Shown here: positions 1 to 64,000 of the stretch, piece by piece | Position numbering within the stretch: the first letter of the stretch is position 1 | How the letters are laid out: each line of letters opens with the position of its first letter | Origin: a virus | IMG/VR virus record: IMGVR_UViG_3300033149_004566 | Coordinates: 48,863-112,862 of that record | Reading direction: 5' to 3' (one strand) | DNA length: 64,000 nt | Program-made: the position numbers and the translations under genes | The notes under the pieces: generated by a model | Seen by the model: only the letters and a program-made list of their open reading frames with translations | The model's database searches: none | Told to the model about the DNA's origin: nothing

Positions 1-55
1 CACTACAAGATTAAAAGAACTGGCATTAAAAGCTTCGCAGACCATACCGAAGCCG

Positions 56-262
56 ATGCCGACCCAGCAATCTTTATTGGACATACAATTATTCCTTCAG
101 CAAAATCCGGTTAGCGATGATCCGGCCGTTAATGAGGAAGTCTACAAGCACCTCGAAAACCTGGCCGGCATAGCACAGGCCGTTGCACAAAAAACTGGAA
201 ACTGTTACGTGATAAAAAGAGTGACGTGTGGCGGCGTTGAGGGGGGCGTTCAGGCTGAATGA
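56..262 (+). CDS. Hypothetical protein (may be the 3' part of a longer ORF starting before the window)
   Basis: ORF in operon direction, overlaps next ORF. Confidence 0.4.
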   Translation: MPTQQSLLDIQLFLQQNPVSDDPAVNEEVYKHLENLAGIAQAVAQKTGNCYVIKRVTCGGVEGGVQAE

Positions 263-773
263 GGCGTTTCCCGATTCTAACATTAAAAAGGTGAAAAAAG
301 AATTAAAAAAAGAAGAGCGCGGTGAAAAAAAATTGAAACAACAATTTGTCACTAAAGATAGAAAGGTCATGTTGGGCAAGGAGAGCAAGATTGGGCCAAT
401 TTCTGAGGCTCTTGAAGATTTCATTTCAAATCAACAGTACGATGAGGCCGCCGAATATAAATTCGTTGATAAAACGCCGGATATTCCGATAAAGTTCATG
501 CCCGGGTTGACATGCAATGCGTCAGACTCTTTCTATTATGGAATGGGAGTTTATCCTGGACAGGCGGCTTGTGCCATGTACGAGAGATTCGGCATGTGTG
601 GTAACTGTCCGAATGCCATCATGATGATGTCGCATCCGCTTAAAAAACCCAGCAGGCCATCGATAAGCAAGCGATATCCCGGCGAGGTTTCGGAGGGAAT
701 GATAAAAGTTCCCATGGATGAAATGAATTCCGTAAAGAACAGCGGAGGCCGCCAAAAATCAAGAAAAAAATGA
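228..773 (+). CDS. Hypothetical protein with Cys cluster
   Basis: ORF; ATGA overlap with next gene; C..C..CxxC cluster; start uncertain. Confidence 0.6.
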   Translation: MAALRGAFRLNEAFPDSNIKKVKKELKKEERGEKKLKQQFVTKDRKVMLGKESKIGPISEALEDFISNQQYDEAAEYKFVDKTPDIPIKFMPGLTCNASDSFYYGMGVYPGQAACAMYERFGMCGNCPNAIMMMSHPLKKPSRPSISKRYPGEVSEGMIKVPMDEMNSVKNSGGRQKSRKK

Positions 774-1072
774 AAGAATCCGAATACATGGAGTCCAATC
801 CTGTAATACTCGACATGATACAGCAAGAAATGTGGGTAAGGGCTAGAAACAATCCCCAGCTCGGAAAAATGATGTACATGGAAAACATCAAGCTTCCGAA
901 AAAAAAAATTTACCTTGAAAGCGGGTTGAGAAGAGAAATACCGGTTGACGTGAAGCCCACGTTTAGCAGCCGATTGGATAGGATTTTGGCAAGGGGATTT
1001 GCTGGCACGAAATTGGAAGATGACTTTGTAAAATTGTTCTATGGGGGTAAGTTACCATCGAAGAAAAGTTGA
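770..1072 (+). CDS. Hypothetical protein
   Basis: ORF coupled to neighbours by 4-nt overlaps. Confidence 0.65.
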   Translation: MKESEYMESNPVILDMIQQEMWVRARNNPQLGKMMYMENIKLPKKKIYLESGLRREIPVDVKPTFSSRLDRILARGFAGTKLEDDFVKLFYGGKLPSKKS

Positions 1073-1458
1073 TTGAAAAGGGCATGTGCCCTATTAGAGC
1101 CCCACATAGAGCTAAAAAAATACGTGCCATGATTTCCGAGTTTGGATTTCGGATAGGCGACCCCGAGCTCAGATCTCCTTTAACTATGGACTTGCTTTTG
1201 AAAAATAGAGAAAAAATTCAAAAACAAATTGCCGAAGAAACGTCAGAAACTGCTCTGGAAATGCTGAATAAATCTCTAAATAAATTGAATGACAGGATAA
1301 AGTATCGCGAGGAAATGTTGCGGACGGTTTTATATCCGAAGGGTAAAGTTCCTTTCTCGATACAAAAAAAGTTTCCGATGTCGTTCTGGTCTACTAAAGG
1401 TGGGTTGAGAAATGTTCAAACGGTTGGTGTGAGAAGGCGTGGACGTAAGAAGCATTAG
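1069..1458 (+). CDS. Hypothetical basic protein upstream of terminase
   Basis: ORF coupled to neighbours. Confidence 0.6.
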   Translation: MIEKGMCPIRAPHRAKKIRAMISEFGFRIGDPELRSPLTMDLLLKNREKIQKQIAEETSETALEMLNKSLNKLNDRIKYREEMLRTVLYPKGKVPFSIQKKFPMSFWSTKGGLRNVQTVGVRRRGRKKH

Positions 1459-3127
1459 TCCGTTTTTGGATGATTTTCTAAAAAAATACGATTTCAAGGG
1501 CATGGATGATAACAGAATCATGAAGATGCTCTTGTCGTCTTTAGATTGGTCTACGTTTGCGGAAACGTGGTTTAGAAACCCAATAGATCCCACGCTACCA
1601 TTAAAATTGGAAAAGTTTCAGCGCCGCATCATAAATTATTTTCAATACGGCAAGTGCAGTAACATAATTGTCAAGTGCCCCCGTCAATTTGGTAAAACCA
1701 CTCTCATATCGATATTGTGTAATTTAATTGCCATTTTTGATCCGGGTGCTAAGATAGGCCTATTTTCTACATCACACGACCAGTCCAAGGAGATATTGGG
1801 TAAGGTCAGGAAATTCATGAGAACGTCGGCATTTTCTTACTTACTTGACGATAAAAGCGTTCAAACGCAAACCGAAATAAATTATAAGGATCCTCGCGGC
1901 CTTGGGCATGGGTGCAGGATTAAAGCGTATTCTAGTTCTGGCAAAACCGTTCGTGGCCCCGATTTGACTTACACGTTTATGGATGAAATGGGCCAAATGG
2001 ACGACGACTTCGTAAATCAGGTTGTCCGTCCGATGGGAAGGGCTGTTGGAAAGAAAGAACTCGGGGCAAGCACTCCTTTCGGTACGAGGGGCGAGTTTTG
2101 GAACTCACATGAGAAGCCGTATCATTGGGAATGTCAATCGTGTCATGCTAAGGGCTTTGATGAACCACACCCTTACACGTGCCCGAAATGCGGCGGTTCA
2201 GTTCAGACTCTTGGCCAATATAAAGTGTTTGATGTTTCACCTCTTGACGTGTCTTGGATCACGCCCGAAAAACTTGCGGCAGAAGCTGCACGTCTCGGCC
2301 CGATTGCAGCGCAACAGGAGCTGTTTGGAGAGTTTATCCCGGCCGGAGATACTTATTTTAGACACGACTGGATAGTGAATGCCAGGGTTTTCACGCCAGA
2401 GCAAAATTCAAGATTTTCATCCATGGGAAAACCGTATTATACCTATTATCTTTCCACGGATTATGGTAAACAACGTGATAGAGGCGTGATCATGATAGGC
2501 CATTTTCAGGATGACGTGTTGTATCTGGATTGGGTCGAATCACATCTAAAAATGCCGTATCCAAGATTTCAAGATAGAATGAAAACTCTTTGTGATAGAT
2601 ATAATGTTTCAGAGGCCATTTTGGATGGGAACGGTGTCGGAATTGCTCTCATAGATTATCTCCGCGAGGACGTGCAGGTGCCGATTTTTACCAACAAGCC
2701 CGATTTGGGCCCCGGATATAAGTACGGTAACAAGGAGAAATTTCAGATGTTGGAAGCTCTTGCCAACATGTTGATACGGAAGAGAGTTCGTTGGCCGTAT
2801 CATGAAAATCACTCTGACCCGAGGCAGGAAATGTATGAGTTATACATGATGGAGCAGGAGCTCATCAATTATTCTTATGAATGGGGAAAATCGTCAATCA
2901 TAATGGGAACTCAGAGCGAGCACGACGATAGGGTCATGGCTTTGGCACAGCTCGTTGGGGCAACAATGATGACACATTTTGACGATGTCATGCCGTATGG
3001 GGCTTCTGACGTGTCAAGAGATGATCGCGGATGGCCGGTTTTTGACGAGGTCGGGGAAGAATTTGACGTGATGTGGGTTGATAACACGACGGATCCGGAG
3101 TACGAAATATATGACACCATCTTCTGA
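1439..3127 (+). CDS. terL: Terminase large subunit with a zinc-ribbon insertion
   Basis: Walker A CPRQFGKTT, Walker B TFMDE, motif III ASTP, nuclease STDYG and HDDRVMALA; CQSC...CPKCGG insert. Confidence 0.95.
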   Translation: MDVRSISPFLDDFLKKYDFKGMDDNRIMKMLLSSLDWSTFAETWFRNPIDPTLPLKLEKFQRRIINYFQYGKCSNIIVKCPRQFGKTTLISILCNLIAIFDPGAKIGLFSTSHDQSKEILGKVRKFMRTSAFSYLLDDKSVQTQTEINYKDPRGLGHGCRIKAYSSSGKTVRGPDLTYTFMDEMGQMDDDFVNQVVRPMGRAVGKKELGASTPFGTRGEFWNSHEKPYHWECQSCHAKGFDEPHPYTCPKCGGSVQTLGQYKVFDVSPLDVSWITPEKLAAEAARLGPIAAQQELFGEFIPAGDTYFRHDWIVNARVFTPEQNSRFSSMGKPYYTYYLSTDYGKQRDRGVIMIGHFQDDVLYLDWVESHLKMPYPRFQDRMKTLCDRYNVSEAILDGNGVGIALIDYLREDVQVPIFTNKPDLGPGYKYGNKEKFQMLEALANMLIRKRVRWPYHENHSDPRQEMYELYMMEQELINYSYEWGKSSIIMGTQSEHDDRVMALAQLVGATMMTHFDDVMPYGASDVSRDDRGWPVFDEVGEEFDVMWVDNTTDPEYEIYDTIF

Positions 3128-3884
3128 CTTGCGGCCGAAAATATCCCTTTTTACGTTATTGCCTTACGTGATTCAGGAGCATAAAGCCAAGCGTGCCGGC
3201 TTACACTACGACTTTCGCGTGAAGCGCGGCGAAAATGATTGGGAATCCTGGGCGATAAGAAAGGGATTTCCGAAAAAGCCCGGGATAAAACATCTGGCCG
3301 CACCGACGCCGAGTCATGATGAATATTGGGCAAAATTTAGCGGCGTCATACCCAGGGGTTACGGCTCCGGTAGACAGAAAGTCGTTGAAAGCGGAAAAAT
3401 AGACGTGATAAGGGAGCGAAAGAAAAAAAATAAATCGATTACTTTCAAAAAGGGAAAAGATTATTACACCATGATAAAGTTAAAAAAGGGAAAAAATTGG
3501 TTGATTTTTAAAAACGAGTCGGTGAAGTGGCGCAGGACGAAGAGCGGGGGCAAATTTCCGAAGATCGATGAGATGGAAAAGGGAATGCCAAAAATGACGA
3601 ACAAGCAATATAAGGAGTTTTACAAGCGGATGTTGGACTTGGGCTTGTTGAATCAATATAAAACGATTGGTAAGCCCATAAAACAGGATCATGGGGGCAT
3701 ACCCATAATAGAAGATGGAATGTCGGCTCTTTCGGCTTATCCTACAGCTATAGGGGAAGTGTGTCCGAAATGTGGACACCCGGAAATAAAAACGTGGCAG
3801 CGTCAGACTAGATCTGCTGACGAACCGATGACGCAGTTTTTCAGATGTGTCAGGTGCGGATATACCTGGAGGGAATACGATTGA
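3111..3884 (+). CDS. LigD 3'-phosphoesterase domain fused to a C-terminal TFS/TFIIS zinc ribbon
   Basis: YVIQEHKAKRAGLHYDFRV..SWAIRKG..KHLA.PT.SH..FSGVIP.GYGSG matches LigD PE; CPKCGH..QTRSADEPMTQFFRCVRCGYTWREYD matches the TFS C-ribbon; ATG 3111 preceded by GGAG. Confidence 0.9.
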   Translation: MTPSSDLRPKISLFTLLPYVIQEHKAKRAGLHYDFRVKRGENDWESWAIRKGFPKKPGIKHLAAPTPSHDEYWAKFSGVIPRGYGSGRQKVVESGKIDVIRERKKKNKSITFKKGKDYYTMIKLKKGKNWLIFKNESVKWRRTKSGGKFPKIDEMEKGMPKMTNKQYKEFYKRMLDLGLLNQYKTIGKPIKQDHGGIPIIEDGMSALSAYPTAIGEVCPKCGHPEIKTWQRQTRSADEPMTQFFRCVRCGYTWREYD

Positions 3885-4192
3885 GCGTGACGTATAACGG
3901 TTACACGGCAATACAGCCGAGAGTCATGTTGAAAGAATATATTAAGAGGACAAATAATATTCCAGAAAGACGCGATGATAAATATGATAGAAATCCGAAA
4001 GGAAAACATGCTAAATTAAAAACAAAAGAACCGAAGAGACCCAAATATGATAAGAGTAATAGTAAGCCCGGACTTACCGATGATCAGATTCGTGGAAACC
4101 CGAAGGATTGGAAAAATTATACGATCGTGTTAAAAAATGTCAAAAAGATGCCGAAAATGGTTTTTGATCAATATGAGAGGTGTAGGGTTTAA
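3845..4192 (+). CDS. Hypothetical basic protein
   Basis: ORF filling the gap before portal; start uncertain. Confidence 0.55.
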   Translation: MCQVRIYLEGIRLSVTYNGYTAIQPRVMLKEYIKRTNNIPERRDDKYDRNPKGKHAKLKTKEPKRPKYDKSNSKPGLTDDQIRGNPKDWKNYTIVLKNVKKMPKMVFDQYERCRV

Positions 4193-6003
4193 TGGACGAC
4201 GAATATGACGCATGGATGGACGTGTACAAGCCGGAAAGAGTTGAAATTGAGAATTATGAAGATATAAATGATCTTTCTAATAGCATCGTGTCCATGGAGG
4301 TTGGGTACGAAGTTGCCATAAATATAGAAGATACGGCACAGGAAGACGTCAATTGGTATTATCAAACGCAGGACGAAGAAATACGCCGCCTGAAAAGGCA
4401 TCTCATTAAAAAAACACCGCAAAATTTGAGTTGGGCGTTTTGGGAAGATGATACTGCACAAGCATTTGCCATGGTTATAACTTATACTATAATAGGTGAT
4501 GGCATAAGAGTGCGACCGAGAAAGGACGGCTTGAAGAAAAAGAAAAAAGAAAAATTAGAAAGAATTATAGATGATTTCAATAACAATATCAACGAACGCG
4601 GAGAAGACGTGTATGATATAATTCATCAAGCCGTGATAGGTAACGTGATACATGGAAAACAATTATTTAAAAAGGTGTTTAGAAAAGATCCGTACACTGG
4701 AAAGGAATATTTGTCTCTTTATGAAATAGACATGAGAACCATATCTGAACTTGTAAATCCCATTCATGGATACAGGAAGTTCGTGCAGGATCATTACATT
4801 AATGAAGAATTGCGCGACATTGATAGAAAAACATTCATGGAAACGTACGATCCTTTTATAAATCCGGAAGATAAAAAAGTGATTAATATGGGAATTGCGA
4901 GGCACAGGGTTCCGGTTTATGATAATGAAGTTCTTTTCTTTAAATTTTATAAAAAGCCCCCAATGAGATCTATTGTTGATCTAATAGTTTATAAAAAATG
5001 GATTTATTATTTCATGAAACAGGCCGCCAAAGTTAGGGGCGTTCCGCCTCCAGTAATTACCGTTGGCAATCAGCAGAGCCATCCGACTTCACGTGATTAT
5101 CCAAAGTATCTAAAAAGGGCCGCTCAAATTGGTGGAAAATTAAAAAATTGGGATGCCCTTTCGATGCCTTGGAATTGGGCAGTACAGTGGATGGAAGGTG
5201 GAAGGCCGTTTGATTTCACGCCACATCTTCAATTTATCAATAGGAGAATTGTTTTCTCATTGCTCGGTTCGATATCTCTCTTGGAAGGCGCATCTGGAGA
5301 GCTTCATGGCCATGTCATAGAAACGGTTTGGCTTCGTGTAATTTCAGCATTTAGAAGAAAAATAGCTAGGGTGTTAGAAAAGTGCTACAATGAAGTACTC
5401 AAGATGAATGGCATCAACGAGGAAGTTGTCATTGAGTGGACGCCTTTACGTGAGCCCATTAGTAAAGCTGAAATTGCCGCGATATTATCATCGTTATTCC
5501 AATTGAATGCTCTGAAGGATGTTAATGAGTTACGTGAATTATTTTCAAAGAATGGCATAATAGATTTGTCTCCGATGGATGAAGATGAAGAAGAAAAAGG
5601 CTACGCTGGTACCGGAGTTGAAGAATTGATAACGTCGGTTATGCCGGTACAAATGGAAAATAAAATATTAAAACAAAAACTCGAAGAATTTAGTAAAACT
5701 GGCGATTTCAATAGAAAACAAGTTCACGTGAAAAATTTAAAAAGAAGCCTGTCGATGTTGAACAATTCTTTGGGAACTGAACAGGCAAGACCCGAAAAAG
5801 CCGTGAAAAAACCGTCGATAAAAACTCCCATGAATCCAAAACCGGATTCACTTGGTCATTCATCTTTGAAGATACCATCTTTGAAGGTAAAAAAGGAAGG
5901 ACAGCAATACATGGAAGCATCATCCGACGATGAAAGCACGTGTTATGAGGAAGACGGCGTGAAAAAAGGATATTGCCCGGAGGAAATAAAAAATGGAAAA
6001 TGA
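4192..6003 (+). CDS. Portal protein
   Basis: 603 aa, between terminase and MuF gene, helical character; no diagnostic motif verified. Confidence 0.75.
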   Translation: MDDEYDAWMDVYKPERVEIENYEDINDLSNSIVSMEVGYEVAINIEDTAQEDVNWYYQTQDEEIRRLKRHLIKKTPQNLSWAFWEDDTAQAFAMVITYTIIGDGIRVRPRKDGLKKKKKEKLERIIDDFNNNINERGEDVYDIIHQAVIGNVIHGKQLFKKVFRKDPYTGKEYLSLYEIDMRTISELVNPIHGYRKFVQDHYINEELRDIDRKTFMETYDPFINPEDKKVINMGIARHRVPVYDNEVLFFKFYKKPPMRSIVDLIVYKKWIYYFMKQAAKVRGVPPPVITVGNQQSHPTSRDYPKYLKRAAQIGGKLKNWDALSMPWNWAVQWMEGGRPFDFTPHLQFINRRIVFSLLGSISLLEGASGELHGHVIETVWLRVISAFRRKIARVLEKCYNEVLKMNGINEEVVIEWTPLREPISKAEIAAILSSLFQLNALKDVNELRELFSKNGIIDLSPMDEDEEEKGYAGTGVEELITSVMPVQMENKILKQKLEEFSKTGDFNRKQVHVKNLKRSLSMLNNSLGTEQARPEKAVKKPSIKTPMNPKPDSLGHSSLKIPSLKVKKEGQQYMEASSDDESTCYEEDGVKKGYCPEEIKNGK

Positions 6004-6130
6004 TGAGGTTTATGCAACCGTTGTAAGATACGCGTGTAAGACACCGCATAAAAAAATACGATCCAAGGGAAAGGGACGCGGAAAAGCCAGGGGCAAGGGT
6101 AAAGGCCCGATTGGTATTCCTATAAAGTAG
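5993..6130 (+). CDS. 45-aa Lys/Arg-Gly-rich basic peptide (absent from ORF track)
   Basis: MENDEVYATVVRYACKTPHKKIRSKGKGRGKARGKGKGPIGIPIK*; GGAGG upstream; fills the gap between portal and next gene. Confidence 0.7.
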   Translation: MENDEVYATVVRYACKTPHKKIRSKGKGRGKARGKGKGPIGIPIK

Positions 6131-6140
6131 AGGTGTTAAA

Positions 6141-6401
6141 ATGGATTCATCCATATGGTTGATGGAAGTTGTTCGTCTCGAATCTGAAAAATGGAAAGAC
6201 GAGGATACTGAGCCATCTGAAGGAATGTCTGAAGAGGAAAAATCTGAAGTTGTAAAAAAAGCGAAAAAAGGTAAAGATATCGGTAAAAAGGGAAAAAAAT
6301 TTAAAGAAGTGGCTGAAAAAGCGGCAGAAAAGTACGGATCTAAAGAAGCCGGTGAAAAAGTTGCTGCTGCCGCAATGTGGAAAAATTTGAAAGGTAAATG
6401 A
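6141..6401 (+). CDS. Small Lys/Ala-rich hypothetical virus protein
   Basis: GAGGTG RBS; KKAKKGKDIGKKGKKF..YGSKEAGEKVAAA motif of a type recalled from phage hypotheticals. Confidence 0.75.
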   Translation: MDSSIWLMEVVRLESEKWKDEDTEPSEGMSEEEKSEVVKKAKKGKDIGKKGKKFKEVAEKAAEKYGSKEAGEKVAAAAMWKNLKGK

Positions 6402-6404
6402 TCA

Positions 6405-8663
6405 ATGATACCCGTGTCCGTATTGATGGAACCGCCCAAGGTGGTAAAAGATCCTTTAAAATCATCGTCATTGATAAAGTCATTCGTGATGATGAATAAA
6501 ATGAAATTTAAGGGTCTGGTTCCAAAAATAATGGACGCTATCAGGCAATCCAGGCGCGTTGTTCAGATGGAAACCGGTGCACGATATCTCAAGAGATACA
6601 TCGATAACATGTTATATAATAGCATTGTCGATCCGCATTTATTGGATAGGATGAAGTCATTCGTGGAAAACACGTATATTCAACACTCTAGAATGTTGCA
6701 AGAAGAATTGTATAAATTGAAGATGGTTCCCACGACAATGGCCGTCATGACTCCTACTGATGAGGACAGGGTAGAGGATAGAAAGGATACTATAGAAAAA
6801 ATGGCAAGCCTGGAAGCCGAACGCTTGAGTGCGAGGATTCATGACATAATAGATAGGGCTTATCATAATGCCGAACCGTTATACAAAATAAAAAAAGAAC
6901 TACAAAAATCCATAAAAGTTAGCAAGAAAGAATCCGCTAGAATTGCCAGAACCGAGCTCATAAAAACCATGAACTTGGCCAGGTTGGAACGTATGACTTC
7001 ATCGGGGATCGAATATTATCAGTGGGTTTCGGCTCCTTCGTTTGATGAGAGATTGTGTCCTTTATGTGGCGAATTAAATGGAAAAGTAATAAAGTTGGGC
7101 AGGTCGTTTTCGGATTTAGTGCGAAACGAATCATCCAAGAAAATAATGGGAACTAGACAGATCTATTATCCTCCGGCACATCCGAATTGCAGGTGCACTA
7201 TAAGGCCATCTTATGCTCCGGTAATTACCAGGCCGTTAAAAGAACCGAAATTTATAAAGAAAATATTCGATAAGTTTCCTGGCTTGAGGCCCAAAACCTT
7301 GATAACACAAAAGATCGGCCCGACTTCGATAGATATCATACAGGCGGAAGAATTAGAGGACTGGCACGAATTGCACGATTTATATTTAAATGAATCGAAA
7401 AGATGGGGTGGCGATCTTCGTAAGCGATTGATATATCAGGCGATGGAAGCAAAAAATAGGGCAATGAAGGAAGACATAGAATTATTCGAGCGCGATAACT
7501 TGGAGGAAATGGAAAAGCCGAAATGGACGCATTATCCTTTAACAAAAGATGAAATTTATTATCATTATGCGCGAAATTGGGATAAATTGTATCCGGAATT
7601 GAAGGGCCGAAGAGTGGCGATCCGTAACCGCAGGGGCGTCATTTTACGTAATTGGGAGCCCGGTGGAAAGCCCATAGAAATAAAAAATAAAAATGATTTA
7701 AAAAAAGTAGTCTATAATAAAAATGCGGTTGAATTGATTCCGGAGTTGAGCACCAAAAGGATGAAACCATCAAATACAAGAAGGTTTCTCGTGGATTTAG
7801 ATTCAAATAGACCGATAGACGAGACGGTTGTCAAAAAAACAGTTGAAAAAATGAAAACGCTGCCGGTCAATAATGTTCAGGTTATATTTTCCGGGAAGCG
7901 TGGATATCACGTTAGAGGTGATACAAAAAAGAGTTACACGTGGAAAAAAGCGAGAAAAATGCTTCGTGAGGCGATGAAGCCTCTATCAGAACAATACAAT
8001 GATATAATTTTTGATTTATCACCCATGAAAAGACGTGGAGTTAGTGTATCTCCTTATAGTTTGAGATATTTGCCGACAGAAAGACAGGGCGTTGCACATC
8101 ACGTGCAATTTGAAGAGTGGTATGAAAAGGGTGCGTTAGGCACGCGGGACATAATTCCGGAAAAATTAAAATTGCCTAGCGGAAGAAATGCTTTCTTCAG
8201 GAAAACGTTTCTTGGCATCCAAAAACGAAAGTTGTATACCGAACAGGAATATAAATTGCAGGCGGCTTTACCGATCATATCGGCATTGAAACACGATCTC
8301 GATTTATCCGATTCGGTACAAAAAGAAGCGAAAAGGATATTTAAAAAGGCTTATAGTAGCGGGATAACACAGGGTAGAAAAACATCGTCCAATGCCGCGG
8401 TATCTGTTTACAATGCCATGAGATCGTTGGGAATGAGCAGGCCGATAAAAGATTTTCTTCCGCATGCAAATGTAAAGACCGGATCTTTTGTCAGGGCGGT
8501 TAAAAAATTTCAGGACGCTTTAAACTTGCCAAAATTTAAAGTCGGAAAGCGCGCCGACGTGGAAGAGGCAAGAAAGTATTATAAAAGCATGAAACGTACC
8601 GGTATAAGCAAGCGTAAAGTTGCAAGAATGTTTGGCGTGTCTCCGTCGAGTATAGGTGATTAG
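6405..8663 (+). CDS. MuF/SPP1 gp7 head morphogenesis protein fused to a LigD-type AEP polymerase domain and a TFB-like cyclin/HTH region
   Basis: MuF: RIARTE, WVSA..DERLCPLC, PPAHPNCRC; AEP: LTKDEIYYHY, LVDLD, FSGKRGYHV, IFDL, VSPYSLR; TFB: LDLSDSVQKEAKRIFKKA..GITQGRKTSSNAAVSVYNAMR..RPIKD, C-terminal SKRKVARMFGVSPSSI. Confidence 0.88.
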   Translation: MIPVSVLMEPPKVVKDPLKSSSLIKSFVMMNKMKFKGLVPKIMDAIRQSRRVVQMETGARYLKRYIDNMLYNSIVDPHLLDRMKSFVENTYIQHSRMLQEELYKLKMVPTTMAVMTPTDEDRVEDRKDTIEKMASLEAERLSARIHDIIDRAYHNAEPLYKIKKELQKSIKVSKKESARIARTELIKTMNLARLERMTSSGIEYYQWVSAPSFDERLCPLCGELNGKVIKLGRSFSDLVRNESSKKIMGTRQIYYPPAHPNCRCTIRPSYAPVITRPLKEPKFIKKIFDKFPGLRPKTLITQKIGPTSIDIIQAEELEDWHELHDLYLNESKRWGGDLRKRLIYQAMEAKNRAMKEDIELFERDNLEEMEKPKWTHYPLTKDEIYYHYARNWDKLYPELKGRRVAIRNRRGVILRNWEPGGKPIEIKNKNDLKKVVYNKNAVELIPELSTKRMKPSNTRRFLVDLDSNRPIDETVVKKTVEKMKTLPVNNVQVIFSGKRGYHVRGDTKKSYTWKKARKMLREAMKPLSEQYNDIIFDLSPMKRRGVSVSPYSLRYLPTERQGVAHHVQFEEWYEKGALGTRDIIPEKLKLPSGRNAFFRKTFLGIQKRKLYTEQEYKLQAALPIISALKHDLDLSDSVQKEAKRIFKKAYSSGITQGRKTSSNAAVSVYNAMRSLGMSRPIKDFLPHANVKTGSFVRAVKKFQDALNLPKFKVGKRADVEEARKYYKSMKRTGISKRKVARMFGVSPSSIGD

Positions 8664-9231
8664 ATTGCCGATAACAGTAAAAATGAGCTCTTTAAAATTA
8701 AAAAGGTTGATTCCACAGGCAATATATCATATAAAAAGCGAAGCCGCGCAAATATTGATGTTTAGCATAATAGAAGTTTTCATGCAACAGGGACTTCCGG
8801 ATGAACAATGGAAGCAGTTGTCGGCGATAACTGTCGAGAAAAAACACTCCAGATCTATTTTGATAGATAAGGGATTTTTGATGAACTCCATTACGGTTGG
8901 GCCAATCGATGTTGATAAACCCGTGGAAGTTGGAATATTTGAAGGGCCCGCTCTCAGGTATGCTTGGATACATGAGTTTGGTGGCACGATTCCGGTTACT
9001 GACAGCATTAGAAAATTTTTTATAGCAAAGACCGCAGAAGAACGAAGACAACGTCCAGGATTGCCTGAAGATTCTTACACGTGGCATCCTTTGAGAAATG
9101 ATACTAACGTGATATCAATTCCGGCAAGACCCTTTATGAGGTGGGGCGCCATCATTGCACGTCCTAAAATTAGTAAAATGGCTGAAAGAGTTTGGTATAC
9201 GATGATTAATCAGGGATTGATAATTAAATGA
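8656..9231 (+). CDS. Phage virion morphogenesis protein (Mu gpG / tail S-like)
   Basis: WKQLS..T..KK..ILIDKGFLMNSIT, YAWIHEFGG, IPARPFM. Confidence 0.85.
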   Translation: MIRLPITVKMSSLKLKRLIPQAIYHIKSEAAQILMFSIIEVFMQQGLPDEQWKQLSAITVEKKHSRSILIDKGFLMNSITVGPIDVDKPVEVGIFEGPALRYAWIHEFGGTIPVTDSIRKFFIAKTAEERRQRPGLPEDSYTWHPLRNDTNVISIPARPFMRWGAIIARPKISKMAERVWYTMINQGLIIK

Positions 9232-10064
9232 AAACATTACCCATTTATACGTTGCAAGACACTCTAAATCCTGAAATTTGGATAGGAGATGGTAAAAATG
9301 CAAGATTGCGAAAAAAAATTAAAAATGTCATCATGGATTCCGTTCGTAAATCTTTGGATAAATACGGTGGTAAGCCAAAGCGTATCATCATCGTTGGCTC
9401 CTCTGTTGCTTATAGATGGCGAAAAGACGGTGATATTGACGTACACGTTGAGGGAAAATTTCCCATCAATGACTATGAGGTGGACGAATATAAAATACCC
9501 GGATCAAAATTGACTATAGAGGTGGTATTAACCAATCAAAAATTTCCCAGTACAACGCGCGCTGAGGGCGTTTATAACGTGGTGATGGATAAATGGATTA
9601 AAACTCCAGAACGATTTCCGGGCAAGGTTTATTGGGATCCATTAATAGAGGAAGCGTCTTCATGGGCTAGAAAGGTGGATCTCGATATGGGCGAATTAAA
9701 ACGCGATCTTCTCGAATATATTTTATATAAAGAGAATGGCGGCGACGAGTCTGCCCTTGCAAGAAAAGCCGACGAAATAAAATCCGATTTGAATAGCATT
9801 GTTGATACTTGGGATGCTCTAAAAAATGAAAGAACGAAGGCACTTTCCGGCGATTCCGACGACACGAGGTTTTTTAAAAATCCGAGCAAGTCATCCATGT
9901 TGCAACCGGAAAATTTGATATTTAAAATACTGCAGAGATTTCAGTACAACGATTTGATGAAGCGCGTGAAACAACTCGTCAGGGATCTTCAGGACGAGAC
10001 GAATTTTGATGTTATTGAGAGGATAATAACGAGATTTTTGAAGAAGGAAAGGTGGATTAAATGA
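9228..10064 (+). CDS. Pol-beta-superfamily nucleotidyltransferase
   Basis: LNPEIW, IIIVGSS.AYRW..DGDIDVH (GS..DxD), GVYNV..DKW. Confidence 0.85.
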   Translation: MKTLPIYTLQDTLNPEIWIGDGKNARLRKKIKNVIMDSVRKSLDKYGGKPKRIIIVGSSVAYRWRKDGDIDVHVEGKFPINDYEVDEYKIPGSKLTIEVVLTNQKFPSTTRAEGVYNVVMDKWIKTPERFPGKVYWDPLIEEASSWARKVDLDMGELKRDLLEYILYKENGGDESALARKADEIKSDLNSIVDTWDALKNERTKALSGDSDDTRFFKNPSKSSMLQPENLIFKILQRFQYNDLMKRVKQLVRDLQDETNFDVIERIITRFLKKERWIK

Positions 10065-10540
10065 ATAGGAAAGCCAAACTCATGCTCAAAGGTATGAACG
10101 AAAGAAATGCAAAGATTTCCAATGAATTAATGTCAATAGCCATACCCGGAGAACACGGCACGGGAATACCGGTTCTTCATCCGTATCAAAGATTGAGACA
10201 TTGGTATTTCAAGAAAAAAATGGAACAGGCCAAAAAATTGGCAAAAAAATATAAAGAAGGAACTCCTGAATACAGGGCATACATGGATGCATTTAATGTT
10301 GCAGTTGGTAAAACTTTAGCGGCTTATAGAAAGAGCCGCGATCTGACTTTCCCGATGATGGCCGAGTTTGAAGAATTAAAAGAAAAATTGGAAAGATTTG
10401 CGTGTCCTAAAAGTGGTGAACGCAGCGGTTATAACGTTCATGCTGTTTGTACTGAAAGTGTATGCGGCGACGCAGAAGACGTGGAAAAATGTAGAGAATC
10501 TGATAAATATAAGAGATGTACTGAAAAGGTAGGAAAATGA
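10061..10540 (+). CDS. Hypothetical protein, Cys-rich C-terminus
   Basis: Coupled ORF; NVHAVCTESV motif. Confidence 0.65.
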   Translation: MNRKAKLMLKGMNERNAKISNELMSIAIPGEHGTGIPVLHPYQRLRHWYFKKKMEQAKKLAKKYKEGTPEYRAYMDAFNVAVGKTLAAYRKSRDLTFPMMAEFEELKEKLERFACPKSGERSGYNVHAVCTESVCGDAEDVEKCRESDKYKRCTEKVGK

Positions 10541-10776
10541 TACGTAAAGCTCGCTCTAAAAGACCGTATAAGCCGTTAGATCTATCAAAACGCTTACAGA
10601 TAATGTTGATGGCAATGGAAGATTATTCAATATCTTCCATATCTAAAGAGTTACGTGTTGCTCGTAATACCGTTAAAAAGTATATTGAGCCAAAAGAGAA
10701 GGATAGAACTATGACCGACATTGTAGAAGTGGTCAAGGTCTTGACAAAAAACAAGAAAAAAACTCCATTAGAATGA
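10537..10776 (+). CDS. Helix-turn-helix protein
   Basis: YSISSISKELRVARNTVKKYI HTH pattern. Confidence 0.8.
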   Translation: MIRKARSKRPYKPLDLSKRLQIMLMAMEDYSISSISKELRVARNTVKKYIEPKEKDRTMTDIVEVVKVLTKNKKKTPLE

Positions 10777-10860
10777 CGTACAGGCGATTTTAACCATACT
10801 TAAAATGACTTATATGATTAATATTAGAGTTTTACGTTATTTTTAGTAATATACACTTGA
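10777..10860 (+). promoter_or_regulatory. AT-rich intergenic region, candidate promoter for the capsid genes
   Basis: Only sizeable gap in the head module; TTAAAA/TTATAT elements. Confidence 0.3.
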
Positions 10861-12093
10861 GTGATCTCGATGAAACATGATGAGTTGGAATACTACAATG
10901 AGCCAAAAATTACGAGTCTGGAGAGAAAAGGTAACAGTTTGATATTTGAAACCGTTACTCTCACGGATAAGTACGTGCCTACAAACGTTCTTAAAGAAAA
11001 TTACAACACAATAGAAAATAAAGAAATGAGATGGCGGCATTTACCTCCGGAAGAGAATGCGAGTTCTTTTATAGGGGTGGTAAAAAATGCCAGGCTTGAA
11101 GAGATCACTGATAAGTCTGGCGATAAAGTGACGGCGTTGATTACTAAAAATGAAATCTTTGGTAACACGAAGTCGCAAAAAAAAGCACAATCTCTGATAG
11201 AAAAATGTTATGAAAACGGCGAGGGCGTTTGTGGTGTAAGTGCCGGCTTTGTTAAATTATCTGATGATGATGGTAATGTTGTCGGCATGCATATAAGAGA
11301 ATTGAGTCTTACACCGAGACCTAAATGTAAGGAATGTGGTGTGTTGACTCCAGAAGGTGTCGTATTAGAGATGACAGATAAGTTAAAAGAACATTATAAA
11401 CCAGACATTGGCGACTCGCAAAAACCAAAAGGACACATGGAAGGCGGACAAAAAACATCTTCTGCCAAGTCCGACGTTGGAAGCGGAGTCAACGAAGAGT
11501 CTGGAAAACAGAAAAATAAAAAGAAAAAATTGAAACCATCTTCATATGGCATGGAAGACGATGAAAGTCTTCATGGTGCCATAGGGGTGTACGAAAAGAT
11601 GAACAAGGTTTTAGAAAATAGGAACATTGAACTCGAAGTTCTTTCCGAAGAGCTGGTAAGTAGGGTTGAATCTTATGAATCAAAAATAAAGCAATTGGAA
11701 GATTTATTGGTTCAGTCTACCGCTTATATTGAAGAGCTTGAGGATAAGAATGAAAAACTTGCTACGATTCCATTACGTATGAGAATTGCGGAACTAAAAG
11801 GCTTGGAAGATCCCGAAGAAATTAAAGAAGTTCTTGAACGATATGAAGACAGATCATTCGATTATTTAGTCGATATAGTTGAAGAATTGGAAGATTTGAA
11901 ATCTGAAGGGCAGGACAAGATTATAGCGGAAGAGTACGAGGAAAAACAACCCGATAAACAGGTAGCAATTGCCATGGAAGAAGAACAGGTCGTACAATTT
12001 GAAGATTTGACGGATCCCAATGACATATTAAAACATGCCGGTTTTTCGGAATATGAAATACAGCAAATTTCACGGGGAGCATCTGTTAGGTGA
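10861..12093 (+). CDS. Prohead protease fused to coiled-coil scaffolding domain
   Basis: RWRH..IGVV..GVSAGF..RELSLTPRP resembles HK97-type protease; acidic heptad C-terminus; lies before cement and capsid genes. Confidence 0.8.
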   Translation: MISMKHDELEYYNEPKITSLERKGNSLIFETVTLTDKYVPTNVLKENYNTIENKEMRWRHLPPEENASSFIGVVKNARLEEITDKSGDKVTALITKNEIFGNTKSQKKAQSLIEKCYENGEGVCGVSAGFVKLSDDDGNVVGMHIRELSLTPRPKCKECGVLTPEGVVLEMTDKLKEHYKPDIGDSQKPKGHMEGGQKTSSAKSDVGSGVNEESGKQKNKKKKLKPSSYGMEDDESLHGAIGVYEKMNKVLENRNIELEVLSEELVSRVESYESKIKQLEDLLVQSTAYIEELEDKNEKLATIPLRMRIAELKGLEDPEEIKEVLERYEDRSFDYLVDIVEELEDLKSEGQDKIIAEEYEEKQPDKQVAIAMEEEQVVQFEDLTDPNDILKHAGFSEYEIQQISRGASVR

Positions 12094-12098
12094 TTTAA

Positions 12099-12527
12099 AT
12101 GACAAATGTAAATTACATATTGAAACGAGATTTTCCGATCACGTTTGAAGCCACCGCAACAGAAGATTTGGGTATGGATAGTACCGGCAAAACATGGCCG
12201 GAAGCACCGGATACGACTGTTGGGTTATTGCTTCAATTTACAGGCGACGATCAGGTGGGATTGTGCGATCCGTCCAGTGGAACGTACTTTGCTGGAGTTA
12301 GTGAAATTCCAGTTTATTCCGGGCAAAAAGCCACGGTTAGAACATCAGGAATCATTTTGGTTGTTGCTGGCGAAACAATAGTCGCGGGACAACACGTGAA
12401 AGTTGACGAATCCACGTCTCAACGAGTTGCAGTAGCAGGCGCAACGGAAGCCACCAAGATTATTGGTAGAGCAATAACTGGCGGAAACGACGGAGACACG
12501 ATAAAAATCTTATTGAGAGGTTATTAA
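12099..12527 (+). CDS. Capsid cement/decoration protein (DUF2190-like)
   Basis: FAGVS..V..GQKATVRTSG..VVAGETIVAGQ.V..IIGRAITGG.DGD.I.ILL; GGTGA RBS; precedes capsid gene. Confidence 0.75.
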   Translation: MTNVNYILKRDFPITFEATATEDLGMDSTGKTWPEAPDTTVGLLLQFTGDDQVGLCDPSSGTYFAGVSEIPVYSGQKATVRTSGIILVVAGETIVAGQHVKVDESTSQRVAVAGATEATKIIGRAITGGNDGDTIKILLRGY

Positions 12528-12528
12528 C

Positions 12529-13467
12529 ATGAGTGTTACACATTTAGCTAATACAGCATTACATCCGAGAGTTATTCTTGCAATCGCTGTAAAGCGAGCG
12601 CAGGGTGCGATGATCAGTACCGATTTCTTACCGGAACGTCCAGTAAATAATAAGGTATTTGAATATCGCGAGTACGGTCAAACAGATCGTGAAATCGGAA
12701 CGTTGGCTCCGGAAGTAAATGAAGGCGATACTACACCATTGGACAAACTTGGATACGAGATGCGAGTTAAACGAGCAAAGGAAATACGTTTGGGAACTCT
12801 AATTACAGAACAAGCACAAAAGTTCTTGTTTAGAGATGTGGTTAAAGACCACGTAACATATATTACGGATCGAATTGCTCTTAAACAGGAATCTATGGCA
12901 TTCGACGAATTATTTGAGGTAAGTTCTGTAACCGGTGCTTTAAAAACGACTAAAGATCTGACAACGTCATGGGACGAAACCGATGCCGAAATCCTTAACG
13001 ATTTAGCCGATGCTAAGAAACGGTTTAGGGATATTGCTCACGTCATTCCGGATTCTTTGGTTGTTGGTAGCGATGGTGAGAATGCTTTACTAAAGTCAGT
13101 TGAAATGAAATTATGGAGATATTCCGGGCCTTTCACTCAAACACCGATCATTGAAGGAACGATTGGTCGTCTTAGGGGATTGGACGTGTGGGTTACGGAT
13201 GCGGTTAAATTAAAAGATAATACAGATCCTACGGCTGGATTAATTCCGATTGTTCAGGATCGCGTTTTGGTCACGCGAAGAGGGCCAGATCTGGGTTTTA
13301 CTGCTATTGCCGAACCTTTTAATTCGCGACGAATTCCCAAGCCAGGTCGTCGATCCATCATGCTTCAAATGTTTAAGACATTTTTACCGGTGATCATACG
13401 ACCCAGGCGCATCTACATAATTAACAATATCAGTTCGTCTTTATCAACTGATACTGCTTTATCGTAA
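12529..13467 (+). CDS. Major capsid protein, HK97 fold
   Basis: APEVNEG E-loop, PDSLVVG, GTIGRLRGLDVWVT; position; followed by terminator-like hairpin. Confidence 0.88.
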   Translation: MSVTHLANTALHPRVILAIAVKRAQGAMISTDFLPERPVNNKVFEYREYGQTDREIGTLAPEVNEGDTTPLDKLGYEMRVKRAKEIRLGTLITEQAQKFLFRDVVKDHVTYITDRIALKQESMAFDELFEVSSVTGALKTTKDLTTSWDETDAEILNDLADAKKRFRDIAHVIPDSLVVGSDGENALLKSVEMKLWRYSGPFTQTPIIEGTIGRLRGLDVWVTDAVKLKDNTDPTAGLIPIVQDRVLVTRRGPDLGFTAIAEPFNSRRIPKPGRRSIMLQMFKTFLPVIIRPRRIYIINNISSSLSTDTALS

Positions 13468-13492
13468 AATGCCACCAGGCATTTATTTTTTT
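13467..13492 (+). terminator. Hairpin plus T-tract after capsid gene
   Basis: AAATGCC-ACCA-GGCATTT followed by ATTTTTTT. Confidence 0.5.
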
Positions 13493-13511
13493 ATATTAAG
13501 GAGGCTGTTAT

Positions 13512-14690
13512 ATGAAAAGAATACTTTTTTGTTCCGATAGTCCACTTGTAAATAGTGGGTTCGGACACCAATTACACGGTATATTGACGGGATTGAAACA
13601 ATTATATCCCGGAGCATACGATTTACATTGTATCGGATGGCAATACGTTGGCAGGCGATTGAATGTTGACGGATATACATTGTGGTCTAGAAGTGCCATG
13701 GGGTTTGGTGTTGACGTTACATCCGATTACTTGAATATATTAAAACCGGATATTTTATTTACTTTGGGCGATTTATGGATGATTGAATGGTTGACAAACG
13801 TAGATAGAGATTGTCCTTGGGTCGCTTATTATCCGCTTGATGGCACGCCGTTGCCGAAAAGATGGGTTGAAATAATTAAAAAAATGGATTATCCGGTAGT
13901 TTTTTCAAAATTTGCTTTAAATTTATGTAGAAAAGCCGGATTACGGCCTTATTACATACCGCATCATGTCGATACAAGCGTTTTCTTTCGCTTACCAGAT
14001 GAGACAAGATCCAAGTTAAAGGAAAAGTACGGCATTCCGCCGGATAAAAAGGTAATATTGACGGTTGCACGTCCCAATCCGAGAAAAAAATTGCATCTCG
14101 CGTGTAGAGCTCTGGACTTGTTGTATAAAAAAAGACAGGATTGGGTTTGGTATTATCACGGTGATATGGCTCACGATAAGATGTTGAGCAAGGGAACGTT
14201 CAAGGACGAATTGGAATATTCTTTATTCTATAAAAATGGCGCGTTTAAGAGATCTCATTTTAATTATTTCATGGGCGTGTCGGACGCGCATTTGAACGAA
14301 ATATATAACATGGCTGACGTTTATTTCATGCCAACTGGCGGCGAAGGATTTGGATTAACAGTTTTAGAGGCTGGAATGACCGGGTTACCATCCGTTTTAA
14401 CCGATTATACAACGTCAAGAGAGTTAATTGAGGGCAGAGGAGAATTGATAAATGTTAGATCTTATTCGCCCGATGGAAACTCCGAAGGCGTGTTAAAGGC
14501 CAATATAGATATTTACGATGCGGTAGAAAAACTCGACACGATGCTGTCGAATGATGATTTGAGAAAAGAATACGGTTATAAATGTCAGGAAGAATTCATC
14601 AAGTATGAAAAAATGCTGATAATGCCGATGTGGCACGAATTATTTTCAAAAATAAATTACAATTTGGTGGCTCCGGAATGGCAAGAATAA
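13512..14690 (+). CDS. Glycosyltransferase, GT4/GT-B
   Basis: SDSP..SGFG, IPHHVDT, VARPNPRKK, YNMADVYFMPTGGEGFGLTVLEA. Confidence 0.93.
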   Translation: MKRILFCSDSPLVNSGFGHQLHGILTGLKQLYPGAYDLHCIGWQYVGRRLNVDGYTLWSRSAMGFGVDVTSDYLNILKPDILFTLGDLWMIEWLTNVDRDCPWVAYYPLDGTPLPKRWVEIIKKMDYPVVFSKFALNLCRKAGLRPYYIPHHVDTSVFFRLPDETRSKLKEKYGIPPDKKVILTVARPNPRKKLHLACRALDLLYKKRQDWVWYYHGDMAHDKMLSKGTFKDELEYSLFYKNGAFKRSHFNYFMGVSDAHLNEIYNMADVYFMPTGGEGFGLTVLEAGMTGLPSVLTDYTTSRELIEGRGELINVRSYSPDGNSEGVLKANIDIYDAVEKLDTMLSNDDLRKEYGYKCQEEFIKYEKMLIMPMWHELFSKINYNLVAPEWQE

Positions 14691-15787
14691 ATCTGACATA
14701 TATGGGACAGGTGGACGATCCATCCGGATATGGTAATGTTGCAAGAAATTACGTGGAAGAGCTTGCAAGAAGAAAAAATATAATTGATTTGAAAGTAATT
14801 CCTATCAATTTCATGCCTAGGTTAAAATGGTCTGAAGAACATCGGGATTTATTATTTAAAGATGGCGATAAAAAAGATATTGTAATACATCATATGACTC
14901 CTGACAATTGGAAAAGTGCGCCGGGAAGAATAAACATAGGATATGCTGCGTGGGAAACTAATATGATTCCGAGATATTGGTTGCCGCACTGCATGATGAT
15001 GGACGAAATATGGACACCGAGCGAATATTCCAGGCAAGCTTTTATTAATTCTGGCATACCTCCAAAAAAAGTGATAGTGATTCCGCACGGGGTTGACGTC
15101 GATAAATTTTCTCCAAATGATATTGCCAAGCTTCAGATGTTAAACAAGGAAAATTTTAATTTTCTTTCGGTATTTCAATGGAATTGGAGAAAAGGATACG
15201 ACGTGTTGTTGAAAGCGTATTTTAGAGAATTTGAAGACGATAGAGACGTGTCTTTAATATTAAAGACGTACGGATTTAACGAATCGGCAGCGGAAAATAA
15301 TAGAATACGAAAAGAGATAATGCATATAAAAGACATGACGATCGGCAACAAAAAAGGCCCGAAAGTGATTTTTATTCGAGGATTTTTACCAATGCCGGAG
15401 TATCTTTATCGTGCATCTGATTGTTTTGTTTTGCCCGCAAGATCTGAAGCGTGGGGCGTCACGTATTTGGAAGCCATGGGTTGTGGAGTTCCGGTGATTT
15501 CCACTAGATATGGTGGACAATTGGAATTTTTAAATGATGACAATTCCATGCTTGTCGAAATCGATGGCGAGGTGCCATGCATGAACATGCACGGTTACAA
15601 ATGGTACGAGCCAACTATGGTTTGGGCCGAACCGAGCGTGACAGATCTGATGGAAAAAATGAGATACATGCGTGAAAACGTGTGGCAGCGCGAAAAAATC
15701 GTTAAAAAAGGCCTTGAAACTGTAGAAAGATGGTCATGGAGTAATGCCGTGAATAAAATTATAACTAGATTAAAGAAAATAACGTGA
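14678..15787 (+). CDS. Glycosyltransferase, GT4/GT-B
   Basis: SGYG, AWET, IPHGVD, RKGYDVLLKAY, SDCFVLPARSEAWGVTYLEAMGCGVPVI; ATG 14678 preferred over track start 14630. Confidence 0.93.
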   Translation: MARINLTYMGQVDDPSGYGNVARNYVEELARRKNIIDLKVIPINFMPRLKWSEEHRDLLFKDGDKKDIVIHHMTPDNWKSAPGRINIGYAAWETNMIPRYWLPHCMMMDEIWTPSEYSRQAFINSGIPPKKVIVIPHGVDVDKFSPNDIAKLQMLNKENFNFLSVFQWNWRKGYDVLLKAYFREFEDDRDVSLILKTYGFNESAAENNRIRKEIMHIKDMTIGNKKGPKVIFIRGFLPMPEYLYRASDCFVLPARSEAWGVTYLEAMGCGVPVISTRYGGQLEFLNDDNSMLVEIDGEVPCMNMHGYKWYEPTMVWAEPSVTDLMEKMRYMRENVWQREKIVKKGLETVERWSWSNAVNKIITRLKKIT

Positions 15788-15792
15788 TATAA

Positions 15793-16272
15793 ATGGAGCG
15801 GGCTTTATTATGTACAACTCCTCGTCCTTATACGGGAACTTTTGACATAGATACGGGCGAATTTGATCCTCTTTCTGAACACGTTGAATACATTTCATTG
15901 CCTTCTTCTGATTTTAAATTTGGATTCTTAAAAGGGCATCAAAGTGAGTCAGCGGCGTGTCTTAAAAGACATCCAACATTTATTATGTTTACTACTGATA
16001 TAAATTTTGGAAACTCGATGAGTCCTGATGAAAAAGTTTATTATATTTATGGATACCTCTTTAAGTCGTGGCAATTGAATGGATATTGGTATCAATACGA
16101 CCAGAAACTCTCACCCGATGAGTTTTATGGAACTGTTGCGGGTGGAAGTTGGAGGAGCAGGATAAAGTCTTGCTTTATAGAAAATGATAATATAAAGATA
16201 ACCTGGTATAATCCAGGAACTGCAAACAAGTCGAGAGCATATTTTAAGGGGTCGTATTTTGTCTGGAGATAA
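15793..16272 (+). CDS. Hypothetical beta-rich (structural?) protein
   Basis: ORF within the glycosyltransferase cluster. Confidence 0.6.
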   Translation: MERALLCTTPRPYTGTFDIDTGEFDPLSEHVEYISLPSSDFKFGFLKGHQSESAACLKRHPTFIMFTTDINFGNSMSPDEKVYYIYGYLFKSWQLNGYWYQYDQKLSPDEFYGTVAGGSWRSRIKSCFIENDNIKITWYNPGTANKSRAYFKGSYFVWR

Positions 16273-17434
16273 GTTAAAAGTATTAATGTTGTTGAGAGAA
16301 GACGTGGAAATGCCGTCTGGTGGGATGGGAGTCCATGTTATAAATATTATCAAGTATCTAAAGAATGACTTTGACATTACTATTGGGTGTCTTGCTTGTG
16401 ACCAAGTAACGTTAGTCAAGAAATGGAACGATTGTAGGTTATTAAAAATTGGATGCGAAAATACAATTAATAATACCCTTGAAATGCCGCTCACCGAGGA
16501 AATAATTGAATATAATATTCTTATGAAAATTTTTAGCACGTTTATGAAAGATTGGAAATTTGATATTATCCATATCCATGATAGTCCATTTTGGTTTTGG
16601 GTGTCTAATTTACTTGCACCTTATTATAACTCATCGGTTGTGATGACGGTTCATCTTTCTTATTTTCTCTCGATTACAGCTCCCGATCCTATGAATTACG
16701 CGTTTGAGTTTTATTCTTATCATGTACAAAAAGAAGGACAAGCAATAAACTATTGTGATAATTTGGTAACCGTGTCAAAAAAATATGCGAATTCTTTGAA
16801 GACTTTATTAATTAATGGAAAAAAAATTCACGTCATTCCAAATGGCGTGAATTATGACGAATTGAATAAGGTCAAATATGATAAAAAATTAAAAGAAATT
16901 TTTACCAATGGAAGAAAACTAGCGGTATTCGTGGGGCGAACGGTTTGGACAAAAGGAATTGATATGATATTAGACATTGTTTCCGAATTTCCTGATTATA
17001 ATTTTGTCTTTATTTCTAATATTTCGCCAACACTAGAGCCAATTGTTCCACTTATAGGAAGGATTATAAAATTAATGGATGAGTATGATAACTTGATTTG
17101 GCTTAGAGATGTTGATGATGAAATGAAGTTTAAGATAATGAAAGTAGCAGACGTGGGACTTATGCCATCAATTCATGAACCATTTGGAATTGTGGCTTTA
17201 GAATGGATGGCACTTGGAATTCCATTAATTGTAAGTAATTTAGTTCCACCATGTAATGATGATAATTCTATTTTGATTGAACCAAATTCGGAAGCTTTGG
17301 CTGCTGCTTTGAGAAAATTTGATCCAGATACATACCCCAATTACAAACGACATAATGGAAAAATGAATGCACGTAAACATAGTTGGGATGCAACGGCATC
17401 TAAACTAAAAGAGGTTTATGTTAAATGCCGATAG
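16259..17434 (+). CDS. Glycosyltransferase, GT4/GT-B
   Basis: GGMGVHV, DIIHIHD, IPNGV, FVGR..KGID, PSIHEPFGIVALEWMALGIP. Confidence 0.93.
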   Translation: MSGDKLKVLMLLREDVEMPSGGMGVHVINIIKYLKNDFDITIGCLACDQVTLVKKWNDCRLLKIGCENTINNTLEMPLTEEIIEYNILMKIFSTFMKDWKFDIIHIHDSPFWFWVSNLLAPYYNSSVVMTVHLSYFLSITAPDPMNYAFEFYSYHVQKEGQAINYCDNLVTVSKKYANSLKTLLINGKKIHVIPNGVNYDELNKVKYDKKLKEIFTNGRKLAVFVGRTVWTKGIDMILDIVSEFPDYNFVFISNISPTLEPIVPLIGRIIKLMDEYDNLIWLRDVDDEMKFKIMKVADVGLMPSIHEPFGIVALEWMALGIPLIVSNLVPPCNDDNSILIEPNSEALAAALRKFDPDTYPNYKRHNGKMNARKHSWDATASKLKEVYVKCR

Positions 17435-17580
17435 GTAAGATAATTTCAGTTAAGAAAGTTAAATGTGTTTGTGGATTTACTACTATGAATGGATGGATAA
17501 TAGAAGACGATATTATAAAAAAAATGAGATTTTGTAAAAATTGCGAGGCAGTGGTTGATAATAATGGAGATTATGTGTAA
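17425..17580 (+). CDS. 51-aa zinc-ribbon-like protein (absent from ORF track)
   Basis: MPIGKIISVKKVKCVCG...RFCKNCEAVVDNNGDYV*; GAGG upstream; stop abuts next ATG at 17581. Confidence 0.6.
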   Translation: MPIGKIISVKKVKCVCGFTTMNGWIIEDDIIKKMRFCKNCEAVVDNNGDYV

Positions 17581-17937
17581 ATGACAGACGAAGGACTGAT
17601 TGAACTAACCGAGTCGATTCAAGTAAATGATAGTTTAACGTTAACTCACGTGAGTATTTGTAATATCACTATTGAAGAGTCTAGACCGTGGGCTAACAAG
17701 TTGGGCTACTTTGACATTTGGCTTGCGTACGGATATTTACGTTCAGATGGACACATGGTAGAGCCAGAATATAACGGTTTAAATATAATAATAAGTGAAA
17801 AAGACGAATTATCAGAATTCAATGAATTGTATAATAAAGTTACAACGTTAAAGTCTATAATGCTCGACGTCAAATTAATAATAGGCCAATTTTTAATCGA
17901 TAAAGGTTATATTGTAGGAAATCTAATAATGGAGTAA
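17581..17937 (+). CDS. Hypothetical protein
   Basis: ORF in operon. Confidence 0.65.
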   Translation: MTDEGLIELTESIQVNDSLTLTHVSICNITIEESRPWANKLGYFDIWLAYGYLRSDGHMVEPEYNGLNIIISEKDELSEFNELYNKVTTLKSIMLDVKLIIGQFLIDKGYIVGNLIME

Positions 17938-17941
17938 TTTT

Positions 17942-19159
17942 ATGTCAACAGTAACATATTGGGCAGAATGGAGAGATGCTGATGGAAATCTAATAACAGG
18001 ACTTAGTCCTTCTATTACTATTTATGAACAGGGCAACCCATCCCCAGTAGTTAATGACTCCATGACAAGATTTGTTACAACGGCAATTGATGGTGTTTTT
18101 TATTATTCTTTTACTGGATTTGACGTGACAAAATTATATTATGCTGTTTGTGATGCTGGTTTAACATTGGCTGAATGGAATCGGTATAGAATTCCCAATA
18201 TGATTCATAATCACATATTTACAAAAATCAAGGACGTTGAAGTTGACACGCAGAGCATAGAAGGAAAAGTTGATACAATTGATACTATTGTTGATACAAT
18301 AAAATTAAAGACCGATAATTTACCATTAGATCCAGCAAGTGAAACTAATGTTGATGCTAATGAAGTAAAAATTGATATAATTAATACAAATGTGGGCTTA
18401 ATTTTACCAGAAACGAATAAAATTCAAAGCATTCTAGATGATACGTCAGCAATCGATTCGCGTCTTCCTTCTGATCCGGCTGATCAGAGCCAAGTCGAAG
18501 CGGCAATATCGGCGTCAGAAACTAACATAATAACCGAAGTAAATGAAAACGAGTCAAAAATAGATATAATTGACGCGATTGTCGATGCCATATTGCCCGA
18601 GACCAATAAAATACAGGGCGTTCTTGACGATACTTCTGCCATTGATGCGAGATTACCATCGGATCCGGCAGATCAAAGTCAGGTAGAAGCCGCAATAACT
18701 GCATCGGAAAACAACATACGGGGAGCCGATTCGGATACTTTAAAGACTTTATCAGACCAATTAGATATTGCACAAGCCGATTTAGACAATCCGGATCAAT
18801 ATAAGGCCGATGTTTCTCTTCTTGCGCTTGAAGCAACGTCGCAGATAATAAAAGGACATCTTGAAAACGGTACCTATGGTCTGGATGCTTTGAGAATTTT
18901 GATAGAGGCGATAGATACATCGGCCGAAACTAAAGCAAGGTTTGACGAAATTAAAGGTGCCGGATGGACTGATGAAACGTTAAAATCCATTCGTGACGCC
19001 ATAGCTACTTGTGGTAGCGTGTGGTCTACCGCAGAGAAGGATCAGGCATTGCAAGACTTGATCGATTTAAAAGGAGATCTCGGAGATGCGTCTGCGGATG
19101 GATCAACAGTATATAAAGAGGCGAAACAGGATGGTTTTCCATCAATTAGAGATGCTTGA
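17942..19159 (+). CDS. Fibre/whisker-like structural protein: Ig-like N-terminus plus coiled-coil repeats
   Basis: TGLSPSITI..GVFYYSF N-domain; LPxDPA repeats; duplicated 43-aa unit. Confidence 0.7.
   Translation: MSTVTYWAEWRDADGNLITGLSPSITIYEQGNPSPVVNDSMTRFVTTAIDGVFYYSFTGFDVTKLYYAVCDAGLTLAEWNRYRIPNMIHNHIFTKIKDVEVDTQSIEGKVDTIDTIVDTIKLKTDNLPLDPASETNVDANEVKIDIINTNVGLILPETNKIQSILDDTSAIDSRLPSDPADQSQVEAAISASETNIITEVNENESKIDIIDAIVDAILPETNKIQGVLDDTSAIDARLPSDPADQSQVEAAITASENNIRGADSDTLKTLSDQLDIAQADLDNPDQYKADVSLLALEATSQIIKGHLENGTYGLDALRILIEAIDTSAETKARFDEIKGAGWTDETLKSIRDAIATCGSVWSTAEKDQALQDLIDLKGDLGDASADGSTVYKEAKQDGFPSIRDA
18401..18718 (+). repeat. Intragenic duplication of a 43-codon unit (18401-18529 and 18590-18718)
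   Basis: ILPETNKIQSILDDTSAIDSRLPSDPADQSQVEAAISASETNI vs ILPETNKIQGVLDDTSAIDARLPSDPADQSQVEAAITASENNI. Confidence 0.9.
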
Positions 19160-19965
19160 AAATGGGTAGAGAAGCTGCACAGCGCGGATCTTCAATCAAA
19201 TTGGTTGCATATATGCGAGATAGTGGAAACGTTTTACAAGATGCCGATTCATTACCGTTGGTAGAAATAAGAGATCCAACTGGAACGTCAATAGAATCTG
19301 GAAATGCAACCAAGGAAGATGTAGGTATTTATTATTATAATTATGACGTGGCATTCGATGCTACTTTAGGAACGTGGAACGATTATTGGACTGCGACTAT
19401 CAATGGCGTTGATGTTAGCACCACGTTATCTTTTGTTGTCGTAACACCAAATATATCTGGATACACGCCGAAGTGGACATCAAAAGCCAGAGTTGTTAGG
19501 TATACGGATCCACAAATAACTGTTTCCGATATAGATGATTTTACCATGGAAGAAGCGGAAACGTTAATGGAAGATATGATGTGGGAATATGGATACGATC
19601 CAGATGTAGTGTATAACAACATAAATAGTTATAGGGCTACTCGAAGGCTAACAATGGCTGCAACATTTTTTGTAATGCATTATTTGAGGATTCAAGGTAA
19701 AATATTTTATCATTCTCACGTTGTAGTGCAATCAGATGTTGGAGGTGGGATGATGCCGCCACGTCCTTTTGAGCGTGGATTGGGCACGTTTCCTCCACAA
19801 GAAGAGCCAACTGGCAACTATTTACAAAAAGGTAGAAGGGAATTGATGAGATTTGCTGAGGCTAACGATCCTAGATTTGATGAAATGTATGTAGAGAATA
19901 ATATAGATCCAGTAAAAGAAGCATATGGAGAGATATATTACCAAGAGACGGATTGGATTGGATGA
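19156..19965 (+). CDS. Head-tail adaptor/neck protein with N-terminal Ig-like domain
   Basis: VEIRDPTG..GIYYYNY..GTWNDYW Ig-like domain then helical domain; position. Confidence 0.55.
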   Translation: MKMGREAAQRGSSIKLVAYMRDSGNVLQDADSLPLVEIRDPTGTSIESGNATKEDVGIYYYNYDVAFDATLGTWNDYWTATINGVDVSTTLSFVVVTPNISGYTPKWTSKARVVRYTDPQITVSDIDDFTMEEAETLMEDMMWEYGYDPDVVYNNINSYRATRRLTMAATFFVMHYLRIQGKIFYHSHVVVQSDVGGGMMPPRPFERGLGTFPPQEEPTGNYLQKGRRELMRFAEANDPRFDEMYVENNIDPVKEAYGEIYYQETDWIG

Positions 19966-21035
19966 CTCTAACACAAACTCAGAGAGAAGACATACTTTCA
20001 GCGGTTCCTACATCTTATGTGATAGATGAAGTTACGTTTGAGCCGTTAATAGAATATTGGAAATATCCTTTGGGTAGGTATAACACTTTTCCCGTGATAA
20101 GATTGTATGTCGTGGCTCAAGGAGTTCCGATGTTAGAGTTTCACGGTTATAAAATTACAGAAGACATATACGGTGCTGTAAACGTCTGTGAATTACAAGT
20201 AGATGTAATGGCCAGGGATTATTTAAAAAGTGATGGGTCAAAAATACATGGATTCATGATTGTAGAAGAAATAACGAGAAAATTAATTGATTATATAAGG
20301 CAAAGGTGGGATTATGACATACCGAATATCGCAATAAATTCCATAAATGTAATAACGAATCAAAGCGGAATGATGGCGGTTGGTTATGTTCATAGGCGCG
20401 CGTTTACGGTATCATTGAGATATTTAATTACTAACGACGTGTTAGATGATTTTAAGAGTGAAAAATTGGAAAAAGTCATTCCAATAATAGGAATGCCGGT
20501 AGAAGAGGATTTTTCGGGTGCGGTTAACGATACCCTGATTTTTTCCACGTTGTCGGGAAGCGGAGGATCCGTAAATTATTATGACGGATACGTTGAATTA
20601 AATTCTATATCCAGTGGATCCGTGTCGTATATGTATTGGGATTATCCCCTACCGTTTGAATACATGGTAGAAATTGACTTGCGAACTCACGATGGCTCGA
20701 TGGAAGTAAACATTTGGGACGAAGTGCCGTCCGTGAGTGCAAGTGACAAGAATAATAAAATATTAACGTTTTTTATGAGTAGTGGATCGGAAGCGTATGA
20801 AGTTTATGAATATGACACGTTGATGTCATCCGGAACTTACGATCCAGGCGAAGAAAATACAGTTAAGATAATTAAATCAACAGAACATTACCAAATATGG
20901 TTAAATGAAGAGCATTTAACAATGATTTCTGGAGCCGATGCCACGCAAGTGGAATATGTCGGTTTTGGGGATCCATACGACGACGAAATTTACGGAACGT
21001 CGAAAGTGTATAATGTAAAATTTTTGGTGAGATAA
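19953..21035 (+). CDS. Neck/tail-terminator-like protein with C-terminal beta-sandwich
   Basis: FPVIRL..LQVDVMARD..RRAFTVSLRY; directly upstream of sheath. Confidence 0.55.
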   Translation: MDWMTLTQTQREDILSAVPTSYVIDEVTFEPLIEYWKYPLGRYNTFPVIRLYVVAQGVPMLEFHGYKITEDIYGAVNVCELQVDVMARDYLKSDGSKIHGFMIVEEITRKLIDYIRQRWDYDIPNIAINSINVITNQSGMMAVGYVHRRAFTVSLRYLITNDVLDDFKSEKLEKVIPIIGMPVEEDFSGAVNDTLIFSTLSGSGGSVNYYDGYVELNSISSGSVSYMYWDYPLPFEYMVEIDLRTHDGSMEVNIWDEVPSVSASDKNNKILTFFMSSGSEAYEVYEYDTLMSSGTYDPGEENTVKIIKSTEHYQIWLNEEHLTMISGADATQVEYVGFGDPYDDEIYGTSKVYNVKFLVR

Positions 21036-22124
21036 ATGGGTGGATTAGAATACGTCGATGTCTACGTGAATACTGAAGGACTGTATCAGCCATTAACTAG
21101 GTCTTACGGAAATATTGGAATTGTTGGAACCTGTTTGTCTGGCTCCGATAATGAAGTTGAACAATGGACAAGCCCGATAGATGAGGAAGCTGTTCATGCA
21201 TCTGGTGATTTGGTAAATGCCGTGTCGGATGCATTTGCTAATGGTGCTTTACGTGTTTTTACTGTAAAGTCGACGTCAGATAGCGAAACTGACATGTATG
21301 CGGCTTTATCAAAATTGGCATCTGAAGACGTGCAGCTCGTGCTGTACGCTGGACAACCGGCAACGGTTGCAAACACTGCGTCTGGAAGCACGTTATACGG
21401 ATTGTTTAAAACACACGTATTGAATGCGTCTGCAGCTGGAAGAACAAGGATGGGCATAATAATGTTGGCCAGTGGAGCCGATACATCAGATATGGACACG
21501 GTAGTATCTAATATGACGAGTGAACGAATGGTATTGTTAGCTCATCATTCTAGTAGCGATATAGCTGCTTGTGCTGCTGGAGTGATATCTTATAGAGAGC
21601 CTCCAACATCCATGACGTTAAAACCGATAGTGTGTGAACAGACAGAAGAATACAGCGACACCGATTTGGCTACGATTGTAGATTTACATATAATTCCTGT
21701 CACGGTTCCGTTATATTATAGTGGCAATGGTGAAGTAATGGGTAAAAACTTCACGTTGGACGGAAGCGGAACGCGAAAATACATCGATATAGTGAGAACA
21801 ATTGATGACGTTGTATTTTCATTGAAAGCTGGGTTGACCAGCCCGAAGGTCATGGGAAATTTCAGGATGAATCTCGTTGGCATGAGATTGTTGTATTCTG
21901 AAGTAGCTGGAATATTAAATTACAAAAAAACGCAAAAATACTTGGATGACTACAGGATAAACATACCATTATTGAATCTTCTCGAAAGGACAAACAGAAC
22001 CGATGCCGAAACTGCGACCATGAATCAGATCATAAACAGTCTAATAGCAACTGTAGAAGTTGACATAATATATCGTGGAGCTTTGGAATCGTTGATAATT
22101 AACGTGAATTTTGTACCAAGTTGA
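21036..22124 (+). CDS. Tail sheath protein (small, 362 aa)
   Basis: NIGIVG, AFANGA..V, AACAAGVIS, YIDIVRTID, VEVDI..ALESLIINVNF. Confidence 0.8.
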   Translation: MGGLEYVDVYVNTEGLYQPLTRSYGNIGIVGTCLSGSDNEVEQWTSPIDEEAVHASGDLVNAVSDAFANGALRVFTVKSTSDSETDMYAALSKLASEDVQLVLYAGQPATVANTASGSTLYGLFKTHVLNASAAGRTRMGIIMLASGADTSDMDTVVSNMTSERMVLLAHHSSSDIAACAAGVISYREPPTSMTLKPIVCEQTEEYSDTDLATIVDLHIIPVTVPLYYSGNGEVMGKNFTLDGSGTRKYIDIVRTIDDVVFSLKAGLTSPKVMGNFRMNLVGMRLLYSEVAGILNYKKTQKYLDDYRINIPLLNLLERTNRTDAETATMNQIINSLIATVEVDIIYRGALESLIINVNFVPS

Positions 22125-22135
22125 GGTGAAAGAAT

Positions 22136-22672
22136 ATGTCTTTAAGTAACGATTGGAAAACAACTTTGGCGGTCTTTGTAAAAGATGAGAATGGAATGTA
22201 CATGGTGACACCGATATTATCTGTTGCACCAACTATAGCCACTCCTGCTGCGCCAATTGATAGTGTTAACATGACAAACATGGGCTACGTGCATGGCCCG
22301 ACCAGATTTTCTTTTAGGATGGCCGTACAGGCTCTACAATTAAAGGACTCGTCTGGCGTGCCGTTGTCCGCACTCGGGGACTCTAACATCACGAATGTGG
22401 CATATTTGATGAAAATGCAATTGAACAGGACGGAGTTTTCTTTAGTATTGGTAGAGCAGGGCGATGATGTTTCTCAGATGGATTGGGTATTTTCACAGGT
22501 GATATTTAATAGATGTATAATCATATCTTCAGATGCGCCTACAGTGCCTCCTCCGGGTGTTGTTCCCACGATAACTTTCAATTGTCTAGCATTGGAATTA
22601 CAGGCTGCTGCAACAGATCCTGCCGTAGAATTGACGATAGAAACAAAATTTCCATTGGATGAATTGTTATAA
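22136..22672 (+). CDS. Tail tube protein
   Basis: Beta-rich 178 aa directly after sheath; GAGGTGA RBS. Confidence 0.7.
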   Translation: MSLSNDWKTTLAVFVKDENGMYMVTPILSVAPTIATPAAPIDSVNMTNMGYVHGPTRFSFRMAVQALQLKDSSGVPLSALGDSNITNVAYLMKMQLNRTEFSLVLVEQGDDVSQMDWVFSQVIFNRCIIISSDAPTVPPPGVVPTITFNCLALELQAAATDPAVELTIETKFPLDELL

Positions 22673-22695
22673 AAATAAAAAAAGGAGGATGAAAA

Positions 22696-23181
22696 ATGAA
22701 TTCGAGTGAACTTACAAGATTGGAGAGTCTTTTACAAAAAGGAATCAATCATGAAGAAGAATTTTTCTTGCCGTATTATAAAACGAGTATAAAGATAAGA
22801 CCGTTATCTAAATTTGAAATTAACATGTGTACAGCAATGGCATTGGACGAAATTACGGATCCAGACACTGAATTGTATTTTTTTATGCGTAGTGATGAGC
22901 GCAAGGATTTCAAAAAAAGAATAAAGATGAAAGAATATATCAGGGCACAAAACATGTTGAATTTATACATAGTGTATGAATCCTTAAAAAAAATATATCC
23001 GAAATTATCGAAAGAGACAGTATCGAGGATAAACGGTCTTGAAGAAATTGCATCACGAATAATGGACATTTCATCAGCAAAGGAGGATGACGTGGAGTTT
23101 TTTCGTGGAGACGCTGAGGGGAGCTCAGCTAAGGATGTTGGTAATCGAAGCAGGACTAAAATTAGCGTCAAGACCTTGTGA
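22696..23181 (+). CDS. Tail assembly chaperone
   Basis: IKIRPLS motif; between tube and TMP; slippery site near 3' end. Confidence 0.7.
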   Translation: MNSSELTRLESLLQKGINHEEEFFLPYYKTSIKIRPLSKFEINMCTAMALDEITDPDTELYFFMRSDERKDFKKRIKMKEYIRAQNMLNLYIVYESLKKIYPKLSKETVSRINGLEEIASRIMDISSAKEDDVEFFRGDAEGSSAKDVGNRSRTKISVKTL

Positions 23182-23368
23182 ATTATTGGCAAGTCAGATA
23201 TATCTTTATGAGTTATGGTTGAGTAAAAGGCTGACCAAAAAACAAAAAGAAGCCATTCGTAATAACGATAGCATAATAACGTCATTTGAAACGAGAGAAT
23301 CAATGCTCAGAAAAACAAAAAATTTAAGGGAATTGTATGTCGGTAGACAAAATCGTCACGGAATTTGA
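23087..23368 (+). CDS. Tail assembly chaperone frameshift extension (+1 frame)
   Basis: Overlaps chaperone gene in the +1 frame across TTT TTT CGT (23098-23106). Confidence 0.6.
   Translation: MTWSFFVETLRGAQLRMLVIEAGLKLASRPCELLASQIYLYELWLSKRLTKKQKEAIRNNDSIITSFETRESMLRKTKNLRELYVGRQNRHGI
23098..23106 (+). other. Candidate programmed +1 ribosomal frameshift site TTT-TTT-CGT
   Basis: In-frame TTT TTT CGT; +1 frame reads TTC GTG GAG.. and stays open to 23368. Confidence 0.6.
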
Positions 23369-24332
23369 TGTCATAGGTCACGATAAATTGTTGTCCGTTT
23401 TAGACGAAGTAGAGCGCGGCGTCGAAAGGATGACTAGCAATGCTGAGAGACGCTTGGATGATTTAACTGAAAAAATACGGAACATGGGAACCGAATCCGA
23501 TAAGTCAACACCTCTCATACAAAAAATGGGAAACGCGCTTTCCAAGGTTGTTAGAAAGTTGAGAGGGGTTAAAAATGTCGGCAATATAAACATAACTACA
23601 GGTGGTGCGGATGTATCGGAGTTGGGAAAAACCGAAGAATTGGGCGGATTGACTCCGTTATCGTATTCAGGATTTAAATTGACAGAAGAGGAAAAAGAAT
23701 ACATTAAAAAATCCGACATAGAGTTACCAGAAGGCATTACGCCGGAGGAATTGTTAAAAACTTTATCCAGCGTGAGGAAGAGATATCAGGAAAGTCAGAA
23801 AAATGTGAGCGGGCCAGACGTGTCGATGCTTCCCTTTGAGGACGTGTTAAAATATGGAGAAAGTGGAACCGAGACAGCGGGCCAAATGCGTAGCACATAT
23901 GAAGATCTTTTGTACGAGACATTAAAAGAATTTACCACTTCTGGAAGCACGTCAGTAACAAGACCCGAAGACGTCGAAGAGTTATTAAAAAAAGGGTTGG
24001 AAGTCGAGAGCGCATTGAGAAAAAAAAGAGTTCCCATCACTGAAAAAGTTAGAGAAGTCGCCAAGAGTAGCGAAACATACGCTGGAAAACCCTCCGAAGA
24101 AGTCGAGGCATGGATGGGGGCTATAATGGGATTTCAAGAGATAGAAGCGCCGTTCAAAAAAATAGCAAATGAACTCGATAAAAGGGCAAGAGAAAGCAAG
24201 AAAGAGGCCGATGAAATATATGAAGCATTGGTCAGAATGATAGAAGCCGAAAAAGAGGGCATAAAAAAATTCATAAAAGGAATAACAGAATCATCTGAAG
24301 TATTTAGAGATATAAGTGAGAGGCTCGGATGA
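23337..24332 (+). CDS. Tape measure protein (short, 331 aa)
   Basis: Position after chaperones; helical/coiled-coil composition. Confidence 0.6.
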   Translation: MSVDKIVTEFDVIGHDKLLSVLDEVERGVERMTSNAERRLDDLTEKIRNMGTESDKSTPLIQKMGNALSKVVRKLRGVKNVGNINITTGGADVSELGKTEELGGLTPLSYSGFKLTEEEKEYIKKSDIELPEGITPEELLKTLSSVRKRYQESQKNVSGPDVSMLPFEDVLKYGESGTETAGQMRSTYEDLLYETLKEFTTSGSTSVTRPEDVEELLKKGLEVESALRKKRVPITEKVREVAKSSETYAGKPSEEVEAWMGAIMGFQEIEAPFKKIANELDKRARESKKEADEIYEALVRMIEAEKEGIKKFIKGITESSEVFRDISERLG

Positions 24333-25255
24333 TGGAGTCTGACATGGCTGTTTTAATTGGATGGGTTCCGTTATTTTCCGTGGAATATATAGAACACACG
24401 CAAGGAACTGCAGTTTCGATATATAAGTCGGATATAGGATATTGGGCTCCACAGGCGGTTGAAGACACGGCCGATCAAATAATTTTAAAGGGCGTGTTAT
24501 ATGGTGAAATGTGGCGTACTTGGAAGTTGATGTTGGAAGCACAGAAGAGCTCAAAAATGGCGTACTGGTTCATATCCAACATGTCACAATTATTTTATTG
24601 CGTCATAACGGCCCTGAAGTTTACAAATTCTTCGCAGAGAAGAAACGTTATAGATGTCGAGATTACCATAAGACAGGTTAAAAAAGTGGCCCAAGCCAGA
24701 TGGTTGACAATAGCCAGTGCCGTATCGGCCATAGCAACATTCATGACGAGGGGCGCAAATGACATGGCGATAACATTAAATCCGTTTAACTTTACAGATA
24801 ACGTCGTGAGAATAGCCACGTCTCTTGAAACTTTAGAAACAAGAAAAGAATTGGTCGCAGAACTCCAAAAATATGCCTGGAATATATGGTACGCTAAAGA
24901 GTGGTTGAGTGCAAATGTTGCAAATACAATTACTGGTGACGGAACAATTTATTACACGTTTTTTGAAGAGAATTCTGGCATCTATCCTAGAAATTATGAG
25001 ATGTTTATAAATAATAGTGCCATTGTTGATATAGGCACGATTGATTTTGGATTTTTTGGCAACAAAGACATAAATTACATGCCTCCGGGGACGATGGGTC
25101 GAATCATGACGGAAAAAATGGACGAAAACAACGAGCCGGTGTTGTATTATTTTCTCGCTGTAAACGATTCGGATTCCAATATGGTTAATGGCCAGGCAGT
25201 GACGATAACGGGAGTTGTGGGCACCGAGAAAAATCCCATTATGGTGGTCGAATGA
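24329..25255 (+). CDS. Baseplate/tail-tube initiator-like protein
   Basis: IILKGVL..CVITALKF..IDVEITIRQV tube-like fold; position after TMP. Confidence 0.55.
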   Translation: MMESDMAVLIGWVPLFSVEYIEHTQGTAVSIYKSDIGYWAPQAVEDTADQIILKGVLYGEMWRTWKLMLEAQKSSKMAYWFISNMSQLFYCVITALKFTNSSQRRNVIDVEITIRQVKKVAQARWLTIASAVSAIATFMTRGANDMAITLNPFNFTDNVVRIATSLETLETRKELVAELQKYAWNIWYAKEWLSANVANTITGDGTIYYTFFEENSGIYPRNYEMFINNSAIVDIGTIDFGFFGNKDINYMPPGTMGRIMTEKMDENNEPVLYYFLAVNDSDSNMVNGQAVTITGVVGTEKNPIMVVE

Positions 25256-25614
25256 GCACGAGTTTGGATGATTATTTATCGCAGTTCTCCGTCCTTCCGG
25301 TAGATCAAAACGAAAGATTTCCTCAACGTTGGAGCGTGACGATAAATGACGAATTATACACGTTTGATGTTAGAGCTAATACGAGCATTATAGATCCGTT
25401 GTTTGAGGAGAATCCGAGATTATCCCTGACCGTGTATGATTCTAATGATGAGATGTTGTTTACAAATCCTATTGGAGTTGGATACGAGGAAAAGATTTAC
25501 GACGAAGACGGGATAAAATTTAGGATTTCCGTGCTTATTGCCGATATTGCCAGAGAAAACGCGCTTGGAGAAACTGGCAATTTTGGAACGAATTTGGTGG
25601 TTGTTGTCAGGTGA
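25252..25614 (+). CDS. Baseplate protein (plug-like)
   Basis: LPV..FPQRWSVTIND..YTF..N..LTVYD; position. Confidence 0.5.
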   Translation: MSTSLDDYLSQFSVLPVDQNERFPQRWSVTINDELYTFDVRANTSIIDPLFEENPRLSLTVYDSNDEMLFTNPIGVGYEEKIYDEDGIKFRISVLIADIARENALGETGNFGTNLVVVVR

Positions 25615-27218
25615 TAAATCCTTTAAACGTGGTTTCTATACCGCTCAATTTCACTTCTATAAAGGATTTCCATCCCATATTTGAGTTGTATATGAGTGGA
25701 TCTGGCGTATCCAGATTATGGGTTAGTAATGAAAATGTAGAAGGAAACATAATAATAGAGCGAGAGATAGATGGAATTACGAGGCTTAAGATGGATCTTT
25801 TCAATTTGAGTGAAAGCAAGTTGAATACCGGATTATTATTGGTAAATGAATCTGAAAGATGGTATTTAACAATAAAGCTCGGTTTTGAAAGCGACGTGTC
25901 TAGACATATTTCATCTGTTGGTGATTTTTGGATAGATTACGTGTATATTAATAAATTGGAAGACGGAACCATACATCTTCATATTAAAGGCACTGGATAT
26001 TTGGATAAATATTTATCGGACGTGACCATAGATAATCCGATATATTTGGGAGTCATTACTACAAATTCATTCATCACGTTGTTAGGCGGTATATTGTCCG
26101 TATTTAATTATCCGAGGGTGAAAAAATATTCCATAGAGTTGCTGTCAGTTCCTCCGAAAAAATCGGACGAAGCATTGAGATGGAACGGCTCGGATGTTCC
26201 CGAAATGACAATACATGTCGGAAGTGTTAAGGCTGATAAAACTGGAGTGGAAATATCGAACGTGATTCCCATTCTTGGTGAAAGCTTGATCGATTTAATA
26301 ACAAAATTTATGGTAAATAACGGTCTCAATGATGGCGTTCATTATTCTATAATAAATCGAAATATATTCATATCCGATAAAATATATGAATTGAGCTTGA
26401 GTGGAAAGGTCAATATAGGCAATTACGACATCATAAACATTAATCGAAAAAACATATCCGGAACCTATTATTACGAATTGACGCTTAATGGAAAGCCAGA
26501 AATTTTTCCCGGAAAATCAGTAATTTTCAGGTCTAAAAATTTAATAGAGTCTGAATTTTCGCTCAATGAGTTGAATCGGGGACAAAAAGATATTTTGAAT
26601 TTATCAAAAAAAGAAATGATAGTTATCAGTGCATCACACGAGTTTAGAGCGAAAGAGGGTTTCTTGACAAAAGTGGTATTGGTTGATAACTCGTTAAAAT
26701 CAAACGACTTGAAAAAGATATTGATGCATTCTTTATCACCGTCTGCTAGGGTTTCTTTCAATATAAGACAACACGTGAATAGAAAATCGGAGATAAATAA
26801 AAATCCCTCATCGTATGCACAAATTGCAAACGTGGGACAAAATGTATGCGAGTTAAAAGTTCCGAATCAAAAAAACATAATTCCACCACAAAAGTTAAAA
26901 CGATTGACGAATTATTCTAACGTGTTAAACGTTACTAGACTATATCCATTTATGGGAACCAAATTTGGAATGTCGGCTCCTTTAGGTATAGATGATTGGG
27001 TGGTATATGATAAGCTTGATGGTGAAAATCCAATTATTTTGGGTTGTATAAAGAATGAGACACAGACACTTCCATTTGGTGTTACGGAAAGTGATCTATT
27101 ATCCAAGATAATTTTATATTATGGTAATAATTTGATAATGATGGACGAACAGGAAATAACGTTGAAGGTCGGAGTCAGGACTTTTAAATTGACCGCTACC
27201 GGAGTTTCCGTGTCATGA
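25611..27218 (+). CDS. Baseplate hub fused to spike OB-fold (VgrG-like arrangement)
   Basis: IKLGF, LTLNGKPEIFPG, VISASHEF..GFLT hub motifs; C-terminal PFMGTKFGMSAPLGIDDWVV..DGENPIILG resembles gp5/gpV OB-fold. Confidence 0.6.
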   Translation: MINPLNVVSIPLNFTSIKDFHPIFELYMSGSGVSRLWVSNENVEGNIIIEREIDGITRLKMDLFNLSESKLNTGLLLVNESERWYLTIKLGFESDVSRHISSVGDFWIDYVYINKLEDGTIHLHIKGTGYLDKYLSDVTIDNPIYLGVITTNSFITLLGGILSVFNYPRVKKYSIELLSVPPKKSDEALRWNGSDVPEMTIHVGSVKADKTGVEISNVIPILGESLIDLITKFMVNNGLNDGVHYSIINRNIFISDKIYELSLSGKVNIGNYDIININRKNISGTYYYELTLNGKPEIFPGKSVIFRSKNLIESEFSLNELNRGQKDILNLSKKEMIVISASHEFRAKEGFLTKVVLVDNSLKSNDLKKILMHSLSPSARVSFNIRQHVNRKSEINKNPSSYAQIANVGQNVCELKVPNQKNIIPPQKLKRLTNYSNVLNVTRLYPFMGTKFGMSAPLGIDDWVVYDKLDGENPIILGCIKNETQTLPFGVTESDLLSKIILYYGNNLIMMDEQEITLKVGVRTFKLTATGVSVS

Positions 27219-27544
27219 GTGCAATTTTGGTTAGGCCGCGGGGCGGATTTAATGCTAGCAATATTTCGACGTATTTCGTTATGGTTCCACCGATGGTAGC
27301 TCTATTAAACGTCACGGACACGTATCATGATAAATTAAAGGTGAATGACTTGCCGGCCGTATCCATGGTGACAATTCAATGGCAATCAACCGTGCCTCCA
27401 TACGTGTTTAATTCGACTGTCAATGGATCCAGCATGACGGATGTAGATGGAATGAAGATCATTAAAGTTGGAGATATTGGTGTCGGTAACGGCGTGGCCA
27501 CGGTGATAAATTCACCGATAACTACGGAGTGGGTTTCTTTATGA
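27215..27544 (+). CDS. PAAR-like spike tip protein
   Basis: KLKVNDLPAV, NGSSMTDVDGMKIIKVGD; follows spike. Confidence 0.45.
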   Translation: MSAILVRPRGGFNASNISTYFVMVPPMVALLNVTDTYHDKLKVNDLPAVSMVTIQWQSTVPPYVFNSTVNGSSMTDVDGMKIIKVGDIGVGNGVATVINSPITTEWVSL

Positions 27545-27924
27545 GTAATAATTACGGCATAACTTGGAAGCTTGATGATGATTTCGACATCGAGTTTGAT
27601 GATGACGGTGATGTTAAAATTATAGAAGATGTCGAAACAGTATCGCAATCTTTAAGAGTATTATTTATGACACAATTTAAAGAAGATTTATTGGTTCCGG
27701 TATATGGTTTTGATAGAGAATCTATATTGGGGGCAGATTTAAGATATGATGATCAGGTCAAATTGTTCGAGTTAAACGTGCAACAGGCGGCATATCAGGA
27801 CGATAGGGTTGCTTACATCGTGGATTTGGTCACTATGACCGAAAAAAGAGTTGGAACAATTGACATGAAATTACAATTATTGAATGGCGAGATGATTTCG
27901 CTCAGCATAGAGGAAATATTATGA
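27541..27924 (+). CDS. Baseplate wedge gp25/GpW-like protein
   Basis: V.QSLRVLFMTQFKE....PVYGFD, QDDRV. Confidence 0.75.
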   Translation: MSNNYGITWKLDDDFDIEFDDDGDVKIIEDVETVSQSLRVLFMTQFKEDLLVPVYGFDRESILGADLRYDDQVKLFELNVQQAAYQDDRVAYIVDLVTMTEKRVGTIDMKLQLLNGEMISLSIEEIL

Positions 27925-29030
27925 CTGATTATGGCATATCTGATGACGGCTTTCTGATCAAGAGTTATGATGTCATTTTGGCCGAAATGATTGCGAGAGC
28001 GCAGGAATATTTTGGCGAGAATGTCGATCTCAGGCCGACATCGAGTCTTTATAAATTCATTCAAGTCGTGGCATATGAGATTTCCACGCAATGGGAAGCC
28101 ATGGAAGCATATTGGTCTTCCAGTTTTTTAAAAACGGCAACTGGTTCGCCTCTAGATTATTTATGTAGTGATCTTGGTATAGAGAGAGAACAACCGGCCG
28201 CTGCTACGGGTTTTGTAACGTTTACATTATCTTCTGGAGCTCCAACCACGGAAGTTCCCGTTGGATCTACGGTTAGAACTAGCAATTATATATATTTTTC
28301 CACCGATATTGAAGTAAACATATCATCTGGATCCGCAACCGTTCCAGTTACCGCGGTGGAAACCGGATCAAATGGCAACGTAGCGGAGGGATCAATAAAC
28401 GTGATAGATCCGGAAATTACCAACATAGAATCCGTCATAAATAACAGCGCAACGACCGGAGGATTGGATCTGGAAACTGACGTGTCTTTGAGACGGCGGG
28501 GACTTAACATACGGAGGTTCAATTACACCGCGTCTAAAATTTTAGCGGACGTAGAGGAAGTATCCGGTATAAGACAAGCCAAGATAATTGAAAATTATCC
28601 CACGGAATATCAATTCACGTTATACGTGGCTCCTGACGTAGCTGGCTCGTTATCAAGCGGTAGCGAATATTACAGTCAGGCACTATATGATTCCATAGAA
28701 GATGCCGTGAATAACGCCAGGCCAGTATGTTCTGAAATAATAATAGACGAAGTTACTCCAGTATCGGTTGAGATAGAAGCCGAAATGATGATTAAAGCCG
28801 GAGTTGACGTGTCGACAATAACTAATGGAATTTCCGATAGGATAAATAGTTACATCTCCTCGTTGGAAATTGGCGATACCGTGTATCTTTCGCAAATTTC
28901 GTGGTGTTTCACGGAAGATAACAGCGTGATTGACGTGTATTCCATAAAATTGAACGGCGTTGAATCCAATTTAAATCTATCTCCCGATGAGATAGCAACG
29001 TTTGGATCGTTATCCGTAACGGTGATTTGA
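27921..29030 (+). CDS. Baseplate J-like protein
   Basis: FLKTATGSPLDYL, A.G.VTF, AVETGSNGNV, GGLDLETD.SLRRR. Confidence 0.92.
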   Translation: MTDYGISDDGFLIKSYDVILAEMIARAQEYFGENVDLRPTSSLYKFIQVVAYEISTQWEAMEAYWSSSFLKTATGSPLDYLCSDLGIEREQPAAATGFVTFTLSSGAPTTEVPVGSTVRTSNYIYFSTDIEVNISSGSATVPVTAVETGSNGNVAEGSINVIDPEITNIESVINNSATTGGLDLETDVSLRRRGLNIRRFNYTASKILADVEEVSGIRQAKIIENYPTEYQFTLYVAPDVAGSLSSGSEYYSQALYDSIEDAVNNARPVCSEIIIDEVTPVSVEIEAEMMIKAGVDVSTITNGISDRINSYISSLEIGDTVYLSQISWCFTEDNSVIDVYSIKLNGVESNLNLSPDEIATFGSLSVTVI

Positions 29031-31972
29031 TGAGCTACGAACGAATGCGCGGCGTTTTTACCACGCCGTATTTGAAAACTTTGTTGTTGGATAAGATAGG
29101 ATCTGTATCGATCGTGTCTAACATTGCATCATATACGTACGTGACCACAGTTGACGCGCCGTCTTCGTTGCTTTTAAAGATTTTTCAATTAAATGAAAAT
29201 GATGTGAAAATCAGGATTTCTTATGATGATGAAAATCTGATCACTAGAACCGTCGAACACACCATAGAGAGAAACACGCTGGCCGACGAATATTTGTACG
29301 TGGATTTGAATGGATATAAAGTAAGAAAAGTAAACGATGTTACCATAATAGACGGCACGGCTAATGACGGAACGTGGGAATTTTACACGTTGTCTTGGAA
29401 TAATAGCAAGTTGTTCATGTTGTGTGCAAATTTTCTTTCAGAGATGTCGAAAACCAATAGAGATATCATGATGGAAAATTTTATAGATTATGCTACCACG
29501 ATTGGATTGGAAAGGTGGGGGCAAGATTTAGATGTTGCCATAGGCGAAGGTTGGTCTGAAGAGATATACAGGACTATACTCAAAGCCATAAGAAGCTTTC
29601 ACAATCCATCGGTTAATTCGTTGTATGACCTCATAAATAGCTTTGAGGACGATGAGTTTTTCCACATTTTTGAGTTACACGATGGCGAATATCAATATAA
29701 TGGTGGAATTACAAATGGTTGGCTTTTATATGCGACACATGACATGCCGACATCGTTTGAGATACAACGGGTTGTTGGCCAAGAAAATTTGACGGACGAA
29801 CAATTGAGTTCCATATTGGATTATGTCAGGCCGGTTAACACGCATTATTCGATAACACATCCGATACCCGAAGACGCCGATGAGTGGACTGATACCGATT
29901 TTAGAGATTATCAAGTTCAGTTAGATCACGATTCTACAGCAACTCCCATATGTGATACCACGTATAATGTCGGACAGACGATATCAAATGTCAGAACATC
30001 TCCTGGGATGGTATTGAGGGTGCGAAAAGTTACAAATTCATACACTCCTTCGTTTGATTATTACCGGGAATTGAGCTTGACCGAATCAAATGGCGTCGAC
30101 AGAACTGATGAAGTGATTGTCACAAGCGTGTCTTCAATAACATCTGGAAATTGTTATCATGATTCAATTAGAGTATATAATAGATATTCTACAGAAACGG
30201 AAATAACATCTCAAGTATTCAATAAGATACACGATACATTCGATACTGATCATAATTTTACGAGTTCTACAGATTGGTCAGATCCTACTGGTTGGACTGT
30301 ATCTGAAACTGTAAATTCATCTGTTCAAGTTTTACCACATTTCATGGGACATAAAAAAGTTGTTGAAATGTATTATGATGGCTCTGGATACATGTCTTTA
30401 ACCGACACGTTTGCCAGCAGTCAAGTTGACGAAGTTATAGAATTTTGGATCAGAATAGACGATGCTACTAATGGTGGATTTGCTGTTAATATAGATTCTA
30501 GTTCAACTAACGCAATTTTATTTGCAATATATCAAGGAAAATGGCAATATTATGATGGCTCGTCGTGGAACGATGTTGGAGAAAACGCATCTAGCGACAC
30601 GTGGTATCATGTAAAATGTGATTTTGATTGCGATACTGATACGTATAGCTTAACGATAAATAATGGAACAACACACGCTTCAATTCCTTTTAGAAATTCA
30701 GTATCAAATGTTGATAAAATAACTTTTGATAGACTTTCTGGTAATAGTTATACGGCTTATGTTGGTGCTGTCGATTACTCTTGGGAAACGGATTATTATG
30801 ATGGAAGAATAAAATATCTAACGTCGTTTGACGTTGCATTTCTTGCTGATGTGTCAGCAAATTCTACAGAATACTATAGGATATATTATCATTCGTCGTC
30901 AAAAGGAGATCCAGGATATACGGGAATTAGTAGATCTGGCAACGAAGTTACCTGTTCGGACAATACCACGTATCTTTTGGAATCTAGTACTACTTCGAGA
31001 TTGATGGGTAATACACAAGAAGATAAAAACGGCGTGGATTGGGCACTATATACTAATTATTTTAATTCGATTCTGAATTTATTTGACAGCAATCAGTCGC
31101 CGATTTGGTTGGAAGATGGAGCCGTATTTTGCGAGGGCGTTTTTTACGAGTCATCAAACGAATATGCCTATTTCACGTTTTACGATAACGATCTGATCAA
31201 GGAAACGTGGAAAGCCGATGCAGTACATACGACCGATTACGTGCATGATTATGATGTTGGCGGCACGTTTGTTGATTATACGCGTTTATATTACAACAAT
31301 GATTGGCAATCACATGCCTCTGGAGACGGAAATACCAATTACGTGATCCAAACTGGAAAAATATTTTGGGATGACTCCGGCGACAAGGAAATAATTTACG
31401 TGTGGCTTTATTCAATAACCGATGAATCAAAAAACGTATTGGTATATTCCAATCAAGTAGATCGCGTCATATTAAATATAGGTCATGATGGATCGGACAC
31501 TCTTTTAGCAAATACGGAATATGAAGTATGGCACGGGTTTAGAGACGTAGGATCAACGTCTTTTAATTTAAAGAAATCTTATGTGGATGATTTATACACG
31601 GAAGTGGTGTCAAATCCGCTCACGCAGAGCTTGACATCTGAAAATAGTGAGGATACTATCACAGAGTTTTCAACTTCGTTAAAAATTGAAGTTTACGAGT
31701 GGGATACCGATTATTCCACCACGATTGCGGCCCCTCTGGTCACGAGTGGTGAAATCGATTTTAGCGACGTGCAGGTAGATTTTCAAGACATTCAAGTGAC
31801 GTTTACGGATGTTGACTTGGACGAAACAAAAACTTATCTGATACACGTGTACACTACTGGTGGCAATGCAACATCTGATCCAGAAGGATATGGAAATTAT
31901 TATGAAATTAGATACCAGAGTGGAAATCCATATCCATATGGATCTGCATATCAAAATGGGAGTGAAATATAA
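29027..31972 (+). CDS. Baseplate wedge (gpI-like) fused to large lectin/beta-sandwich receptor-binding region
   Basis: FIDYATTIGLERWGQDL..YRTIL..VRPVNT wedge motifs; ConA-like IEFWIR..WYHVKCDFD; ADVSANSTEYYRIYY. Confidence 0.65.
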   Translation: MMSYERMRGVFTTPYLKTLLLDKIGSVSIVSNIASYTYVTTVDAPSSLLLKIFQLNENDVKIRISYDDENLITRTVEHTIERNTLADEYLYVDLNGYKVRKVNDVTIIDGTANDGTWEFYTLSWNNSKLFMLCANFLSEMSKTNRDIMMENFIDYATTIGLERWGQDLDVAIGEGWSEEIYRTILKAIRSFHNPSVNSLYDLINSFEDDEFFHIFELHDGEYQYNGGITNGWLLYATHDMPTSFEIQRVVGQENLTDEQLSSILDYVRPVNTHYSITHPIPEDADEWTDTDFRDYQVQLDHDSTATPICDTTYNVGQTISNVRTSPGMVLRVRKVTNSYTPSFDYYRELSLTESNGVDRTDEVIVTSVSSITSGNCYHDSIRVYNRYSTETEITSQVFNKIHDTFDTDHNFTSSTDWSDPTGWTVSETVNSSVQVLPHFMGHKKVVEMYYDGSGYMSLTDTFASSQVDEVIEFWIRIDDATNGGFAVNIDSSSTNAILFAIYQGKWQYYDGSSWNDVGENASSDTWYHVKCDFDCDTDTYSLTINNGTTHASIPFRNSVSNVDKITFDRLSGNSYTAYVGAVDYSWETDYYDGRIKYLTSFDVAFLADVSANSTEYYRIYYHSSSKGDPGYTGISRSGNEVTCSDNTTYLLESSTTSRLMGNTQEDKNGVDWALYTNYFNSILNLFDSNQSPIWLEDGAVFCEGVFYESSNEYAYFTFYDNDLIKETWKADAVHTTDYVHDYDVGGTFVDYTRLYYNNDWQSHASGDGNTNYVIQTGKIFWDDSGDKEIIYVWLYSITDESKNVLVYSNQVDRVILNIGHDGSDTLLANTEYEVWHGFRDVGSTSFNLKKSYVDDLYTEVVSNPLTQSLTSENSEDTITEFSTSLKIEVYEWDTDYSTTIAAPLVTSGEIDFSDVQVDFQDIQVTFTDVDLDETKTYLIHVYTTGGNATSDPEGYGNYYEIRYQSGNPYPYGSAYQNGSEI

Positions 31973-32451
31973 TGGGTGACCTATATTTTAAGTGGCTAGG
32001 CATACCATACGGTTGGGATTCTGATATTGGTACACAGACAGAAGAATTAGTAAATAATTATATCGGAGATGCTGCTGTAAAATGGATTTTTACTGGTGAT
32101 GGATTAACGCATTGGTTAGAATATGAAATACCTTCCGGTTCGGAAGTTAACCTAGCAAGTGGATCCCACACGCAAATGTGGGCAAAAATAAACTCGTCGC
32201 ACGATATAAATTTTGATGACGTGTACATATATGATTTAAACGATAATTATTTTAGCAAGACAGCCGGATTGACAATATCTTCTGGATCGTTTCAGGACGT
32301 TCACGTGGATTTACGAAATCCGGATATTATGAGCGGTTCGTTGGATACGACCGCAATACATAGATTTAGAATGAATTTTGATACGGTTAATGGTGTTGAA
32401 TACACTGTAATTGTAGACATGTTTAGATTTGAAAAGCCGTGGTCAAAATGA
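31972..32451 (+). CDS. Tail-associated beta-sandwich protein
   Basis: ORF in tail module; four SGS motifs. Confidence 0.6.
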   Translation: MGDLYFKWLGIPYGWDSDIGTQTEELVNNYIGDAAVKWIFTGDGLTHWLEYEIPSGSEVNLASGSHTQMWAKINSSHDINFDDVYIYDLNDNYFSKTAGLTISSGSFQDVHVDLRNPDIMSGSLDTTAIHRFRMNFDTVNGVEYTVIVDMFRFEKPWSK

Positions 32452-32548
32452 TGATAATTGATAAGAGAAAATTAAAGGATAAAAAGAAAAAAACATCATA
32501 CGGTTATACAGCCGAACAAAAAGAAAAATGGATTAAGAAAAGGCGACA

Positions 32549-33529
32549 ATGATGTCTGATCCCAGTGATGAATATACTATTCATGTAAATCATACTAATA
32601 CAAATCATTATCCCGTGTATTCTGATCATTTTAATGATGTCGTGAGAAGTAGCGGGGGCGATGCACCGTATGGTTTACAAAGAACAGTTGAAATGCGTTC
32701 ATATGATAAGTTTGGCAATGTTGTCGGAAATACAAGAGAAGATGGCTCAGATTTAGAACCTGTTAGCGGTACTACTACCACGTTTACAATACTTAGTGGA
32801 TCGGCTTATATAAAAGGTGTTAGATGTGATTTAGTAGAGAATGTTCCCATAACAATAGGCCCAAATGGCTATTATACATATTACGCAGAATTACCACCCG
32901 AATACGAAGATTCGTCCGATTACGAACCACCATACACTTTGGATAGCAACAACATATCCTATTATTATGATCCATCATCGTATCCTGATATCGTGGACGT
33001 CAATAAATTACCCATTGCTAAGGTTGATGTCGGATCCACGTTTAGCGGCACGATGAATGAGTTAATAGATATACGGCAAATGTATTGTAAAGGACATGGA
33101 ACAGATCAAGTTGTTCAAATCAGGCAATTAAACATTACGGAAAGTGCAACGTTTAATGGGGTTAATATCACCGATTATACAGTACCAGTAGGAATGATAG
33201 GAATTTTTGACGCATCATGTCCATCTGGATGGACTCACGTGTCTGCGTATAATGGAAAGTTTATCAGGGGAGCCGCATCTGCGGGTGCAACGGGCGGATC
33301 TGACACTATAGCAGCACATCACCATACAATACCATCAATGTCTTATACAGGCAATACAGGAAGCGGCATAGGAACTTTTTCTCTCGTGTTACTTGGAGTG
33401 CCATCTGTTGTATTATTGGATCACACGCATTCTATGAACCACACGCATTCGGCACAAACATCATCTGATGACGGCGGACACGATAACCGCCCATCATACA
33501 TAGAAGTAGTGTTTTGCAAGAAGGATTAA
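32549..33529 (+). CDS. Tail fibre protein with collar domain and HxH metal-binding tip
   Basis: PVGMIGIF..CPSGW, GKFIRG..GATGGSD, HHH/HTH, HDNRPSYI.VVFCKKD. Confidence 0.8.
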   Translation: MMSDPSDEYTIHVNHTNTNHYPVYSDHFNDVVRSSGGDAPYGLQRTVEMRSYDKFGNVVGNTREDGSDLEPVSGTTTTFTILSGSAYIKGVRCDLVENVPITIGPNGYYTYYAELPPEYEDSSDYEPPYTLDSNNISYYYDPSSYPDIVDVNKLPIAKVDVGSTFSGTMNELIDIRQMYCKGHGTDQVVQIRQLNITESATFNGVNITDYTVPVGMIGIFDASCPSGWTHVSAYNGKFIRGAASAGATGGSDTIAAHHHTIPSMSYTGNTGSGIGTFSLVLLGVPSVVLLDHTHSMNHTHSAQTSSDDGGHDNRPSYIEVVFCKKD

Positions 33530-33530
33530 A

Positions 33531-34466
33531 ATGGTAGATAAATACACCACCAAAATAGAGACACATTTATCATTAATGGACGAAATGATAAATGATGTTA
33601 ATAGAGATAACGATAAAGTGGGATTACAGCGAGCTATCGAGAACAGGATATTTGATAAGTTTGGAAACTTGGTGGGAAATACGAGTGAAAATGGAACCGA
33701 TTTACAATGTGTTATGGATGAATCTATTACCATATCTATAAAAAAAGGATGTGGATATATAAATGGTGTTAGATGCGTGTTGGAAAATGACATTTCATTC
33801 ACTTTGAGTCAAGAAGACGGTTATTATATGATCTATTGTGAAGCACCGTCTAACGACATTCCACCTTATAATTTGACGTCTGAAAATTTTGGTTATGTCT
33901 ATGATGAGGCATCGGTTCCGACCACGACTGAAATAGATAGATTAATATTATCACGCGCCGTGATACAAAATGGCATAATTACAAGCATACATGATATGAG
34001 ACAAATGTTTAATAACACGGCTTCTGGAATGATTGTTCAAGTTAGAAAAATAATAGGTATAGAAACAAGTGTTGCAAACATATTTGGTGACGAGCCATTG
34101 AGTGACTATCTAATACCTCCGGGCTTTATAGGAATATTTGACACCTTGTGTCCAAGTGGATGGACTCGATTGAGCGGTTCTGGAGAGCCGTTTTATAACA
34201 GGTTTATAGTGGGATCTTCGTCATATGGAAGCACTGGAGGCAGTGATTTTATAGATAATCACACGCATGTTGGTACTTATACGTTTACTGGCACTACGTC
34301 ACAACATGGGGGCATAATAGGTTCGTCTCCTGGAATTCCATCTGTATTTCAATGGATAATACATTGGCATAATATAGATCACACGCACAATGTTACAACT
34401 ATAGAGAATGGTGGGCACGACAATAGGCCAAGTTATATAAATGTCGTGTTTTGTAAGAAAGATTAA
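33531..34466 (+). CDS. Tail fibre protein, paralogue of 32549-33529
   Basis: Same motifs: GLQR..YDKFGN.VGNT, PPGFIGIF..CPSGW, HDNRPSYI.VVFCKKD. Confidence 0.8.
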   Translation: MVDKYTTKIETHLSLMDEMINDVNRDNDKVGLQRAIENRIFDKFGNLVGNTSENGTDLQCVMDESITISIKKGCGYINGVRCVLENDISFTLSQEDGYYMIYCEAPSNDIPPYNLTSENFGYVYDEASVPTTTEIDRLILSRAVIQNGIITSIHDMRQMFNNTASGMIVQVRKIIGIETSVANIFGDEPLSDYLIPPGFIGIFDTLCPSGWTRLSGSGEPFYNRFIVGSSSYGSTGGSDFIDNHTHVGTYTFTGTTSQHGGIIGSSPGIPSVFQWIIHWHNIDHTHNVTTIENGGHDNRPSYINVVFCKKD

Positions 34467-34480
34467 AAGGAGGTCTTTGT

Positions 34481-34729
34481 ATGCAAGATATCTTGAATTT
34501 GAAAAGAAAATGTAAGTACATCAAAACGGATCGTGGCCCTGAGCCATGTCCAAGAAAAGAAGAGGACATCACGGATGCCACTTGTATTGCTTGTTTGAGC
34601 AATTTAAATCTGATAGTACTTACTGATCTTAAAGCAAATACATACAATGCTCTTGAAACAATTTCAAACCAGATCAGAAAGATCTGTGGAAGATTAAAGA
34701 ATATAGAGAGCGCGCTTTATGAAAAGTAA
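34481..34729 (+). CDS. Small Cys-containing coiled-coil protein
   Basis: GGAGG RBS; C..C..CxxC. Confidence 0.65.
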   Translation: MQDILNLKRKCKYIKTDRGPEPCPRKEEDITDATCIACLSNLNLIVLTDLKANTYNALETISNQIRKICGRLKNIESALYEK

Positions 34730-34740
34730 ATGGTGAAAAC

Positions 34741-35295
34741 ATGATTGAAATAGTTCAACTGATTCTTTTGGTATTGTTGAATTGTTCTATAGGAGCTATA
34801 ACAGCTGGAGTATATCGTTTATGTCAGGAAAATTTAGCCGATGGTCTTCAAAGATCGGAAGCGGTACGCATTCTTCAACAATCTGGATTTGGCGCACTTT
34901 ATGGTAGTCTGGTAGTAGTGGTTTTATGGACTGCAATTGGATGGCTAGTTTTATTTCATCCATGGATGGGCGTGACCATTATTTCTACTATAACTCCCAT
35001 TTTGGGCGGATCGGATCTGACAATCCTTATAAAAAATAAGGTAAAACAATTGATCAGGCCGAAAACGGACGATGAGAAAGCCGTGATAATCAAGGAACAA
35101 CTCGCAGAAATAAAGAATTTACAAGAAACAGTAGAATCTCTAACGGATCAGGTTGATGACTTGTTAAATGGCAAGAATATAGAATTGAGACCACTTCTTA
35201 ATGAACCAAACACAACGGATGTCGAAGATAAAGAGGACAATGAGTTATTAAAAGCTGCAGAGGCACCCAATGGTGATGAAACGGAAGAACTTTAA
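34741..35295 (+). CDS. Membrane protein with coiled-coil (holin/lysis candidate)
   Basis: About 3 hydrophobic segments then acidic coiled coil; end of tail module. Confidence 0.5.
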   Translation: MIEIVQLILLVLLNCSIGAITAGVYRLCQENLADGLQRSEAVRILQQSGFGALYGSLVVVVLWTAIGWLVLFHPWMGVTIISTITPILGGSDLTILIKNKVKQLIRPKTDDEKAVIIKEQLAEIKNLQETVESLTDQVDDLLNGKNIELRPLLNEPNTTDVEDKEDNELLKAAEAPNGDETEEL

Positions 35296-35938
35296 AACGT
35301 TGGAAAAAATATACACGCGAGTTTTTCTCGCACCATTTTTTATTTTATCCATCATTACGCTGATGGGTTGCTACTTGCATTATCCCGTGCAAATAGTGTC
35401 GTTCATCTGTGCCATGCTCTTATTGGTTGATGTGGAGCTCTATTACTTGGGAATGACCAAGCGAGATCTAGAGAGAAGATTTGGAATGAGCACCGGTAAG
35501 CTGGCATTATCAAAACATGTTTTGAGAAAACAGATATTCAATTTTATAAGATACGATTTGAGAATTTATATTTTTGCATTATTATCGTTGATATTTTTCA
35601 TAATTTCATTATACGGCGCGACTTTTATAATACCAATGATATATAGTTATGCGCCGTTTCTCATATTTTCCACTACAATACCACAATCTTACAAGTTAAA
35701 AAAATTGGGCAATGAGGCTTGTCAAATACAGAAAAAATGCCACGAGCAAATAGAAATGATTACTAGAACGTATTCAAAGATGGATGTAGGTAGCAGGAAG
35801 TATGCATCCAGAGAAATAAGAAATAAGTCCATGATAGCAAAAAGACAAGTTGAATTCATTGAAAAAACTACTGCCGGAATGAATTATAAGTTTGAAATAT
35901 TCAAGTACGTGTTTACTGCAATAGTATTATTATTATGA
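35270..35938 (+). CDS. Multi-pass membrane protein
   Basis: 4-5 hydrophobic segments. Confidence 0.6.
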   Translation: MVMKRKNFKTLEKIYTRVFLAPFFILSIITLMGCYLHYPVQIVSFICAMLLLVDVELYYLGMTKRDLERRFGMSTGKLALSKHVLRKQIFNFIRYDLRIYIFALLSLIFFIISLYGATFIIPMIYSYAPFLIFSTTIPQSYKLKKLGNEACQIQKKCHEQIEMITRTYSKMDVGSRKYASREIRNKSMIAKRQVEFIEKTTAGMNYKFEIFKYVFTAIVLLL

Positions 35939-35947
35939 GGTGATGCA

Positions 35948-36880
35948 ATGAAAGAAATAAAAATAATCTGTGGAAATCGTGGAGGTTGCGGAAAAACCAG
36001 GTTGATGGTTGCGGAAACAATCTTTCACATTCGCAAGAATCAGAAAACGGTGACGTTCGATTGGAATCTTAATAATCCGGATTTTCTCGCCATAATGCAT
36101 TTCTTTAACAAGGATCACACTGAGATAGACAATAGGATAATTTCTACTGAAGTTTTCGTGGACAACACAAAAAAGAGGCTGAAAATATTTTATCCGATGA
36201 ATGCACATCAATTACAGGACGATGAATTTTGGAAATATTTAAAAGGTGTTTTAGATTCGACAAGAAGAGACACCATACTCATTGTTGATACCAGGGTAGA
36301 TATAACCAGATTGCCGTGCTGGAATGGCGAGTGCGTCAAGTACATGGAGAGATTTAAGGACATCAAAATAACCATTTATTATATTTGGGGTTGGGTCTAT
36401 AGATATGATGAGCTCGATCTCATCAAGCAATCGTACGGATGGCTGAGAAAATATCTTCCAAATGTCAACTTCGTGCACGTGTGGAACGTAAACGAGCAAA
36501 AAAATCCCAAGAAATTGTTCAAGTCAATATACAAAAAATACAAGAAATTGTTGTTGAAAAGCACTAAAAGAAGAATTTCAATAAGGACGTTATTGGAATT
36601 GATAGAATCTTTAAACTTCTCGCACGATACGGATGAAGTTGATGCAAACGACATACCTGAAGCGATATGGGAAGAATGTTTTGAAAAGATGATAGACATG
36701 GTTTCGGGAAAGCACGCGATTTACAACTGGCTTCTGATACCGGAAAAAATCGACATGTCGTTCAGCACCGATGCAGATATAGCCGGAAATAGAAGCGATA
36801 TAAGATTATTGGAAAGCAACATGAAAAAGTTTTACAAATACGTTTACGATTTTGAAAAAATGCGCGATAAACTGGCCTAG
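35948..36880 (+). CDS. ParA/MinD-like P-loop ATPase
   Basis: GNRGGCGKT deviant Walker A, FDWNLNNPD, ILIVDT; GGTGA RBS. Confidence 0.7.
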   Translation: MKEIKIICGNRGGCGKTRLMVAETIFHIRKNQKTVTFDWNLNNPDFLAIMHFFNKDHTEIDNRIISTEVFVDNTKKRLKIFYPMNAHQLQDDEFWKYLKGVLDSTRRDTILIVDTRVDITRLPCWNGECVKYMERFKDIKITIYYIWGWVYRYDELDLIKQSYGWLRKYLPNVNFVHVWNVNEQKNPKKLFKSIYKKYKKLLLKSTKRRISIRTLLELIESLNFSHDTDEVDANDIPEAIWEECFEKMIDMVSGKHAIYNWLLIPEKIDMSFSTDADIAGNRSDIRLLESNMKKFYKYVYDFEKMRDKLA

Positions 36881-37011
36881 AGTTTGCGATTATTGCGCGG
36901 GTTTTGTGCCTCCTTTCCCGCGCGTGTTCCGGACGGACTGTCCCGCGGACAGGTTTACGGTTTTATCGTGCCAAAAAAAAATAAAATGTAAAAAGAGTTT
37001 GAATAAAAAAA

Positions 37012-37045
37012 TTAATAAAAAAAGGCCCGCCTCTCGGCAGGGCCT
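37012..37045 (-). terminator. Terminator of the minus-strand arm at the convergence point
   Basis: AGGCCC-GCC-TCTC-GGC-A-GGGCCT hairpin (37023-37045) preceded on + by A-tracts (U-tract on -); next to stop of 37048-37401. Confidence 0.75.
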
Positions 37046-37047
37046 GT

Positions 37048-37401
37048 TCATTCATCCAATTCCAATGCTTCTTCAGGATACCAGAAGTCGTTTTCCAGAA
37101 GGTAGAGTCCGTTTGATATCAACACGTCTTTTATTTTAAATGTCTTTCCGATAAATTTCTCCATTTTGCCGTCTATCCAAATGATTCCATCGTGTAGAAG
37201 CACTTTTTTTACTTTTACACTGTCGTTTATTTTAAACATTTTTGGCGATTTATCGGTTATTTCCTGACATGTCGACGAACTACTGCTCTTATCGCACGAC
37301 ATGGCGCATTTTATTTTACATAAATGACAACATCTGTAAGATTTTACGATTTCGTTTTTACAACCATTATTTTTTATATGGATCTTACAATATATATTCA
37401 T
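37048..37401 (-). CDS. Cys-rich plus SH3/KOW-like protein; paralogue of the N-terminus of E2 45118-46341
   Basis: YCKIHIKNNGCKNEIVKSYRCC..C vs YCKKHIKAGGCPNQIIKSYKCC..C; DFWYPEEAL vs NMWFPDEVV. Confidence 0.75.
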   Translation of the reverse strand: MNIYCKIHIKNNGCKNEIVKSYRCCHLCKIKCAMSCDKSSSSSTCQEITDKSPKMFKINDSVKVKKVLLHDGIIWIDGKMEKFIGKTFKIKDVLISNGLYLLENDFWYPEEALELDE

Positions 37402-37402
37402 G

Positions 37403-37756
37403 TTACAACCTTCCTAACACGTCTTTTAACGTGTCTGTTACCGTTAGAGGAATGTTTTTTATTTTTTCTTTACTTTCGGTGTTATCTTTTTTATATTTTA
37501 CGTGTTTCATTACAATGTACCACATCTGTATTATAAATGCGGCCAGATGTGTCAACTTCATGGTATCTCCATTCTCTATCTCTATAAAAGTCTCGAGAAG
37601 AGAATTAAGATCTTCTTCAAATTTACTTCCAGAAAAATCTCCTGCTGTTATGTGTAGCAGGTAAATCATTTCCATGGTTTCCGCAAAGTTTAATTTCTCG
37701 CGGAATAATTTATTTTTTAACTCGTATTTTCTTTTATCAATATCTACGCTTTTCAT
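37403..37756 (-). CDS. Hypothetical protein
   Basis: Coupled ORF. Confidence 0.6.
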   Translation of the reverse strand: MKSVDIDKRKYELKNKLFREKLNFAETMEMIYLLHITAGDFSGSKFEEDLNSLLETFIEIENGDTMKLTHLAAFIIQMWYIVMKHVKYKKDNTESKEKIKNIPLTVTDTLKDVLGRL

Positions 37757-38142
37757 GTTCTATCACGCATTATATTTAATATGTTTCTATCATTATTTAT
37801 TTTTTTTACCATATATTTAAATATGGTATCTTCGGATAAGTGTGTTATTATGACCGATGGATTACTTAAGGCACACATGATGTTTTCTTCGGTCGGGTTT
37901 TCATCGCAAATGTATGAACAATCCTTGCACGGATTGCATGATTTGCAATAATATTCGAGAGCGGCCTTGATAAATAAGTCTATGATTATCGAACCAGTAT
38001 TTTTCTTGAATCTGGTAATCATCCCGAAAAAATCTCCATCTGTTATTCTTTTATTATTCGGTTGTTTACCAGACATCTTACATATTATTAAGTTTCCATA
38101 TAAATTATAAATGATGACATTTGTTATTTCCACAATTATCAT
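37753..38142 (-). CDS. Cys-cluster family A protein
   Basis: YYCKSCNPCKDCSY. Confidence 0.75.
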   Translation of the reverse strand: MIIVEITNVIIYNLYGNLIICKMSGKQPNNKRITDGDFFGMITRFKKNTGSIIIDLFIKAALEYYCKSCNPCKDCSYICDENPTEENIMCALSNPSVIITHLSEDTIFKYMVKKINNDRNILNIMRDRT

Positions 38143-38507
38143 CCTTCTACAGTTCTATAAATTTTGAGCAAGCGTCTTATTTCCGGAATCGTAAGCTCGT
38201 CAATAATATCTTCTATCTGGAACTCATCGAGATAGTTTTCAATGTTTCCCCATGTGTTTTCGACGATCTTTATCAGATCATCATGGTTGCATCTTGCCGG
38301 CAGCGTGCATTTTCTACCGGCACATATACGACAGTTTTTTACATGGGGATTATTATATATTATCGAACACACGTCATATTTGGTCATCAAATTTGTCTTT
38401 TCTATTATAAATTTAACGATGTCTGAAATAGCGTCTTGATCGTATTCATCTTTTATGAACACTTTTTTTAATATTATGTTGCCAGACAATATTTCCATGC
38501 ATATCAT
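38139..38507 (-). CDS. Cys-cluster family A protein (divergent)
   Basis: NCRICAGRKCTLPARC. Confidence 0.65.
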   Translation of the reverse strand: MICMEILSGNIILKKVFIKDEYDQDAISDIVKFIIEKTNLMTKYDVCSIIYNNPHVKNCRICAGRKCTLPARCNHDDLIKIVENTWGNIENYLDEFQIEDIIDELTIPEIRRLLKIYRTVEG

Positions 38508-38872
38508 GTATTCATCTCCACCAGATATTTCATGATTAGATAGTCGAGCGGCAATTTTTCAGTTATTTTGTCCTTTGACACGAACTTCAATATTGATTTC
38601 ACGTCGTAATATTCTCTTATGACAATACTAAATGGCGTTGTAGTGTAGTCGATCTCAACCAGATGACAGTCCAGACATTTTTTACAATTAAACCAATAGC
38701 ATTCTATTTCTCTCATTAGCATATCTCCGTATTTTTTTTGTATTTTTTTCCAATCATTGAAATCTCTTGACGCTTGCCTGATCTCCAAGTAAACGTAATA
38801 TCGTTCGGCTTTTACTGAAGTTCTCTCCATGATGGCATTTTCTTTGTATATTTTACAAGTTACAACGTTCAT
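38504..38872 (-). CDS. Cys-cluster family A protein
   Basis: ECYWFNCKKCLDCH. Confidence 0.7.
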   Translation of the reverse strand: MNVVTCKIYKENAIMERTSVKAERYYVYLEIRQASRDFNDWKKIQKKYGDMLMREIECYWFNCKKCLDCHLVEIDYTTTPFSIVIREYYDVKSILKFVSKDKITEKLPLDYLIMKYLVEMNT

Positions 38873-39200
38873 GATAATACTCCAGTAAGATTTTGTTGTC
38901 TATACTTTTTAATCTGCGCTGCTCGGGTATTTCGATTATTACTGCCGTTGCTCCGATAAAGTAGTACACGATATCGTGTAAAGTTAGTCCGCTGGCGTTA
39001 AAATAATTACAATATTCACACTTGTAGCATTCATCGAGTCTAAGATCACATGAAAGGACGTTTCCTATGATCTTAGATGTTAACAGATGGTGTCTGCGCA
39101 ATATGATGAAAATTTTTTCCGCAATGACGTTGATATAACGCATAACGTTTTTTGATAATATGTTTAAGGAATTCTTGAAGTCTATCACTTCAATTTTCAT
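38853..39200 (-). CDS. Cys-cluster family A protein
   Basis: SCDLRLDECYKCEYCNYFNAS. Confidence 0.75.
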   Translation of the reverse strand: MKIEVIDFKNSLNILSKNVMRYINVIAEKIFIILRRHHLLTSKIIGNVLSCDLRLDECYKCEYCNYFNASGLTLHDIVYYFIGATAVIIEIPEQRRLKSIDNKILLEYYHERCNL

Positions 39201-39532
39201 CTTATTGCCCCCGTTTTTCTAAGATATGCTTTCTTCAATTGTTTTTTAGAGAAACGTTTGAATATGTATTTTAAATCGACATGTTGTAATAATGCCCGCG
39301 GAGTGTAAACGGTATATATGATGTCTTCGAGTCCTTCGTAAAGGTTAATGTTGATGTAATCACAATCATCGCATGCTAACGGGCAGTCATCGCATAAATA
39401 TTCATATACCGCTTTTTTTATTTCCGGGTTTATTACCGATAAAACCCTAATGTTGACTGAAAATACGTCTGTGCTCTTACTAGATGCAGTTATTATATTT
39501 TTATAGGTTTCATTTAGAGATATCTTTAACAT
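39197..39532 (-). CDS. Cys-cluster family A protein
   Basis: YEYLCDDCPLACDDCDY. Confidence 0.75.
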   Translation of the reverse strand: MLKISLNETYKNIITASSKSTDVFSVNIRVLSVINPEIKKAVYEYLCDDCPLACDDCDYININLYEGLEDIIYTVYTPRALLQHVDLKYIFKRFSKKQLKKAYLRKTGAIR

Positions 39533-39830
39533 TATAATCGACCATTAAATTAATATCAGATAGATATTTTAATATTAACTCTTTTCCTATGCATGTAAGT
39601 AAGATTTCTACGTTAAATATCGCGTATATCATCTTTCTCAAGCTGAAAAACGAGTTAAAATCGGCTCCATCACAATCGTCACACTTGTCGCAATTTTCAC
39701 ACAATTTTTCATACACTATTTTTTTCATGTCGGTTTTTGTCATCGTGATAATCAATTGTATTAATTTTATAATGTTGCCAGACGACATTAATCTATTTTT
39801 ATGTATCTCACAATATATTATTTTTATCAT
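39510..39830 (-). CDS. Cys-cluster family A protein
   Basis: YEKLCENCDKCDDCDG. Confidence 0.78.
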   Translation of the reverse strand: MIKIIYCEIHKNRLMSSGNIIKLIQLIITMTKTDMKKIVYEKLCENCDKCDDCDGADFNSFFSLRKMIYAIFNVEILLTCIGKELILKYLSDINLMVDYNVKDISK

Positions 39831-40125
39831 TATAATCGACTATCAAGATTTCATCGTGCAAGTGTTTTAATATTTCCGACTTTCCTATAAAAGAAAGCAC
39901 GGTTTTTATATTGTATATATCATATATCAATTTTTTCAGGTCTAAAATAACCCTCATGTTTAATCCATCACATACATCACACATATCACATTCGTTGCAA
40001 TAATCTGGAATTGCTTTTTTTAATGCATAACGAAGATCGTAAATGACTGCAAGCCCCTTTAATTCAAAATCGTTTTTTTTGGACTGTAATTTCAAATTTT
40101 TATGATACAGGATTATATAATTCAA
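39808..40125 (-). CDS. Cys-cluster family A protein
   Basis: DYCNECDMCDVCDG. Confidence 0.78.
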   Translation of the reverse strand: MNYIILYHKNLKLQSKKNDFELKGLAVIYDLRYALKKAIPDYCNECDMCDVCDGLNMRVILDLKKLIYDIYNIKTVLSFIGKSEILKHLHDEILIVDYNDKNNIL

Positions 40126-40126
40126 C

Positions 40127-40438
40127 TCACTCCACTGTCCTCAATTCCAGTTCGTTTAACAGGTCTCCGGTTTTTAATTTCTCGAGGATGTCTTTCACGT
40201 TTATATGTTTTAATACGTTCAAAAAACCAAATACATAATATATCATGTAGAAAATAGATTTATTGCGGCTATCCACGAATTCGCATCTCTCACACATGTT
40301 ACATTTGTTACAATAATCCTGAAATATAGTTATCTTGACAGCTGGATGCATGTACATGGGATCGACAATTAATGAGATTGACGAATTGTCTAAGGACATA
40401 AATTTCAAGTTTAAATATTTAGTTCTCAATATTTTCAT
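40127..40438 (-). CDS. Cys-cluster family A protein
   Basis: DYCNKCNMCERCEF. Confidence 0.78.
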   Translation of the reverse strand: MKILRTKYLNLKFMSLDNSSISLIVDPMYMHPAVKITIFQDYCNKCNMCERCEFVDSRNKSIFYMIYYVFGFLNVLKHINVKDILEKLKTGDLLNELELRTVE

Positions 40439-40779
40439 ATCGTCGCATCCGTAAGACGATTTAATAAGTAATCAGTGTCAATATTTTTGAGCAGAATTGT
40501 TTTCTCTATGCATGTTATTATGTCAAATAATTCAAAATAATCGTTTACTATTTGTCTGATTGTCATAAAAGATGCATCAAAATATTCACAGTTATCACAT
40601 CGCACGCAATAGTTACAAATATTATCCCAGAGCACGTCGTAATACTCCGTGCTTCCAAAAAATTCACTTGTAATTAACATGTATGATAACAACTTGTATA
40701 CGCTTGCTCTATCATCAAGACCCACTGATATTTTTTCGCCACTCATATTTTGCACGATATCGACAAACATAATTTTCAT
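40435..40779 (-). CDS. Cys-cluster family A protein
   Basis: NICNYCVRCDNCEYFDAS. Confidence 0.78.
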   Translation of the reverse strand: MKIMFVDIVQNMSGEKISVGLDDRASVYKLLSYMLITSEFFGSTEYYDVLWDNICNYCVRCDNCEYFDASFMTIRQIVNDYFELFDIITCIEKTILLKNIDTDYLLNRLTDATI

Positions 40780-41120
40780 TAACCATGCTCCTCCAAGTGT
40801 TGCATTAATTTTTTCGTGCTCAGATATTTTAGCATTGTTTTTTTATCCACATAATTCATAATTTCATATATATCAAAATATTCGTATATAATATCTCCTA
40901 AATACATTGCAGCGGCGTTGAAGTAGTCACAGTCGCTACATATTTCACAACTGTCACACACGCCACTAAATTCATCATGTATCATGGAGTACAATTTTTC
41001 GCATCTAATTGCATTCAGAAAGAAACCAATATTTTCACATTTGATGACGTTTGACTGCAATCTTTTCAGGTTTCTTACATCCAAATCATGAATTACGGAT
41101 ACGGACATTGCCATTTTCAT
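40779..41120 (-). CDS. Cys-cluster family A protein
   Basis: VCDSCEICSDCDYFNAA. Confidence 0.78.
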   Translation of the reverse strand: MKMAMSVSVIHDLDVRNLKRLQSNVIKCENIGFFLNAIRCEKLYSMIHDEFSGVCDSCEICSDCDYFNAAAMYLGDIIYEYFDIYEIMNYVDKKTMLKYLSTKKLMQHLEEHG

Positions 41121-41485
41121 GCTATCGTCGCCCTTTCAAAATAAGATTTTAACATGTCGGTGGACACGTGATCGAGCAACACGCGCTTGCTCCATTTTGA
41201 TGCAATGTGTTTTAAGATCTCATAATCGCCAAATTTACTATATATGATGTTATCAAGTGATGGATCGGTTGCATCAAAAAAATTACAGTAAATGCATTTA
41301 TCACATTTATAACATATATATTTTTTAATAAATTCTCTATCGTGTATCATTCTATCTGGATCTGCGATTTTTCTCGACAGATAATATATGATGTCGTCGT
41401 CGTCTACATTTAACATATAAAGATAATAATCGGTTTTTAAGTTTCTTGTTGTCAAAAGCATCCCATCAAACAATAATATTTTCAT
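41117..41485 (-). CDS. Cys-cluster family A protein
   Basis: YICYKCDKCIYCNFFDAT. Confidence 0.78.
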   Translation of the reverse strand: MKILLFDGMLLTTRNLKTDYYLYMLNVDDDDIIYYLSRKIADPDRMIHDREFIKKYICYKCDKCIYCNFFDATDPSLDNIIYSKFGDYEILKHIASKWSKRVLLDHVSTDMLKSYFERATIA

Positions 41486-41795
41486 CCTTTTTCACCAATG
41501 CGTTCGTATCGATGTGTTTTAGTATGGCAGTTTTTTCCACGTATTTCAATAATTCGTGGCTATCAAACATCAAATATATCATTTCCTCCAAGCTTTTAAA
41601 TATGGAGTAGTTGATATATTCGCATCCCACGCATGTTTGACATTGCCCACATTTCACGTGCTTGAAGGTGGCAAGCGCGTCTTCTTCTAACATGGCGTCT
41701 TGAAAAGGCTCTAAAAAATACGGATCGATACCGTTATATTTACAAAATTTAAAAGATAGATTTTGTTTATCTGTGCAAAATAACAATACTTTCAT
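41466..41795 (-). CDS. Cys-cluster family A protein
   Basis: VKCGQCQTCVGCEY. Confidence 0.78.
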   Translation of the reverse strand: MKVLLFCTDKQNLSFKFCKYNGIDPYFLEPFQDAMLEEDALATFKHVKCGQCQTCVGCEYINYSIFKSLEEMIYLMFDSHELLKYVEKTAILKHIDTNALVKKDENIIV

Positions 41796-42135
41796 TCTTC
41801 AACCTCCATAAAGTCCGCAGTGAATCATTTGACAAGTGCGAAAGCATGTGAATTTTTTTGACGTGGGCTAAAATTAATCTGACTCCGAACACCGAATATA
41901 TTATTTCTCTTAGAATTTCATTGCCGTCAAAGTATTCGCATCTATTGCATTTATCACAGTTGCAGCACAGCACTTCGTACAGCTTTTCAAATAACATGTC
42001 ATTGTTAAAAAATCCCACGCATGATAACGTTTTTTTCATGCCATTATGGCCCAATAGATACGATGAATGTTTCCGTATCAGTATTTCAAGAGCAGCTTTA
42101 TTGTGTATGATGTATTTCAACAATTTAATATTCAT
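41767..42135 (-). CDS. Cys-cluster family A protein
   Basis: YEVLCCNCDKCNRCEYFDG. Confidence 0.78.
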   Translation of the reverse strand: MNIKLLKYIIHNKAALEILIRKHSSYLLGHNGMKKTLSCVGFFNNDMLFEKLYEVLCCNCDKCNRCEYFDGNEILREIIYSVFGVRLILAHVKKIHMLSHLSNDSLRTLWRLKNESIVILHR

Positions 42136-42505
42136 GGCAAGCTGTCCCGTATCTTTGTAATAAAACTTCGTTGGATATTCTATGCATCATTTCTGATGCC
42201 GTTAAACCAACATTATTTTTTAGTTCTTCGAGAATATTTCTTGTATAGTATATGTTTTTTACTACATATTCTAATGGAAACATGTTTACGAGAATTCTGC
42301 CCCGTTTACAGATACAAACATTACATAATTTATCACTCAGCTCTTTTGAAAAATATTTTAATTTTCTATAAACACGTTTTATCGGCCACATGTTTACGTG
42401 ATCGTTCAATATGAGATGATATTTTGAACGATTATTGTTATTAAATTCTGTTATTATTGCTTTCATTTTTTCTTTCACCAAAAAAGTGGAGTTATAAAAC
42501 TCCAC
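42125..42505 (-). CDS. Cys-cluster family A protein (partial motif)
   Basis: DKLCNVCICK. Confidence 0.65.
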   Translation of the reverse strand: MEFYNSTFLVKEKMKAIITEFNNNNRSKYHLILNDHVNMWPIKRVYRKLKYFSKELSDKLCNVCICKRGRILVNMFPLEYVVKNIYYTRNILEELKNNVGLTASEMMHRISNEVLLQRYGTACHEY

Positions 42506-42857
42506 GCCTGATTAACTCGTTTTTTATGTCGTCTATCGAAAGAAAATCCAACATGTCTTCGACGTCTATGGCATCCAATAGTTCGTCCATTGTAATTCTC
42601 CCGTCCATTAGAGTCGTGACGAAGTGGTGGGCGTCGTATAATACCTTATCACAGTTTTCACACCTGTCGCAATTTTCACAGAAAACGTCCTCGATCGCTC
42701 CGCGTAATACTGACAGCAATTTACTTTCGTCGTCTTCGAGGACATAATATATATCGTGTATGAATTCCTCCATCTCCTCATATAAAGACAGGTTGTAGAT
42801 TTTTTTGAATAATTTTTTATCTTTGCCTACCGTGGTGTTATATATAATCACGTACAC
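42492..42857 (-). CDS. Cys-cluster family A protein
   Basis: VFCENCDRCENCDK. Confidence 0.78.
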   Translation of the reverse strand: MYVIIYNTTVGKDKKLFKKIYNLSLYEEMEEFIHDIYYVLEDDESKLLSVLRGAIEDVFCENCDRCENCDKVLYDAHHFVTTLMDGRITMDELLDAIDVEDMLDFLSIDDIKNELIRRGVL

Positions 42858-43312
42858 TACAGCACCTCAACGTATTCATTGCAATAGAAGCAAAAATACT
42901 TCTTTTCTCTTCTATCATACGCGGATTTTTTTCCGCACACGACACACGACCTTTTATGAAGATCTTCCACGCTATCACATGGTATCGGCTCCAATTTTTC
43001 AAACAAACTGTCGTCGCGTTTTGATATTCCTTGTACTATGTTTACCAACATGTGCCATATTTTTGCTACCTGTATTGGGTCGTATTCATATTTTAATGCG
43101 TCGAGCACGTATGCTTGTGTTTTATTTTTTATAATCACGTGTCCGAGATATTCTGATTTGGCAATATTCTCCGGCGTGTTCCATGGATGAGACCAGAACA
43201 GTATGGCGGATAATCTGACGTCATAATTTCCGCCTTTTTCAACGTCTCTTTTTTCGCAATACCTGAAAATCTTGTCTATGGTGTTGTAATAATACATGCC
43301 TAGGAAATTCAA
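42857..43312 (-). CDS. Hypothetical protein with C-terminal zinc ribbon
   Basis: CVVCGK..YFCFYCNEY. Confidence 0.7.
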   Translation of the reverse strand: MNFLGMYYYNTIDKIFRYCEKRDVEKGGNYDVRLSAILFWSHPWNTPENIAKSEYLGHVIIKNKTQAYVLDALKYEYDPIQVAKIWHMLVNIVQGISKRDDSLFEKLEPIPCDSVEDLHKRSCVVCGKKSAYDRREKKYFCFYCNEYVEVL

Positions 43313-43983
43313 GACGTGAGCACCATGAAATTTTCTACATCATAATCATATCTGAAATGATTTTTGTCCGCGTTATCACGGATTTCATTAAATATCAGGG
43401 CGCAGGCGGTTGCTGCGACTTGATTCAACGTGAAAATTATGGTTTGCTGTGTACACGGAATGTCAAGTGTTTTTCTATCTAATGTCTCTGCCCAATTATC
43501 GATTTTTTCTGGTGTCACGTAGAACACCGCGCAGAATAGTCCTCCTGTTCTTGCGTCGATTATAGTTCTCTTGTTTTTTAAAAGGACGTCTTTCACTATT
43601 TTTCTAGAGGTCATCGAGTCGACTCCGAGAACGACAAAGTCGCACTCTTTGAACTCATTCACGTGGTTTTTTCCGAACAATTCGTTGTACTTGATGACTT
43701 CAACTCTTCCAGGAGATACTTGCTTGATTCGGTTTTCAAGAGCGTCTACCTTTGGAAGATCTACTTCGTCCCTGAAGAAGAATTGATTCGGAAGGTTGTG
43801 CTCTTCGATCACGTCATCATCAAACAGCACGAATTTTCCGACGCCCATTTTTGCCAGCATCGTGCATATGATGGAGCCGACAGAGCCACATCCTATCATC
43901 ATGACGCTTACATCCTGTATTGTTTCGGGATTAATCCATCCCGATTGCCTCAAAAAGGTATTTATAATGTTCATCTTTATCAA
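43309..43983 (-). CDS. ThiF/E1-like Ubl-activating enzyme (system 1)
   Basis: FLRQ, IGCGSVGS, FDDDVIEEHNLPNQFF, PKVDAL, GVDSM..R, IDARTGG, candidate catalytic Cys in IPCT. Confidence 0.93.
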   Translation of the reverse strand: MIKMNIINTFLRQSGWINPETIQDVSVMMIGCGSVGSIICTMLAKMGVGKFVLFDDDVIEEHNLPNQFFFRDEVDLPKVDALENRIKQVSPGRVEVIKYNELFGKNHVNEFKECDFVVLGVDSMTSRKIVKDVLLKNKRTIIDARTGGLFCAVFYVTPEKIDNWAETLDRKTLDIPCTQQTIIFTLNQVAATACALIFNEIRDNADKNHFRYDYDVENFMVLTS

Positions 43984-45194
43984 CTATAATAATTGATTCT
44001 TTTTCTCGATTTTTTGATTATATAACTTCGTTTATTCACGTTGTAATAATTATGATAATCGCTTTTCGCTACGACGACGTCTTTTTTGTCAATCCATTCA
44101 TATATGCCGTCTATTTTGACTAGATATTTGTCATTGCCTTCGATTATTATCTCGCCAGGTTTCATCGCATAGTTGTCATTTTTTACAGCACATTTTTTAA
44201 GAGATCGTGAGCTGTAAGATTTTTTTATCATTGTTTTTACCTTTTCTACGAACTCTATGACTTTCGGATCGTTCATCATGGAATCTGGATCTCCGTAGAA
44301 TTTTATCTCCTTGCATTTTTTGTGAACGTCTCCAGGATAATCTATTTGCACGTGCGACTTCATGGTTGTAAAATTCATGTTTTCAGTGAACGACGTTACT
44401 ACACTGAGTACGGCCGGCCATCCCATTTTTAGGAATAGATCGATCGTTGATTTATCTGTTCCGGATATGAACGTTGACATTGATCCGTGGCTATGCCACG
44501 TGCCTATTATTGACTCCTTTTCAAATGGTTTTGTTGGAGCTTTTATCATTTCGATGTTAGAGATTCCGTAATCCTCCAACGCATCTTTTTCATAGTCAAC
44601 CGAACCGGACGTTACGCTCTGTTTGATTATCACCAACTCAGTGATGAGTATTTTCATCAGTTTGCCATCGTCGTATGTTTTTTTACCTATTATTAGGCCT
44701 CCAATTTCGCTGTTGCCAAATGACAACGTGAGAAGGGCTATTTCAGCTGCAACCTGTTCGCTAAAATATACTTCAAAGTCCTGTTTTATTTCTTTCTTTT
44801 TCGTATATTTCGCGAGCGTTTTTATCTTCTTCTTTTTTAGATCTCTCTCCTGCCATAAAGTATAGATTTTGTAGTTCCCAACCCATTTTATACATAAGTC
44901 GCGAGCGTCGCACAACTTTTTATTGTCAGTATTTTTACACGTCAGACATTTTTCGTCGTAGCTGTAATCATCTAAATGACGATCGATTTCGTTCTCATAT
45001 AGATCTACATCGTAAAGCACGTAATATGGGTCATAATGCTTGTAGTCCTCGTTCTTACAAACTTTACATAGATCGTCATTGCCATTGAGATACCACGCGC
45101 ATTTTTCGCATATTCTTTCATCCATTTCTACACCCCATGCATAGTCCATCTTTATCCAAGGCAAACATTTTTCCGCATGATACACATTCGTCAT
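43980..45194 (-). CDS. JAB/MPN metalloprotease with Cys-rich N-terminus (system 1)
   Basis: EIGGLIIG..IIGTWHSHGSMSTFISGTD (JAMM E..HxH..S..D). Confidence 0.9.
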   Translation of the reverse strand: MTNVYHAEKCLPWIKMDYAWGVEMDERICEKCAWYLNGNDDLCKVCKNEDYKHYDPYYVLYDVDLYENEIDRHLDDYSYDEKCLTCKNTDNKKLCDARDLCIKWVGNYKIYTLWQERDLKKKKIKTLAKYTKKKEIKQDFEVYFSEQVAAEIALLTLSFGNSEIGGLIIGKKTYDDGKLMKILITELVIIKQSVTSGSVDYEKDALEDYGISNIEMIKAPTKPFEKESIIGTWHSHGSMSTFISGTDKSTIDLFLKMGWPAVLSVVTSFTENMNFTTMKSHVQIDYPGDVHKKCKEIKFYGDPDSMMNDPKVIEFVEKVKTMIKKSYSSRSLKKCAVKNDNYAMKPGEIIIEGNDKYLVKIDGIYEWIDKKDVVVAKSDYHNYYNVNKRSYIIKKSRKRINYYS

Positions 45195-46341
45195 AGCCGA
45201 CGACTATTTTACAGAAATCCGTTATATATGAATCTTCTGGATTGTATGTCACGCACATTTCTCTAATGAGTAGTACCAGGTTAACTATGTCCAACTGTGC
45301 AGACGCATTTTTTATGGCAACGCTAAAGCTGCCCATGCATATCTTATCTGTACCGATATGTGGCGTGATATACGCATCATACGGGGCAAATGTTGGGCCC
45401 TCGTGTTTTACCAACACGGGATCCATTCCGATAGAGCAAGACCATGTGAACGTTCCGATCGGGATGTATTCCTCGCAATGATCGTTCTCGAAGTATAATT
45501 CTAGATCGTGATACACGACGTTTATTCCGTTGTCCACGACCTCTACGTCGATGTTATCAAGTTTTTTTAATATTTCCAACGTTTTTGGCAAGTTTAATAG
45601 ATTTTTATGACAGTTTTTGATGTTTTGTGATATTTCTCTTTTCTTAACGGCTGATTTGACGTTTGCAAGTAGGTTAAAATTGTACTTGAGAGCAATGTTA
45701 AATAACGGCAAGAATTCCGCAATTTTTTTGTCTGTTAATTTTATCTCGTCTCCATTGACCACCGTTTCAACAAAGTTTTCTAAGACCGTATTTACGTTCG
45801 TTATGGCGTAAAAGTTTTCATCCAGTTTGGACGCTATGATTTCGCCCTTCTCATTTACTATGATGGACTTGGCAATGAACGCGTCGCCGACTCTATCCAT
45901 TAATATGAGGTGCGGGATTTCACCCTTGACGTCCGAGTTTAGATAATCGTCTATTGTCGACACCAACTTACCACCTTCAAAGTTAAATCTGTTAACGACC
46001 TCGTCTGGAAACCACATGTTGTCTTCCGATAAGTTAACGAATCCCGGAATCCTGTCGACGACTATTTGAATTTTATTTAATGAATCAATTGCGTCTTCAT
46101 CCCAATATATGGCTTTTGAAGCCAATACTCTGGTTATATATGCCATGTCTCCAATTCTTAATCTTTTATCGTGTTCAAGAGTCTTATGTTCGCATTCGTT
46201 GTCGATGCCGATTGCACATCTATACGTTTCACAGTCTTCGTGGATCACGTCGCAAGCGGCACAGCACTTGTAACTTTTAATTATCTGGTTCGGACATCCG
46301 CCCGCTTTTATATGCTTTTTGCAATACATCGATGTTATCAT
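45118..46341 (-). CDS. Prokaryotic E2-like Ubl-conjugating enzyme with N-terminal Cys-rich/SH3-like module (system 1)
   Basis: C-terminal TPHIGTDKICMG..YNPEDSY (HPH-type motif plus catalytic Cys); between JAB and Ubls. Confidence 0.78.
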   Translation of the reverse strand: MITSMYCKKHIKAGGCPNQIIKSYKCCAACDVIHEDCETYRCAIGIDNECEHKTLEHDKRLRIGDMAYITRVLASKAIYWDEDAIDSLNKIQIVVDRIPGFVNLSEDNMWFPDEVVNRFNFEGGKLVSTIDDYLNSDVKGEIPHLILMDRVGDAFIAKSIIVNEKGEIIASKLDENFYAITNVNTVLENFVETVVNGDEIKLTDKKIAEFLPLFNIALKYNFNLLANVKSAVKKREISQNIKNCHKNLLNLPKTLEILKKLDNIDVEVVDNGINVVYHDLELYFENDHCEEYIPIGTFTWSCSIGMDPVLVKHEGPTFAPYDAYITPHIGTDKICMGSFSVAIKNASAQLDIVNLVLLIREMCVTYNPEDSYITDFCKIVVGYDECVSCGKMFALDKDGLCMGCRNG

Positions 46342-46356
46342 ACAAAATCACCACGT

Positions 46357-46638
46357 TTATCGAGGTAAAACTGTCATAAAAATGGGAAATAGGGGATTTT
46401 TATCATTTGTAATTCTTGTAGATTTGAAAGAAATTATTCCTTCCGGAATATCTTTTACGAGCGTGCTCTTGTTAATTATTTTTCCAGATATTACCATGGG
46501 TTGAGTACCATCTTTTACACTGATCTTTTCATCATCTATTAATTGTTCAACGACCTGACTACAGGTCATATCCTCGTCAAATTCGACAGTATAGATGCCA
46601 ATGCCCCAAATGGCGAAGTTAAGTTTTCTTTTTGTCAT
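46357..46638 (-). CDS. Ubiquitin-like beta-grasp protein, copy lacking the conjugation Gly
   Basis: Paralogue of 46643-46930; ISFKSTRITNDKNPLFPIF. Confidence 0.7.
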   Translation of the reverse strand: MTKRKLNFAIWGIGIYTVEFDEDMTCSQVVEQLIDDEKISVKDGTQPMVISGKIINKSTLVKDIPEGIISFKSTRITNDKNPLFPIFMTVLPR

Positions 46639-46930
46639 GTTTTCAACTCTTTTGAGGAAAATTATTATAAAAAATAGGGAAAAGGGCTTTTTTGCCCTGT
46701 TTGATTTCCGGTGGCGTGAAGCTAATCATTCCTTCTGGAATGTCTTTCACGAGAGTGCTCACGTCAATCACTCTGCCAGATACTTTCATTACCTGGGCCC
46801 CGTCTTCTACACGAAGCTTTCCATCGATAATTAATTGTTCAACGACCTGACTGCAGGTCATATCCTCGTCAAATTCGGCAGTGTAAAGGCCAACGCCCCA
46901 AATGCCGAAGTTAAGTTTTCTTTTGGCCAT
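46539..46930. repeat. DNA-level duplication between the two Ubl genes (about 46539-46638 and 46831-46930)
   Basis: ttaattgttcaacgacctgact[a/g]caggtcatatcctcgtcaaattcg...gccccaaatg[g/c]cgaagttaagttttctttt shared. Confidence 0.9.
46643..46930 (-). CDS. Ubiquitin-like beta-grasp protein with Gly and C-terminal extension (system 1)
   Basis: EFDEDMTCSQVV..VSGRVID.STLVKD..ISFTPPEIKQG|KKALFPIF; adjacent to E2/JAB/E1. Confidence 0.75.
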   Translation of the reverse strand: MAKRKLNFGIWGVGLYTAEFDEDMTCSQVVEQLIIDGKLRVEDGAQVMKVSGRVIDVSTLVKDIPEGMISFTPPEIKQGKKALFPIFYNNFPQKS

Positions 46931-46935
46931 TTTTT

Positions 46936-47400
46936 TCAACTCATCGGTTTTATCGTTGCACTGAAAGACGATTTTACAGGCACGTCTTCGAGGTGCAATA
47001 AAAATTCTTCATTTTCATTTATTTCGTTATTTCCTTTCGGATAATCTATCATGATGACACTTTCAATGTCATTCGCTTTTTTATAGATTATCCTGTACGA
47101 ATTGTTTAAAATGCATCCTTTTTGGTATGCTAATACGAAGGCTTCATATTTGAGCCTTCCATTACATGATCTACATTGGGTTTTTTCAAGTTCGTTTACC
47201 GAATAATTTAAAAACCCCTGTTTCAACGCCAATAGCATGTTTTGCGTTGAGTTTTCTGTAACGGTTACCGACCTTGTCCTACATCTCGTGCATTTAAAAA
47301 TCATGGACATTATAGATGCATGGAAGTCGGTCTTTAATAGGTTCTCCATATAGGAGCTTATTGGGTCAATGTACTCTGACATTATTTGTTCATCTCGCAA
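46936..47400 (-). CDS. Zinc-ribbon protein
   Basis: FKCTRC...QCRSCNG. Confidence 0.7.
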   Translation of the reverse strand: MRDEQIMSEYIDPISSYMENLLKTDFHASIMSMIFKCTRCRTRSVTVTENSTQNMLLALKQGFLNYSVNELEKTQCRSCNGRLKYEAFVLAYQKGCILNNSYRIIYKKANDIESVIMIDYPKGNNEINENEEFLLHLEDVPVKSSFSATIKPMS

Positions 47401-48056
47401 TACTCATCGCTAATGATGATCGGAGTGATAGTTTCCGGTAAGTGCACGTGACTGCACGCGTGCAGTCTATTGTCTTTTACCACAATGGTATTACAACGTT
47501 GTTTTACGTTGAACACTCTATCCATGATGTATTTTTCACACCTGATCATATTTGCCCAGATTTTTCCGATCTCGAGAATTTTTTGCTTCATGATTGGAAC
47601 GTCTTCGTCTTTTATTTGATTTGCAACGGATAGTCTCATTCCGTGCAGTGTTGGAAAACACCACAAGAAGAATTCAAATGCCAACACTTTCATGCGATCA
47701 AAGTCAACCGGAAAATCATCGATGACAAATTCAACGACGCATACGCTTTCATTGATAAAGAATTTTTCCATTGCTTCTATCAACGTTTTTATCGTTTTTT
47801 CATCGTAAAACTCTTTTGATATTCGGAAGATCATGTTCGACACGTTGAATTTCGGCAGCTCGTCGTAGTAAACGTATCTATCGGCACGTATTTTCAACAT
47901 CATGTTGAATATTTTTTTGTCTTCGTAGATGCTGTCATCGATTATTAAATTGACCACATTATTGCTTGCAATGTTTTTTATATCAGCGACTATGTCTTCC
48001 GAAGGCACGTTCTTTACGTAGATTTTATATTTAATAATAATCACCCATTTCATCAA
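47382..48056 (-). CDS. Hypothetical protein
   Basis: Coupled ORF; C-terminal C..ACSH. Confidence 0.65.
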   Translation of the reverse strand: MMKWVIIIKYKIYVKNVPSEDIVADIKNIASNNVVNLIIDDSIYEDKKIFNMMLKIRADRYVYYDELPKFNVSNMIFRISKEFYDEKTIKTLIEAMEKFFINESVCVVEFVIDDFPVDFDRMKVLAFEFFLWCFPTLHGMRLSVANQIKDEDVPIMKQKILEIGKIWANMIRCEKYIMDRVFNVKQRCNTIVVKDNRLHACSHVHLPETITPIIISDEYCEMNK

Positions 48057-49641
48057 TGCTGTTTCCTTCTATAATATTGTTTATTATAGAAGATATTGCG
48101 GTCGGAATGTTGCTGCTATCAACATATAACATTTTCTTACCCCACATTTTTTTTAATGTTGCTTGTGAAGACGTGCAACATATCGGTATGAAATGCACTC
48201 CTTCGCGTTTCACGTCGTAGTACATGTACAACGTGTCTGCTATTGCTTCGTTGCCACTGTAGGCACATCCTCCGTGATGCGGTAACCCATCCGATATGAA
48301 CATGATTATCTTTAATTTTTCCGGTCTGTCCAGAATTTTCTCGAGCTCATATCTTATACTGTATCCGTCGGCGTTTTCATAGTCCGCAATCACGGACTTG
48401 TACATCCTGCTCGTTATCGTATTTTCATTATCATCATCAAAATCTCTAAAGACGTGATGATAACATGTGTATCCACTGGAAGATGCCTCGAAGCTTATGG
48501 CGCGTATGTTCGCGCCCAATTCTATTAATATGTTCTCGATGTTTGACGCTATGTCCCGTAATGTGTCTTCGGTAAATCCCTGTACCGAGCCGGAGCCGTC
48601 CATCATTATTGTTGCCGCCATCGATATCCTTTGTTTTTGCGGTAAATAAAATCTTTTCGGTTCATGTATTGACGTCGGTATGCTGAAGTCGTATATTTCG
48701 CCTTCGTAGTCCAATTTTGCCGTCCTTTTTTCCATCAGTGTTTGTTCCAGCAATTTTAATTCTTCGTCTTTTATTTTATGCATCTTTATTTTATTATTTT
48801 TCAGTGAATGAATCTTGATTTCCTTATATTCATACGGTAGATTAATGGGTTGTGGTGTAAATTTTGTCCTTTTTACCATGGTTTTGAATCTTTCTGTTGT
48901 CTTTTTTATCGTTTCTTTGTATTTTTCGATGAATTCGTTCATGTCTTTTTCCAGTTCTTCCAACGACTTATCAGAATTTAGAATATCTTTCATCATTTTA
49001 CAATGTTCTGTATTCTTGCGCTCTTCAGTTTCCAGCTCTGTTGTGGTAGATATAATTCTACTTCTATTTGGCAGCTCGGCTCTGATTCTGGATCTATCCT
49101 TCATCCACATCTTGAGGATTTCTATTGTTGCCCATAATCCTCTGACAGGATTGGGATCTTCTAACAACGTGTCGAATATTTCTCTTATCCGCGGCATGTC
49201 TATGTCGTCAAAATTTCTATGTCTTGCTCTTTCTAGGTCGATTACGAATAATGAGAGGCTTTTCAACGGCTCTACATTATCGCGATATATTTTCAGATAT
49301 TTTCTTGTTCCGGGCAATAACTCTTGAATTATTGTTTGAACTCTGACGTCTTCCACGACGTTAAAAATGTACCTATATGTTTCGTCTATATTCGCCACTA
49401 TTGTGGGATCTGAGAAAATAACAAACGCAGAGGCATAATGACTAAAGCCTCTCACGTATTCTTCGCTTTCAACGTTTTTTTCGTAAGTCAAAATTACTTT
49501 TTTATCCGTGTCCATTGTCACTATTGGAATTATAGATCTATCGATAGTTTCAAATGTTGTTATTTCAACATTTCCCTTTTCGATGCCGGACAACGTGCTG
49601 AGTATCGTTTTGATCATGTTTTCTCTTTCTTGGTTATTCAT
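48031..49641 (-). CDS. vWA/MIDAS-domain protein (CobT/NorD-like partner of MoxR ATPase)
   Basis: MMDGSGSV (DxSxS), ENADGYSI, FISDGLP; N-terminal FNVVEDVRV. Confidence 0.88.
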   Translation of the reverse strand: MNNQERENMIKTILSTLSGIEKGNVEITTFETIDRSIIPIVTMDTDKKVILTYEKNVESEEYVRGFSHYASAFVIFSDPTIVANIDETYRYIFNVVEDVRVQTIIQELLPGTRKYLKIYRDNVEPLKSLSLFVIDLERARHRNFDDIDMPRIREIFDTLLEDPNPVRGLWATIEILKMWMKDRSRIRAELPNRSRIISTTTELETEERKNTEHCKMMKDILNSDKSLEELEKDMNEFIEKYKETIKKTTERFKTMVKRTKFTPQPINLPYEYKEIKIHSLKNNKIKMHKIKDEELKLLEQTLMEKRTAKLDYEGEIYDFSIPTSIHEPKRFYLPQKQRISMAATIMMDGSGSVQGFTEDTLRDIASNIENILIELGANIRAISFEASSSGYTCYHHVFRDFDDDNENTITSRMYKSVIADYENADGYSIRYELEKILDRPEKLKIIMFISDGLPHHGGCAYSGNEAIADTLYMYYDVKREGVHFIPICCTSSQATLKKMWGKKMLYVDSSNIPTAISSIINNIIEGNSIDEMGDYY

Positions 49642-50453
49642 AGTTCCACGTCGTGTGCAATTAATAGCTCTTTTATTGCGTCTCTCTGTTTCTTTTCCAC
49701 CTGATCGACAATAGTTTTATTTATGCTCAGCCCGTGTTCATATGCGAAGAGCATTTTGAACAACAGTCTCATGGTGACATACTTGGATGATTTTCTCATG
49801 TTGTAAAATGCATTGATGATTTTGTTGTTCGGAGTAAGATCTTTAGTCTTGCATATTTCATGTACCACGTTTTTTGGTGGAAAGTCCATGATGTAATTAA
49901 AAAATCTCGAGACCGTTGCTTCGTTTTGTTTAAAGGTTCCTCTAAGCCCCGGATTTTCCGTAGACGCCATCAAAACCTTGCATTCGATTGGAATTTGAAT
50001 TCCCAGGGCACCAACATGATATGATTTTCTAAAATCGGTTAGCTGATTTATTGCAGCTATCACGTTCGGCTCTCCGAGATTTCTTTCATCCAATACGATA
50101 ATTACATCTCCCGGTCTTTCATGATCCATGTTTTTTGCCATCCAATTGCCCATTAGTAGAGCATTGGTTATGAATCCCGGCCTAAAGCTTCCATCCGCCA
50201 GAGGCGATCCTTCAAAATGAAAGTTTCTCGTCTCATTATTGATCGGAATCACCATGATCGGAATTTTCCAATCTTTTGCCAATGACATTAATAGCGTGGT
50301 TTTTCCGATTCCTGGCTCTCCGATCAAGTTTATCGGCATGTTTTCTATTATTTCACTAACTTCTTCTCTATACATGTTGTAATTTATAAATCCCGGAATG
50401 TCCGGGATATAAGAGTTTACAAACTCTTTATTCATTTCTGGTAATTTATTCAA
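49638..50453 (-). CDS. MoxR-family AAA+ ATPase (CbbQ/NorQ/CobS-like)
   Basis: LIGEPGIGKTT, VLDERN, STENPG.RGT..NEATVSRF. Confidence 0.9.
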   Translation of the reverse strand: MNKLPEMNKEFVNSYIPDIPGFINYNMYREEVSEIIENMPINLIGEPGIGKTTLLMSLAKDWKIPIMVIPINNETRNFHFEGSPLADGSFRPGFITNALLMGNWMAKNMDHERPGDVIIVLDERNLGEPNVIAAINQLTDFRKSYHVGALGIQIPIECKVLMASTENPGLRGTFKQNEATVSRFFNYIMDFPPKNVVHEICKTKDLTPNNKIINAFYNMRKSSKYVTMRLLFKMLFAYEHGLSINKTIVDQVEKKQRDAIKELLIAHDVEL

Positions 50454-51540
50454 TCTGTCTTACCACCAAACTTCTCATTGAATAATATATTGTTGTATAT
50501 TTTTTATATTTTATCATGCCGGCAATTATATTTGCGCCAAAATCTGCCGTTGTCGGCAGTATTACCGGTGTTGTTATGTTGGTACTCACGGGTCGTACCA
50601 ACCTTCCGTCAATCATTTTACAATTTATCCTTTCTTTAAGGGTTTTTGTAGCACCATGCTTGACGGGAATGATGACGCCGTCAAATCCATCCGGTGAGAT
50701 GGTTATGTCAAAGAGGGGCTTTTTATAATATTCGGCAATTTCATCGATATAAAACTTTAGTTCTATATCGTTAACCGTATTTATAATAAAATCTACATCT
50801 TTCATAAGACTTTCATTGAAATCTATCTCATATACATTTTTATCTATAAATCTTCTTCTATACTGTCTCGCTGCGCTGCTTTTCCTTGACATTAGATCGT
50901 CGTATGCAAATCCAGCTGCTATATTTTTATCATTGATATATCCGTCATCTATGATTATTACATGGTCATGATAATTTTGAACGTAAAATCCCACTGAGCC
51001 CAAGCCAATTAACAATATATTGTACGGATTGAAAAAAATCTTTTGTTTTTTATATGGCAACATACATTTTACATGCCTAAGCGTTTTTCCAATACAATGA
51101 TTTAATACTTCTTGCGATACTACCGTTTTCATGGCACACGCATATGAAGCGAATAAATAATATGGGATTATAACTGGAGGACGCGTGGGATTGTACGCGA
51201 AAACGTTAAATCCAGACAAGCTATCAACATCAAATAATGACACTACTTTTCTACACGCTCCACGTGAGTCAAGTACATATACTGTATTTATTATATCGGC
51301 AATTTTATTGCAATTCATGACACATGTCTTGTGGTCATTTTTTTTAATAATTCTATGTTTTATAAGACTTTCCACAGTTGAATAACAAGCGTTATATACC
51401 AATGATGGAAATCCAAGAGTGTGCATATTTTCAAAATCACCATAAGTTCGGTATCCCTTATATCTAATAATTACTTGCTTATTTGCAAGCTTGGATACAT
51501 CATACGCGTTATTTAATATCCTATGATAATCAATATTCAT
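50446..51540 (-). CDS. ThiF/E1-like protein with two ThiF-like halves, probably catalytically impaired (system 2)
   Basis: IGLGSVG present, but NLNR replaced by NIAAG and VDN by VND; N-terminal YHRIL..YDVSKLANKQVII. Confidence 0.75.
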   Translation of the reverse strand: MNIDYHRILNNAYDVSKLANKQVIIRYKGYRTYGDFENMHTLGFPSLVYNACYSTVESLIKHRIIKKNDHKTCVMNCNKIADIINTVYVLDSRGACRKVVSLFDVDSLSGFNVFAYNPTRPPVIIPYYLFASYACAMKTVVSQEVLNHCIGKTLRHVKCMLPYKKQKIFFNPYNILLIGLGSVGFYVQNYHDHVIIIDDGYINDKNIAAGFAYDDLMSRKSSAARQYRRRFIDKNVYEIDFNESLMKDVDFIINTVNDIELKFYIDEIAEYYKKPLFDITISPDGFDGVIIPVKHGATKTLKERINCKMIDGRLVRPVSTNITTPVILPTTADFGANIIAGMIKYKKYTTIYYSMRSLVVRQIE

Positions 51541-52684
51541 CCATATCCACCGAAAATGCTGAAAAATCTCTGAGAGAGAACTTTATACATGATTTTCTTT
51601 CGTTACCACAAGAAAGTAGTTGCGATAACATCAGCTCCGCTACTAACGAATGCGTGGTGCACAGGCTACTGGAACAACTGTAATCGCTCACATTCTTATT
51701 TTCAAAAAAGTCACCTATGTAAGTCATTTTTAACATCTCTTTTAATGTCGGCGTAGTCCCCGGAACGACATGTCTTATAGAACCACCAAATCCGTCAAAC
51801 GAACTTCCCCCGTCTATCAGCGGGATATTATATTGTTGCGAAATTTCATCCATGTATATTCTTGCCTCCTTGTTGTCAACCGCTAAAACGATATATGAAA
51901 TGCTTTTCATGAAATCGCTGTTAAAATTATAGTCAAAAATGTTCATGACCATTGGTATTATTCCGATGTCATTCTTCTCGGTCACGGCTATCGATTTATA
52001 CTTGCCGATGTCTTCAATGTTGAACGATCTGTTTAGATTGACCTCATTGACTATATCGTCGTCAAATACGTACATTCTATCGCGGGAATTATATGTCCTG
52101 CACGTCTTGACGAAATTGGATCCTATTCCACCGGCCCCAATCAACATTATATTTCCCGGATATTTCAATTTTACGGGTTTGCCGTGAAATAGTACTTTTT
52201 TGGTTGGTATGCCTATGACGTAATTTAATATTGTTTGCGTTAACAATATCTCTTCAATATTACCAATTTTGCAGGGCGGAAAACTTATCGTGCTGGTATC
52301 ATCGCCGATTTCTTCATCGGTGTTTATTTCCACCCCATAATACGTGTTTCCATTAGCCACGATAGTATTGAATCTCACAACTGCGGCACTTTTTTCATTT
52401 TTCAATATTTCTACAAAACATCCTCTTTCCGTCTTTTGATCGGGATTGACGTTTATTTTCCACCTGTAATCCGACGTCCGAATTATTCTTTTAGCAAGTC
52501 TCCGCACGCACCCTGGCTTGTACGAATAACCTGGATCGGTAAAAAATTCGCGAAATCCCAGCCTTATTAACAATTCGTACATGTCTATGTTCGCGTCGAA
52601 TCCGAAGCGCAACGTTACGTTGAACAACTTGGACAGGTCATATGTTCCTATGAGTCTCGAAAAACACAGCGGTATGTCATTCAT
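51530..52684 (-). CDS. ThiF/E1-like Ubl-activating enzyme with degenerate N-terminal ThiF half (system 2)
   Basis: IGAGGIGS, FDDDIVNEVNLNRSF, DIGKYKS, AVDNKEAR, IPLIDGG, YSCSSSLC. Confidence 0.9.
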   Translation of the reverse strand: MNDIPLCFSRLIGTYDLSKLFNVTLRFGFDANIDMYELLIRLGFREFFTDPGYSYKPGCVRRLAKRIIRTSDYRWKINVNPDQKTERGCFVEILKNEKSAAVVRFNTIVANGNTYYGVEINTDEEIGDDTSTISFPPCKIGNIEEILLTQTILNYVIGIPTKKVLFHGKPVKLKYPGNIMLIGAGGIGSNFVKTCRTYNSRDRMYVFDDDIVNEVNLNRSFNIEDIGKYKSIAVTEKNDIGIIPMVMNIFDYNFNSDFMKSISYIVLAVDNKEARIYMDEISQQYNIPLIDGGSSFDGFGGSIRHVVPGTTPTLKEMLKMTYIGDFFENKNVSDYSCSSSLCTTHSLVAELMLSQLLSCGNERKSCIKFSLRDFSAFSVDMDEY

Positions 52685-53456
52685 ACGCTTTTATCACGTC
52701 CTTTATTATTTCATCGTACATTTTTGACATCATCATTATGTCTTCTTCTTTCATGAATCGGTTTATCTTCTTGATTATTTTTATTTTTTCGTCATATTTT
52801 TCAGTCACCGGCGGCGTCCCGAAATATATGTAAGGTATTCCGCGCACGACCGTCTCTTTACTCTTTCCGATCTTCTTGTTTTTCACGGAATTCATCGTGA
52901 AATATGATGAAGACAACATGGATATTTTTTCGCTGAAATATGTTTGCATTTGCGGACGATTTGCGCCGCCGTTAATCATAAAAAATGGAAACGGATAATT
53001 CTTCCTGTCAAATTTCGGAAGGCTCCTGTCGTCTGTCGTTATAGTTTCCACGGAGTACGCCTCGTCGTTTATTATTTCATAGATATTCAACTCGTTGTTG
53101 TTATATATCATGAATATGGGCGTCGTCGCAGTTAAAGATTCCCATCTTATGAAATTTTTCATATCGGATTTTGACGGCACTGTTTCGCTCGCATGTGAAT
53201 GAGCGTGTCCAACAACATGCAATCCTATCGGTAATCCCAATTCTATATCGTGTCTCCGTTTTGATGACGATATGACGTGATCTACGTCATTTTCAATGTA
53301 TTTCATCTGTACGACGTCATATATTCTTATCGTGTTATTAAAATCCGTTCCTATGAGATAGAATGCGATCTCTTTTCTCGCCAATTTCGATAGAAATCGC
53401 ATTTTTTTCACGATGTAATCCGGAATGATCACTTTTTCGATTGCCAAAAAGAACAT
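52677..53456 (-). CDS. JAB/MPN metalloprotease (system 2)
   Basis: KEIAFYLIG..VVGHAHSHASETVPSKSD. Confidence 0.9.
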   Translation of the reverse strand: MFFLAIEKVIIPDYIVKKMRFLSKLARKEIAFYLIGTDFNNTIRIYDVVQMKYIENDVDHVISSSKRRHDIELGLPIGLHVVGHAHSHASETVPSKSDMKNFIRWESLTATTPIFMIYNNNELNIYEIINDEAYSVETITTDDRSLPKFDRKNYPFPFFMINGGANRPQMQTYFSEKISMLSSSYFTMNSVKNKKIGKSKETVVRGIPYIYFGTPPVTEKYDEKIKIIKKINRFMKEEDIMMMSKMYDEIIKDVIKAYE

Positions 53457-53902
53457 CTCCCTTCTGCAGATAATCCGTCTTTCTTACAGATATGATATAT
53501 TTTTCCAGTGACATCGCTGACACTCGTGACGTGCCTGCAGTTCTTACAGGAAGAGTCCGTGAACACCACTTTGAATTTTTTTATGGCTTCATCGAGAGCG
53601 TCCATCAGGATTTCATCGACGCTCCCGAGAAGATCGGGAGTCAAGATTTTAAAGGAAGAGTTTTCATTTTGAGTTATTTCTCCCACCGTTTTCTTGTCCC
53701 ACTCGTCATCTATGATGTTGTTTTCATTGTCTACTAATTGTACTGTATCTGGTATGGGATAATTTCCCCTAAAAGATGTCAATGCATCGACAATGGCATC
53801 TATCATTGGCGAATTATTGTCCGCCACGATCGTTACACCTTTCCTCGCTCCGACGAGCGAGAATTTTATTTTGACTTTATCTCCTAATTTTAACACCTCC
53901 AA
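53429..53902 (-). CDS. UFM1-like ubiquitin-like protein fused to a C-terminal Cys4 domain
   Basis: KVKIKFSL..KTVGEI..NSSFKILTPDLLG|S parallels UFM1 KVSFKITL..QTAGNV..GSELRIIPRDRVG|S; then CKNC..C..C. Confidence 0.72.
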   Translation of the reverse strand: MEVLKLGDKVKIKFSLVGARKGVTIVADNNSPMIDAIVDALTSFRGNYPIPDTVQLVDNENNIIDDEWDKKTVGEITQNENSSFKILTPDLLGSVDEILMDALDEAIKKFKVVFTDSSCKNCRHVTSVSDVTGKIYHICKKDGLSAEGRCSFWQSKK

Positions 53903-54329
53903 TAATAAGGCCGTAAACCATGATCATGGACACGACCCACGCAATGCCGTGCTCTTTCGGCTTGAACTTGGGAAGTTTTACATTTCCCTTAAAACATAAT
54001 CTTTCGCTGCTCCTATACATGTTGAAAGATAAGTTTTTTTTACCGTATTCCACGGCACTCCACACGTACTCCAACATGTTCACGCGCGGGTAGTCCGGCG
54101 TCAACATTATTGGAACGAGCATGTTGTTTCCATTACGATAAAAGTGCACCTTTACCCAATATACCGGAAATTTGGGATAATTATCCCAATAAACCTTCTT
54201 TAAGAATAACTTTTTATCGAAGGTTCTCGGTATTTTTTGTAGGTTTTCTTCCTCTTCACGCTTGCGTAGCTCCCATTCATCATCAAATGGACTGCACATT
54301 ATCTTATGTTTCTTGAGATACTGGAACAC
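53877..54329 (-). CDS. UFC1-like E2 conjugating enzyme
   Basis: SPFDDEWELRKREE..L, LTPDYP, NMYRSSERLCF, PKEHGIAW parallel UFC1 GPRD..W..RLKEE..L, IPITYP, KMYRGGKICL, PKFGLAH. Confidence 0.75.
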   Translation of the reverse strand: MFQYLKKHKIMCSPFDDEWELRKREEEENLQKIPRTFDKKLFLKKVYWDNYPKFPVYWVKVHFYRNGNNMLVPIMLTPDYPRVNMLEYVWSAVEYGKKNLSFNMYRSSERLCFKGNVKLPKFKPKEHGIAWVVSMIMVYGLIIGGVKIRR

Positions 54330-54461
54330 CTTTTTTGACTCTCTTTTCTTTTTTTAATATGTTTAATATTGTTGGGTATTCATATTCAATGATGCTTCTT
54401 CTCCGCAATGACGATGCTTTCATTAGCTCTTTTTGATACAATATTTTCAGCTTTCTCAGAT

Positions 54462-54683
54462 TCAAGTCCTATCCGGCCTCTGATTTATTGAAAATTCATC
54501 AATGATGTCATCGCAGATGTTTCTCCACAACGACATCTCCTCGTAAAACATTGATATTGATTGTGTCAATATCGTTCCAATAAAATCGAACAGTCGTTCG
54601 ACTTGCGCCGTGTCGTATTTTTTATCGATGAGGAGTATTTCATTAAACAATATCATCAGTGCTTCCTTTCTCAAGGAATTCAT
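54462..54683 (-). CDS. Hypothetical protein
   Basis: Coupled small ORF. Confidence 0.55.
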   Translation of the reverse strand: MNSLRKEALMILFNEILLIDKKYDTAQVERLFDFIGTILTQSISMFYEEMSLWRNICDDIIDEFSINQRPDRT

Positions 54684-54843
54684 TTTTATACTCCTCCAGT
54701 ACAGTTATCATGTACCATATGGGAAAATTCGTGAGGTCTATGCCGAGAAATTTGCTTCTCGCGTTGATCTCGTCATCATTGCCCCTGCATTCCTGTTGGA
54801 GAAATGCATACAACTTTGAAATTTTTACATCAGACATCATCAT
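54643..54843 (-). CDS. Hypothetical protein
   Basis: Coupled small ORF. Confidence 0.5.
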   Translation of the reverse strand: MMMSDVKISKLYAFLQQECRGNDDEINARSKFLGIDLTNFPIWYMITVLEEYKNEFLEKGSTDDIV

Positions 54844-55367
54844 CGTTTCACGTAAAGCGGCGGTTGTGTCTTTTCACCGGACGCAATGACCGCGTCTTTA
54901 AGACCGATAAGATGTAATGGAATGTTTTTATTGAACGATCCAGTCCACATTACATTGTACTTGACGCGTATTAATCCTTCGTCAAAATTTCTCCTGGCGG
55001 AAAACTTCTCTATAGAAATTGTTCTATCATTGAAATTTCTCACAACTCTCATAAAAGAGTTGAGTACCCAAAATCTGGCTGTTATTGTGCCATTTTTATC
55101 AATTGCATACGGCTTCAGTCTTTTGCCAGTCGTGCTGCATACGACTATTTTTGTTTTGTCATGTACCGCTTCGTATGCTTCGATGTATATCTTGAAATCT
55201 CCACCGATACCTCTCGGTATTATGAAAAATTGCTCTCCTGGTTTCGTTTTTTTCTTAAACGTTTCCTTTAATATTAATCCTACCTTCCCAGAGCTGAGGA
55301 TCTTTATGTTGTCGTATTCGGAAACGTACTTTAACTTGTTAGTCACGAGCTCTACTCTTGGACTCAT
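54840..55367 (-). CDS. Hypothetical protein
   Basis: Coupled ORF. Confidence 0.65.
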   Translation of the reverse strand: MSPRVELVTNKLKYVSEYDNIKILSSGKVGLILKETFKKKTKPGEQFFIIPRGIGGDFKIYIEAYEAVHDKTKIVVCSTTGKRLKPYAIDKNGTITARFWVLNSFMRVVRNFNDRTISIEKFSARRNFDEGLIRVKYNVMWTGSFNKNIPLHLIGLKDAVIASGEKTQPPLYVKR

Positions 55368-55612
55368 GTATATAACCTCGAGTTGCTCTTGACTTTTTCA
55401 TCTTTTTTGCCTTTTATTTTTATGTATTCTTCGAGCATTTGCTTCAATGCACCTATTGATGAGAATATAAGTATGAGCTTCTCATCGAACTCGCTTATCT
55501 TGCAATTTTCATCGGTACATTTATTTTTTTCATGCTCTATCATTTTTACCAACACTTCACTCACTTCTTTATGAGTGTAAATGACTGTTTTTAACAATTC
55601 ATCAATGTCCAT
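55364..55612 (-). CDS. Hypothetical protein
   Basis: Coupled ORF. Confidence 0.6.
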   Translation of the reverse strand: MDIDELLKTVIYTHKEVSEVLVKMIEHEKNKCTDENCKISEFDEKLILIFSSIGALKQMLEEYIKIKGKKDEKVKSNSRLYT

Positions 55613-55838
55613 TTTTTCTACCCCCGGAAAGCCACTTTAAATCGACCTTTCCAGTTATATCTGATTTTTTAAGCCATGAGGTCTGTTCCTCTAGCTTATA
55701 AATAAATAGTTTTACTTTGTCCAAGTCTTGTAATATCTTTACAATAGTATCATCGAAAGATAGGACTTGTACCTTGTGCTCGTTATCTTCTGATAACAAT
55801 AACACCTCTTTTATTACATTGTTAATCTTCTTTTCCAT
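55602..55838 (-). CDS. Hypothetical protein
   Basis: Coupled ORF. Confidence 0.6.
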   Translation of the reverse strand: MEKKINNVIKEVLLLSEDNEHKVQVLSFDDTIVKILQDLDKVKLFIYKLEEQTSWLKKSDITGKVDLKWLSGGRKNGH

Positions 55839-56095
55839 CTATCTATCATCCCTCTCATTCTAGTTTCTCCATAATTGATTATGTAGTGCACGAAATCCGG
55901 CATATTCAAAATTATGAAATGGCCATTTTCATAAGTAATCTTTATGCCGTATATCTCGTCTTGCAATATTTTTGCAATCGGAGATAACATTCCGTGTATG
56001 CTAAATTTACACAACGTTGCGTCGCCGTTTATTGTGACGACACACAACATGTTTTTTTGCGCGAGATCCAATATTTTTTCAAGCGTTTTGGTCAT
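55814..56095 (-). CDS. Hypothetical protein
   Basis: Coupled ORF. Confidence 0.6.
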   Translation of the reverse strand: MTKTLEKILDLAQKNMLCVVTINGDATLCKFSIHGMLSPIAKILQDEIYGIKITYENGHFIILNMPDFVHYIINYGETRMRGMIDRWKRRLTM

Positions 56096-56534
56096 ATATA
56101 TCTTTGTCCAACTCCTCGAGTGTTTCTATAAATGATTTTCCGAATGCTATTGGATTGTTTGTGAAAAAATATTCAATAGCATCCTCTAACGTGTCAAATG
56201 TCCTCTCGTCCTCTTCTGTGGTTGTTATCACAGATATTTTTTCCAGCTTGTTGCAACAATCTTTTGGTATTCTACCGACCATGTTTCTAATTCTACTCGG
56301 AATTGCCGTATTCTTCTCCAATTTTATATCATCATACGGCAACACCATTTTTATCGGCGTTCCGTAACCCCAATAATCTCCGTTAGCATAGAGCATCGGA
56401 TTTTCCTTCATGTCGTCTTTTGAAACGCTGTTGAACAACACTCCCATTATTTTTTCTTCTGGCGAATGGTATATTAATTCATTGGGATATCTATTCCATT
56501 TATTTTTTCGCACGTTCGGTATTTTTTTCTTCAT
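56079..56534 (-). CDS. Hypothetical protein
   Basis: Coupled ORF. Confidence 0.65.
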   Translation of the reverse strand: MKKKIPNVRKNKWNRYPNELIYHSPEEKIMGVLFNSVSKDDMKENPMLYANGDYWGYGTPIKMVLPYDDIKLEKNTAIPSRIRNMVGRIPKDCCNKLEKISVITTTEEDERTFDTLEDAIEYFFTNNPIAFGKSFIETLEELDKDIYDQNA

Positions 56535-57057
56535 TAATCATTTTCTCCATTTCTATCAATTTTTTTGCCTGCAAGTCTATTGTTCTCCGCAGGTCTTTTA
56601 TCACCGCGTCTTTTTCCTTTACTGATGCCTTTACGGCATCTTTAATCTCTTTTCGCGCGAGCTTTTCTATTGATTTAATTTTTTTATCGTAATATTCGTT
56701 GGATCTTCGCGCGAAGTCATCGATCTTTTTTTCGCACTCATTTATTACCTCGTTAAGGTAATTTAATGCATTGTCCCTTTCTTTTAATGATTCATTTATT
56801 AATTTAAGAGCATCATCTTTGGATTTTTCAATTGACTGAATGGAAAACCTCAACAACGACTTTATGAGAGTGTTCATCAGGAACACGATATCGTCCAGAC
56901 TTTCCTCCAGCTCAATTGCCCATCCGTACCATTCATCCTTATCGAACGTTATCTTTTCAAATGGAACGAATGAAAATCTCGCGAGCGAATACAGACCCTG
57001 TATTGCATCTCCGAGAGAGACGATGATGTCTTTTATCCTATTTTTTTCTTCATCCAA
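56500..57057 (-). CDS. Coiled-coil protein
   Basis: Heptad-rich; GGAGG upstream. Confidence 0.65.
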   Translation of the reverse strand: MDEEKNRIKDIIVSLGDAIQGLYSLARFSFVPFEKITFDKDEWYGWAIELEESLDDIVFLMNTLIKSLLRFSIQSIEKSKDDALKLINESLKERDNALNYLNEVINECEKKIDDFARRSNEYYDKKIKSIEKLARKEIKDAVKASVKEKDAVIKDLRRTIDLQAKKLIEMEKMINEEKNTERAKK

Positions 57058-57069
57058 TTAACATGCCTC

Positions 57070-57579
57070 CTAAAAAACAATTGCGCTTGGCTTGCTTTTA
57101 TTATAACAATTAATACACATGCGTTGTATCATAACAATTCCAAATGGATTTATCGTGACTATGAATATTTTTGCCCTCATGTTGCAACAAATACCATCTC
57201 GCGTTTCGCTGCACTGAAAAATCGTGGAATTTGATTTATAATATACACGCGCACTGTATCCTTTGCTGACACTCACGTCTTTTATTTTTTTAAACTCAGA
57301 ATTCATTTCGTCAAATGCTTCATTTTGTAAAAATTCCCTAGCAAGTTCATCGGTAAATATTATAATTGCTACCAAGCAATTATAACACGTCCTTTTTATT
57401 TCTTCGCTTTTTAAGTTTACAATTACATACTCGACATGGTGTTGTTTGCAGATGTCACAGGTCTCAAAATTTTCTACAATCCTCGAAAAATGCTTGTAAA
57501 TGGCCATTGTTTTGTCGGAATACAATAGGTTATATTCCTTCGGTTTCATCATATATACACGACCTAAAGTGCCTGTCAT
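57070..57579 (-). CDS. Double zinc-finger family B protein
   Basis: TCDIC..TCYNC..CCNMRAKI..MCINC. Confidence 0.78.
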   Translation of the reverse strand: MTGTLGRVYMMKPKEYNLLYSDKTMAIYKHFSRIVENFETCDICKQHHVEYVIVNLKSEEIKRTCYNCLVAIIIFTDELAREFLQNEAFDEMNSEFKKIKDVSVSKGYSARVYYKSNSTIFQCSETRDGICCNMRAKIFIVTINPFGIVMIQRMCINCYNKSKPSAIVF

Positions 57580-58003
57580 AACAAATAGGACATAAATAAT
57601 TTCTAGACATCGTGTTGTTATCTATGTTCTCATAGATCACTATTATTTTTGCCCTCATGTTGCACGTTTTATTTTCTTGTATGTGATTACATTGACGCGA
57701 TATCATGTCTGGATCATAAAATACTGTAACTTGAACATCACTACCATATCTAAAAGAATTTATCATTTTCTTGTTAGATATAGTAAACTCTTTAAGAAAA
57801 GCTCCTGAGACGCGAATTCCCATGGTGTATATTCTTGCATAGAAACATATTTCACACATCCGTAATTCTTTTCCACTTTTGTACTTGATTTTTATTCTTG
57901 TATAATTACTGCAAAAATTACACGCTTCATGTCTTTTATCATGGCGAAGAGTGTAAAATATCCTACTTATTTCCACTCTATCGTCCTTGTACAACGTGTT
58001 CAT
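57530..58003 (-). CDS. Double zinc-finger family B protein
   Basis: ACNFC..MCEIC..TCNMRAKI..LCPIC. Confidence 0.78.
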   Translation of the reverse strand: MNTLYKDDRVEISRIFYTLRHDKRHEACNFCSNYTRIKIKYKSGKELRMCEICFYARIYTMGIRVSGAFLKEFTISNKKMINSFRYGSDVQVTVFYDPDMISRQCNHIQENKTCNMRAKIIVIYENIDNNTMSRNYLCPICYDRHFRSCIYDETEGI

Positions 58004-58412
58004 CAGTTATCTCCTCGTAATGTATCATACAGAGATATATCAACGTGAATTTTATTTCGGCATTGTGCGGCTCCACGTCTATCAGTACCACCTTTGCCTT
58101 CATGTTGCAATACATGCCATTCTCACTGGCATTACAATTATATAATTCCAAGTTTGGCATGTAGTTTGCCATATAATAACCACAAGGAGGTATTATTGGT
58201 TTGGCTTGCAATTGTTTTTTTATAAATGACAAGAGCTCGTCTTCGTCTTGATATTCCTCTATGAACGCGTCCACGCTCATCATTGACGTTTTGTCCCCCA
58301 TTTTTATATATATCACGTCAGTTGGACATTTTTTATTAAATGTTTTATATACGACGACATCATCGTCTTCGTATAGTATGTTGATCACGTTAGATCTAAT
58401 ACCACATTCCAC
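57978..58412 (-). CDS. Family B protein (first finger degenerate)
   Basis: YNCN..YCNMKAKV..LCMIH. Confidence 0.75.
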   Translation of the reverse strand: MECGIRSNVINILYEDDDVVVYKTFNKKCPTDVIYIKMGDKTSMMSVDAFIEEYQDEDELLSFIKKQLQAKPIIPPCGYYMANYMPNLELYNCNASENGMYCNMKAKVVLIDVEPHNAEIKFTLIYLCMIHYEEITDEHVVQGR

Positions 58413-58840
58413 CTCATGATTTTTTTAAAGCATTTAATGCATAAGATCTTATCAATGTAAATCGTGGTTTCATTTTTATACTTTTTGTGTCTAGTTATTT
58501 TTGCGACAAAATTACAGTTAATGTTAGAACACTTGATGGCATTCATTTTATCATGATAAAACGTCAAGATTTCGTACGTTTCTCTGTCTTCTATGGAGAT
58601 TGGATCCATATTTTTCGCGTTTATGTATTCTATTTGCTCGTAAAACCATTCGAGCATTTTTACATTTCTTGATTTGATAATAAAATCTTCCAGGCAGTCC
58701 CAACAATAACTTATGCGTTCAAGGCCGCGAAATACCGTAAAACTGGCACTGCATGTCATGCATACATTACACGTTAAATTGACACCATGTGTTTTTTTTA
58801 TGATGTTGTCTTCATCGCGATATACGACATTTAAAATCAT
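58385..58840 (-). CDS. Double zinc-finger family B protein
   Basis: TCNVC..YCWDC..NCNFVAKI..LCIKC. Confidence 0.78.
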   Translation of the reverse strand: MILNVVYRDEDNIIKKTHGVNLTCNVCMTCSASFTVFRGLERISYCWDCLEDFIIKSRNVKMLEWFYEQIEYINAKNMDPISIEDRETYEILTFYHDKMNAIKCSNINCNFVAKITRHKKYKNETTIYIDKILCIKCFKKIMRWNVVLDLT

Positions 58841-59265
58841 TTGTCCAACCTCGGTTCATATTCTCTTTTGAAATGCATTGGACATATGTAAAACATTTTC
58901 ATATATTTAACGCGTGAGTTAGTAATGCATGCCGTTATTTTCGCTTTCATGTTGCAACCCAACACGGCACACGGCTGTATCTCCATGTCATGATTGTAAA
59001 AAAATATGATATCGCCGTATCTTTCACGTATCGTGCCCAATTTTACGTGATCCAAGCTCGTTTGCTCGTGAAACCACGCGTTTATTTCCGGATAGGTTTC
59101 GTCGGTAAAGCGATCGAAGCAAAATGAACAGAGGTTAGTGGTTTTTCCATCACTATTCATGACGAATGACGCAAATCTCGAGCAAACATCACAAAAGAGG
59201 GTACTTTTATTATTAAAAGTCTTATAAATGGTAGTATCACCAGCAATATATATCGGATTTTTCAT
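58837..59265 (-). CDS. Double zinc-finger family B protein
   Basis: FCDVC..LCSFC..GCNMKAKI..ICPMH. Confidence 0.78.
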   Translation of the reverse strand: MKNPIYIAGDTTIYKTFNNKSTLFCDVCSRFASFVMNSDGKTTNLCSFCFDRFTDETYPEINAWFHEQTSLDHVKLGTIRERYGDIIFFYNHDMEIQPCAVLGCNMKAKITACITNSRVKYMKMFYICPMHFKREYEPRLDK

Positions 59266-59722
59266 CCTTGATCATCTCGTAAAGCATGTTAAAATGCATC
59301 GGACACATGAAGATTGCATCCGTTGGATCAATGCCCGTTTTTGTTCTTTCTACCGACATTATATATATACGGGCTCTCATGTTGCATCCGACAATGAAGC
59401 ACAATTTAATTGGTTCGTCCTTGCAAAGAAAGTGATAATATTTATATGATGTGGCTTTTGACCTGACAATTCCCTTGTATTCGGCGTTTTCTATTTGATT
59501 TTTTACACGCTTCCACATCCACGAACCGATCTCGGGATACAGTTCGTCCAAAAATTCCAATATACAAAGACGACAAAGCAACAACGAACAATCGCGATTT
59601 ACCATGTAATGGGCTATTTGACCGCACGAGATGCAAAAATGTGTCCGTCTTTTCGTGTGATAATAAATATAGTACAACGTAATTTCTCCTTCGTATATCA
59701 TGTTTACGACCAGATCATTCAT
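59237..59722 (-). CDS. Double zinc-finger family B protein
   Basis: FCISC..LCRLC..GCNMRARI..MCPMH. Confidence 0.78.
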   Translation of the reverse strand: MNDLVVNMIYEGEITLYYIYYHTKRRTHFCISCGQIAHYMVNRDCSLLLCRLCILEFLDELYPEIGSWMWKRVKNQIENAEYKGIVRSKATSYKYYHFLCKDEPIKLCFIVGCNMRARIYIMSVERTKTGIDPTDAIFMCPMHFNMLYEMIKDEKSDIYCW

Positions 59723-60158
59723 ACAATCTCGACCTATAAAATCTATTAAAACATTTCGGACAAATGTAGTTCACGATCAATCCATTCTTGTAACCAAACA
59801 ACGTTTTATATTCAATTATTTTGGCCCTAAAGTTGCATTTGGATTTGACCGTGCACATCTGGGACGTCAATTTCTCGTGATAATAAAACTCTATGGTGCC
59901 ACAATTGTGTAGATGAAAACCCATAAATTTTGCGCCAACTATGTCCCCGTATTGAATGTTCATCCATCTCATCGCATCATCATTACTAGCTAATTGTAGT
60001 TCCAGACAATGGCGACACAACTTTATTTTTTTTCCATCGTCGTACACGAACCTTGTCGTTTTAAAATCACATAATTCACAAAAATACGGTTTAAAACAGA
60101 ATTCATTGTAAGCGATGTAAATTTTAATGAGTTTATCGTCGTATACCAGATTGAGCAT
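59715..60158 (-). CDS. Double zinc-finger family B protein
   Basis: FCELC..LCRHC..KCNFRAKI..ICPKC. Confidence 0.78.
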   Translation of the reverse strand: MLNLVYDDKLIKIYIAYNEFCFKPYFCELCDFKTTRFVYDDGKKIKLCRHCLELQLASNDDAMRWMNIQYGDIVGAKFMGFHLHNCGTIEFYYHEKLTSQMCTVKSKCNFRAKIIEYKTLFGYKNGLIVNYICPKCFNRFYRSRLYE

Positions 60159-60217
60159 TTCATCTTCTCCATAATTTTAAATAAAAACGCGATGGATCCG
60201 TGATCCATCAGATCGCA

Positions 60218-60667
60218 TCAGTACACCACAAAATCGTCAGCCCATTCAAATTCCGGCATTCCGTTTTCTATTTTTACCAGAACCAGGCGTTTTTTGTCAT
60301 AAATGTCGTCAGTTTGGATATCGTAATGATTTATGGCCCACACGTTCCACTCCAAGATTTCCAATTCAAATAACCCGTGATCCCTGATGTCACAGTTGTA
60401 ATCGTATTCTATACTATCAAACGGTGGATCGTACAACACGTTGTACATGGCGGCCGTAAGCCTTCTTATATCCAAGTCCGGCCTCAATGCACTACCGAAT
60501 ATCATGCTGCCCACTCCCAAAGCACCCCCATTGAGCGTGCATATCACGCGTTCTATCAATGATTTTAACGATTCTTTATCGCCGCCTTGATACCACTGTT
60601 TTCGCATCATGTGTGAAAATGCCAGTCCGTCCCTGACCCTATATGCGGCCCTTTCACCCATTTTCAA
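60218..60667 (-). CDS. Hypothetical protein
   Basis: Coupled ORF. Confidence 0.65.
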   Translation of the reverse strand: MKMGERAAYRVRDGLAFSHMMRKQWYQGGDKESLKSLIERVICTLNGGALGVGSMIFGSALRPDLDIRRLTAAMYNVLYDPPFDSIEYDYNCDIRDHGLFELEILEWNVWAINHYDIQTDDIYDKKRLVLVKIENGMPEFEWADDFVVY

Positions 60668-60905
60668 TCATCCTCTTGGCTTCATCGTACAACCATTCGT
60701 GTTGTTCAAATTTCACGAGATCCCCGAAAAATTGGGTGAGAAAATAGGCCGCAAACTTTACATACGTTGATTGAGACGTTTTATTGTCTTCTCCACAGTA
60801 TTTTACCATAGCGTATGTAAAATTTGCCAGGTTATTAAAACAAGAAAACGATAGATGTTTTCCGTAATGCATGTTTGATCTGCACAACAATTCATAATCT
60901 TTCAT
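60654..60905 (-). CDS. Hypothetical protein
   Basis: Coupled ORF. Confidence 0.6.
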   Translation of the reverse strand: MKDYELLCRSNMHYGKHLSFSCFNNLANFTYAMVKYCGEDNKTSQSTYVKFAAYFLTQFFGDLVKFEQHEWLYDEAKRMIENG

Positions 60906-61392
60906 TTTTCAAACGCTCCATAATTTTTTTCACGTGATGGCTTGCAACGGATACTTTTATTTTGCATTCGTCTGCAAGCTCTCCAAGCTCTACAGAGCTC
61001 CCTTTTTTTACGAGATATTTTTTTATTTTATCGTCTATCATTTGATCTCTCGCCTTATTGCATGCTCTCAAGTCTATTTCATCGCATACCACGTCGCACC
61101 AAGCCGAAGATTCCCAACACTCGGTGTTAGACAAATTGTATATGATTTCATATAAAGAAGTCATGAAGTTGATTTTCCTTAGCTTCCTACATTTTTCGGA
61201 AGCTTTATCAAAAAATTGACGCTCTTTCTCCAACTTTTCCTCAAAATTTTCGATCTTGTCCAACTGTTCCGGCGTTAAATCTAATAACAGCGAAACTTTA
61301 ACAAAATCGGATAACTCGCTTAAATATATTTTTAATTTATCTTTCACGACATAACAATTCATTTCAACAACCATGTAAACAGCTCCGTACAC
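60892..61392 (-). CDS. Hypothetical protein with possible C-terminal winged HTH
   Basis: IKKYL..VELGELADECKIKVSVASHHVKKI; start uncertain. Confidence 0.55.
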   Translation of the reverse strand: MYGAVYMVVEMNCYVVKDKLKIYLSELSDFVKVSLLLDLTPEQLDKIENFEEKLEKERQFFDKASEKCRKLRKINFMTSLYEIIYNLSNTECWESSAWCDVVCDEIDLRACNKARDQMIDDKIKKYLVKKGSSVELGELADECKIKVSVASHHVKKIMERLKNERL

Positions 61393-61580
61393 AGCGTTAA
61401 TGCTGCTGTCATCTCTTTTCTGGACAGTCCGCTGATGATGGTTCTCATCATCTTTTCATCACTGCAGTATAAATCTATGGCGTAGTAACCGTACCTTCTG
61501 GCGACTACCACATTACATTCTGGCATGGCATCGTTAATGACGGATACCATGTAATCCACTTCTTCGTTACTGATTTTCAT
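61359..61580 (-). CDS. Hypothetical protein
   Basis: ATG at 61580 (MKISNEEV..); the track's extension to 61664 runs through hairpin/low-complexity DNA. Confidence 0.6.
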   Translation of the reverse strand: MKISNEEVDYMVSVINDAMPECNVVVARRYGYYAIDLYCSDEKMMRTIISGLSRKEMTAALTLCTELFTWLLK

Positions 61581-61726
61581 GAAAAATTCCACAAAAAAAA
61601 ATTTGAATTTTTTTGATATAACGGCGTTATGACGCATCAACGAAACGCAACCCGAAAATTGCACTAATTCGGGCCGCGTTTCAAAATAAAAAAAAATGAT
61701 TTTTTGCGGTTCAAAAAACTCACCGC

Positions 61727-61771
61727 AAAAAAAAACCTCCAGTGGACAGACTTGCGTCCATCCACTGGAGG
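61727..61771 (-). terminator. 16-bp hairpin with GNRA loop followed by U9
   Basis: Minus strand CCUCCAGUGGAUGGAC-GCAA-GUCUGUCCACUGGAGG-UUUUUUUUU. Confidence 0.75.
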
Positions 61772-61808
61772 GCGTTTGTTGTACATGTTTAAGACCAATA
61801 CTATATAC

Positions 61809-61939
61809 TTGAGGGAGAGACGCCTAAGCATCTCTATCATTACTCGTGCCGGGCCTCCTATAAGTCTTAGGCCATATAGGACGCAGATCAGGCTTGGCAG
61901 CCCCAGGTCACGGGCCATTGCCCAGCACGAAACCCTCAA
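61809..61939 (-). ncRNA. Candidate structured non-coding RNA (multi-stem junction), family unknown
   Basis: Nested stems UUGAGGG/CCCUCAA, UCGUGCUGGG/CCCGGCACGA, AGAGAUGC-UUAG-GCGUCUCU, UCCUAUA/UAUAGGA, GGCU/AGCC; mismatches become G-U pairs only on the minus strand. Confidence 0.6.
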
Positions 61940-61957
61940 TAATATGGTGTATGAACT

Positions 61958-62284
61958 TTACATCTTTTTGGACACGAGATATGATTTATTTTCCTCGTAC
62001 TTGTCGTCCGGCCTCTCAAGACCGATCCCGAAAGCGTCGAAAATCTTTTTTATCTCGGGATCGACGTCATATTCGTTGCCGGAATGATAAAAGTACATGA
62101 AAGACTCCTCAAATCCTCTCATGTCCACTATTATTTCTGCAGCCTCTTTCCACGTGTATTGCACGGCTTCGGAGCCGTACAAGAGGCGATTGCAAAGCGC
62201 ATCATATAACTTGCGCGCAAATTCGTCATCCGTTATCCTTTCACGAGCTCTTCTCAGAGCTTCGGAAATTTTTTTTTCGATCAT
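61958..62284 (-). CDS. Hypothetical virus protein
   Basis: FARKLYDALCN..TWKEAAEIIVDMRG..FYHSGNE motif of a type recalled from phage hypotheticals. Confidence 0.7.
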   Translation of the reverse strand: MIEKKISEALRRARERITDDEFARKLYDALCNRLLYGSEAVQYTWKEAAEIIVDMRGFEESFMYFYHSGNEYDVDPEIKKIFDAFGIGLERPDDKYEENKSYLVSKKM

Positions 62285-62793
62285 GAAATTTCATCTCTTT
62301 CTATTTTTATTATTTCCGAGTTCAGCTCGTGAACAAAATATTTGTCGTCATTCATTTTTAAAAAATCAAAATCTCCAGACAGTTCCCATGCCATGTCCTC
62401 ATTTTCTGCCCATATTTCTCCAATTTTCATGTATTCTTCTATGAATTTTATGAATACCTTGTATCTCCGATGGCCTACAATCTTTTTATACATTACATGA
62501 AAGAATTTTTTTAACATTGATAAAAACTCAATTTCTTTACGATGTATATCATAAAATATACATCTTGTGGTCTTTTCAAATATTTTAAAAATTTTTTCAA
62601 TAATGGATAAAATTCTATTTTGTTCTTTCCATATCGCCATGTGGCTATCGTTTATATTTAATTTGTCTAAAAGATTTACAGTATTTTCATTTAGACATTT
62701 TATGGGACATTTTCTTGTAAGGAATTTTTTACCTTCCTCTTCTCCATGGAGTTTTATAAAAAACTCCCTGTAATTAAATTTTATTTTTTTCAT
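62281..62793 (-). CDS. Hypothetical protein
   Basis: ATG at 62793 (MKKIKFNY..) overlapping the ligase stop; track start 62943 lies inside the ligase gene. Confidence 0.6.
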   Translation of the reverse strand: MKKIKFNYREFFIKLHGEEEGKKFLTRKCPIKCLNENTVNLLDKLNINDSHMAIWKEQNRILSIIEKIFKIFEKTTRCIFYDIHRKEIEFLSMLKKFFHVMYKKIVGHRRYKVFIKFIEEYMKIGEIWAENEDMAWELSGDFDFLKMNDDKYFVHELNSEIIKIERDEIS

Positions 62794-63869
62794 AATTTTC
62801 CATCCCCTATCATTTTTAGAATTTCGACAAAAAGTTTTCTTTCGTCGCACAAGTAATACAATTTGAGCAGTCTCTTGTACGTCTTGTCTATTGCAAGCGC
62901 ATCTAATCTCACGAAGTATTCCTTGCGGCTCTTCCTGTCGCAAAGATAGTCCAAGTACATTTTTTCCAATTTTCTTTCAACATTGTAGTATACCGATCTA
63001 ACATAGTCCGATATTTCATAAGCTGTCTCGTGAAAGACGTCCGGAACGCCTTTGATAATTGCGTTATCTTTTAACATGTTGTCCACGACTATTTTTTTAA
63101 GGCCGTGTTCCGTGCCGCATGACTTCTTGACCTTGAACATTTTAAAGTATTCGGGTCTCTTTACCTTCATCATATTCACACGGCCGTTAACTTTTGAATA
63201 TACGACCCATCCTTCTCGATCGCATCCAATCTCGTGCTTTTTTATGATGATATCGCTCATCGTCAAATCATCGTATATCTCACACGTTTTCAAGTCGAGA
63301 TTTTCCGCAACTTTTTTCATCTCATTCGGCATGAGAAGGCTCCAATCCTCTTTTGATCTCAGGCCAATTAATCTCAGTTCGGTTTTTTCATATTTCGTCA
63401 CTAGAAAATTGAGAAAGTCCGGCGATATGAGCTCAAACATGAACGTGTATTTTTCCGTGGGAAGATCGTCGAAGGTTGCAACTTGCTCCGCCATCTCTGT
63501 AAATCTATTGGAGAAAGATCCTCTCGTCGAAAATTTCAATTTTCCTTCGTGCTTGTATGGTATAATGAGAACTCCATCCAATTTTTCCGTGACTTGCGTG
63601 TCCTGTGTTAGAAACAATGGATCAATGCTTCTCGGCTCTTCAAAGTCATTGTAAAATTTATCAAACGGATATTCAATTATTTTTTTGTCGGAATTTCTCA
63701 AGATTATGCCCCTACACATTTTTATGTACCTATTGCTGCTCATGACGTTGCTAATCGATTTTCTACAATTTATCTTGAAAAGCGTTCTATTATAATTGAA
63801 CACGTATTTTACGACGTTGTCAAACTCAAAAACGAGATCGACAAGCCTTTTTCCGAGATCTATTACCAT
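62790..63869 (-). CDS. RNA ligase, T4 Rnl1 family
   Basis: FNY..CRGIIL..YPFDKFYN, EKLDG (motif I), STRGSF, TFMFELISP, EGWVV, KVK. Confidence 0.92.
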   Translation of the reverse strand: MVIDLGKRLVDLVFEFDNVVKYVFNYNRTLFKINCRKSISNVMSSNRYIKMCRGIILRNSDKKIIEYPFDKFYNDFEEPRSIDPLFLTQDTQVTEKLDGVLIIPYKHEGKLKFSTRGSFSNRFTEMAEQVATFDDLPTEKYTFMFELISPDFLNFLVTKYEKTELRLIGLRSKEDWSLLMPNEMKKVAENLDLKTCEIYDDLTMSDIIIKKHEIGCDREGWVVYSKVNGRVNMMKVKRPEYFKMFKVKKSCGTEHGLKKIVVDNMLKDNAIIKGVPDVFHETAYEISDYVRSVYYNVERKLEKMYLDYLCDRKSRKEYFVRLDALAIDKTYKRLLKLYYLCDERKLFVEILKMIGDGKL

Positions 63870-64000
63870 AATAATTCCGCCGCTTCCCTGTACTTGTTCA
63901 CGTCGCCGTGAACGAATTTCAGTTTAAACTTGTTTTTTTCAAGATCTTTTATGGTCTCCTTCATGTCGTCTTCTGGAGTCCAATAGCACTCGTATCCGTA
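63866..64000 (-). CDS. 3' end of a hypothetical gene truncated by the window edge
   Basis: ..YGYECYWTPEDDMKETIKDLEKNKFKLKFVHGDVNKYREAAELLW* overlapping ligase start. Confidence 0.5.

Follow-up and report, generated by a model that had tools for sequence, protein, structure and literature searches.

We identified a viral protein that joins a LigD-type 3'-phosphoesterase (PE) to the C-terminal zinc ribbon of the archaeal transcript cleavage factor TFS. The protein, which we will call P0001, is encoded by one continuous open reading frame in the window, by which we mean the whole stretch of 64,000 nucleotides that we analysed (positions 48,863 to 112,862 of IMG/VR record IMGVR_UViG_3300033149_004566; Table 1). 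This is a real and intact gene, under selection, from a head-tailed virus that is linked to Asgard archaea. The genome is very probably that of Nidhogg virus, a published Asgard virus (archaeal and tailed) of Helarchaeota. We infer that P0001 acts in connection with the host's RNA polymerase, which is the best-supported reading of its function.

Table 1. The PE-TFS fusion gene, its parts, and other genes in the window
Feature	Positions	Strand	Remarks
PE-TFS fusion gene (P0001), 257 aa	3111..3884	+	ATG at 3111, TGA at 3882-3884; ORF, HMM, PDB and fold evidence
LigD-type 3'-phosphoesterase beta-barrel, residues 18-136	3162..3518	+	Pfam, PDB match, Foldseek
Basic linker, residues 137-183; helices predicted at 152-158 and 164-176	3519..3659	+	
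TFS-homologous part, residues ~184-257 (C-terminal zinc ribbon preceded by the last part of the interdomain linker)	3660..3881	+	including P0110 and P0134 matches
Acidic hairpin tip QTRSADEP, residues 232-239 (D237, E238)	3804..3827	+	
Large terminase (TerL)	1439..3127	+	ends 17 nt into the fusion gene
603-aa ORF, portal-sized	4192..6003	+	family match faint; assigned by position
MuF/gp7 head protein with LigD polymerase-like AEP, TFB cyclin repeat and HTH	6405..8663	+	
Major head protein, HK97-type	12529..13467	+	
RNA ligase, T4 Rnl1-type	62790..63869	-	Pfam, E = 2e-17

The original prediction placed a LigD PE signature, with its His, His, Asp, Arg and His residues, at the N terminus of the protein, and family models, PDB matches and a fold model all agree with this. 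LigD_N from Pfam matches residues 22-107 (E = 7e-16; score 58.7 bits, cut-off 31.1), and LigD_PE_dom from NCBIfam matches as well (E = 2e-16). Sequence search of the PDB aligned residues 18-134 with CkoPE (3P4H; E = 5e-18) and likewise found MbaPE (3P43) and MpaPE (5DMP). The AF2 model has a pLDDT of 95-98 across the barrel (residues 20-130), and Foldseek matched it to 3P4H (E = 4e-8, TM 0.80 by target) and to 3P43, 3N9B and 5DMP (TM about 0.8 by target).

The active site can be mapped onto that of CkoPE, whose residues have assigned roles (PMC3082917). P0001 contains the motifs QEH (H24), LHYDFR (H32, D34, and R36), and SH (H69), and five of the six mapped residues are identical to those of CkoPE. 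H24, H32, and D34 align with His9, His15, and Asp17 and are the predicted manganese ligands; R36 and H69 align with Arg19 and His51 and are the predicted phosphate binders. All five show little or no variation across 41 close homologues (the manganese ligands are conserved in 40-41 of 41). At the sixth site, Tyr55 of CkoPE is replaced by Trp73, which adjoins Tyr72. Tyr55 is needed mainly for the 3'-phosphomonoesterase (3'-phosphatase) step, and PE mutants with Ala for Tyr retain about 20% of the diesterase activity (PMC3082917). Of the 41 close homologues, 18 have Tyr at this position and 14 have Trp. Judging from the alignment, Trp73 is a subfamily variant and not an inactivation.

P0001 shares the minimal eight-stranded barrel with CkoPE, MbaPE, and the Methanocella PE (5DMP), at 37-43% identity, and it shares the manganese-binding His, His, and Asp and the phosphate-binding Arg and His with the stand-alone archaeal PEs. 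Unlike them, it is encoded by a virus, it has Trp for Tyr and is from a subfamily in which two residues, "AG", are inserted ahead of the second His, and it carries a 120-residue C-terminal extension that ends in the TFS ribbon.

This ribbon, which was originally predicted to be a TFS ribbon with QTRSADEP intact, is also borne out by our searches. Zn_ribbon_TFIIS (Pfam PF01096) matches residues 218-254 (E = 1e-17; score 63.9 bits, cut-off 21), so the HMMs place both domains above their Pfam cut-offs. The TFS ribbon from T. celer (1QYP) matches residues 210-257 (E = 2e-12), and the four ribbon cysteines are present (C217, C220, C246, and C249). The tip is identical to the cellular consensus and lies between model strands 226-232 and 241-246; the pLDDT of the ribbon is 73-88. 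The ribbons of TFIIS, RPA12, and RPC10, which are of the same C-terminal type, rank after the PE structures in the Foldseek list for the model.

The alignment with cellular TFS (50-74% identity) extends over the full length of the ribbon and takes in the last part of the interdomain linker. The shared features are the CxxC...CxxC ribbon, the QTRSADEP hairpin, the TWREY end, and the linker end itself. The closest cellular TFS proteins are from Caldarchaeales and Nitrososphaerota, as found by a biased scan that was seeded with exact peptides and did not have Asgard genomes among those compared. P0001 differs from archaeal TFS in being encoded by a virus and in its N-terminal half: the alignment shows that the N-terminal zinc ribbon (CPxCG...CxxCG) and most of the interdomain linker are absent both from P0001 and from its homologue P0006 (see below), and that the PE and a helical tether occupy the place of this ribbon. 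TFS_arch from NCBIfam was matched at positions 56-101 of 101 only (E = 1e-13), with a score of 51.7 that is below the full-length cut-off of 64.75. Because the N-terminal ribbon is absent and the match to TFS_arch is partial and below the cut-off, we consider this part of P0001 to be a TFS-derived module and not a TFS orthologue. Between the two domains, linker residues 137-183 are conserved in part in P0006 and have no family match, and residues 137-215 have no usable match in the protein atlas.

P0006 is a homologue of P0001 from another data set. It has the same PE-ribbon architecture and is 47% identical to P0001 overall (PE, 52%; ribbon, 51%), and the active-site residues of the PE are retained in both proteins. 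All four zinc-binding cysteines are replaced in P0006, but QTRSADEP is kept, as are 10 of the 12 residues around the tip. Since P0006 keeps the tip and loses the cysteines, selection seems to act on the part that works in the polymerase active site and not on zinc binding. This argument from conservation is a single comparison because only two full-length members are known.

Counting further occurrences, as the original prediction proposed, showed that the fusion is rare. When 1.84 billion representative proteins were scanned exhaustively, P0006 and P0120 were the only other fusions found, and the latter is truncated and doubtful. A word-index search of 5.8 billion proteins, with either the whole of P0001 or its ribbon, found nothing beyond P0001 itself. 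Scans of IMG/VR with P0001, P0006, and TerL returned giant-virus TFIIS or nothing, and a scan of JGI metagenomes turned up a single contig, on which two stand-alone PEs lie in tandem without a ribbon. The fusion alignment had no match in GTDB genomes, there was no match in GenBank records of phages (by tblastn) or archaeal viruses, and PHROGs has no PE family. We also considered whether the fusion derives from a common cellular neighborhood of PE and TFS. This is unsupported in the sampled genomes: no PE lies within 3 kb of TFS among 56 archaeal loci, and no ribbon lies within 1.5 kb of a PE among 31 Thermoproteota loci.

The start of the fusion gene overlaps the stop of TerL (at 3127) by 17 nt, and the gene is part of the head/packaging operon, outside of the replication module. 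This position is the only basis for the original suggestion that P0001 is a late or virion-borne protein, and we found no packaging signal or packaging domain in P0001. Across the 112,862-nt genome, we found no Ku, no RNA polymerase of the virus's own, and no match to ATP-dependent DNA ligase (PF01068), which is not matched by P0001 either. Given the absence of Ku and ATP-dependent DNA ligase, the genome does not encode a self-contained NHEJ kit. The Rnl1-type gene is the sole ligase-like gene that we found. (We rejected a weak call of a Pol-beta nucleotidyltransferase at 9228-10064, with E = 0.0025 and no support from the PDB or NCBIfam.)

The preprint on Nidhogg virus lists, under replication and repair, a gene labelled "ATP-dependent DNA ligase (ligD)". 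This entry is evidently the gene for P0001, misnamed and never analysed. The label is wrong because P0001 has no adenylation (nucleotidyltransferase) or OB domain; the PE and the ribbon are separated by only about 70 unassigned residues. The published annotation should be corrected, as the gene does not encode a ligase. One clause in this preprint is the sole mention of the gene that we found in the literature. The original statement that no PE-TFS fusion had been described is right in that the protein was never analysed, but the gene itself has evidently been mentioned under a wrong name. Apart from this gene, our searches did not turn up any description of a TFS-type cleavage-factor module in an archaeal virus, or of an enzyme tethered to a TFIIS-type ribbon in any system.

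A second fusion lies nearby. About 2.5 kb downstream is the gene for a MuF head protein that also contains a LigD polymerase-like domain (PolDom) and a TFB cyclin repeat. The cyclin repeat is matched with E = 3e-12, and 1AIS is matched as well; the TFB part lacks the B-ribbon and the reader. LigD PolDom ranks at the top of the Foldseek matches for the PolDom-like region, although this is a low-confidence model (pLDDT 54) and is supportive only. The MuF protein is probably carried in the capsid. Given PE-TFS and MuF-PolDom-TFB, the POL and PE modules of LigD are each joined to part of a transcription factor, and these are two independent attachments inside 5.5 kb. Bacterial LigD (ligase, POL, and PE) has a PE like that of P0001 and a POL module like that of the neighboring gene, but in the virus these are on separate proteins.

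What does the ribbon suggest about function? In all of the matches that we found (Pfam, PDB, NCBIfam, and Foldseek), TFIIS-type ribbons are from RNA polymerase subunits or cleavage factors, and the same is true in the literature that we consulted (PMC7289017, PMC8448823). We see a roughly even chance that the ribbon of P0001 docks in the funnel of the host's RNA polymerase and carries the PE along. The fusion gene would be transcribed together with the packaging and head genes. By family precedent, the ribbon would enter the NTP-entry funnel and place D237 and E238 at the active site, which would switch on the polymerase's own transcript cleavage. The PE, a manganese-type barrel on a basic and partly helical tether of ~70 residues that replaces the N-terminal ribbon of TFS, would be kept at the funnel's mouth, from which the 3' RNA of backtracked complexes emerges. 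It might also reach the ends of RNA-DNA hybrids in transcription complexes. There it would remove a 3'-terminal nucleoside or a 3'-phosphate. Should the funnel indeed be the docking site, P0001 would exemplify a natural means of bringing an enzyme to the secondary channel of an RNA polymerase that is archaeal and eukaryote-like, and this would be a new viral route to manipulate transcription.

TFS is anchored to the jaw/lobe of the polymerase by its N-terminal ribbon and linker (PMC8448823). P0001 is missing this ribbon and most of the linker, so its affinity for the polymerase is uncertain. Also, the substrate of the PE at the funnel is conjecture because a folded barrel of ~14 kDa cannot enter the funnel. 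As a side point, cleavage by the polymerase leaves a 3'-OH, which makes healing superfluous and counts against a PE that acts at the funnel.

Another explanation is that P0001 processes DNA ends or primers without any link to RNA polymerase, and that the ribbon merely binds nucleic acids or proteins. The PE would trim ribonucleotide tracts from the PolDom/PrimPol or heal 3'-phosphates during genome circularisation, replication, or repair, with help from the host's Ku and ligase. The virus encodes both a PE and a PolDom-like domain, and the trimming of POL-made ribonucleotide tracts, which leaves a ligatable 3'-monoribonucleotide, is a known activity of PE (PMC3082917). By homology, the PE is nearest to stand-alone PEs and PE-ligase proteins, and the preprint's filing of the gene under replication and repair points the same way. 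We nevertheless think that this is unlikely. The genome lacks Ku and DNA ligase, the gene is with the head and packaging genes instead of the replication module, and the tip is exactly the polymerase-directed one. P0006 keeps this tip and loses the zinc ligands, which is the opposite of what one expects of a generic zinc-ribbon binder. A role in RNA repair seems very improbable: the PE would be the healing half, which removes 3'-phosphates after a host defence nuclease cuts, and the viral Rnl1-type ligase would seal. This ligase is clearly identified (Table 1), and PE has 3'-phosphatase activity on ribonucleotide ends (PMC3082917), but the two genes are about 60 kb apart in different modules, the Tyr that is most important for the phosphatase step (PMC3082917) is replaced, and the TFS ribbon is left unexplained.

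Alternatively, the ribbon might fill the funnel as a modulator or inhibitor of the host's RNA polymerase, which would compete with the host's TFS paralogues or slow host transcription, and the PE would be only a bulky anchor. There are precedents: TFS paralogues that bind the funnel are potent inhibitors in some cases, and RNA polymerase is a known target of archaeal viruses (TFS4, RIP; PMC7289017, PMC8448823). Also, a TFB cyclin repeat without the B-ribbon and reader could be dominant-negative. However, TFS4 lost the DE pair and gained Lys (PMC7289017), while the DE pair and tip of P0001 are canonical, and an anchor would not need the active-site residues of the PE, which both P0001 and P0006 have kept. 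This makes inhibition quite unlikely. It is hardly credible that the fusion is functionless, either as an accidental or decaying fusion or as an assembly chimera. The fusion is extremely rare, and P0120, the other juxtaposition of a PE and a ribbon, looks truncated. But the frame is continuous, and the fusion is spanned without difference by two independent re-assemblies of DNA runs that may be the source samples (contigs, not raw reads; word depths of 128 and 20). Two contigs (117,419 and 112,862 nt) encode the identical protein, and a third encodes a variant that differs at two residues. A chance fusion is contradicted by P0006, in which the parts come in the same order and the catalytic residues are conserved despite the divergence. 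The protein is the product of one gene, as was originally proposed, and not of an assembly error.

Returning to the proposal that the ribbon delivers the PE to the polymerase, P0001 and MuF-PolDom-TFB together might have shifted the POL and PE activities of LigD from DNA breaks onto the host's transcription machinery. That the two proteins form a system that re-aims these chemistries at host transcription complexes is, we think, rather unlikely. The TFB cyclin repeat would bring one protein to promoter-bound TBP, and the TFS ribbon would bring the other to the polymerase funnel. Host-made transcripts on the incoming genome might then be cleaved, trimmed, and extended to give primers for viral DNA synthesis. 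Or, the system might rescue 3' ends by removing blocked or chain-terminated RNA ends, such as those with viperin-type ddh-nucleotides; the ribbon would do so via cleavage by the polymerase, and the PE by direct excision of the terminal nucleoside. Viperin-type ddh-nucleotides have been reported in Asgard archaea. The parallel PolDom-TFB fusion suggests that, in Asgard viruses, NHEJ-type end chemistry and transcription are linked more widely than has been recognised.

Other small factors act on the host's RNA polymerase during infection, as we predict for P0001. TFS4 of Saccharolobus uses the same funnel that we predict for P0001, but it is encoded by the host and lacks the DE pair. The viral protein RIP binds the DNA channel and is unrelated to P0001. 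Neither TFS4 nor RIP has an enzyme domain, in contrast to the PE of P0001. The general view is that large DNA viruses of eukaryotes encode multisubunit RNA polymerases of their own. The TFIIS proteins of giant viruses (matches in IMG/VR labelled GVMAG) have QTRSADEP ribbons that are 50-54% identical to the ribbon of P0001. Their homologue P0005 has no PE, whereas P0001 is from an archaeal tailed virus and is fused to a PE.

The gene at issue encodes P0001, a 257-aa protein in which a LigD-type 3'-phosphoesterase (PE) is joined to a zinc ribbon of the archaeal TFS type. The original prediction had read a LigD PE and a TFS/TFIIS ribbon in one gene, and Pfam, NCBIfam, solved structures, and fold comparisons all agree with this. 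Pfam's LigD_N covers residues 22-107 (58.7 bits; cut-off 31.1) and Zn_ribbon_TFIIS covers residues 218-254 (63.9 bits; cut-off 21). NCBIfam finds LigD_PE_dom and positions 56-101 (of 101) of TFS_arch. Compared by sequence to proteins with solved structures, residues 18-134 resemble minimal archaeal PEs (CkoPE, 3P4H, E 5e-18; MbaPE, 3P43; and the Methanocella PE, 5DMP), and residues 210-257 resemble the TFS ribbon of Thermococcus celer (1QYP, E 2e-12), followed by the ribbons of RPC10, RPA12, and TFIIS. In an AF2 model built from 43 sequences, pLDDT is 95-98 for the PE barrel and 73-88 for the ribbon; the basic tether that links the barrel to the TFS-derived part is poorly ordered, with two helices. 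With this model, Foldseek lists PE structures (TM about 0.8 by target) ahead of TFIIS-type ribbons.

By its N-terminal half, P0001 belongs to the PE superfamily, with a single variant residue. Its C-terminal part descends from TFS, yet P0001 is not a TFS orthologue, because the N-terminal zinc ribbon of TFS is missing in alignments with cellular TFS; P0001 keeps only the C-terminal ribbon and the end of the interdomain linker. Over 74 residues reaching into that linker end, the alignment is gapless at 50-58% identity; for the ribbon alone, identity reaches 74%. P0001 shares the PE module with LigD, but it lacks the adenylation domain, so we rejected the idea that it is a LigD or a ligase.

The PE-TFS architecture is real, conserved, and nearly unique. 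Its decisive support is an exhaustive search with HMMER through 1.84 billion representative proteins, which found a single full-length relative: P0006, a 302-aa protein from an ENA contig (E 3e-34, 47% identity) with the parts in the same order. The two proteins are most alike in the PE (52% identity) and the ribbon (51%), and less so in the tether (32%) and the TFS-linker stretch (16%). Also, Logan contigs from two runs cover window positions 2600-4529 with zero differences (word depths 128 and 20; both runs are from one marine-sediment study and may be the source samples). Two contigs, 117,419 and 112,862 nt long, encode P0001 without any change, and a third encodes a version that differs at two residues. 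An assembly error that joins two genes, the risk raised with the original prediction, is contradicted both by P0006 and by the contigs that span the junction, and we consider an artefact of any kind very improbable. We found no further PE-TFS fusions in IMG/VR, one JGI metagenome scan, GTDB genomes, GenBank phages, or PHROGs. In P0120 (169 aa, from an ENA contig of 180,551 nt), a canonical LigD-type PE, present only with its first 64 positions, is joined to a TFIIS-type ribbon without the first CxxC, and a basic tail follows. P0120 seems to be truncated or chimeric, either a second PE-TFS juxtaposition in decay or a chimera, and we left it out of the count.

Unusual PEs without ribbons also came up. 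A 2-kb metagenome contig (L016:348-1218) encodes tandem stand-alone PE paralogues of 134 and 122 aa, both with Ser or Gln at the variant position discussed below. In Thermoproteota genomes (G234:C15:5515-6858 and G342:C2:358592-359935), a PE domain is split within one frame of ~500 aa, and about 1 kb separates the stretches that match model positions 1-57 and 51-107; this may reflect an intein or an inserted domain.

To map the active site, we combined a HMMER alignment to CkoPE with published residue roles (PMC3082917, Smith et al. 2011). The manganese ligands (H24, H32, D34), the phosphate binders (R36, H69), and the supporting residues S46 and Q22 are all present, so the predicted His/His/Asp/Arg/His signature maps onto CkoPE. 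The sixth residue, Tyr55 of CkoPE, is Trp73 in P0001, with Tyr72 adjacent. Tyr55 coordinates the presumed attacking water of the phosphatase step, and alanine mutants retain about 20% of diesterase activity (PMC3082917). Of the 41 closest short homologues, 18 have Tyr and 14 have Trp at this position; the other five residues are invariant or nearly so. Given the five retained residues and the frequency of Trp, the PE looks catalytically competent, perhaps with a bias towards removing the nucleoside over the phosphate. The ribbon has its four Cys, the TWREY end, and, as predicted, an intact QTRSADEP hairpin.

TFIIS-type ribbons enter through the polymerase's NTP-entry funnel, where their two carboxylates activate the enzyme's own endonucleolytic cleavage of backtracked RNA (PMC7289017). 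On a primer strand with a ribonucleotide end, PEs first remove the 3'-terminal nucleoside and then the 3'-phosphate (PMC3082917), and the N-terminal ribbon of TFS docks between the polymerase jaw and lobe in the TFS4-polymerase structure (PMC8448823). We suggest that the ribbon brings P0001 to the host RNA polymerase and that the PE stands in for the docking ribbon, which would hold it at the funnel mouth or near the ends of RNA-DNA hybrids in transcription complexes. There it might trim extruded or blocked 3' ends, process transcripts into primers for PolDom or PrimPol, or merely serve as a new anchor. Polymerase-directed action with an active PE is the reading we favor, at about even confidence. 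P0006 has other residues in place of all four zinc ligands but keeps 10 of 12 residues of the tip region, QTRSADEP among them. If the ribbon were just a generic zinc-ribbon binder, the reverse would be expected, with the Cys kept and the tip drifting. This pattern argues that selection acts on the part of the ribbon that would work in the polymerase active site.

P0001 could instead be an end-processing enzyme that acts independently of the polymerase, which we consider unlikely. That it inhibits or competes with the polymerase seems less likely again; TFS4 and RIP are known polymerase-directed factors in archaeal virus conflicts, but their mode of action differs from the one we propose. In giant viruses, TFIIS homologues are generally considered to work with polymerases that the viruses encode themselves. 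RNA repair together with the T4 Rnl1-type RNA ligase is improbable; this is the genome's only ligase-like gene and lies about 60 kb from the fusion gene.

The downstream MuF gene encodes a protein of 745-752 aa with a gp7/MuF core (residues 145-266), a single TFB cyclin repeat (residues 617-703; Pfam E 3e-12; PDB 1AIS, 1D3U), and a terminal HTH; the B-ribbon and reader are missing from the TFB part. Alone, the domain in between matches LigD polymerase weakly (NCBIfam ligD_pol E 1e-4; Pfam 15 bits). The sole homologue, P0158 (828 aa, 34-38% identity, 7-kb ENA contig), has the identical three-part layout and scores 27.1 bits (cut-off 27.4). A profile of the two sequences matches the Prim-Pol domains of true three-domain LigDs (40.5 and 28.8 bits), and the DxD, SGxxGxH, and downstream Asp columns are invariant. 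In a low-confidence fold, eleven LigD PolDom chains rank at the top. Sequence and model together support a LigD polymerase-like (AEP) domain. Both LigD accessory modules are therefore present, on separate proteins, each attached to a basal transcription-factor part. We found no Ku, ATP-dependent DNA ligase, TBP, or RtcB in the genome.

Features of the fusion-gene locus and other genes (window coordinates)
Feature	Position	Strand	Remarks
Large terminase	1439-3127	+	Stop 17 nt inside fusion gene start
Fusion gene (P0001)	3111-3884	+	ATG to TGA, uninterrupted, 257 codons
Small, very basic ORF	3845-4192	+	88-115 aa by start codon; between fusion gene and portal-sized ORF
Portal-sized ORF	4192-6003	+	3' of small basic ORF
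MuF head-protein gene	6405-8663	+	After portal-sized ORF
Weak Pol-beta-type nucleotidyltransferase signal	9228-10064	+	Pfam E 0.0025
Major head protein, HK97-type	12529-13467	+	phrog_1650, E 2e-14
GT4-family glycosyltransferase	13512-14690	+	
GT4-family glycosyltransferase	16259-17434	+	
T4 Rnl1-type RNA ligase	62790-63869	-	Pfam RNA_lig_T4_1, E 2e-17

Given the major head protein, the fusion gene is part of the head and packaging operon of a head-tailed virus. It had been placed between terminase and portal: the terminase gene does overlap it, and the portal neighbor is a portal-sized ORF, beyond a small basic ORF that matches no family. The terminase has a small Cys-rich insert (residues 229-256; DUF7129, E 3e-5) that separates its ATPase and nuclease parts. 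The MuF gene and a gpS-like one are directly followed by the Pol-beta-type signal, which has no backing from PDB or NCBIfam.

The IMG/VR record is 112,862 nt with a terminal overlap of 114 nt, and the window is its final 64 kb. Complete Nidhogg genomes from Guaymas Basin sediment reach about 117.5 kb, and CRISPR spacers link them to Helarchaeota (preprint 10.1101/2021.07.29.454249). Because habitat, size, and gene content fit that description, this is very probably, though not certainly, a Nidhogg virus of Helarchaeota. The only earlier mention of the gene that we found is one clause in this preprint. So the prediction that no PE-TFS fusion had been described holds for analysis but not for mention, and the architecture is new to the literature as an analyzed subject. 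The preprint's label for it, ATP-dependent DNA ligase (ligD), does not fit: neither the protein nor the rest of the genome has an adenylation domain. Both glycosyltransferases are encoded within the structural module; the one with a starch-synthase-like N-domain probably corresponds to the preprint's "GlgA homolog." The preprint reported no clear capsid protein, whereas this genome encodes one of the HK97 type.

Follow-up and report, generated by a model that had tools for sequence, protein, structure and literature searches.

A MuF head-protein domain fused to a LigD-type polymerase and a TFB core in an archaeal tailed virus, probably of Asgard archaea

The window, a stretch of 64,000 nucleotides from the IMG/VR virus record IMGVR_UViG_3300033149_004566, carries a head module whose genes follow in the order TerL, PE–TFS, probable portal, MuF fusion, Neck1, scaffold, and capsid protein (Table 1). 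The frame of the fusion gene is continuous and free of stops over its 752 codons, and its product (hereinafter P0001) consists of three domains: MuF, a LigD-type archaeo-eukaryotic primase-polymerase (AEP), and the core of TFB/TFIIB. The domain matches described below are not due to chance. This tripartite composition had been proposed in the original prediction, and it is upheld by Pfam and NCBIfam families, profile-to-PDB matches, and structural alignments. All motifs named there are found in place, that is, ARIARTE (aa 178–184, nt ~6936) and HPNCRC (aa 259–264, nt 7179) in MuF, VDLDS (aa 463–467, nt ~7794), SGKRGYH (aa 496–502, nt 7890), and IFDLSPMKRRG..SPYSLR (aa 535–554) in the AEP, and the TFIIB repeat (aa 617–703, nt 8253–8513).

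Table 1. Genes of the head module and features of the fusion protein in the window; aa, residues of P0001.
Feature	Position	Strand	Basis
Terminase large subunit	1439..3127	+	TerL_ATPase, GpA_ATPase, Terminase_6N
LigD 3'-phosphoesterase (PE) fused to TFS/TFIIS C-terminal Zn ribbon	3111..3884	+	PF13298 E 8e-16, PF01096 E 1.2e-17
Probable Mu-like portal protein, directly upstream of the P0001 gene	4192..6003	+	ESM Atlas and gene position
MuF / LigD-type polymerase / TFB-core fusion gene (P0001)	6405..8663	+	Open frame, 752 aa
N-terminal helical region (aa 1–144), within minor-capsid-protein fold	6405..6836	+	Conserved from residue 2 in P0003, P0005
MuF (SPP1 gp7 / Mu gpF) core (aa 145–266)	6837..7202	+	PF04233, TIGR01641, PHROG
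Conserved linker with long helix (aa 267–374; AEELEDW...WGG.LRK)	7203..7526	+	Invariant residues
LigD PolDom-type archaeo-eukaryotic primase-polymerase (about aa 375–572)	7527..8120	+	Profile and model
AEP motif I, D464-L-D466 (metal-binding Asp pair)	7794..7802	+	Invariant in P0001, P0003, P0005
AEP motif II, S496-GKRGYH502	7890..7910	+	G497, R499, G500, H502 invariant
AEP motif III (D537 in IFDLSPMKRRG) and SPYSLR strand	8007..8066	+	D537–G545, P550, S552, R554 invariant
Flexible linker (aa 573–610), in place of Zn ribbon, B-reader, and B-linker of true TFB	8121..8234	+	pLDDT <50
TFB/TFIIB cyclin repeat 1 (aa 611–710), including R673	8235..8534	+	PF00382
Cyclin repeat 2 remnant (aa 711–752), three helices including helix-turn-helix	8535..8660	+	Alignment and model
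Neck1 / tail-completion protein; start overlaps fusion-gene stop	8656..9231	+	phrog_26 E 1e-15
Scaffold protein	12099..12527	+	phrog_673 E 1.8e-9
Major capsid protein	12529..13467	+	phrog_1650 E 2.3e-14

In about 15 billion proteins, only two lineages other than that of P0001 have this architecture; their full-length representatives P0003 (828 aa) and P0005 (795 aa) show 32–38% identity and match the three Pfam families of P0001. The ATG at 6405 is supported as the start, since both homologues conserve residues 2–17, including those that precede Met8, the alternative start given in one database record. In searches for further copies of the fusion, the IMG/VR profile scan yielded ordinary MuF proteins only, none of them reaching the AEP or TFB region; the match by tblastn against INPHARED phages was confined to the MuF region; and a degenerate DNA pattern for DLSPMKRRG gave no match in viral contigs, chance matches only in genome contigs, and one true match in metagenomes, contig L104 of the P0003 lineage. 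Nothing was found to suggest that separate genes had been joined by chimeric assembly or read-through, and such an artefact is practically ruled out by the stop-free frame, the identical P0001 protein on two contigs (112.9 and 117.4 kb), the independent JGI metagenome contig L104, which carries the P0003 C-terminus, and the collinear homologues.

The MuF domain is matched by Phage_Mu_F (PF04233, E 1.2e-14, 55.5 bits against the curated cut-off of 29.6), by the NCBIfam model phageSPP1_gp7 (TIGR01641, E 3.2e-15, 56.4 bits, cut-off 39.65), and by at least ten PHROG families of the "minor head / head morphogenesis" type, with the best E-value of 1.8e-21. Its cluster of cysteines C218, C221, C262, and C264, the last two from HPNCRC, is invariant in P0001, P0003, and P0005. 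The N-terminal ~290 residues of the P0005 model match viral minor capsid and head morphogenesis models (TMt up to 0.78), MuF–ART and MuF–zeta-toxin fusions among them. No family match was found for the following linker, aa 267–374, whose helix spans residues 337–369 (helix 12–44 of the AlphaFold model).

The middle domain had been taken for an AEP of the LigD PolDom type with all catalytic motifs, and profiles, models, and motifs agree on this assignment (profile E 9e-14, model Z about 20, invariant motifs). The AEP of P0001 alone scores 22.1 bits with PF21686, below the curated cut-off of 27.4; the P0005 domain is above it (28.3 bits), and that of P0003 scores 27.1 bits. TIGR02778 matches P0001 with E 1e-4. 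In the alignment of P0001 with 18 relatives, PF21686 matches 19 out of 19 members with E up to 0.01, and the profile built from it, compared with solved structures, recovers 5DMU, an NHEJ polymerase, with E 8.8e-14, as well as 2FAO, 5OP0, and 2IRU with E about 1e-10 (overall, E from 9e-14 to 5e-10). The AlphaFold model aligns with the Mtb LigD PolDom (VIA) at Z 20.1 and rmsd 3.0 over 210 aa and ranks the LigD PolDom/NHEJ polymerases first (Z 19–20), followed by Prim-PolC (17–18) and PriS/Pri1 (14–15); Foldseek gives E 1.4e-8.

The catalytic residues D464, D466, H502, and D537 are invariant across the three lineages despite the low overall identity, and the motifs together with the PYSLR strand align to their counterparts in 2IRU, 5DMU, and 2FAO. 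DLD of motif I, invariant in 19 out of 19 rows of the AEP alignment, corresponds to DLDP of the Mtb and Methanocella PolDoms, motif II to SGSKGLH or TGSRGLH of solved PolDoms, and motif III to VFVDWSQN...IAPYSLR of the Mtb PolDom. The likeness to LigD PolDoms (Mtb 2IRU, P. aeruginosa 2FAO, Methanocella 5DMU) and Prim-PolC covers the fold, with Z about 20, and the motifs DxD, SGxxGxH, and D..PYSLR, as well as the N-terminal TK..YY motif. The nearest relatives of this AEP reside in Lig-Pol, Lig-Pol-PE, and Pol-PE (LigD-like) proteins. However, the identity with LigD PolDoms is only about 16–18%, the domain of P0001 is embedded in a putative virion protein, and, unlike the LigD polymerases, it is linked neither to a ligase nor to Ku.

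Following a linker of varying length among the homologues (pLDDT below 50 at model residues 248–285), the C-terminus matches TFIIB (PF00382) with E 3.1e-12 and 46.8 bits, the curated cut-off being 23.6, and the sequences of 1AIS/1D3U with E 1.7e-7; the model of aa 611–752 aligns with P. woesei TFBc at Z 16.8. The expected TFB-like cyclin repeat and TFIIB fold are therefore present, and so is the predicted terminal HTH, but not as a separate domain, as the alignment and the model place it in helices 3'–5' of cyclin repeat 2. Repeat 1 is complete, with the hallmarks L632, A642, G657, R658, A665, Y669, A671, R673, G676, and L706 kept. Repeat 2 of P0001 retains the helices at model residues 392–407, 411–418, and 422–426, and the VIA alignment extends to residue 1284 of 1D3U_B and residue 287 of human TFIIB; P0003 and P0005 retain more of this repeat, which in the P0005 model is complete with five helices.

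In an ungapped alignment to human TFIIB, R673 corresponds to R169, and this Arg is invariant in all three viral proteins. R169 of TFIIB contacts TBP, and the R169E substitution abolishes TBP–TATA binding (PMC6004067). The BRE-reading Arg of the recognition helix, present in 13 out of 13 cellular TFBs, is replaced by Gly, Ala, or Thr in the three viral proteins (G751 in P0001). As the TBP-contact Arg is kept and the BRE-helix Arg is lost, TBP binding by the P0001 core is plausible from its sequence, whereas canonical BRE read-out is not. In P0001, MuF, the AEP, and a disordered linker stand in place of the Zn ribbon, B-reader, and B-linker, which bears out the earlier claim that the N-terminal ribbon is missing. 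A TFB-type Zn ribbon was found nowhere in the virus genome, and the P0001 C-terminus is the only TFB-like domain in it. Compared with the archaeal TFB and eukaryotic TFIIB cores, P0001 thus shares the hallmarks of repeat 1, the R169 equivalent, and the HTH of repeat 2, and differs in lacking the three N-terminal elements, in the shortened repeat 2, and in the lost recognition-helix Arg.

A second LigD module lies three genes upstream, where PE is fused to a TFS ribbon (also TIGR02777 and TIGR01384; PDB 3P4H with E 5e-18 and 1QYP with E 2e-12) that keeps QTRSADEP; no relatives of this fusion were found in IMG/VR, or, beyond its own cluster, in a set of 5.8 billion proteins. The gene directly upstream of the fusion gene finds no counterpart by sequence in Pfam, PHROG, or PDB; all ten of its best named ESM Atlas clusters belong to portal families (score 0.94), and its structural TM to Portal_Mu clusters is 0.5–0.56, so that, with its position, a Mu-like portal is its probable product. 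A homologue of Neck1 (49% identity) is syntenic downstream of the P0003 gene on L104. Neither Ku (PF02735) nor ATP-dependent DNA ligase (PF01068) was found in the 112.9-kb record (75% complete according to CheckV), and therefore the virus does not encode a self-contained NHEJ kit; it does encode an Rnl1-like ligase. Since a probable separate primase adjoins PolB, the AEP of P0001 need not be the replicative primase.

The source is a 113-kb archaeal tailed virus with baseplate genes, probably of the Helarchaeota "Nidhogg" type, and its host is probably an Asgard archaeon. Three ThiF/E1 genes, the "ligD"–TFS ribbon gene, RNA ligase, and PolB are shared with the Nidhogg virus; the TROVE domain reported for the latter was not detected in this genome. 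A baseplate J gene, found here, is among the Caudovirales hallmarks of Asgard viruses (bioRxiv 10.1101/2021.07.29.453957). A 114-bp terminal "repeat" was rejected as a true genome end, as it lies inside coding-type sequence and has no TATA- or origin-like features; it is taken for an overlap left when a circular or permuted map was assembled.

MuF domains belong to the head and are joined to effectors that are believed to be delivered together with DNA (PMC5512222). [quoted passage not shown] On this family precedent, we infer virion delivery, end processing at the entry stage, and recruitment or blocking of TBP/RNAP, and tentatively favour, as a reading somewhat short of an even chance, a protein anchored by MuF, packaged, and then ejected, which brings to the incoming genome a polymerase for end or gap filling together with a tether to TBP/promoters; encapsidation, ejection, substrates, and TBP binding of P0001 are all presumed here.

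By analogy with gp7 and gp44, the MuF part would put few copies of P0001 into the capsid at the portal, and the protein would leave the capsid along with DNA, its C-terminal two thirds being the cargo, two tethered modules placed on the incoming genome. The predicted AEP could fill gaps or extend 3' ends, e.g., in repair or circularisation of injected, terminally redundant DNA, and would work with the LigD 3'-phosphoesterase; as Ku and ATP-dependent DNA ligase are absent, end joining would depend on enzymes of the host or on the Rnl1-like ligase of the virus. The TFB core, with its TBP-contact surface and without the RNAP-recruiting Zn ribbon and B-reader, would attach the protein, along with the DNA held by it, to TBP-bound promoters or, alternatively, occupy TBP–promoter complexes. 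Promoter recognition may be weak or different, because the BRE-helix Arg is lost and repeat 2 of P0001 is truncated. One or two copies per virion would be too few for shut-off of host promoters, which counts against the favoured reading too.

The same two modules could also act in concert, if the TFB core docks on TBP–TATA of the incoming genome and the AEP makes RNA or a primer there, having replaced the RNAP-recruiting N-terminus of TFB, so that the virion would deliver a factor-guided initiating polymerase with a role like that of the phage N4 virion RNAP or of conjugative-plasmid primases. We consider this unlikely. Consistent with it, the AEP, with its catalytic residues intact, occupies the position of the Zn ribbon, B-reader, and B-linker, a flexible linker of ~40 aa leads to cyclin repeat 1, and the TBP-contact Arg is kept. 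In addition, LigD PolDoms prefer rNTPs; yet they mainly perform gap-filling and extension and are weak in de novo priming. The AEP requires a single-stranded template, whereas the TBP–TFBc complex does not melt DNA, and the BRE-reading Arg is lost. In its favour, the fusion of PE, from the same operon, to a TFS ribbon targeting the RNAP secondary channel suggests a link of LigD modules to the transcription machinery, and other primases and RNAPs are known to be delivered (PMC5512222). In its broader form, this explanation has the virus couple LigD-type enzymes to host basal transcription, via the TFB core on the polymerase and the TFS ribbon on PE, with the delivered protein being a TBP-guided initiating polymerase or primase, to which we likewise assign a low probability. 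If the TBP-guided reading is true, P0001 would be the first known case in an archaeal virus of a nucleic-acid polymerase, and likewise of a transcription-factor module, being packaged.

It is equally doubtful that the protein serves in the producer cell, where the polymerase and the TFB-derived module would act at the portal or procapsid, e.g., in end or gap filling or trimming during packaging, assisted by the neighbouring PE and with MuF as the anchor only. The gene order agrees with this, as the fusion gene is located between the probable portal and neck genes, and the PE–TFS gene, between TerL and the portal, and MuF/gp7 is known to bind the portal (PMC5576092). However, characterised MuF-family proteins act post-ejection (PMC7290940), the title of a work cited in PMC5576092 calls SPP1 gp7 "required for efficient infection", and the conserved TBP-binding surface is left unexplained.

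Finally, a TFB core devoid of the RNAP-binding N-terminus might be a decoy that competes with host TFB and represses host transcription, the AEP having an unrelated repair role. The absent Zn ribbon, B-reader, and B-linker, the conserved repeat 1 and R169 equivalent, and the status of the sole TFB-like domain of the genome would fit a decoy, and repression of host transcription by archaeal viruses is documented (PMC5123050, PMC9501531). This possibility also seems improbable: few copies per virion would be far below the need of a global shut-off, the gene belongs to a late structural operon, and the fusion with MuF and the AEP, conserved in three lineages, would remain unexplained.

Among known systems, the closest counterparts of P0001 are MuF–effector fusions, i.e., phage polyvalent proteins and MuF polymorphic toxins, which similarly have an N-terminal MuF head anchor, a portal-adjacent gene, and C-terminal enzymatic cargo (PMC5512222, PMC5576092). 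P0001 differs from them in the cargo (a LigD-type AEP and a TFB core), in the archaeal host, and in having no evident toxin/immunity logic. A MuF anchor joined to such cargo has not been reported before, and a TFIIB domain is not mentioned among the MuF fusions in the available part of Iyer et al. 2017 (PMC5512222); the principle of the MuF "polyvalent protein" is extended to archaea, with cargo classes unseen in phages. SPP1 gp7 and 80alpha gp44 share the family TIGR01641 and the gene position with P0001, but are single-function DNA or portal binders without an enzymatic or transcription-factor domain; an attached end-processing polymerase would extend the role of gp44 in end binding and circularisation (PMC7290940). 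The virion RNAP of phage N4 and the primases of conjugative plasmids (TraC1, Sog) provide a functional analogy only, as nucleic-acid-synthesising enzymes transferred with DNA (PMC5512222): their folds are unrelated to P0001, for which delivery is presumed.

Archaeal viruses are believed to rely entirely on the RNAP of the host and to carry no polymerase of their own (PMC5569661). A head protein of this type would be the first candidate for a co-injected protein starting or protecting infection in archaea. The probable host is an Asgard archaeon, and no other prokaryotic model comes as close to eukaryotic transcription as the machinery of these archaea; the AEP and TFB domains can be tested in vitro without virus culture. 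The TFBs of rudiviruses, magroviruses, and Asgard viruses and MGEs stand alone, whereas the TFB core of P0001 is part of a fusion (PMC10768690, PMC13700489, bioRxiv 10.1101/2021.07.29.453957); the PHROG of viral TFB-like proteins, phrog_20431, also matches P0001.

The fusion gene product P0001 (752 aa) combines a MuF head-protein domain, a LigD-type polymerase and a TFB-like domain, as proposed in the original prediction: the parts are variously supported by Pfam, NCBIfam, PDB, and structural matches, and the homologues P0003 and P0005 are built alike. These homologues rule out an assembly artefact as the origin of the fusion; a protein identical to P0001 is also encoded on a 117,419-bp contig. 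The database record of this protein, P0002 (745 aa), begins at Met8 of the P0001 frame, and this start is probably too short and the ATG at 6405 the better one, since residues 2–17 are conserved in P0003 and P0005 in the alignment of homologues.

The whole architecture recurs only in P0003 (828 aa, ENA) and P0005 (795 aa, Logan), as judged from a set of 5.8 billion clusters and from exhaustively searching 1.84 billion representatives; in both proteins, Pfam finds MuF, LigD_Prim-Pol, and TFIIB. On the JGI metagenome contig L104, the C-terminus of P0003 is found again, and after it come homologues of the two genes that follow the P0001 gene (49% and 53% identity); beyond L104, the methods used revealed no extra copies of the fusion in IMG/VR, JGI metagenomes, or 185,579 species genomes. 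Phages with MuF–effector fusions are already known (PMC5512222), as are stand-alone TFB homologues of rudiviruses, magroviruses, and Asgard viruses and MGEs (PMC10768690, PMC13700489, bioRxiv 10.1101/2021.07.29.453957); our literature search found no published description of a MuF/LigD-polymerase/TFB-core fusion.

The MuF region is matched by phageSPP1_gp7 (NCBIfam, E 3.2e-15), P0001 also hits over ten families labelled "minor head / head morphogenesis" in PHROG (best E 1.8e-21), and the Cys cluster CxxC...HPNCRC is invariant in P0001, P0003, and P0005. In the full-length P0005 model (pLDDT 82), the first ~290 residues can be superposed on predicted structures of viral minor capsid proteins (TMt up to 0.78), including the head morphogenesis protein of Halobacterium phage phiH, as well as MuF–ADP-ribosyltransferase and MuF–zeta toxin fusions.

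The middle domain was said to be an AEP (archaeo-eukaryotic primase-polymerase) of the LigD PolDom type, and this holds. Taken alone, it matches PF21686 weakly (22.1 bits vs. the cut-off of 27.4) and TIGR02778 with E 1e-4. About 30 relatives came out of the exhaustive search of the 1.84 billion representatives of clusters; PF21686 matches 19 out of 19 rows of the alignment of the domain with 18 short relatives, and the profile of this alignment detects the solved Methanocella NHEJ polymerase (E 8.8e-14) and the LigD/Prim-PolC polymerase domains of P. aeruginosa, M. smegmatis, and M. tuberculosis (~1e-10). The AlphaFold2 model of residues 326–752 (pLDDT 84) matches LigD-type polymerases in Foldseek (E 1.4e-8) and is closest to LigD PolDom (Mtb: Z 20.1, rmsd 3.0 Å, 210 residues), followed by Prim-PolC (Z 17–18) and replicative PriS/Pri1 (Z 14–15). 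Catalytic motifs I (D464, D466), II (SGKRGYH502), and III (D537), like the SPYSLR strand, line up with their equivalents in the solved enzymes and are invariant across the three full-length homologues. As the longer relatives are Lig-Pol, Lig-Pol-PE, and Pol-PE proteins (PE, 3'-phosphoesterase), the domain derives from a repair system of the LigD kind rather than from a replicative primase. That P0001 acts as an initiating primase or an RNA-synthesising enzyme guided by TBP is considered here as an improbable alternative. A separate 349-aa ORF of the replication module matches DNA_primase_S weakly (E 0.005, profile positions 1–161) and probably encodes the replicative primase of the virus, a protein separate from the AEP fused to MuF.

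The C-terminus models as a TFIIB cyclin fold, as anticipated: residues 609–752 align with residues 1100–1284 of 1D3U_B (Z 16.8, rmsd 2.8 Å, 142 residues) and with human TFIIB residues 105–287, while the sequence matches P. woesei TFBc (1AIS/1D3U) with E 1.7e-7. According to the TFB-core alignment and the model, cyclin repeat 1 is complete, with five helices, and the three helices after it are helices 3'–5' of repeat 2. The predicted terminal HTH is therefore present, but as the HTH of TFB repeat 2 rather than a separate domain. More of repeat 2 is retained in P0003 and P0005, the P0005 model having the ten helices of a complete two-repeat core, so that P0001 is a reduced derivative. The zinc ribbon, correctly expected to be missing, is absent together with the B-reader and B-linker, their position being occupied by the AEP and, with pLDDT below 50, a disordered linker of ~40 residues. 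Within the 112,862-bp record, P0001 is the sole TFIIB match, and neither a TFB-type ribbon nor TBP was found elsewhere.

Of the repeat 1 positions on which at least 70% of 13 cellular TFBs agree, the viral proteins retain most. The repeat 2 recognition-helix Arg, invariant in cellular TFBs, is replaced by Gly, Ala, or Thr; judged from the structural alignment range, it approximates TFIIB R286, which we take to be a BRE contact. R673, equivalent to human TFIIB R169 by ungapped alignment, is invariant in 3/3 viral proteins and 13/13 cellular TFBs, and R169E is described as blocking association with the TBP–TATA complex (in a part of PMC6004067 citing Tansey and Herr 1997). With R673 kept but the recognition-helix Arg lost, docking on TBP seems plausible and canonical BRE read-out unlikely, while recruitment of RNAP via the canonical TFB route is excluded by the missing N-terminus. 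That the core serves as a TFB decoy we regard as doubtful.

The fusion gene belongs to the late structural operon (see the table). MuF/gp7 proteins are head components associated with the portal in few copies (PMC5576092); MuF is a hub for effector fusions, believed to be delivered along with DNA (PMC5512222); and the 80alpha protein at the equivalent gene position binds injected genome ends and promotes circularisation (PMC7290940). Given these precedents, we tentatively favour P0001 as a pilot protein packaged in the head and ejected with the viral DNA, on which the polymerase would fill gaps or extend ends, possibly with PE as a partner, while the TFB core would dock on TBP–promoter complexes. 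There is little likelihood that P0001 stays undelivered and acts at the portal during DNA packaging.

Coordinates of features (G000:C1, contig of the 112,862-bp IMG/VR virus record, whose bases 48863-112862 make up the window; otherwise window or P0001 residues)
Feature	Position	Strand	Remark
Phage_Mu_F (Pfam)	P0001 aa 145-266		E 1.2e-14
TFIIB (Pfam)	P0001 aa 617-703		E 3.1e-12
TerL	1439..3127	+	first in operon order
PE + TFS/TFIIS C-terminal Zn ribbon fusion	3111..3884	+	between TerL and probable portal
Probable Mu-like portal	4192..6003	+	ESM Atlas leads only
Small acidic/basic ORF			between probable portal and fusion gene
Fusion gene	6405..8663	+	single uninterrupted frame, 752 codons
Neck1			start overlaps stop of fusion gene
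Scaffold, then major capsid protein			downstream of Neck1
Glycosyltransferases, baseplate genes			after major capsid protein
Nucleotidyltransferase-like ORF	9228..10064	+	two genes 3' of fusion gene
Three ThiF/E1-like genes	43309..43983, 50446..51540, 51530..52684	-
Two JAB-like genes	43980..45194, 52677..53456
T4 Rnl1-type RNA ligase	62790..63869	-	PF09511, E 1.7e-17
PriS-like ORF	G000:C1:9526..10575	-
PD-(D/E)XK nuclease	G000:C1:10502..11296		adjoins PriS-like ORF, replication module
PolB	G000:C1:11522..14047		neighbours PriS-like ORF, replication module
Elf1-like ribbon + GT2	G000:C1:27108..27938 (L119:9111-9938)	-
B12-binding domain protein; NrdD, anaerobic ribonucleotide reductase (E 1.6e-147)	G000:C1:34813..35571 and G000:C1:16810..18594, respectively	both -
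Terminal overlap, 114 bp	G000:C1:1..114 and window 63887..64000

The PE-TFS protein (QTRSADEP intact; PDB 3P4H E 5e-18, 1QYP E 2e-12) gives this operon a second case of a LigD module linked to a basal-transcription module; no other protein so built turned up among 5.8 billion clusters or in IMG/VR. The Rnl1-type enzyme is the sole ligase detected in this genome with LigD Pol and PE modules, Ku and ATP-dependent DNA ligase being absent from the 112,862-bp record.

The terminal overlap lies within sequence that looks like ordinary coding DNA and probably arose where the assembly of a circular or circularly permuted map closed, rather than at physical ends; such a map would fit headful packaging, a setting where gp7/gp44-type proteins occur. 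The virus, which also encodes a C5 methylase, is probably, though not provenly, a Nidhogg-type Helarchaeota virus of the kind described from Guaymas Basin (bioRxiv 10.1101/2021.07.29.454249): its overall gene content fits, and the match of the ThiF/E1 and JAB set to the ubiquitin-like systems reported there supports the identification, which is not proven because the TROVE domain was not detected here. Asgard virus Caudovirales hallmarks in that preprint include a minor head protein, and the Nidhogg gene list holds PrimPol and "ligD with TFS-II-like zinc finger," the "ligD" being the PE domain only; neither TFB/TFIIB nor any fusion is mentioned. The auxiliary genes for NrdD and the B12-binding protein point to an anaerobic host.

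The ORF at 9228..10064 weakly matches a nucleotidyltransferase (PF01909, E 0.0025) and shares 53% identity with part of a 504-aa ORF on the minus strand of L104; it is a conserved head-module gene. A third fusion of an enzyme with a transcription-factor module encoded by the virus joins a GT2 glycosyltransferase to a Zn ribbon of the Elf1-like transcription-elongation type (PF05129, 29.6 bits vs. the cut-off of 29.8, E 7.5e-7).

Follow-up and report, generated by a model that had tools for sequence, protein, structure and literature searches.

Does the locus at 37048-60158, in a window of 64,000 nt (the whole stretch of viral DNA that was analysed), encode two cascades of protein tagging, each with its own ubiquitin-like protein (Ubl), E1, E2 and protease, as a sequence-only reading had claimed? 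The firm parts of the locus are three genes for ThiF/E1 enzymes, two JAMM/JAB proteases whose motifs are intact, a vWA protein adjoining a MoxR-type AAA+ ATPase, two zinc-finger families and a duplicated E2-N module. We consider it fairly probable that the locus is the accessory end of a ~70-kb leftward gene block in an archaeal tailed virus, with two ubiquitin-like activation modules (A and B) of separate origins.

The virus is a 113-kb tailed virus from a marine sediment metagenome. It encodes archaeal-type domains, some of them fused, namely a TFIIB repeat (3.1e-12), a TFIIS ribbon (1.2e-17) and an Elf1-like ribbon; the TFIIB/TFIIS domain fusions mark it as an archaeal virus. Proteins identical to those of this virus were present on a 117,419-bp sister contig. 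Very likely, the virus is the "Nidhogg" virus of Helarchaeota (Asgard) or a near-identical one. According to the text of the Nidhogg preprint (Rambo et al., 10.1101/2021.07.29.454249), the two share a LigD-TFS zinc-finger fusion, PolB, an RNA ligase, a vWA protein and three ThiF/E1-like genes, as well as a circular genome of up to 117.5 kb and an origin in marine sediment, in two near-identical samples; CRISPR spacers link Nidhogg to Helarchaeota.

The locus is filled by 48 back-to-back ORFs, all on the minus strand (Table 1). The ORF listing and gap count showed that every ORF overlaps or abuts its neighbor, the widest gap in the block being 59 nt, upstream of 59715-60158. The ORFs, their order and their one-strand packing were as first read, and the two E1 and JAB sets were non-homologous: E1a and E1b are 23-26% identical (BLAST), and JAB-a and JAB-b gave no mutual BLAST match. 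The same tight packing runs upstream to 62943 through eight more abutting or overlapping ORFs. We found no relative of the virus for comparing conservation of the whole block. Three of the nine small ORFs (56500-57057, 56079-56534 and 54840-55367) were scanned and matched no Pfam family, and a profile scan of the two ORFs between the vWA gene and module B gave no family match.

Table 1. Features of the locus in order of transcription (coordinates in the window).
Feature	Coordinates	Strand	Basis or remark
Array A, 7 tandem paralogues, 142-169 aa	57070..60158	-	BLAST links and alignment
Nine small ORFs, 53-185 aa	54304..57057	-	Function not assigned; 56500-57057 resembles a coiled coil
E2a, candidate E2, 150 aa	53877..54329	-	Position, 26-nt overlap with next gene; candidate Cys112 in R-L-C-F
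Ubl-a, candidate Ubl precursor, 157 aa	53429..53902	-	Read from sequence: residues 1-93 end L-L-G, then helix and Cys/His cluster (CxxC..H.C..C)
JAB-a, JAMM/MPN+ metalloprotease	52677..53456	-	Prok-JAB, motif and PDB
E1a, active-looking adenylation enzyme	51530..52684	-	ThiF 6.7e-20
E1a', E1a paralogue	50446..51540	-	ThiF 1.3e-8; 33% identity with E1a over 177 aa (BLAST)
MoxR/CobS-like AAA+ ATPase	49638..50453	-	AAA_5 2.6e-8, above cut-off
vWA protein, 536 aa, C-terminal vWA domain	48031..49641	-	CobT_C vWA E 1.6e-3, below cut-off
Two ORFs, 224 aa and 154 aa	46936..48056	-	Second with CxxC...CxxC ribbon
Ubl-b (98 aa) and Ubl-b' (93 aa), tandem paralogues	46357..46939	-	65% identical
E2b, E2-like, 407 aa	45118..46341	-	Motifs common to E2-like proteins of L009-L017; low-confidence fold
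JAB-b, 404 aa as listed	43980..45194	-	PADLOC JAB 3.7e-9; Pfam
E1b, minimal single-domain E1, 224 aa	43309..43983	-	ThiF 3.7e-32
151-aa protein, C-terminal CxxC-x16-CxxC zinc ribbon	42857..43312	-	ORF reading
Array B, 14 tandem paralogues, 103-129 aa, and marginal 38139-38507	37753..42857	-	BLAST and HMM
Cys-free ORF	37403-37756	-	ORF reading
E2-N module, 117 aa	37048..37401	-	Paralogue of E2b residues 4-116

We analyzed module B (42857-46939), in which the genes follow the order Ubl, Ubl', E2, JAB, E1. With E1b-type sequences as seeds, a scan of IMG/VR yielded nine loci (L009-L017). Six of the nine (L009-L014) carry a Ubl, a large E2-like protein, a JAB and an E1 in module B order, with the Ubl after the E1 in L010-L012; L015 and L017 have the same four genes with the E1 ahead of the JAB, and L016 has no such cassette. 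In cultured phages of Flavobacterium (FpV4-group), Bacteroides and Xanthomonas, too, relatives of E1b occur under the annotation "ThiF". Because this gene order and the E2 motifs recur in other viral contigs, module B looks complete, in agreement with its reading as a full Ubl-E2-JAB-E1 kit, and it appears to belong to a recurrent, uncatalogued virus-borne cassette of these four genes.

E2b begins with a Cys-rich N-module and a small beta-rich region (residues 1-116); a helical linker leads to an E2-like core, and a CxxC...CxxC ribbon closes the protein. The core contains His328-x6-Cys335-x-Gly and N367-P-E-D. Among the E2-like proteins of L009-L017, the C and G of C-x-G are invariant, the upstream H is found in at least 90%, and the downstream NPxD is shared; by BLAST, E2b matched the L009 protein across the Cys region (E 0.005). 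An AF2 model built on an alignment had a pLDDT of 54 and the order helix, beta-meander, Cys loop, helices, which is that of E2. E2, RWD and UEV folds dominated the second-look structural list (Z 3-4.1 over ~110 residues; Foldseek E ~0.5), and the top BFVD matches were uncharacterised phage proteins of 420-590 aa. These data suggest, at low confidence, that E2b folds like an E2/RWD domain.

The other module B proteins were read in the same way. JAB-b has N-terminal CxxC ribbons followed by a JAMM core, H234-S-H236...S244..D247 (HSH-x7-S-x2-D), and its true start may be further downstream, because the listed ORF overlaps E2b by 77 nt. E1b carries GxGxxG, DDD, N-L-P-N-Q (Asn at the usual Arg site) and Cys177, and matched the Cap2-type E1 of PADLOC (4.6e-19), 6A-MBL cap2_3 of NCBIfam (6.3e-17) and, as its top PDB hit, UBA5 (3.5e-11); several of its viral relatives also lack the Arg of N-L-x-R-Q. 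In an alignment with the cassette Ubls, Gly82 of Ubl-b (K-Q-G) sits where those proteins end in G or GG, and Ubl-b' has Asp there. Both Ubl-b and Ubl-b' have an L-F-P-I-F tail and neither ends in Gly, whereas cassette Ubls that end in Gly have 0 to 3 residues past it. The likeness of Ubl-b to the cassette Ubls is weak (hhalign probability 5.6%, P=0.0068 over 26 columns) and neither paralogue had a Pfam match; we infer that both are beta-grasp proteins. The 151-aa ribbon protein had no family match, and no Ubl or E2 of either module matched a curated family. E2b, JAB-b and the protein after E1b all carry fused zinc ribbons.

Do the neighboring genes belong with the modules? The AAA+ ATPase has a Walker A motif (GEPGIGKT) at residue 45 and a Walker B motif (IIVLDE) at residue 118, and matched phrog_249 (8.7e-10), a common phage family annotated "porphyrin biosynthesis". 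The vWA protein has a MIDAS motif (DGSGS) at residue 348 and matched phrog_1576 (1e-5); a TROVE model found nothing in it. The MoxR-vWA or CobS-CobT-like pairs of phages and prokaryotes likewise place AAA_5 directly upstream of a MIDAS vWA, but the matches here are weak, the vWA match lies under the cut-off, and the first 340 residues of the vWA protein have no assignment.

The two arrays came out close to the first reading, which had seven double-zinc-finger and about 15 Cys4 paralogues. All seven Array A members are linked by BLAST and have two sites, CxxC...CxxC near the N-terminus and C-x4-9-C-N-[MF]-[RKV]-A-[KR]-[IV]...C-x2-[CH] near the C-terminus, except that 57978-58412 lacks the first; an HMM found exactly these seven in the whole genome, and no Pfam or PDB family matched. 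Array B was assembled from 11 members by BLAST, three more by HMM (E 7e-9 to 2e-5) and one marginal member (E 0.04), and its HMM found only the 14 in the genome. In its members the N-terminal half varies, the center is a CxxCxxCxxC[EDN][YF] core, and the C-terminal helical region is conserved. Array B is flanked by E2b on one side and on the other by a copy of the E2b N-module, which was also as first read: 37048-37401 is 32% identical to the N-terminus of 45118-46341 over 122 aa (BLAST E 3e-14). The paralogues within each array are only 15-42% identical, which suggests old duplications rather than a recent accordion tied to the cascades.

As presumably co-transcribed neighbors, the MoxR-vWA pair and both zinc-finger families would most plausibly be partners, adaptors or substrates of the modules. 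That they are instead unrelated to tagging, being ordinary multigene families and a phage CobS/CobT-like pair in an accessory region, is a serious possibility that we place a little short of an even chance. It would account for the lack of HMM matches to either array family in the related cassette loci (L009-L018), for the AAA+ match to a common phage family and for the age of the duplications. However, the tight packing of the genes may couple their translation, E2b and its N-module copy bracket Array B, the E2-like protein of L009 has at its C-terminus a series of CxCxxCxxC-x-E-[FL] repeats resembling the Array B core, and the ribbons fused to three module B proteins also point to a relation.

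Module A (50446-54329) holds an active-looking E1 with its degenerate paralogue, a JAB and two small candidate partners. E1a has GxGxxG (G183/185/188), DDD208-210, N-L-N-R219 and, beyond the crossover region, Cys337/Cys342. E1a' shares with it a 170-aa N-terminal domain and retains GxGxxG; in the alignment, K-N-I-A-A-G replaces N-L-N-R and no Cys is found in the Cys337/342 columns, and it is probably a catalytically dead partner. An active E1a beside a degenerate E1a' suggests a heterodimeric E1 like SAE1/SAE2 or NAE1/UBA3, in which the active subunit would be eukaryote-type. The top PDB matches of E1a were the active adenylation domains of Uba1, UBA3 and SAE2 (6.6e-9), then UBA5, and its nearest database protein was a eukaryote-type E1 fragment; no homologue was found among 50,697 phage records. 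JAB-a matched Prok-JAB below the 25-bit cut-off (21.7 bits, E 1.9e-4), has an intact motif (E29...H86-x-H88...S95-x2-D98), and had AfJAMM as its top PDB match, spanning the JAMM motif.

The two small proteins had been labelled a UFC1-like E2 and a UFM1-like Ubl, and these labels found no support in profile, pairwise or fold tests. UFC1, Ufm1 and UQ_con models gave no match anywhere in the genome at E<=10, a BLASTP comparison with residues 80-149 of human UFC1 gave E=0.58, and neither protein had a match in Pfam, PHROG, PADLOC, NCBIfam or PDB sequences. Predicted models of the two had a pLDDT of 0.38-0.45 (38 for E2a by AF2). E2a was an orphan among 1.8 billion representatives and gave nothing against the viral E2 profile (hhalign); for Ubl-a, profile and fold tests found no family or fold support. 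E2a and Ubl-a are named as candidates on position and by-eye patterns. Because the UFM1/UFC1 assignment is unsupported, a Ubl and an E2 of its own are demonstrated for one module only: the claim that each cascade has all four components stands for module B and, in module A, for the E1 and JAB.

The 157-aa Ubl-a shows a hydrophobic beta-alpha-beta pattern ending in L-L-G, directly ahead of the JAB gene, as is usual for Ubl precursors. JAB-a would free a ~93-residue N-terminal domain ending in Leu-Leu-Gly from this precursor, and the 150-aa E2a may act as the module A E2. An alternative is that only module B is self-contained, and that E1a/E1a' and JAB-a charge or strip host ubiquitin or a host Ubl, E2a and Ubl-a being neither E2 nor Ubl. 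We think this unlikely, though it deserves weight: it is essentially the proposal of Rambo et al. that the three Nidhogg E1-like genes harness the host ubiquitin system, and their text credits Helarchaeota with an E1-like and an E2-like enzyme and with a ubiquitin-like protein domain (10.1101/2021.07.29.454249). The eukaryotic relatives of E1a, and the results for E2a and Ubl-a above, fit it as well. Against it, the E2a, Ubl-a, JAB-a, E1a and E1a' genes overlap one another by 8-28 nt, and Ubl-a has the precursor layout.

In module B, JAB-b would cut off the extension at the C-terminus of Ubl-b, probably leaving Gly82 as the last residue, and the minimal E1b would adenylate the exposed carboxylate and may hold the tag on Cys177. 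E2b would next accept the tag on its Cys335 and transfer it to lysines of proteins from the virus or the host, and JAB-b could also reverse the mark. The matches of E1b and JAB-b to the PADLOC Cap2 "E1-E2" and "JAB" models and to 6A-MBL cap2_3 raise the idea of counter-defence, in which a Cap2/Cap3-like E1 and JAB undo or misdirect host conjugation immunity (type II CBASS, 6A-MBL-like). This is improbable, as those matches are far under the family cut-offs and cover generic catalytic cores only, the cassette supplies its own Ubl and E2, and no such systems are known in the host. Least probable of all is that the ThiF enzymes modify peptides or small molecules (MccB/PaaA-type RiPP, TcdA-type or sulfur carriers) with the Cys-rich arrays as precursors or substrates, since, although E1b also matches MccB (4e-9), TcdA (1e-7), PaaA and ThiF/MoeB, lacks the canonical Arg and stands directly upstream of 15 diversified small Cys-rich proteins, the scanned locus proteins include no sulfur-relay or RiPP tailoring gene, the array proteins with their 103-129 aa and conserved folded C-terminal half are unlike leader-core peptides, and the cassette relatives retain the Ubl-GG, JAB and E2-like Cys protein yet have no arrays.

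The two modules, one of which looks complete while the other has candidate partners, can be set beside known systems. For Nidhogg, the three E1-like genes are already published (10.1101/2021.07.29.454249); the main text of that preprint does not mention JAB, names E2 and Ubl as host genes only, and does not contain the two modules, the JABs, the viral E2 and Ubls, the dead E1 paralogue, the AAA+/vWA adjacency or either array. Module A mirrors the active and degenerate adenylation pairing of eukaryotic SAE1/SAE2 and NAE1/UBA3, but differs from these and from UBA5 in that its E1s have no separate catalytic-Cys or UFD domain. With the viral Ubl-E2-JAB-E1 cassettes, module B shares the directly observed gene order, a minimal E1 of 190-260 aa (25-34% identity), the JAB (30-37% identical to those of L013, L014, L015 and L017) and the large E2-like protein with H-x6/7-C-x-G and NPxD. 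It differs from them in its duplicated Ubl with a long non-Gly tail, in an E2 whose Cys-rich N-module has a second, stand-alone gene copy, in the 14-15 Cys4 paralogues that follow, and in the second, unrelated module upstream. The Bil (BilABCD) antiphage ubiquitination operons have the order Ubl, E2, JAB, E1 and the same inferred chemistry as module B (PMC11601596). In contrast to Bil, E1b is a single 224-aa domain, and module B did not match the Bil-type models of PADLOC or NCBIfam; moreover, Bil is a host defence, whereas the module B set is carried by a virus.

One complete virus-borne ubiquitin-like (Ubl) cassette, module B, is well supported in this DNA, and a second, independent E1-JAB module, module A, is certainly present in the same block of genes. 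The block runs from 62943 down to 37048 and consists of 56 minus-strand open reading frames (ORFs) that overlap or abut one another, 48 of them inside 37048-60158. The sequence-only reading had described two orthogonal cascades, a remodeller and two paralogue arrays here; the ORFs and their order were as it listed them, most of the enzymes had been named correctly, and the block is indeed unusual. Its widest gap, which is also the sole sizeable intergenic one, is 59 nt long and lies upstream of the gene at 59715-60158. This gap holds T-T-T-T-T-A-T-T-T-A-A-A-A followed by a GGAG-type ribosome-binding site and could drive the transcription unit of array A, one of the two zinc-finger arrays, as an archaeal TATA-like promoter.

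Positions of the features discussed (window coordinates unless marked genome)
Feature	Position	Strand	Length (aa)	Assignment
LigD-TFS fusion	3078-3884	+		LigD 3'-phosphoesterase (8.1e-16) joined to TFIIS/TFS zinc ribbon (1.2e-17)
Head-protein fusion	6405-8663	+	752	Phage_Mu_F (1.2e-14), C-terminal TFIIB cyclin repeat (3.1e-12)
E2b N-module copy	37048-37401	-		Paralogue of the first 116 residues of E2b
Array B	37753-42857	-		CxxCxxCxxC paralogues (family B)
Module B	42857-46939	-		Ubl-E2-JAB-E1 cassette
E1b	43309-43983	-	224	Minimal single ThiF domain (3.7e-32)
JAB-b	43980-45194	-		JAB protease
E2b	45118-46341	-	407	E2-like protein
Ubl-b, Ubl-b'	46357-46939	-	98, 93	Ubl candidates
vWA protein	48031-49641	-	536	C-terminal vWA
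ATPase	49638-50453	-	271	MoxR/CobS-like AAA_5
Module A	50446-54329	-		E1-JAB module
E1a'	50446-51540	-		E1a paralogue
E1a	51530-52684	-		ThiF domain (E 6.7e-20)
JAB-a	52677-53456	-		JAB protease
Ubl-a	53429-53902	-	157	Candidate Ubl precursor
E2a	53877-54329	-	150	Tentative E2 candidate
Array A	57070-60158	-		Double-zinc-finger paralogues (family A)
Putative promoter gap	60159-60217			TATA-like element
RNA ligase	62790-63869	-		T4 Rnl1-type (1.7e-17)
Elf1-like fusion	genome 27108-27938	-		Elf1-like zinc ribbon (29.6 bits, cut-off 29.8), glycosyltransferase-2 domain

We compared the three E1-like proteins with one another. All passed the PF00899 cut-off of 28.1 bits (E1b 111.8, E1a 71.7, E1a' 34.7) and all carry GxGxxG and a DD pair, and the Arg of the N-L-x-R-Q motif occurs in E1a only (R219), its position being taken by Asn in E1b and by Ala-Ala-Gly in E1a'. 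This Arg is often absent in viral minimal E1s (NLPNQ, NLCNQ, NIGCQ, NIGVQ and NIPNQ, in E1b and at the viral loci L004/L010, L009, L013 and L014), and the E1 of L005/L015 retains it (NLNRL); in the Arg-less enzymes either another residue would substitute or the chemistry would differ. The best solved relative of E1b was UBA5 (3.5e-11), followed by ThiF and MccB, and its kin in cultured Flavobacterium, Bacteroides and Xanthomonas phages are labelled 'thiamine biosynthesis ThiF' and stand beside hypothetical proteins. JAB-b has a perfect JAMM motif (H234, H236, S244, D247) and matched the PADLOC JAB model at 3.7e-9; the Pfam Prok-JAB scores of the two JABs of the locus were under the 25-bit cut-off, at 21.7 and 21.0. 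E2b, Ubl-b and Ubl-b' matched no curated family.

An IMG/VR scan with the E1b-type alignment returned nine loci. In six of them (L009-L014) the gene for a small beta-grasp-like protein is accompanied by those for a large protein, a JAB and a minimal E1, co-oriented as in the window; three (L009, L013, L014) keep the order of module B, and in L010-L012 the Ubl comes after the E1. The same four genes, with E1 before JAB, were found at L015 and L017, and L016 had no Ubl-E2-JAB-E1 cassette. Most cassette Ubls end in G, GG or GN followed by 0-3 residues. Gly82 of Ubl-b aligned to this end but precedes a tail of 16 aa, in Ubl-b' the column is occupied by Asp, and the likeness of Ubl-b to the cassette Ubls was weak (hhalign P 0.0068). 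With the weak likeness, the tail and the Gly-less Ubl-b' as caveats, we accept module B as a member of an uncatalogued family of viral Ubl-E2-JAB-E1 cassettes; our literature searches found no paper describing a virus-borne cassette of this kind.

Several of these loci have features of their own. The E2-like protein of L009 (IMGVR_UViG_3300045973_000245, 3073-4989) has a Cys-rich tail with 4-5 CxCxxCxxC-x-E-[FL] repeats, and the Ubl encoded just upstream of it ends K-G-G-I-A. L010 and L011, on contigs of 208 and 186 kb (about 2000-7300), are jumbo-phage cassettes with two tandem E2-like paralogues and a two-domain Ubl, ending K-G-N, after the E1.

The E2-like identity of the large protein was examined through its motifs and a predicted structure. 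E2b has His328-x6-Cys335-x-Gly, in which Cys and Gly are invariant and His is conserved in at least 90% of 11 viral homologues. E2b and the cassette large proteins have C-x-G in common, with a His placed 6-7 residues before it and a motif of the NPxD type about 30 residues after it; in canonical E2s these landmarks correspond to HPN...Cys and PNPxDP. The AF2 model of E2b, made from the 11-sequence alignment, was of low confidence (pLDDT 54) and has its elements in E2 order, from an N-terminal helix through a beta-meander of six strands and the Cys loop to two or three helices. E2, RWD and UEV domains dominated the top of both structural lists, at values below significance: UBE2S, Ubc13 and Cdc34 in Foldseek (E about 0.5-1.8), and RWD, UbcH5B, Ubc13 and UEV in VIA (Z 3.0-4.1, rmsd 3.3-6.2, 92-115 residues). 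A wide VIA search was swamped by the long N-terminal helix; the sole non-helical row (Z 4.9, 97 residues) fell in the C-terminal part of a chain of 1,679 residues from a ribosome/UFM1-ligase/RQC entry, presumably the RWD domain of listerin. At the level of sequence profiles, E2b had no match at E<=10 among the curated E2 profiles (UQ_con and Prok-E2_A to E; Pfam, NCBIfam), the E2-family alignment A3 matched no PDB sequence significantly, and the best viral-library matches of E2b were uncharacterised phage proteins of 420-590 aa.

Module A consists of five genes that overlap one another by 8-28 nt. In addition to its GxGxxG motif, E1a has DDD, N-L-N-R and two Cys past the crossover region, and among solved structures it was closest to eukaryotic Uba1, UBA3 and SAE2, in their active adenylation domains, and next to UBA5; no homologue of E1a was found among 50,697 phage records. 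E1a' is a paralogue of E1a that shares with it an N-terminal domain of 170 residues. Because both the Arg motif and the Cys of E1a are missing from E1a', we infer that it is a catalytically dead subunit partnering E1a, on the pattern of the heterodimeric E1s of eukaryotes. The motif of JAB-a is complete (E29, H86, H88, S95, D98), and its best PDB match was AfJAMM.

The sequence-only reading had given each cascade its own Ubl, E1, E2 and protease. This held for module B, through the synteny of its cassette, and for the E1 and JAB of module A; the Ubl and the E2 of module A were not borne out. E2a was an orphan among 1.8 billion representative proteins, with repeat-protein artefacts as the only matches from exhaustive phmmer, and the homologue searches with E2a, E2b and E1a returned essentially the queries themselves and one eukaryote-type E1 fragment. 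Nothing was found for E2a by hmmscan or by hhalign against the viral E2 profile. Homologues of E2a for an alignment were missing, and both of its models were unusable (AF2 on the single sequence, pLDDT 38; ESM Atlas, pLDDT 0.41). In ESM Atlas neither E2a nor Ubl-a had usable neighbours (Ubl-a model pLDDT 0.45), and hhalign of Ubl-a against the cassette Ubls returned nothing. Residues 1-93 of Ubl-a show an alternating hydrophobic pattern that ends in an internal L-L-G93, beyond which the protein extends by another 64 aa; the JAB gene comes immediately after. Given this context and pattern, we lean narrowly towards Ubl-a being a Ubl precursor. In E2a the pattern consists of P-D-Y-P and one plausible Cys, and we think it somewhat less likely than not that this protein is an E2.

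The UFM1 and UFC1 names given to these two proteins found no support in profiles, BLASTP, hhalign or models. The UFC1 (PF08694), Ufm1 (PF03671) and UQ_con profiles had no match anywhere in the genome at E<=10, and BLASTP of E2a against residues 80-149 of the verified human UFC1 sequence gave 10/41 identities with 12 gaps (E=0.58). The label reflects a resemblance by eye alone and should be dropped rather than passed on. It is quite improbable, in our judgement, that module A is a virus-borne split E1 heterodimer (active plus pseudo-E1) served by a precursor Ubl of its own and by a divergent E2 of the UFC1 type, and that the arrays are diversified E3-like adaptors aiming two tags at different host proteins. 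If this were true, Asgard viruses would already have run multi-tag, adaptor-programmed ubiquitin-like systems, and heterodimeric E1s or UFM1-type pathways could have spread with these viruses as vehicles.

Between the two modules lies a predicted MoxR-vWA pair, an AAA_5 ATPase adjoining a vWA protein with an intact MIDAS (DGSGS). The ATPase has Walker A and B motifs, scored 34.4 bits against a cut-off of 22 and matches phrog_249, by which MoxR-vWA-type pairs occur in phages too. Its gene overlaps by 4 nt that of the vWA protein, the sole one noticed, which scored 18.6 against a cut-off of 21 and whose first 340 residues have no domain assignment. Position between the modules is the one tie of this pair to the tags.

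The two paralogue arrays were borne out as BLAST- and HMM-linked families. Family A has seven BLAST-linked members with two zinc sites each, the first site being lost in one of them. Family B has eleven members by BLAST, three more by HMM (E 7e-9 to 2e-5) and one marginal (E 0.04), all with a CxxCxxCxxC core ahead of a conserved helical half. Neither family occurs elsewhere in the genome. Identity between paralogues within an array was 15-42%, which marks the duplications as old. No fold, family or relative was found for either array, neither of which has a stretch with enough conservation to seed a collection scan, and the array profiles matched nothing significantly among PDB sequences. A link with module B is hinted at by three features: E2b, JAB-b and the protein after E1b all carry fused zinc ribbons, a copy of the E2b N-module stands at the far end of array B, and the Cys repeats of the L009 E2-like protein recall array B. 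The idea that array B derives from those repeats as a detached copy was rejected, given that the array-B HMM misses the region at E<=1; what is left is a likeness of motif, which makes the link a lead and no more. It may be speculated that the arrays are adaptors or substrates.

We also analyzed the virus as a whole. The IMG/VR record is 112,862 bp long, the window being its final 64 kb, and its two ends overlap by 114 bp, indicating a circular assembly. The plus strand from 1 to 36.9 kb of the window carries structural genes, including those for the large terminase and a MuF-like head protein; minus-strand genes elsewhere in the genome encode a family-B DNA polymerase, an anaerobic ribonucleotide reductase, a C5 methylase and sugar-modifying enzymes. 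Three proteins contain archaeo-eukaryotic transcription domains (a TFIIB repeat, a TFIIS zinc ribbon and an Elf1-like ribbon), from which we conclude that the host is archaeal. The TFIIB repeat is fused to the head protein, and a domain of an archaeal transcription-initiation factor on a virion protein is unusual. The Elf1-like ribbon, encoded outside the window, is a further such module in an odd fusion. An RNA ligase gene lies on the same strand as the locus, about 2.6 kb upstream of it.

Identical copies of window proteins occur on a 117,419-bp contig, and the virus is very likely Nidhogg, a virus of Helarchaeota, or one near-identical to it. In the Nidhogg preprint (Rambo et al., 10.1101/2021.07.29.454249), these viruses are tied to Helarchaeota through CRISPR spacers, their genomes are circular, with sizes in the study up to 117.5 kb and 99.98% identity between two samples. 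Among their genes are those for PolB, PrimPol, an RNA ligase and a vWA protein, and the LigD-TFS fusion of the window agrees with the 'ligD with TFS-II-like zinc finger' named in the preprint. Its 'Ro60 TROVE+vWA' label was not reproduced for our vWA protein, the TROVE model having no match in the genome at E<=10. The same source reports three ThiF/E1-like genes, proposed to 'harness Helarchaeota ubiquitin systems'; its main text does not mention a JAB, and E2 and Ubl figure there as host genes only.

Two public runs, both of DNA and from one marine-sediment study, contain this virus and may be the source of the window record; over 40200-60158 their contigs match the window exactly, with no copy-number variants. 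No RNA runs with the virus were listed. IMG/VR scans seeded with E1a, TerL and PolB found no relatives of the virus, nor did a metagenome scan with the E1a/E1a' alignment, and megablast of 43000-53500 against phages gave no match. A genome-collection scan with the E1b type returned only two bacterial ThiF loci.

That an Asgard virus carries three E1-like genes is thus already published. New are the two unrelated modules adjoining each other, the predicted split active/dead E1 pair of a eukaryote-like type, and the tight association with two zinc-finger multigene families. The remark about 'three E1-like genes' now becomes two defined gene sets with predicted active-site residues and cleavage sites, which are open to testing in E. 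coli, where the uncultured host is not needed. The predicted E1 pair, most like eukaryotic E1s, bears on the origin of heterodimeric E1s and on how viruses manipulate the proteostasis of Asgard hosts, a lineage whose eukaryote-like ubiquitin machinery raises the stakes.

If module B works as its genes suggest, an archaeal virus would possess a ubiquitin-like modifier and tag proteins with it, an ability that in prokaryotes, according to the papers we could search, has been described only for cellular defence systems (Bil, CBASS, Bub). To type II CBASS and 6A-MBL (Cap2-Cap3) the locus is alike only in the E1 and JAB cores, at 61 and 24 bits against a cut-off of 320; their E2-E1 fusion is absent here, and the locus proteins scanned included no CD-NTase or MBL. 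Unlike the E1 described for Bil (BilABCD; PMC11601596), E1b consists of one ThiF domain, 224 aa in length, and module A, which is without a Cys domain, divides an active and a degenerate domain between two genes.
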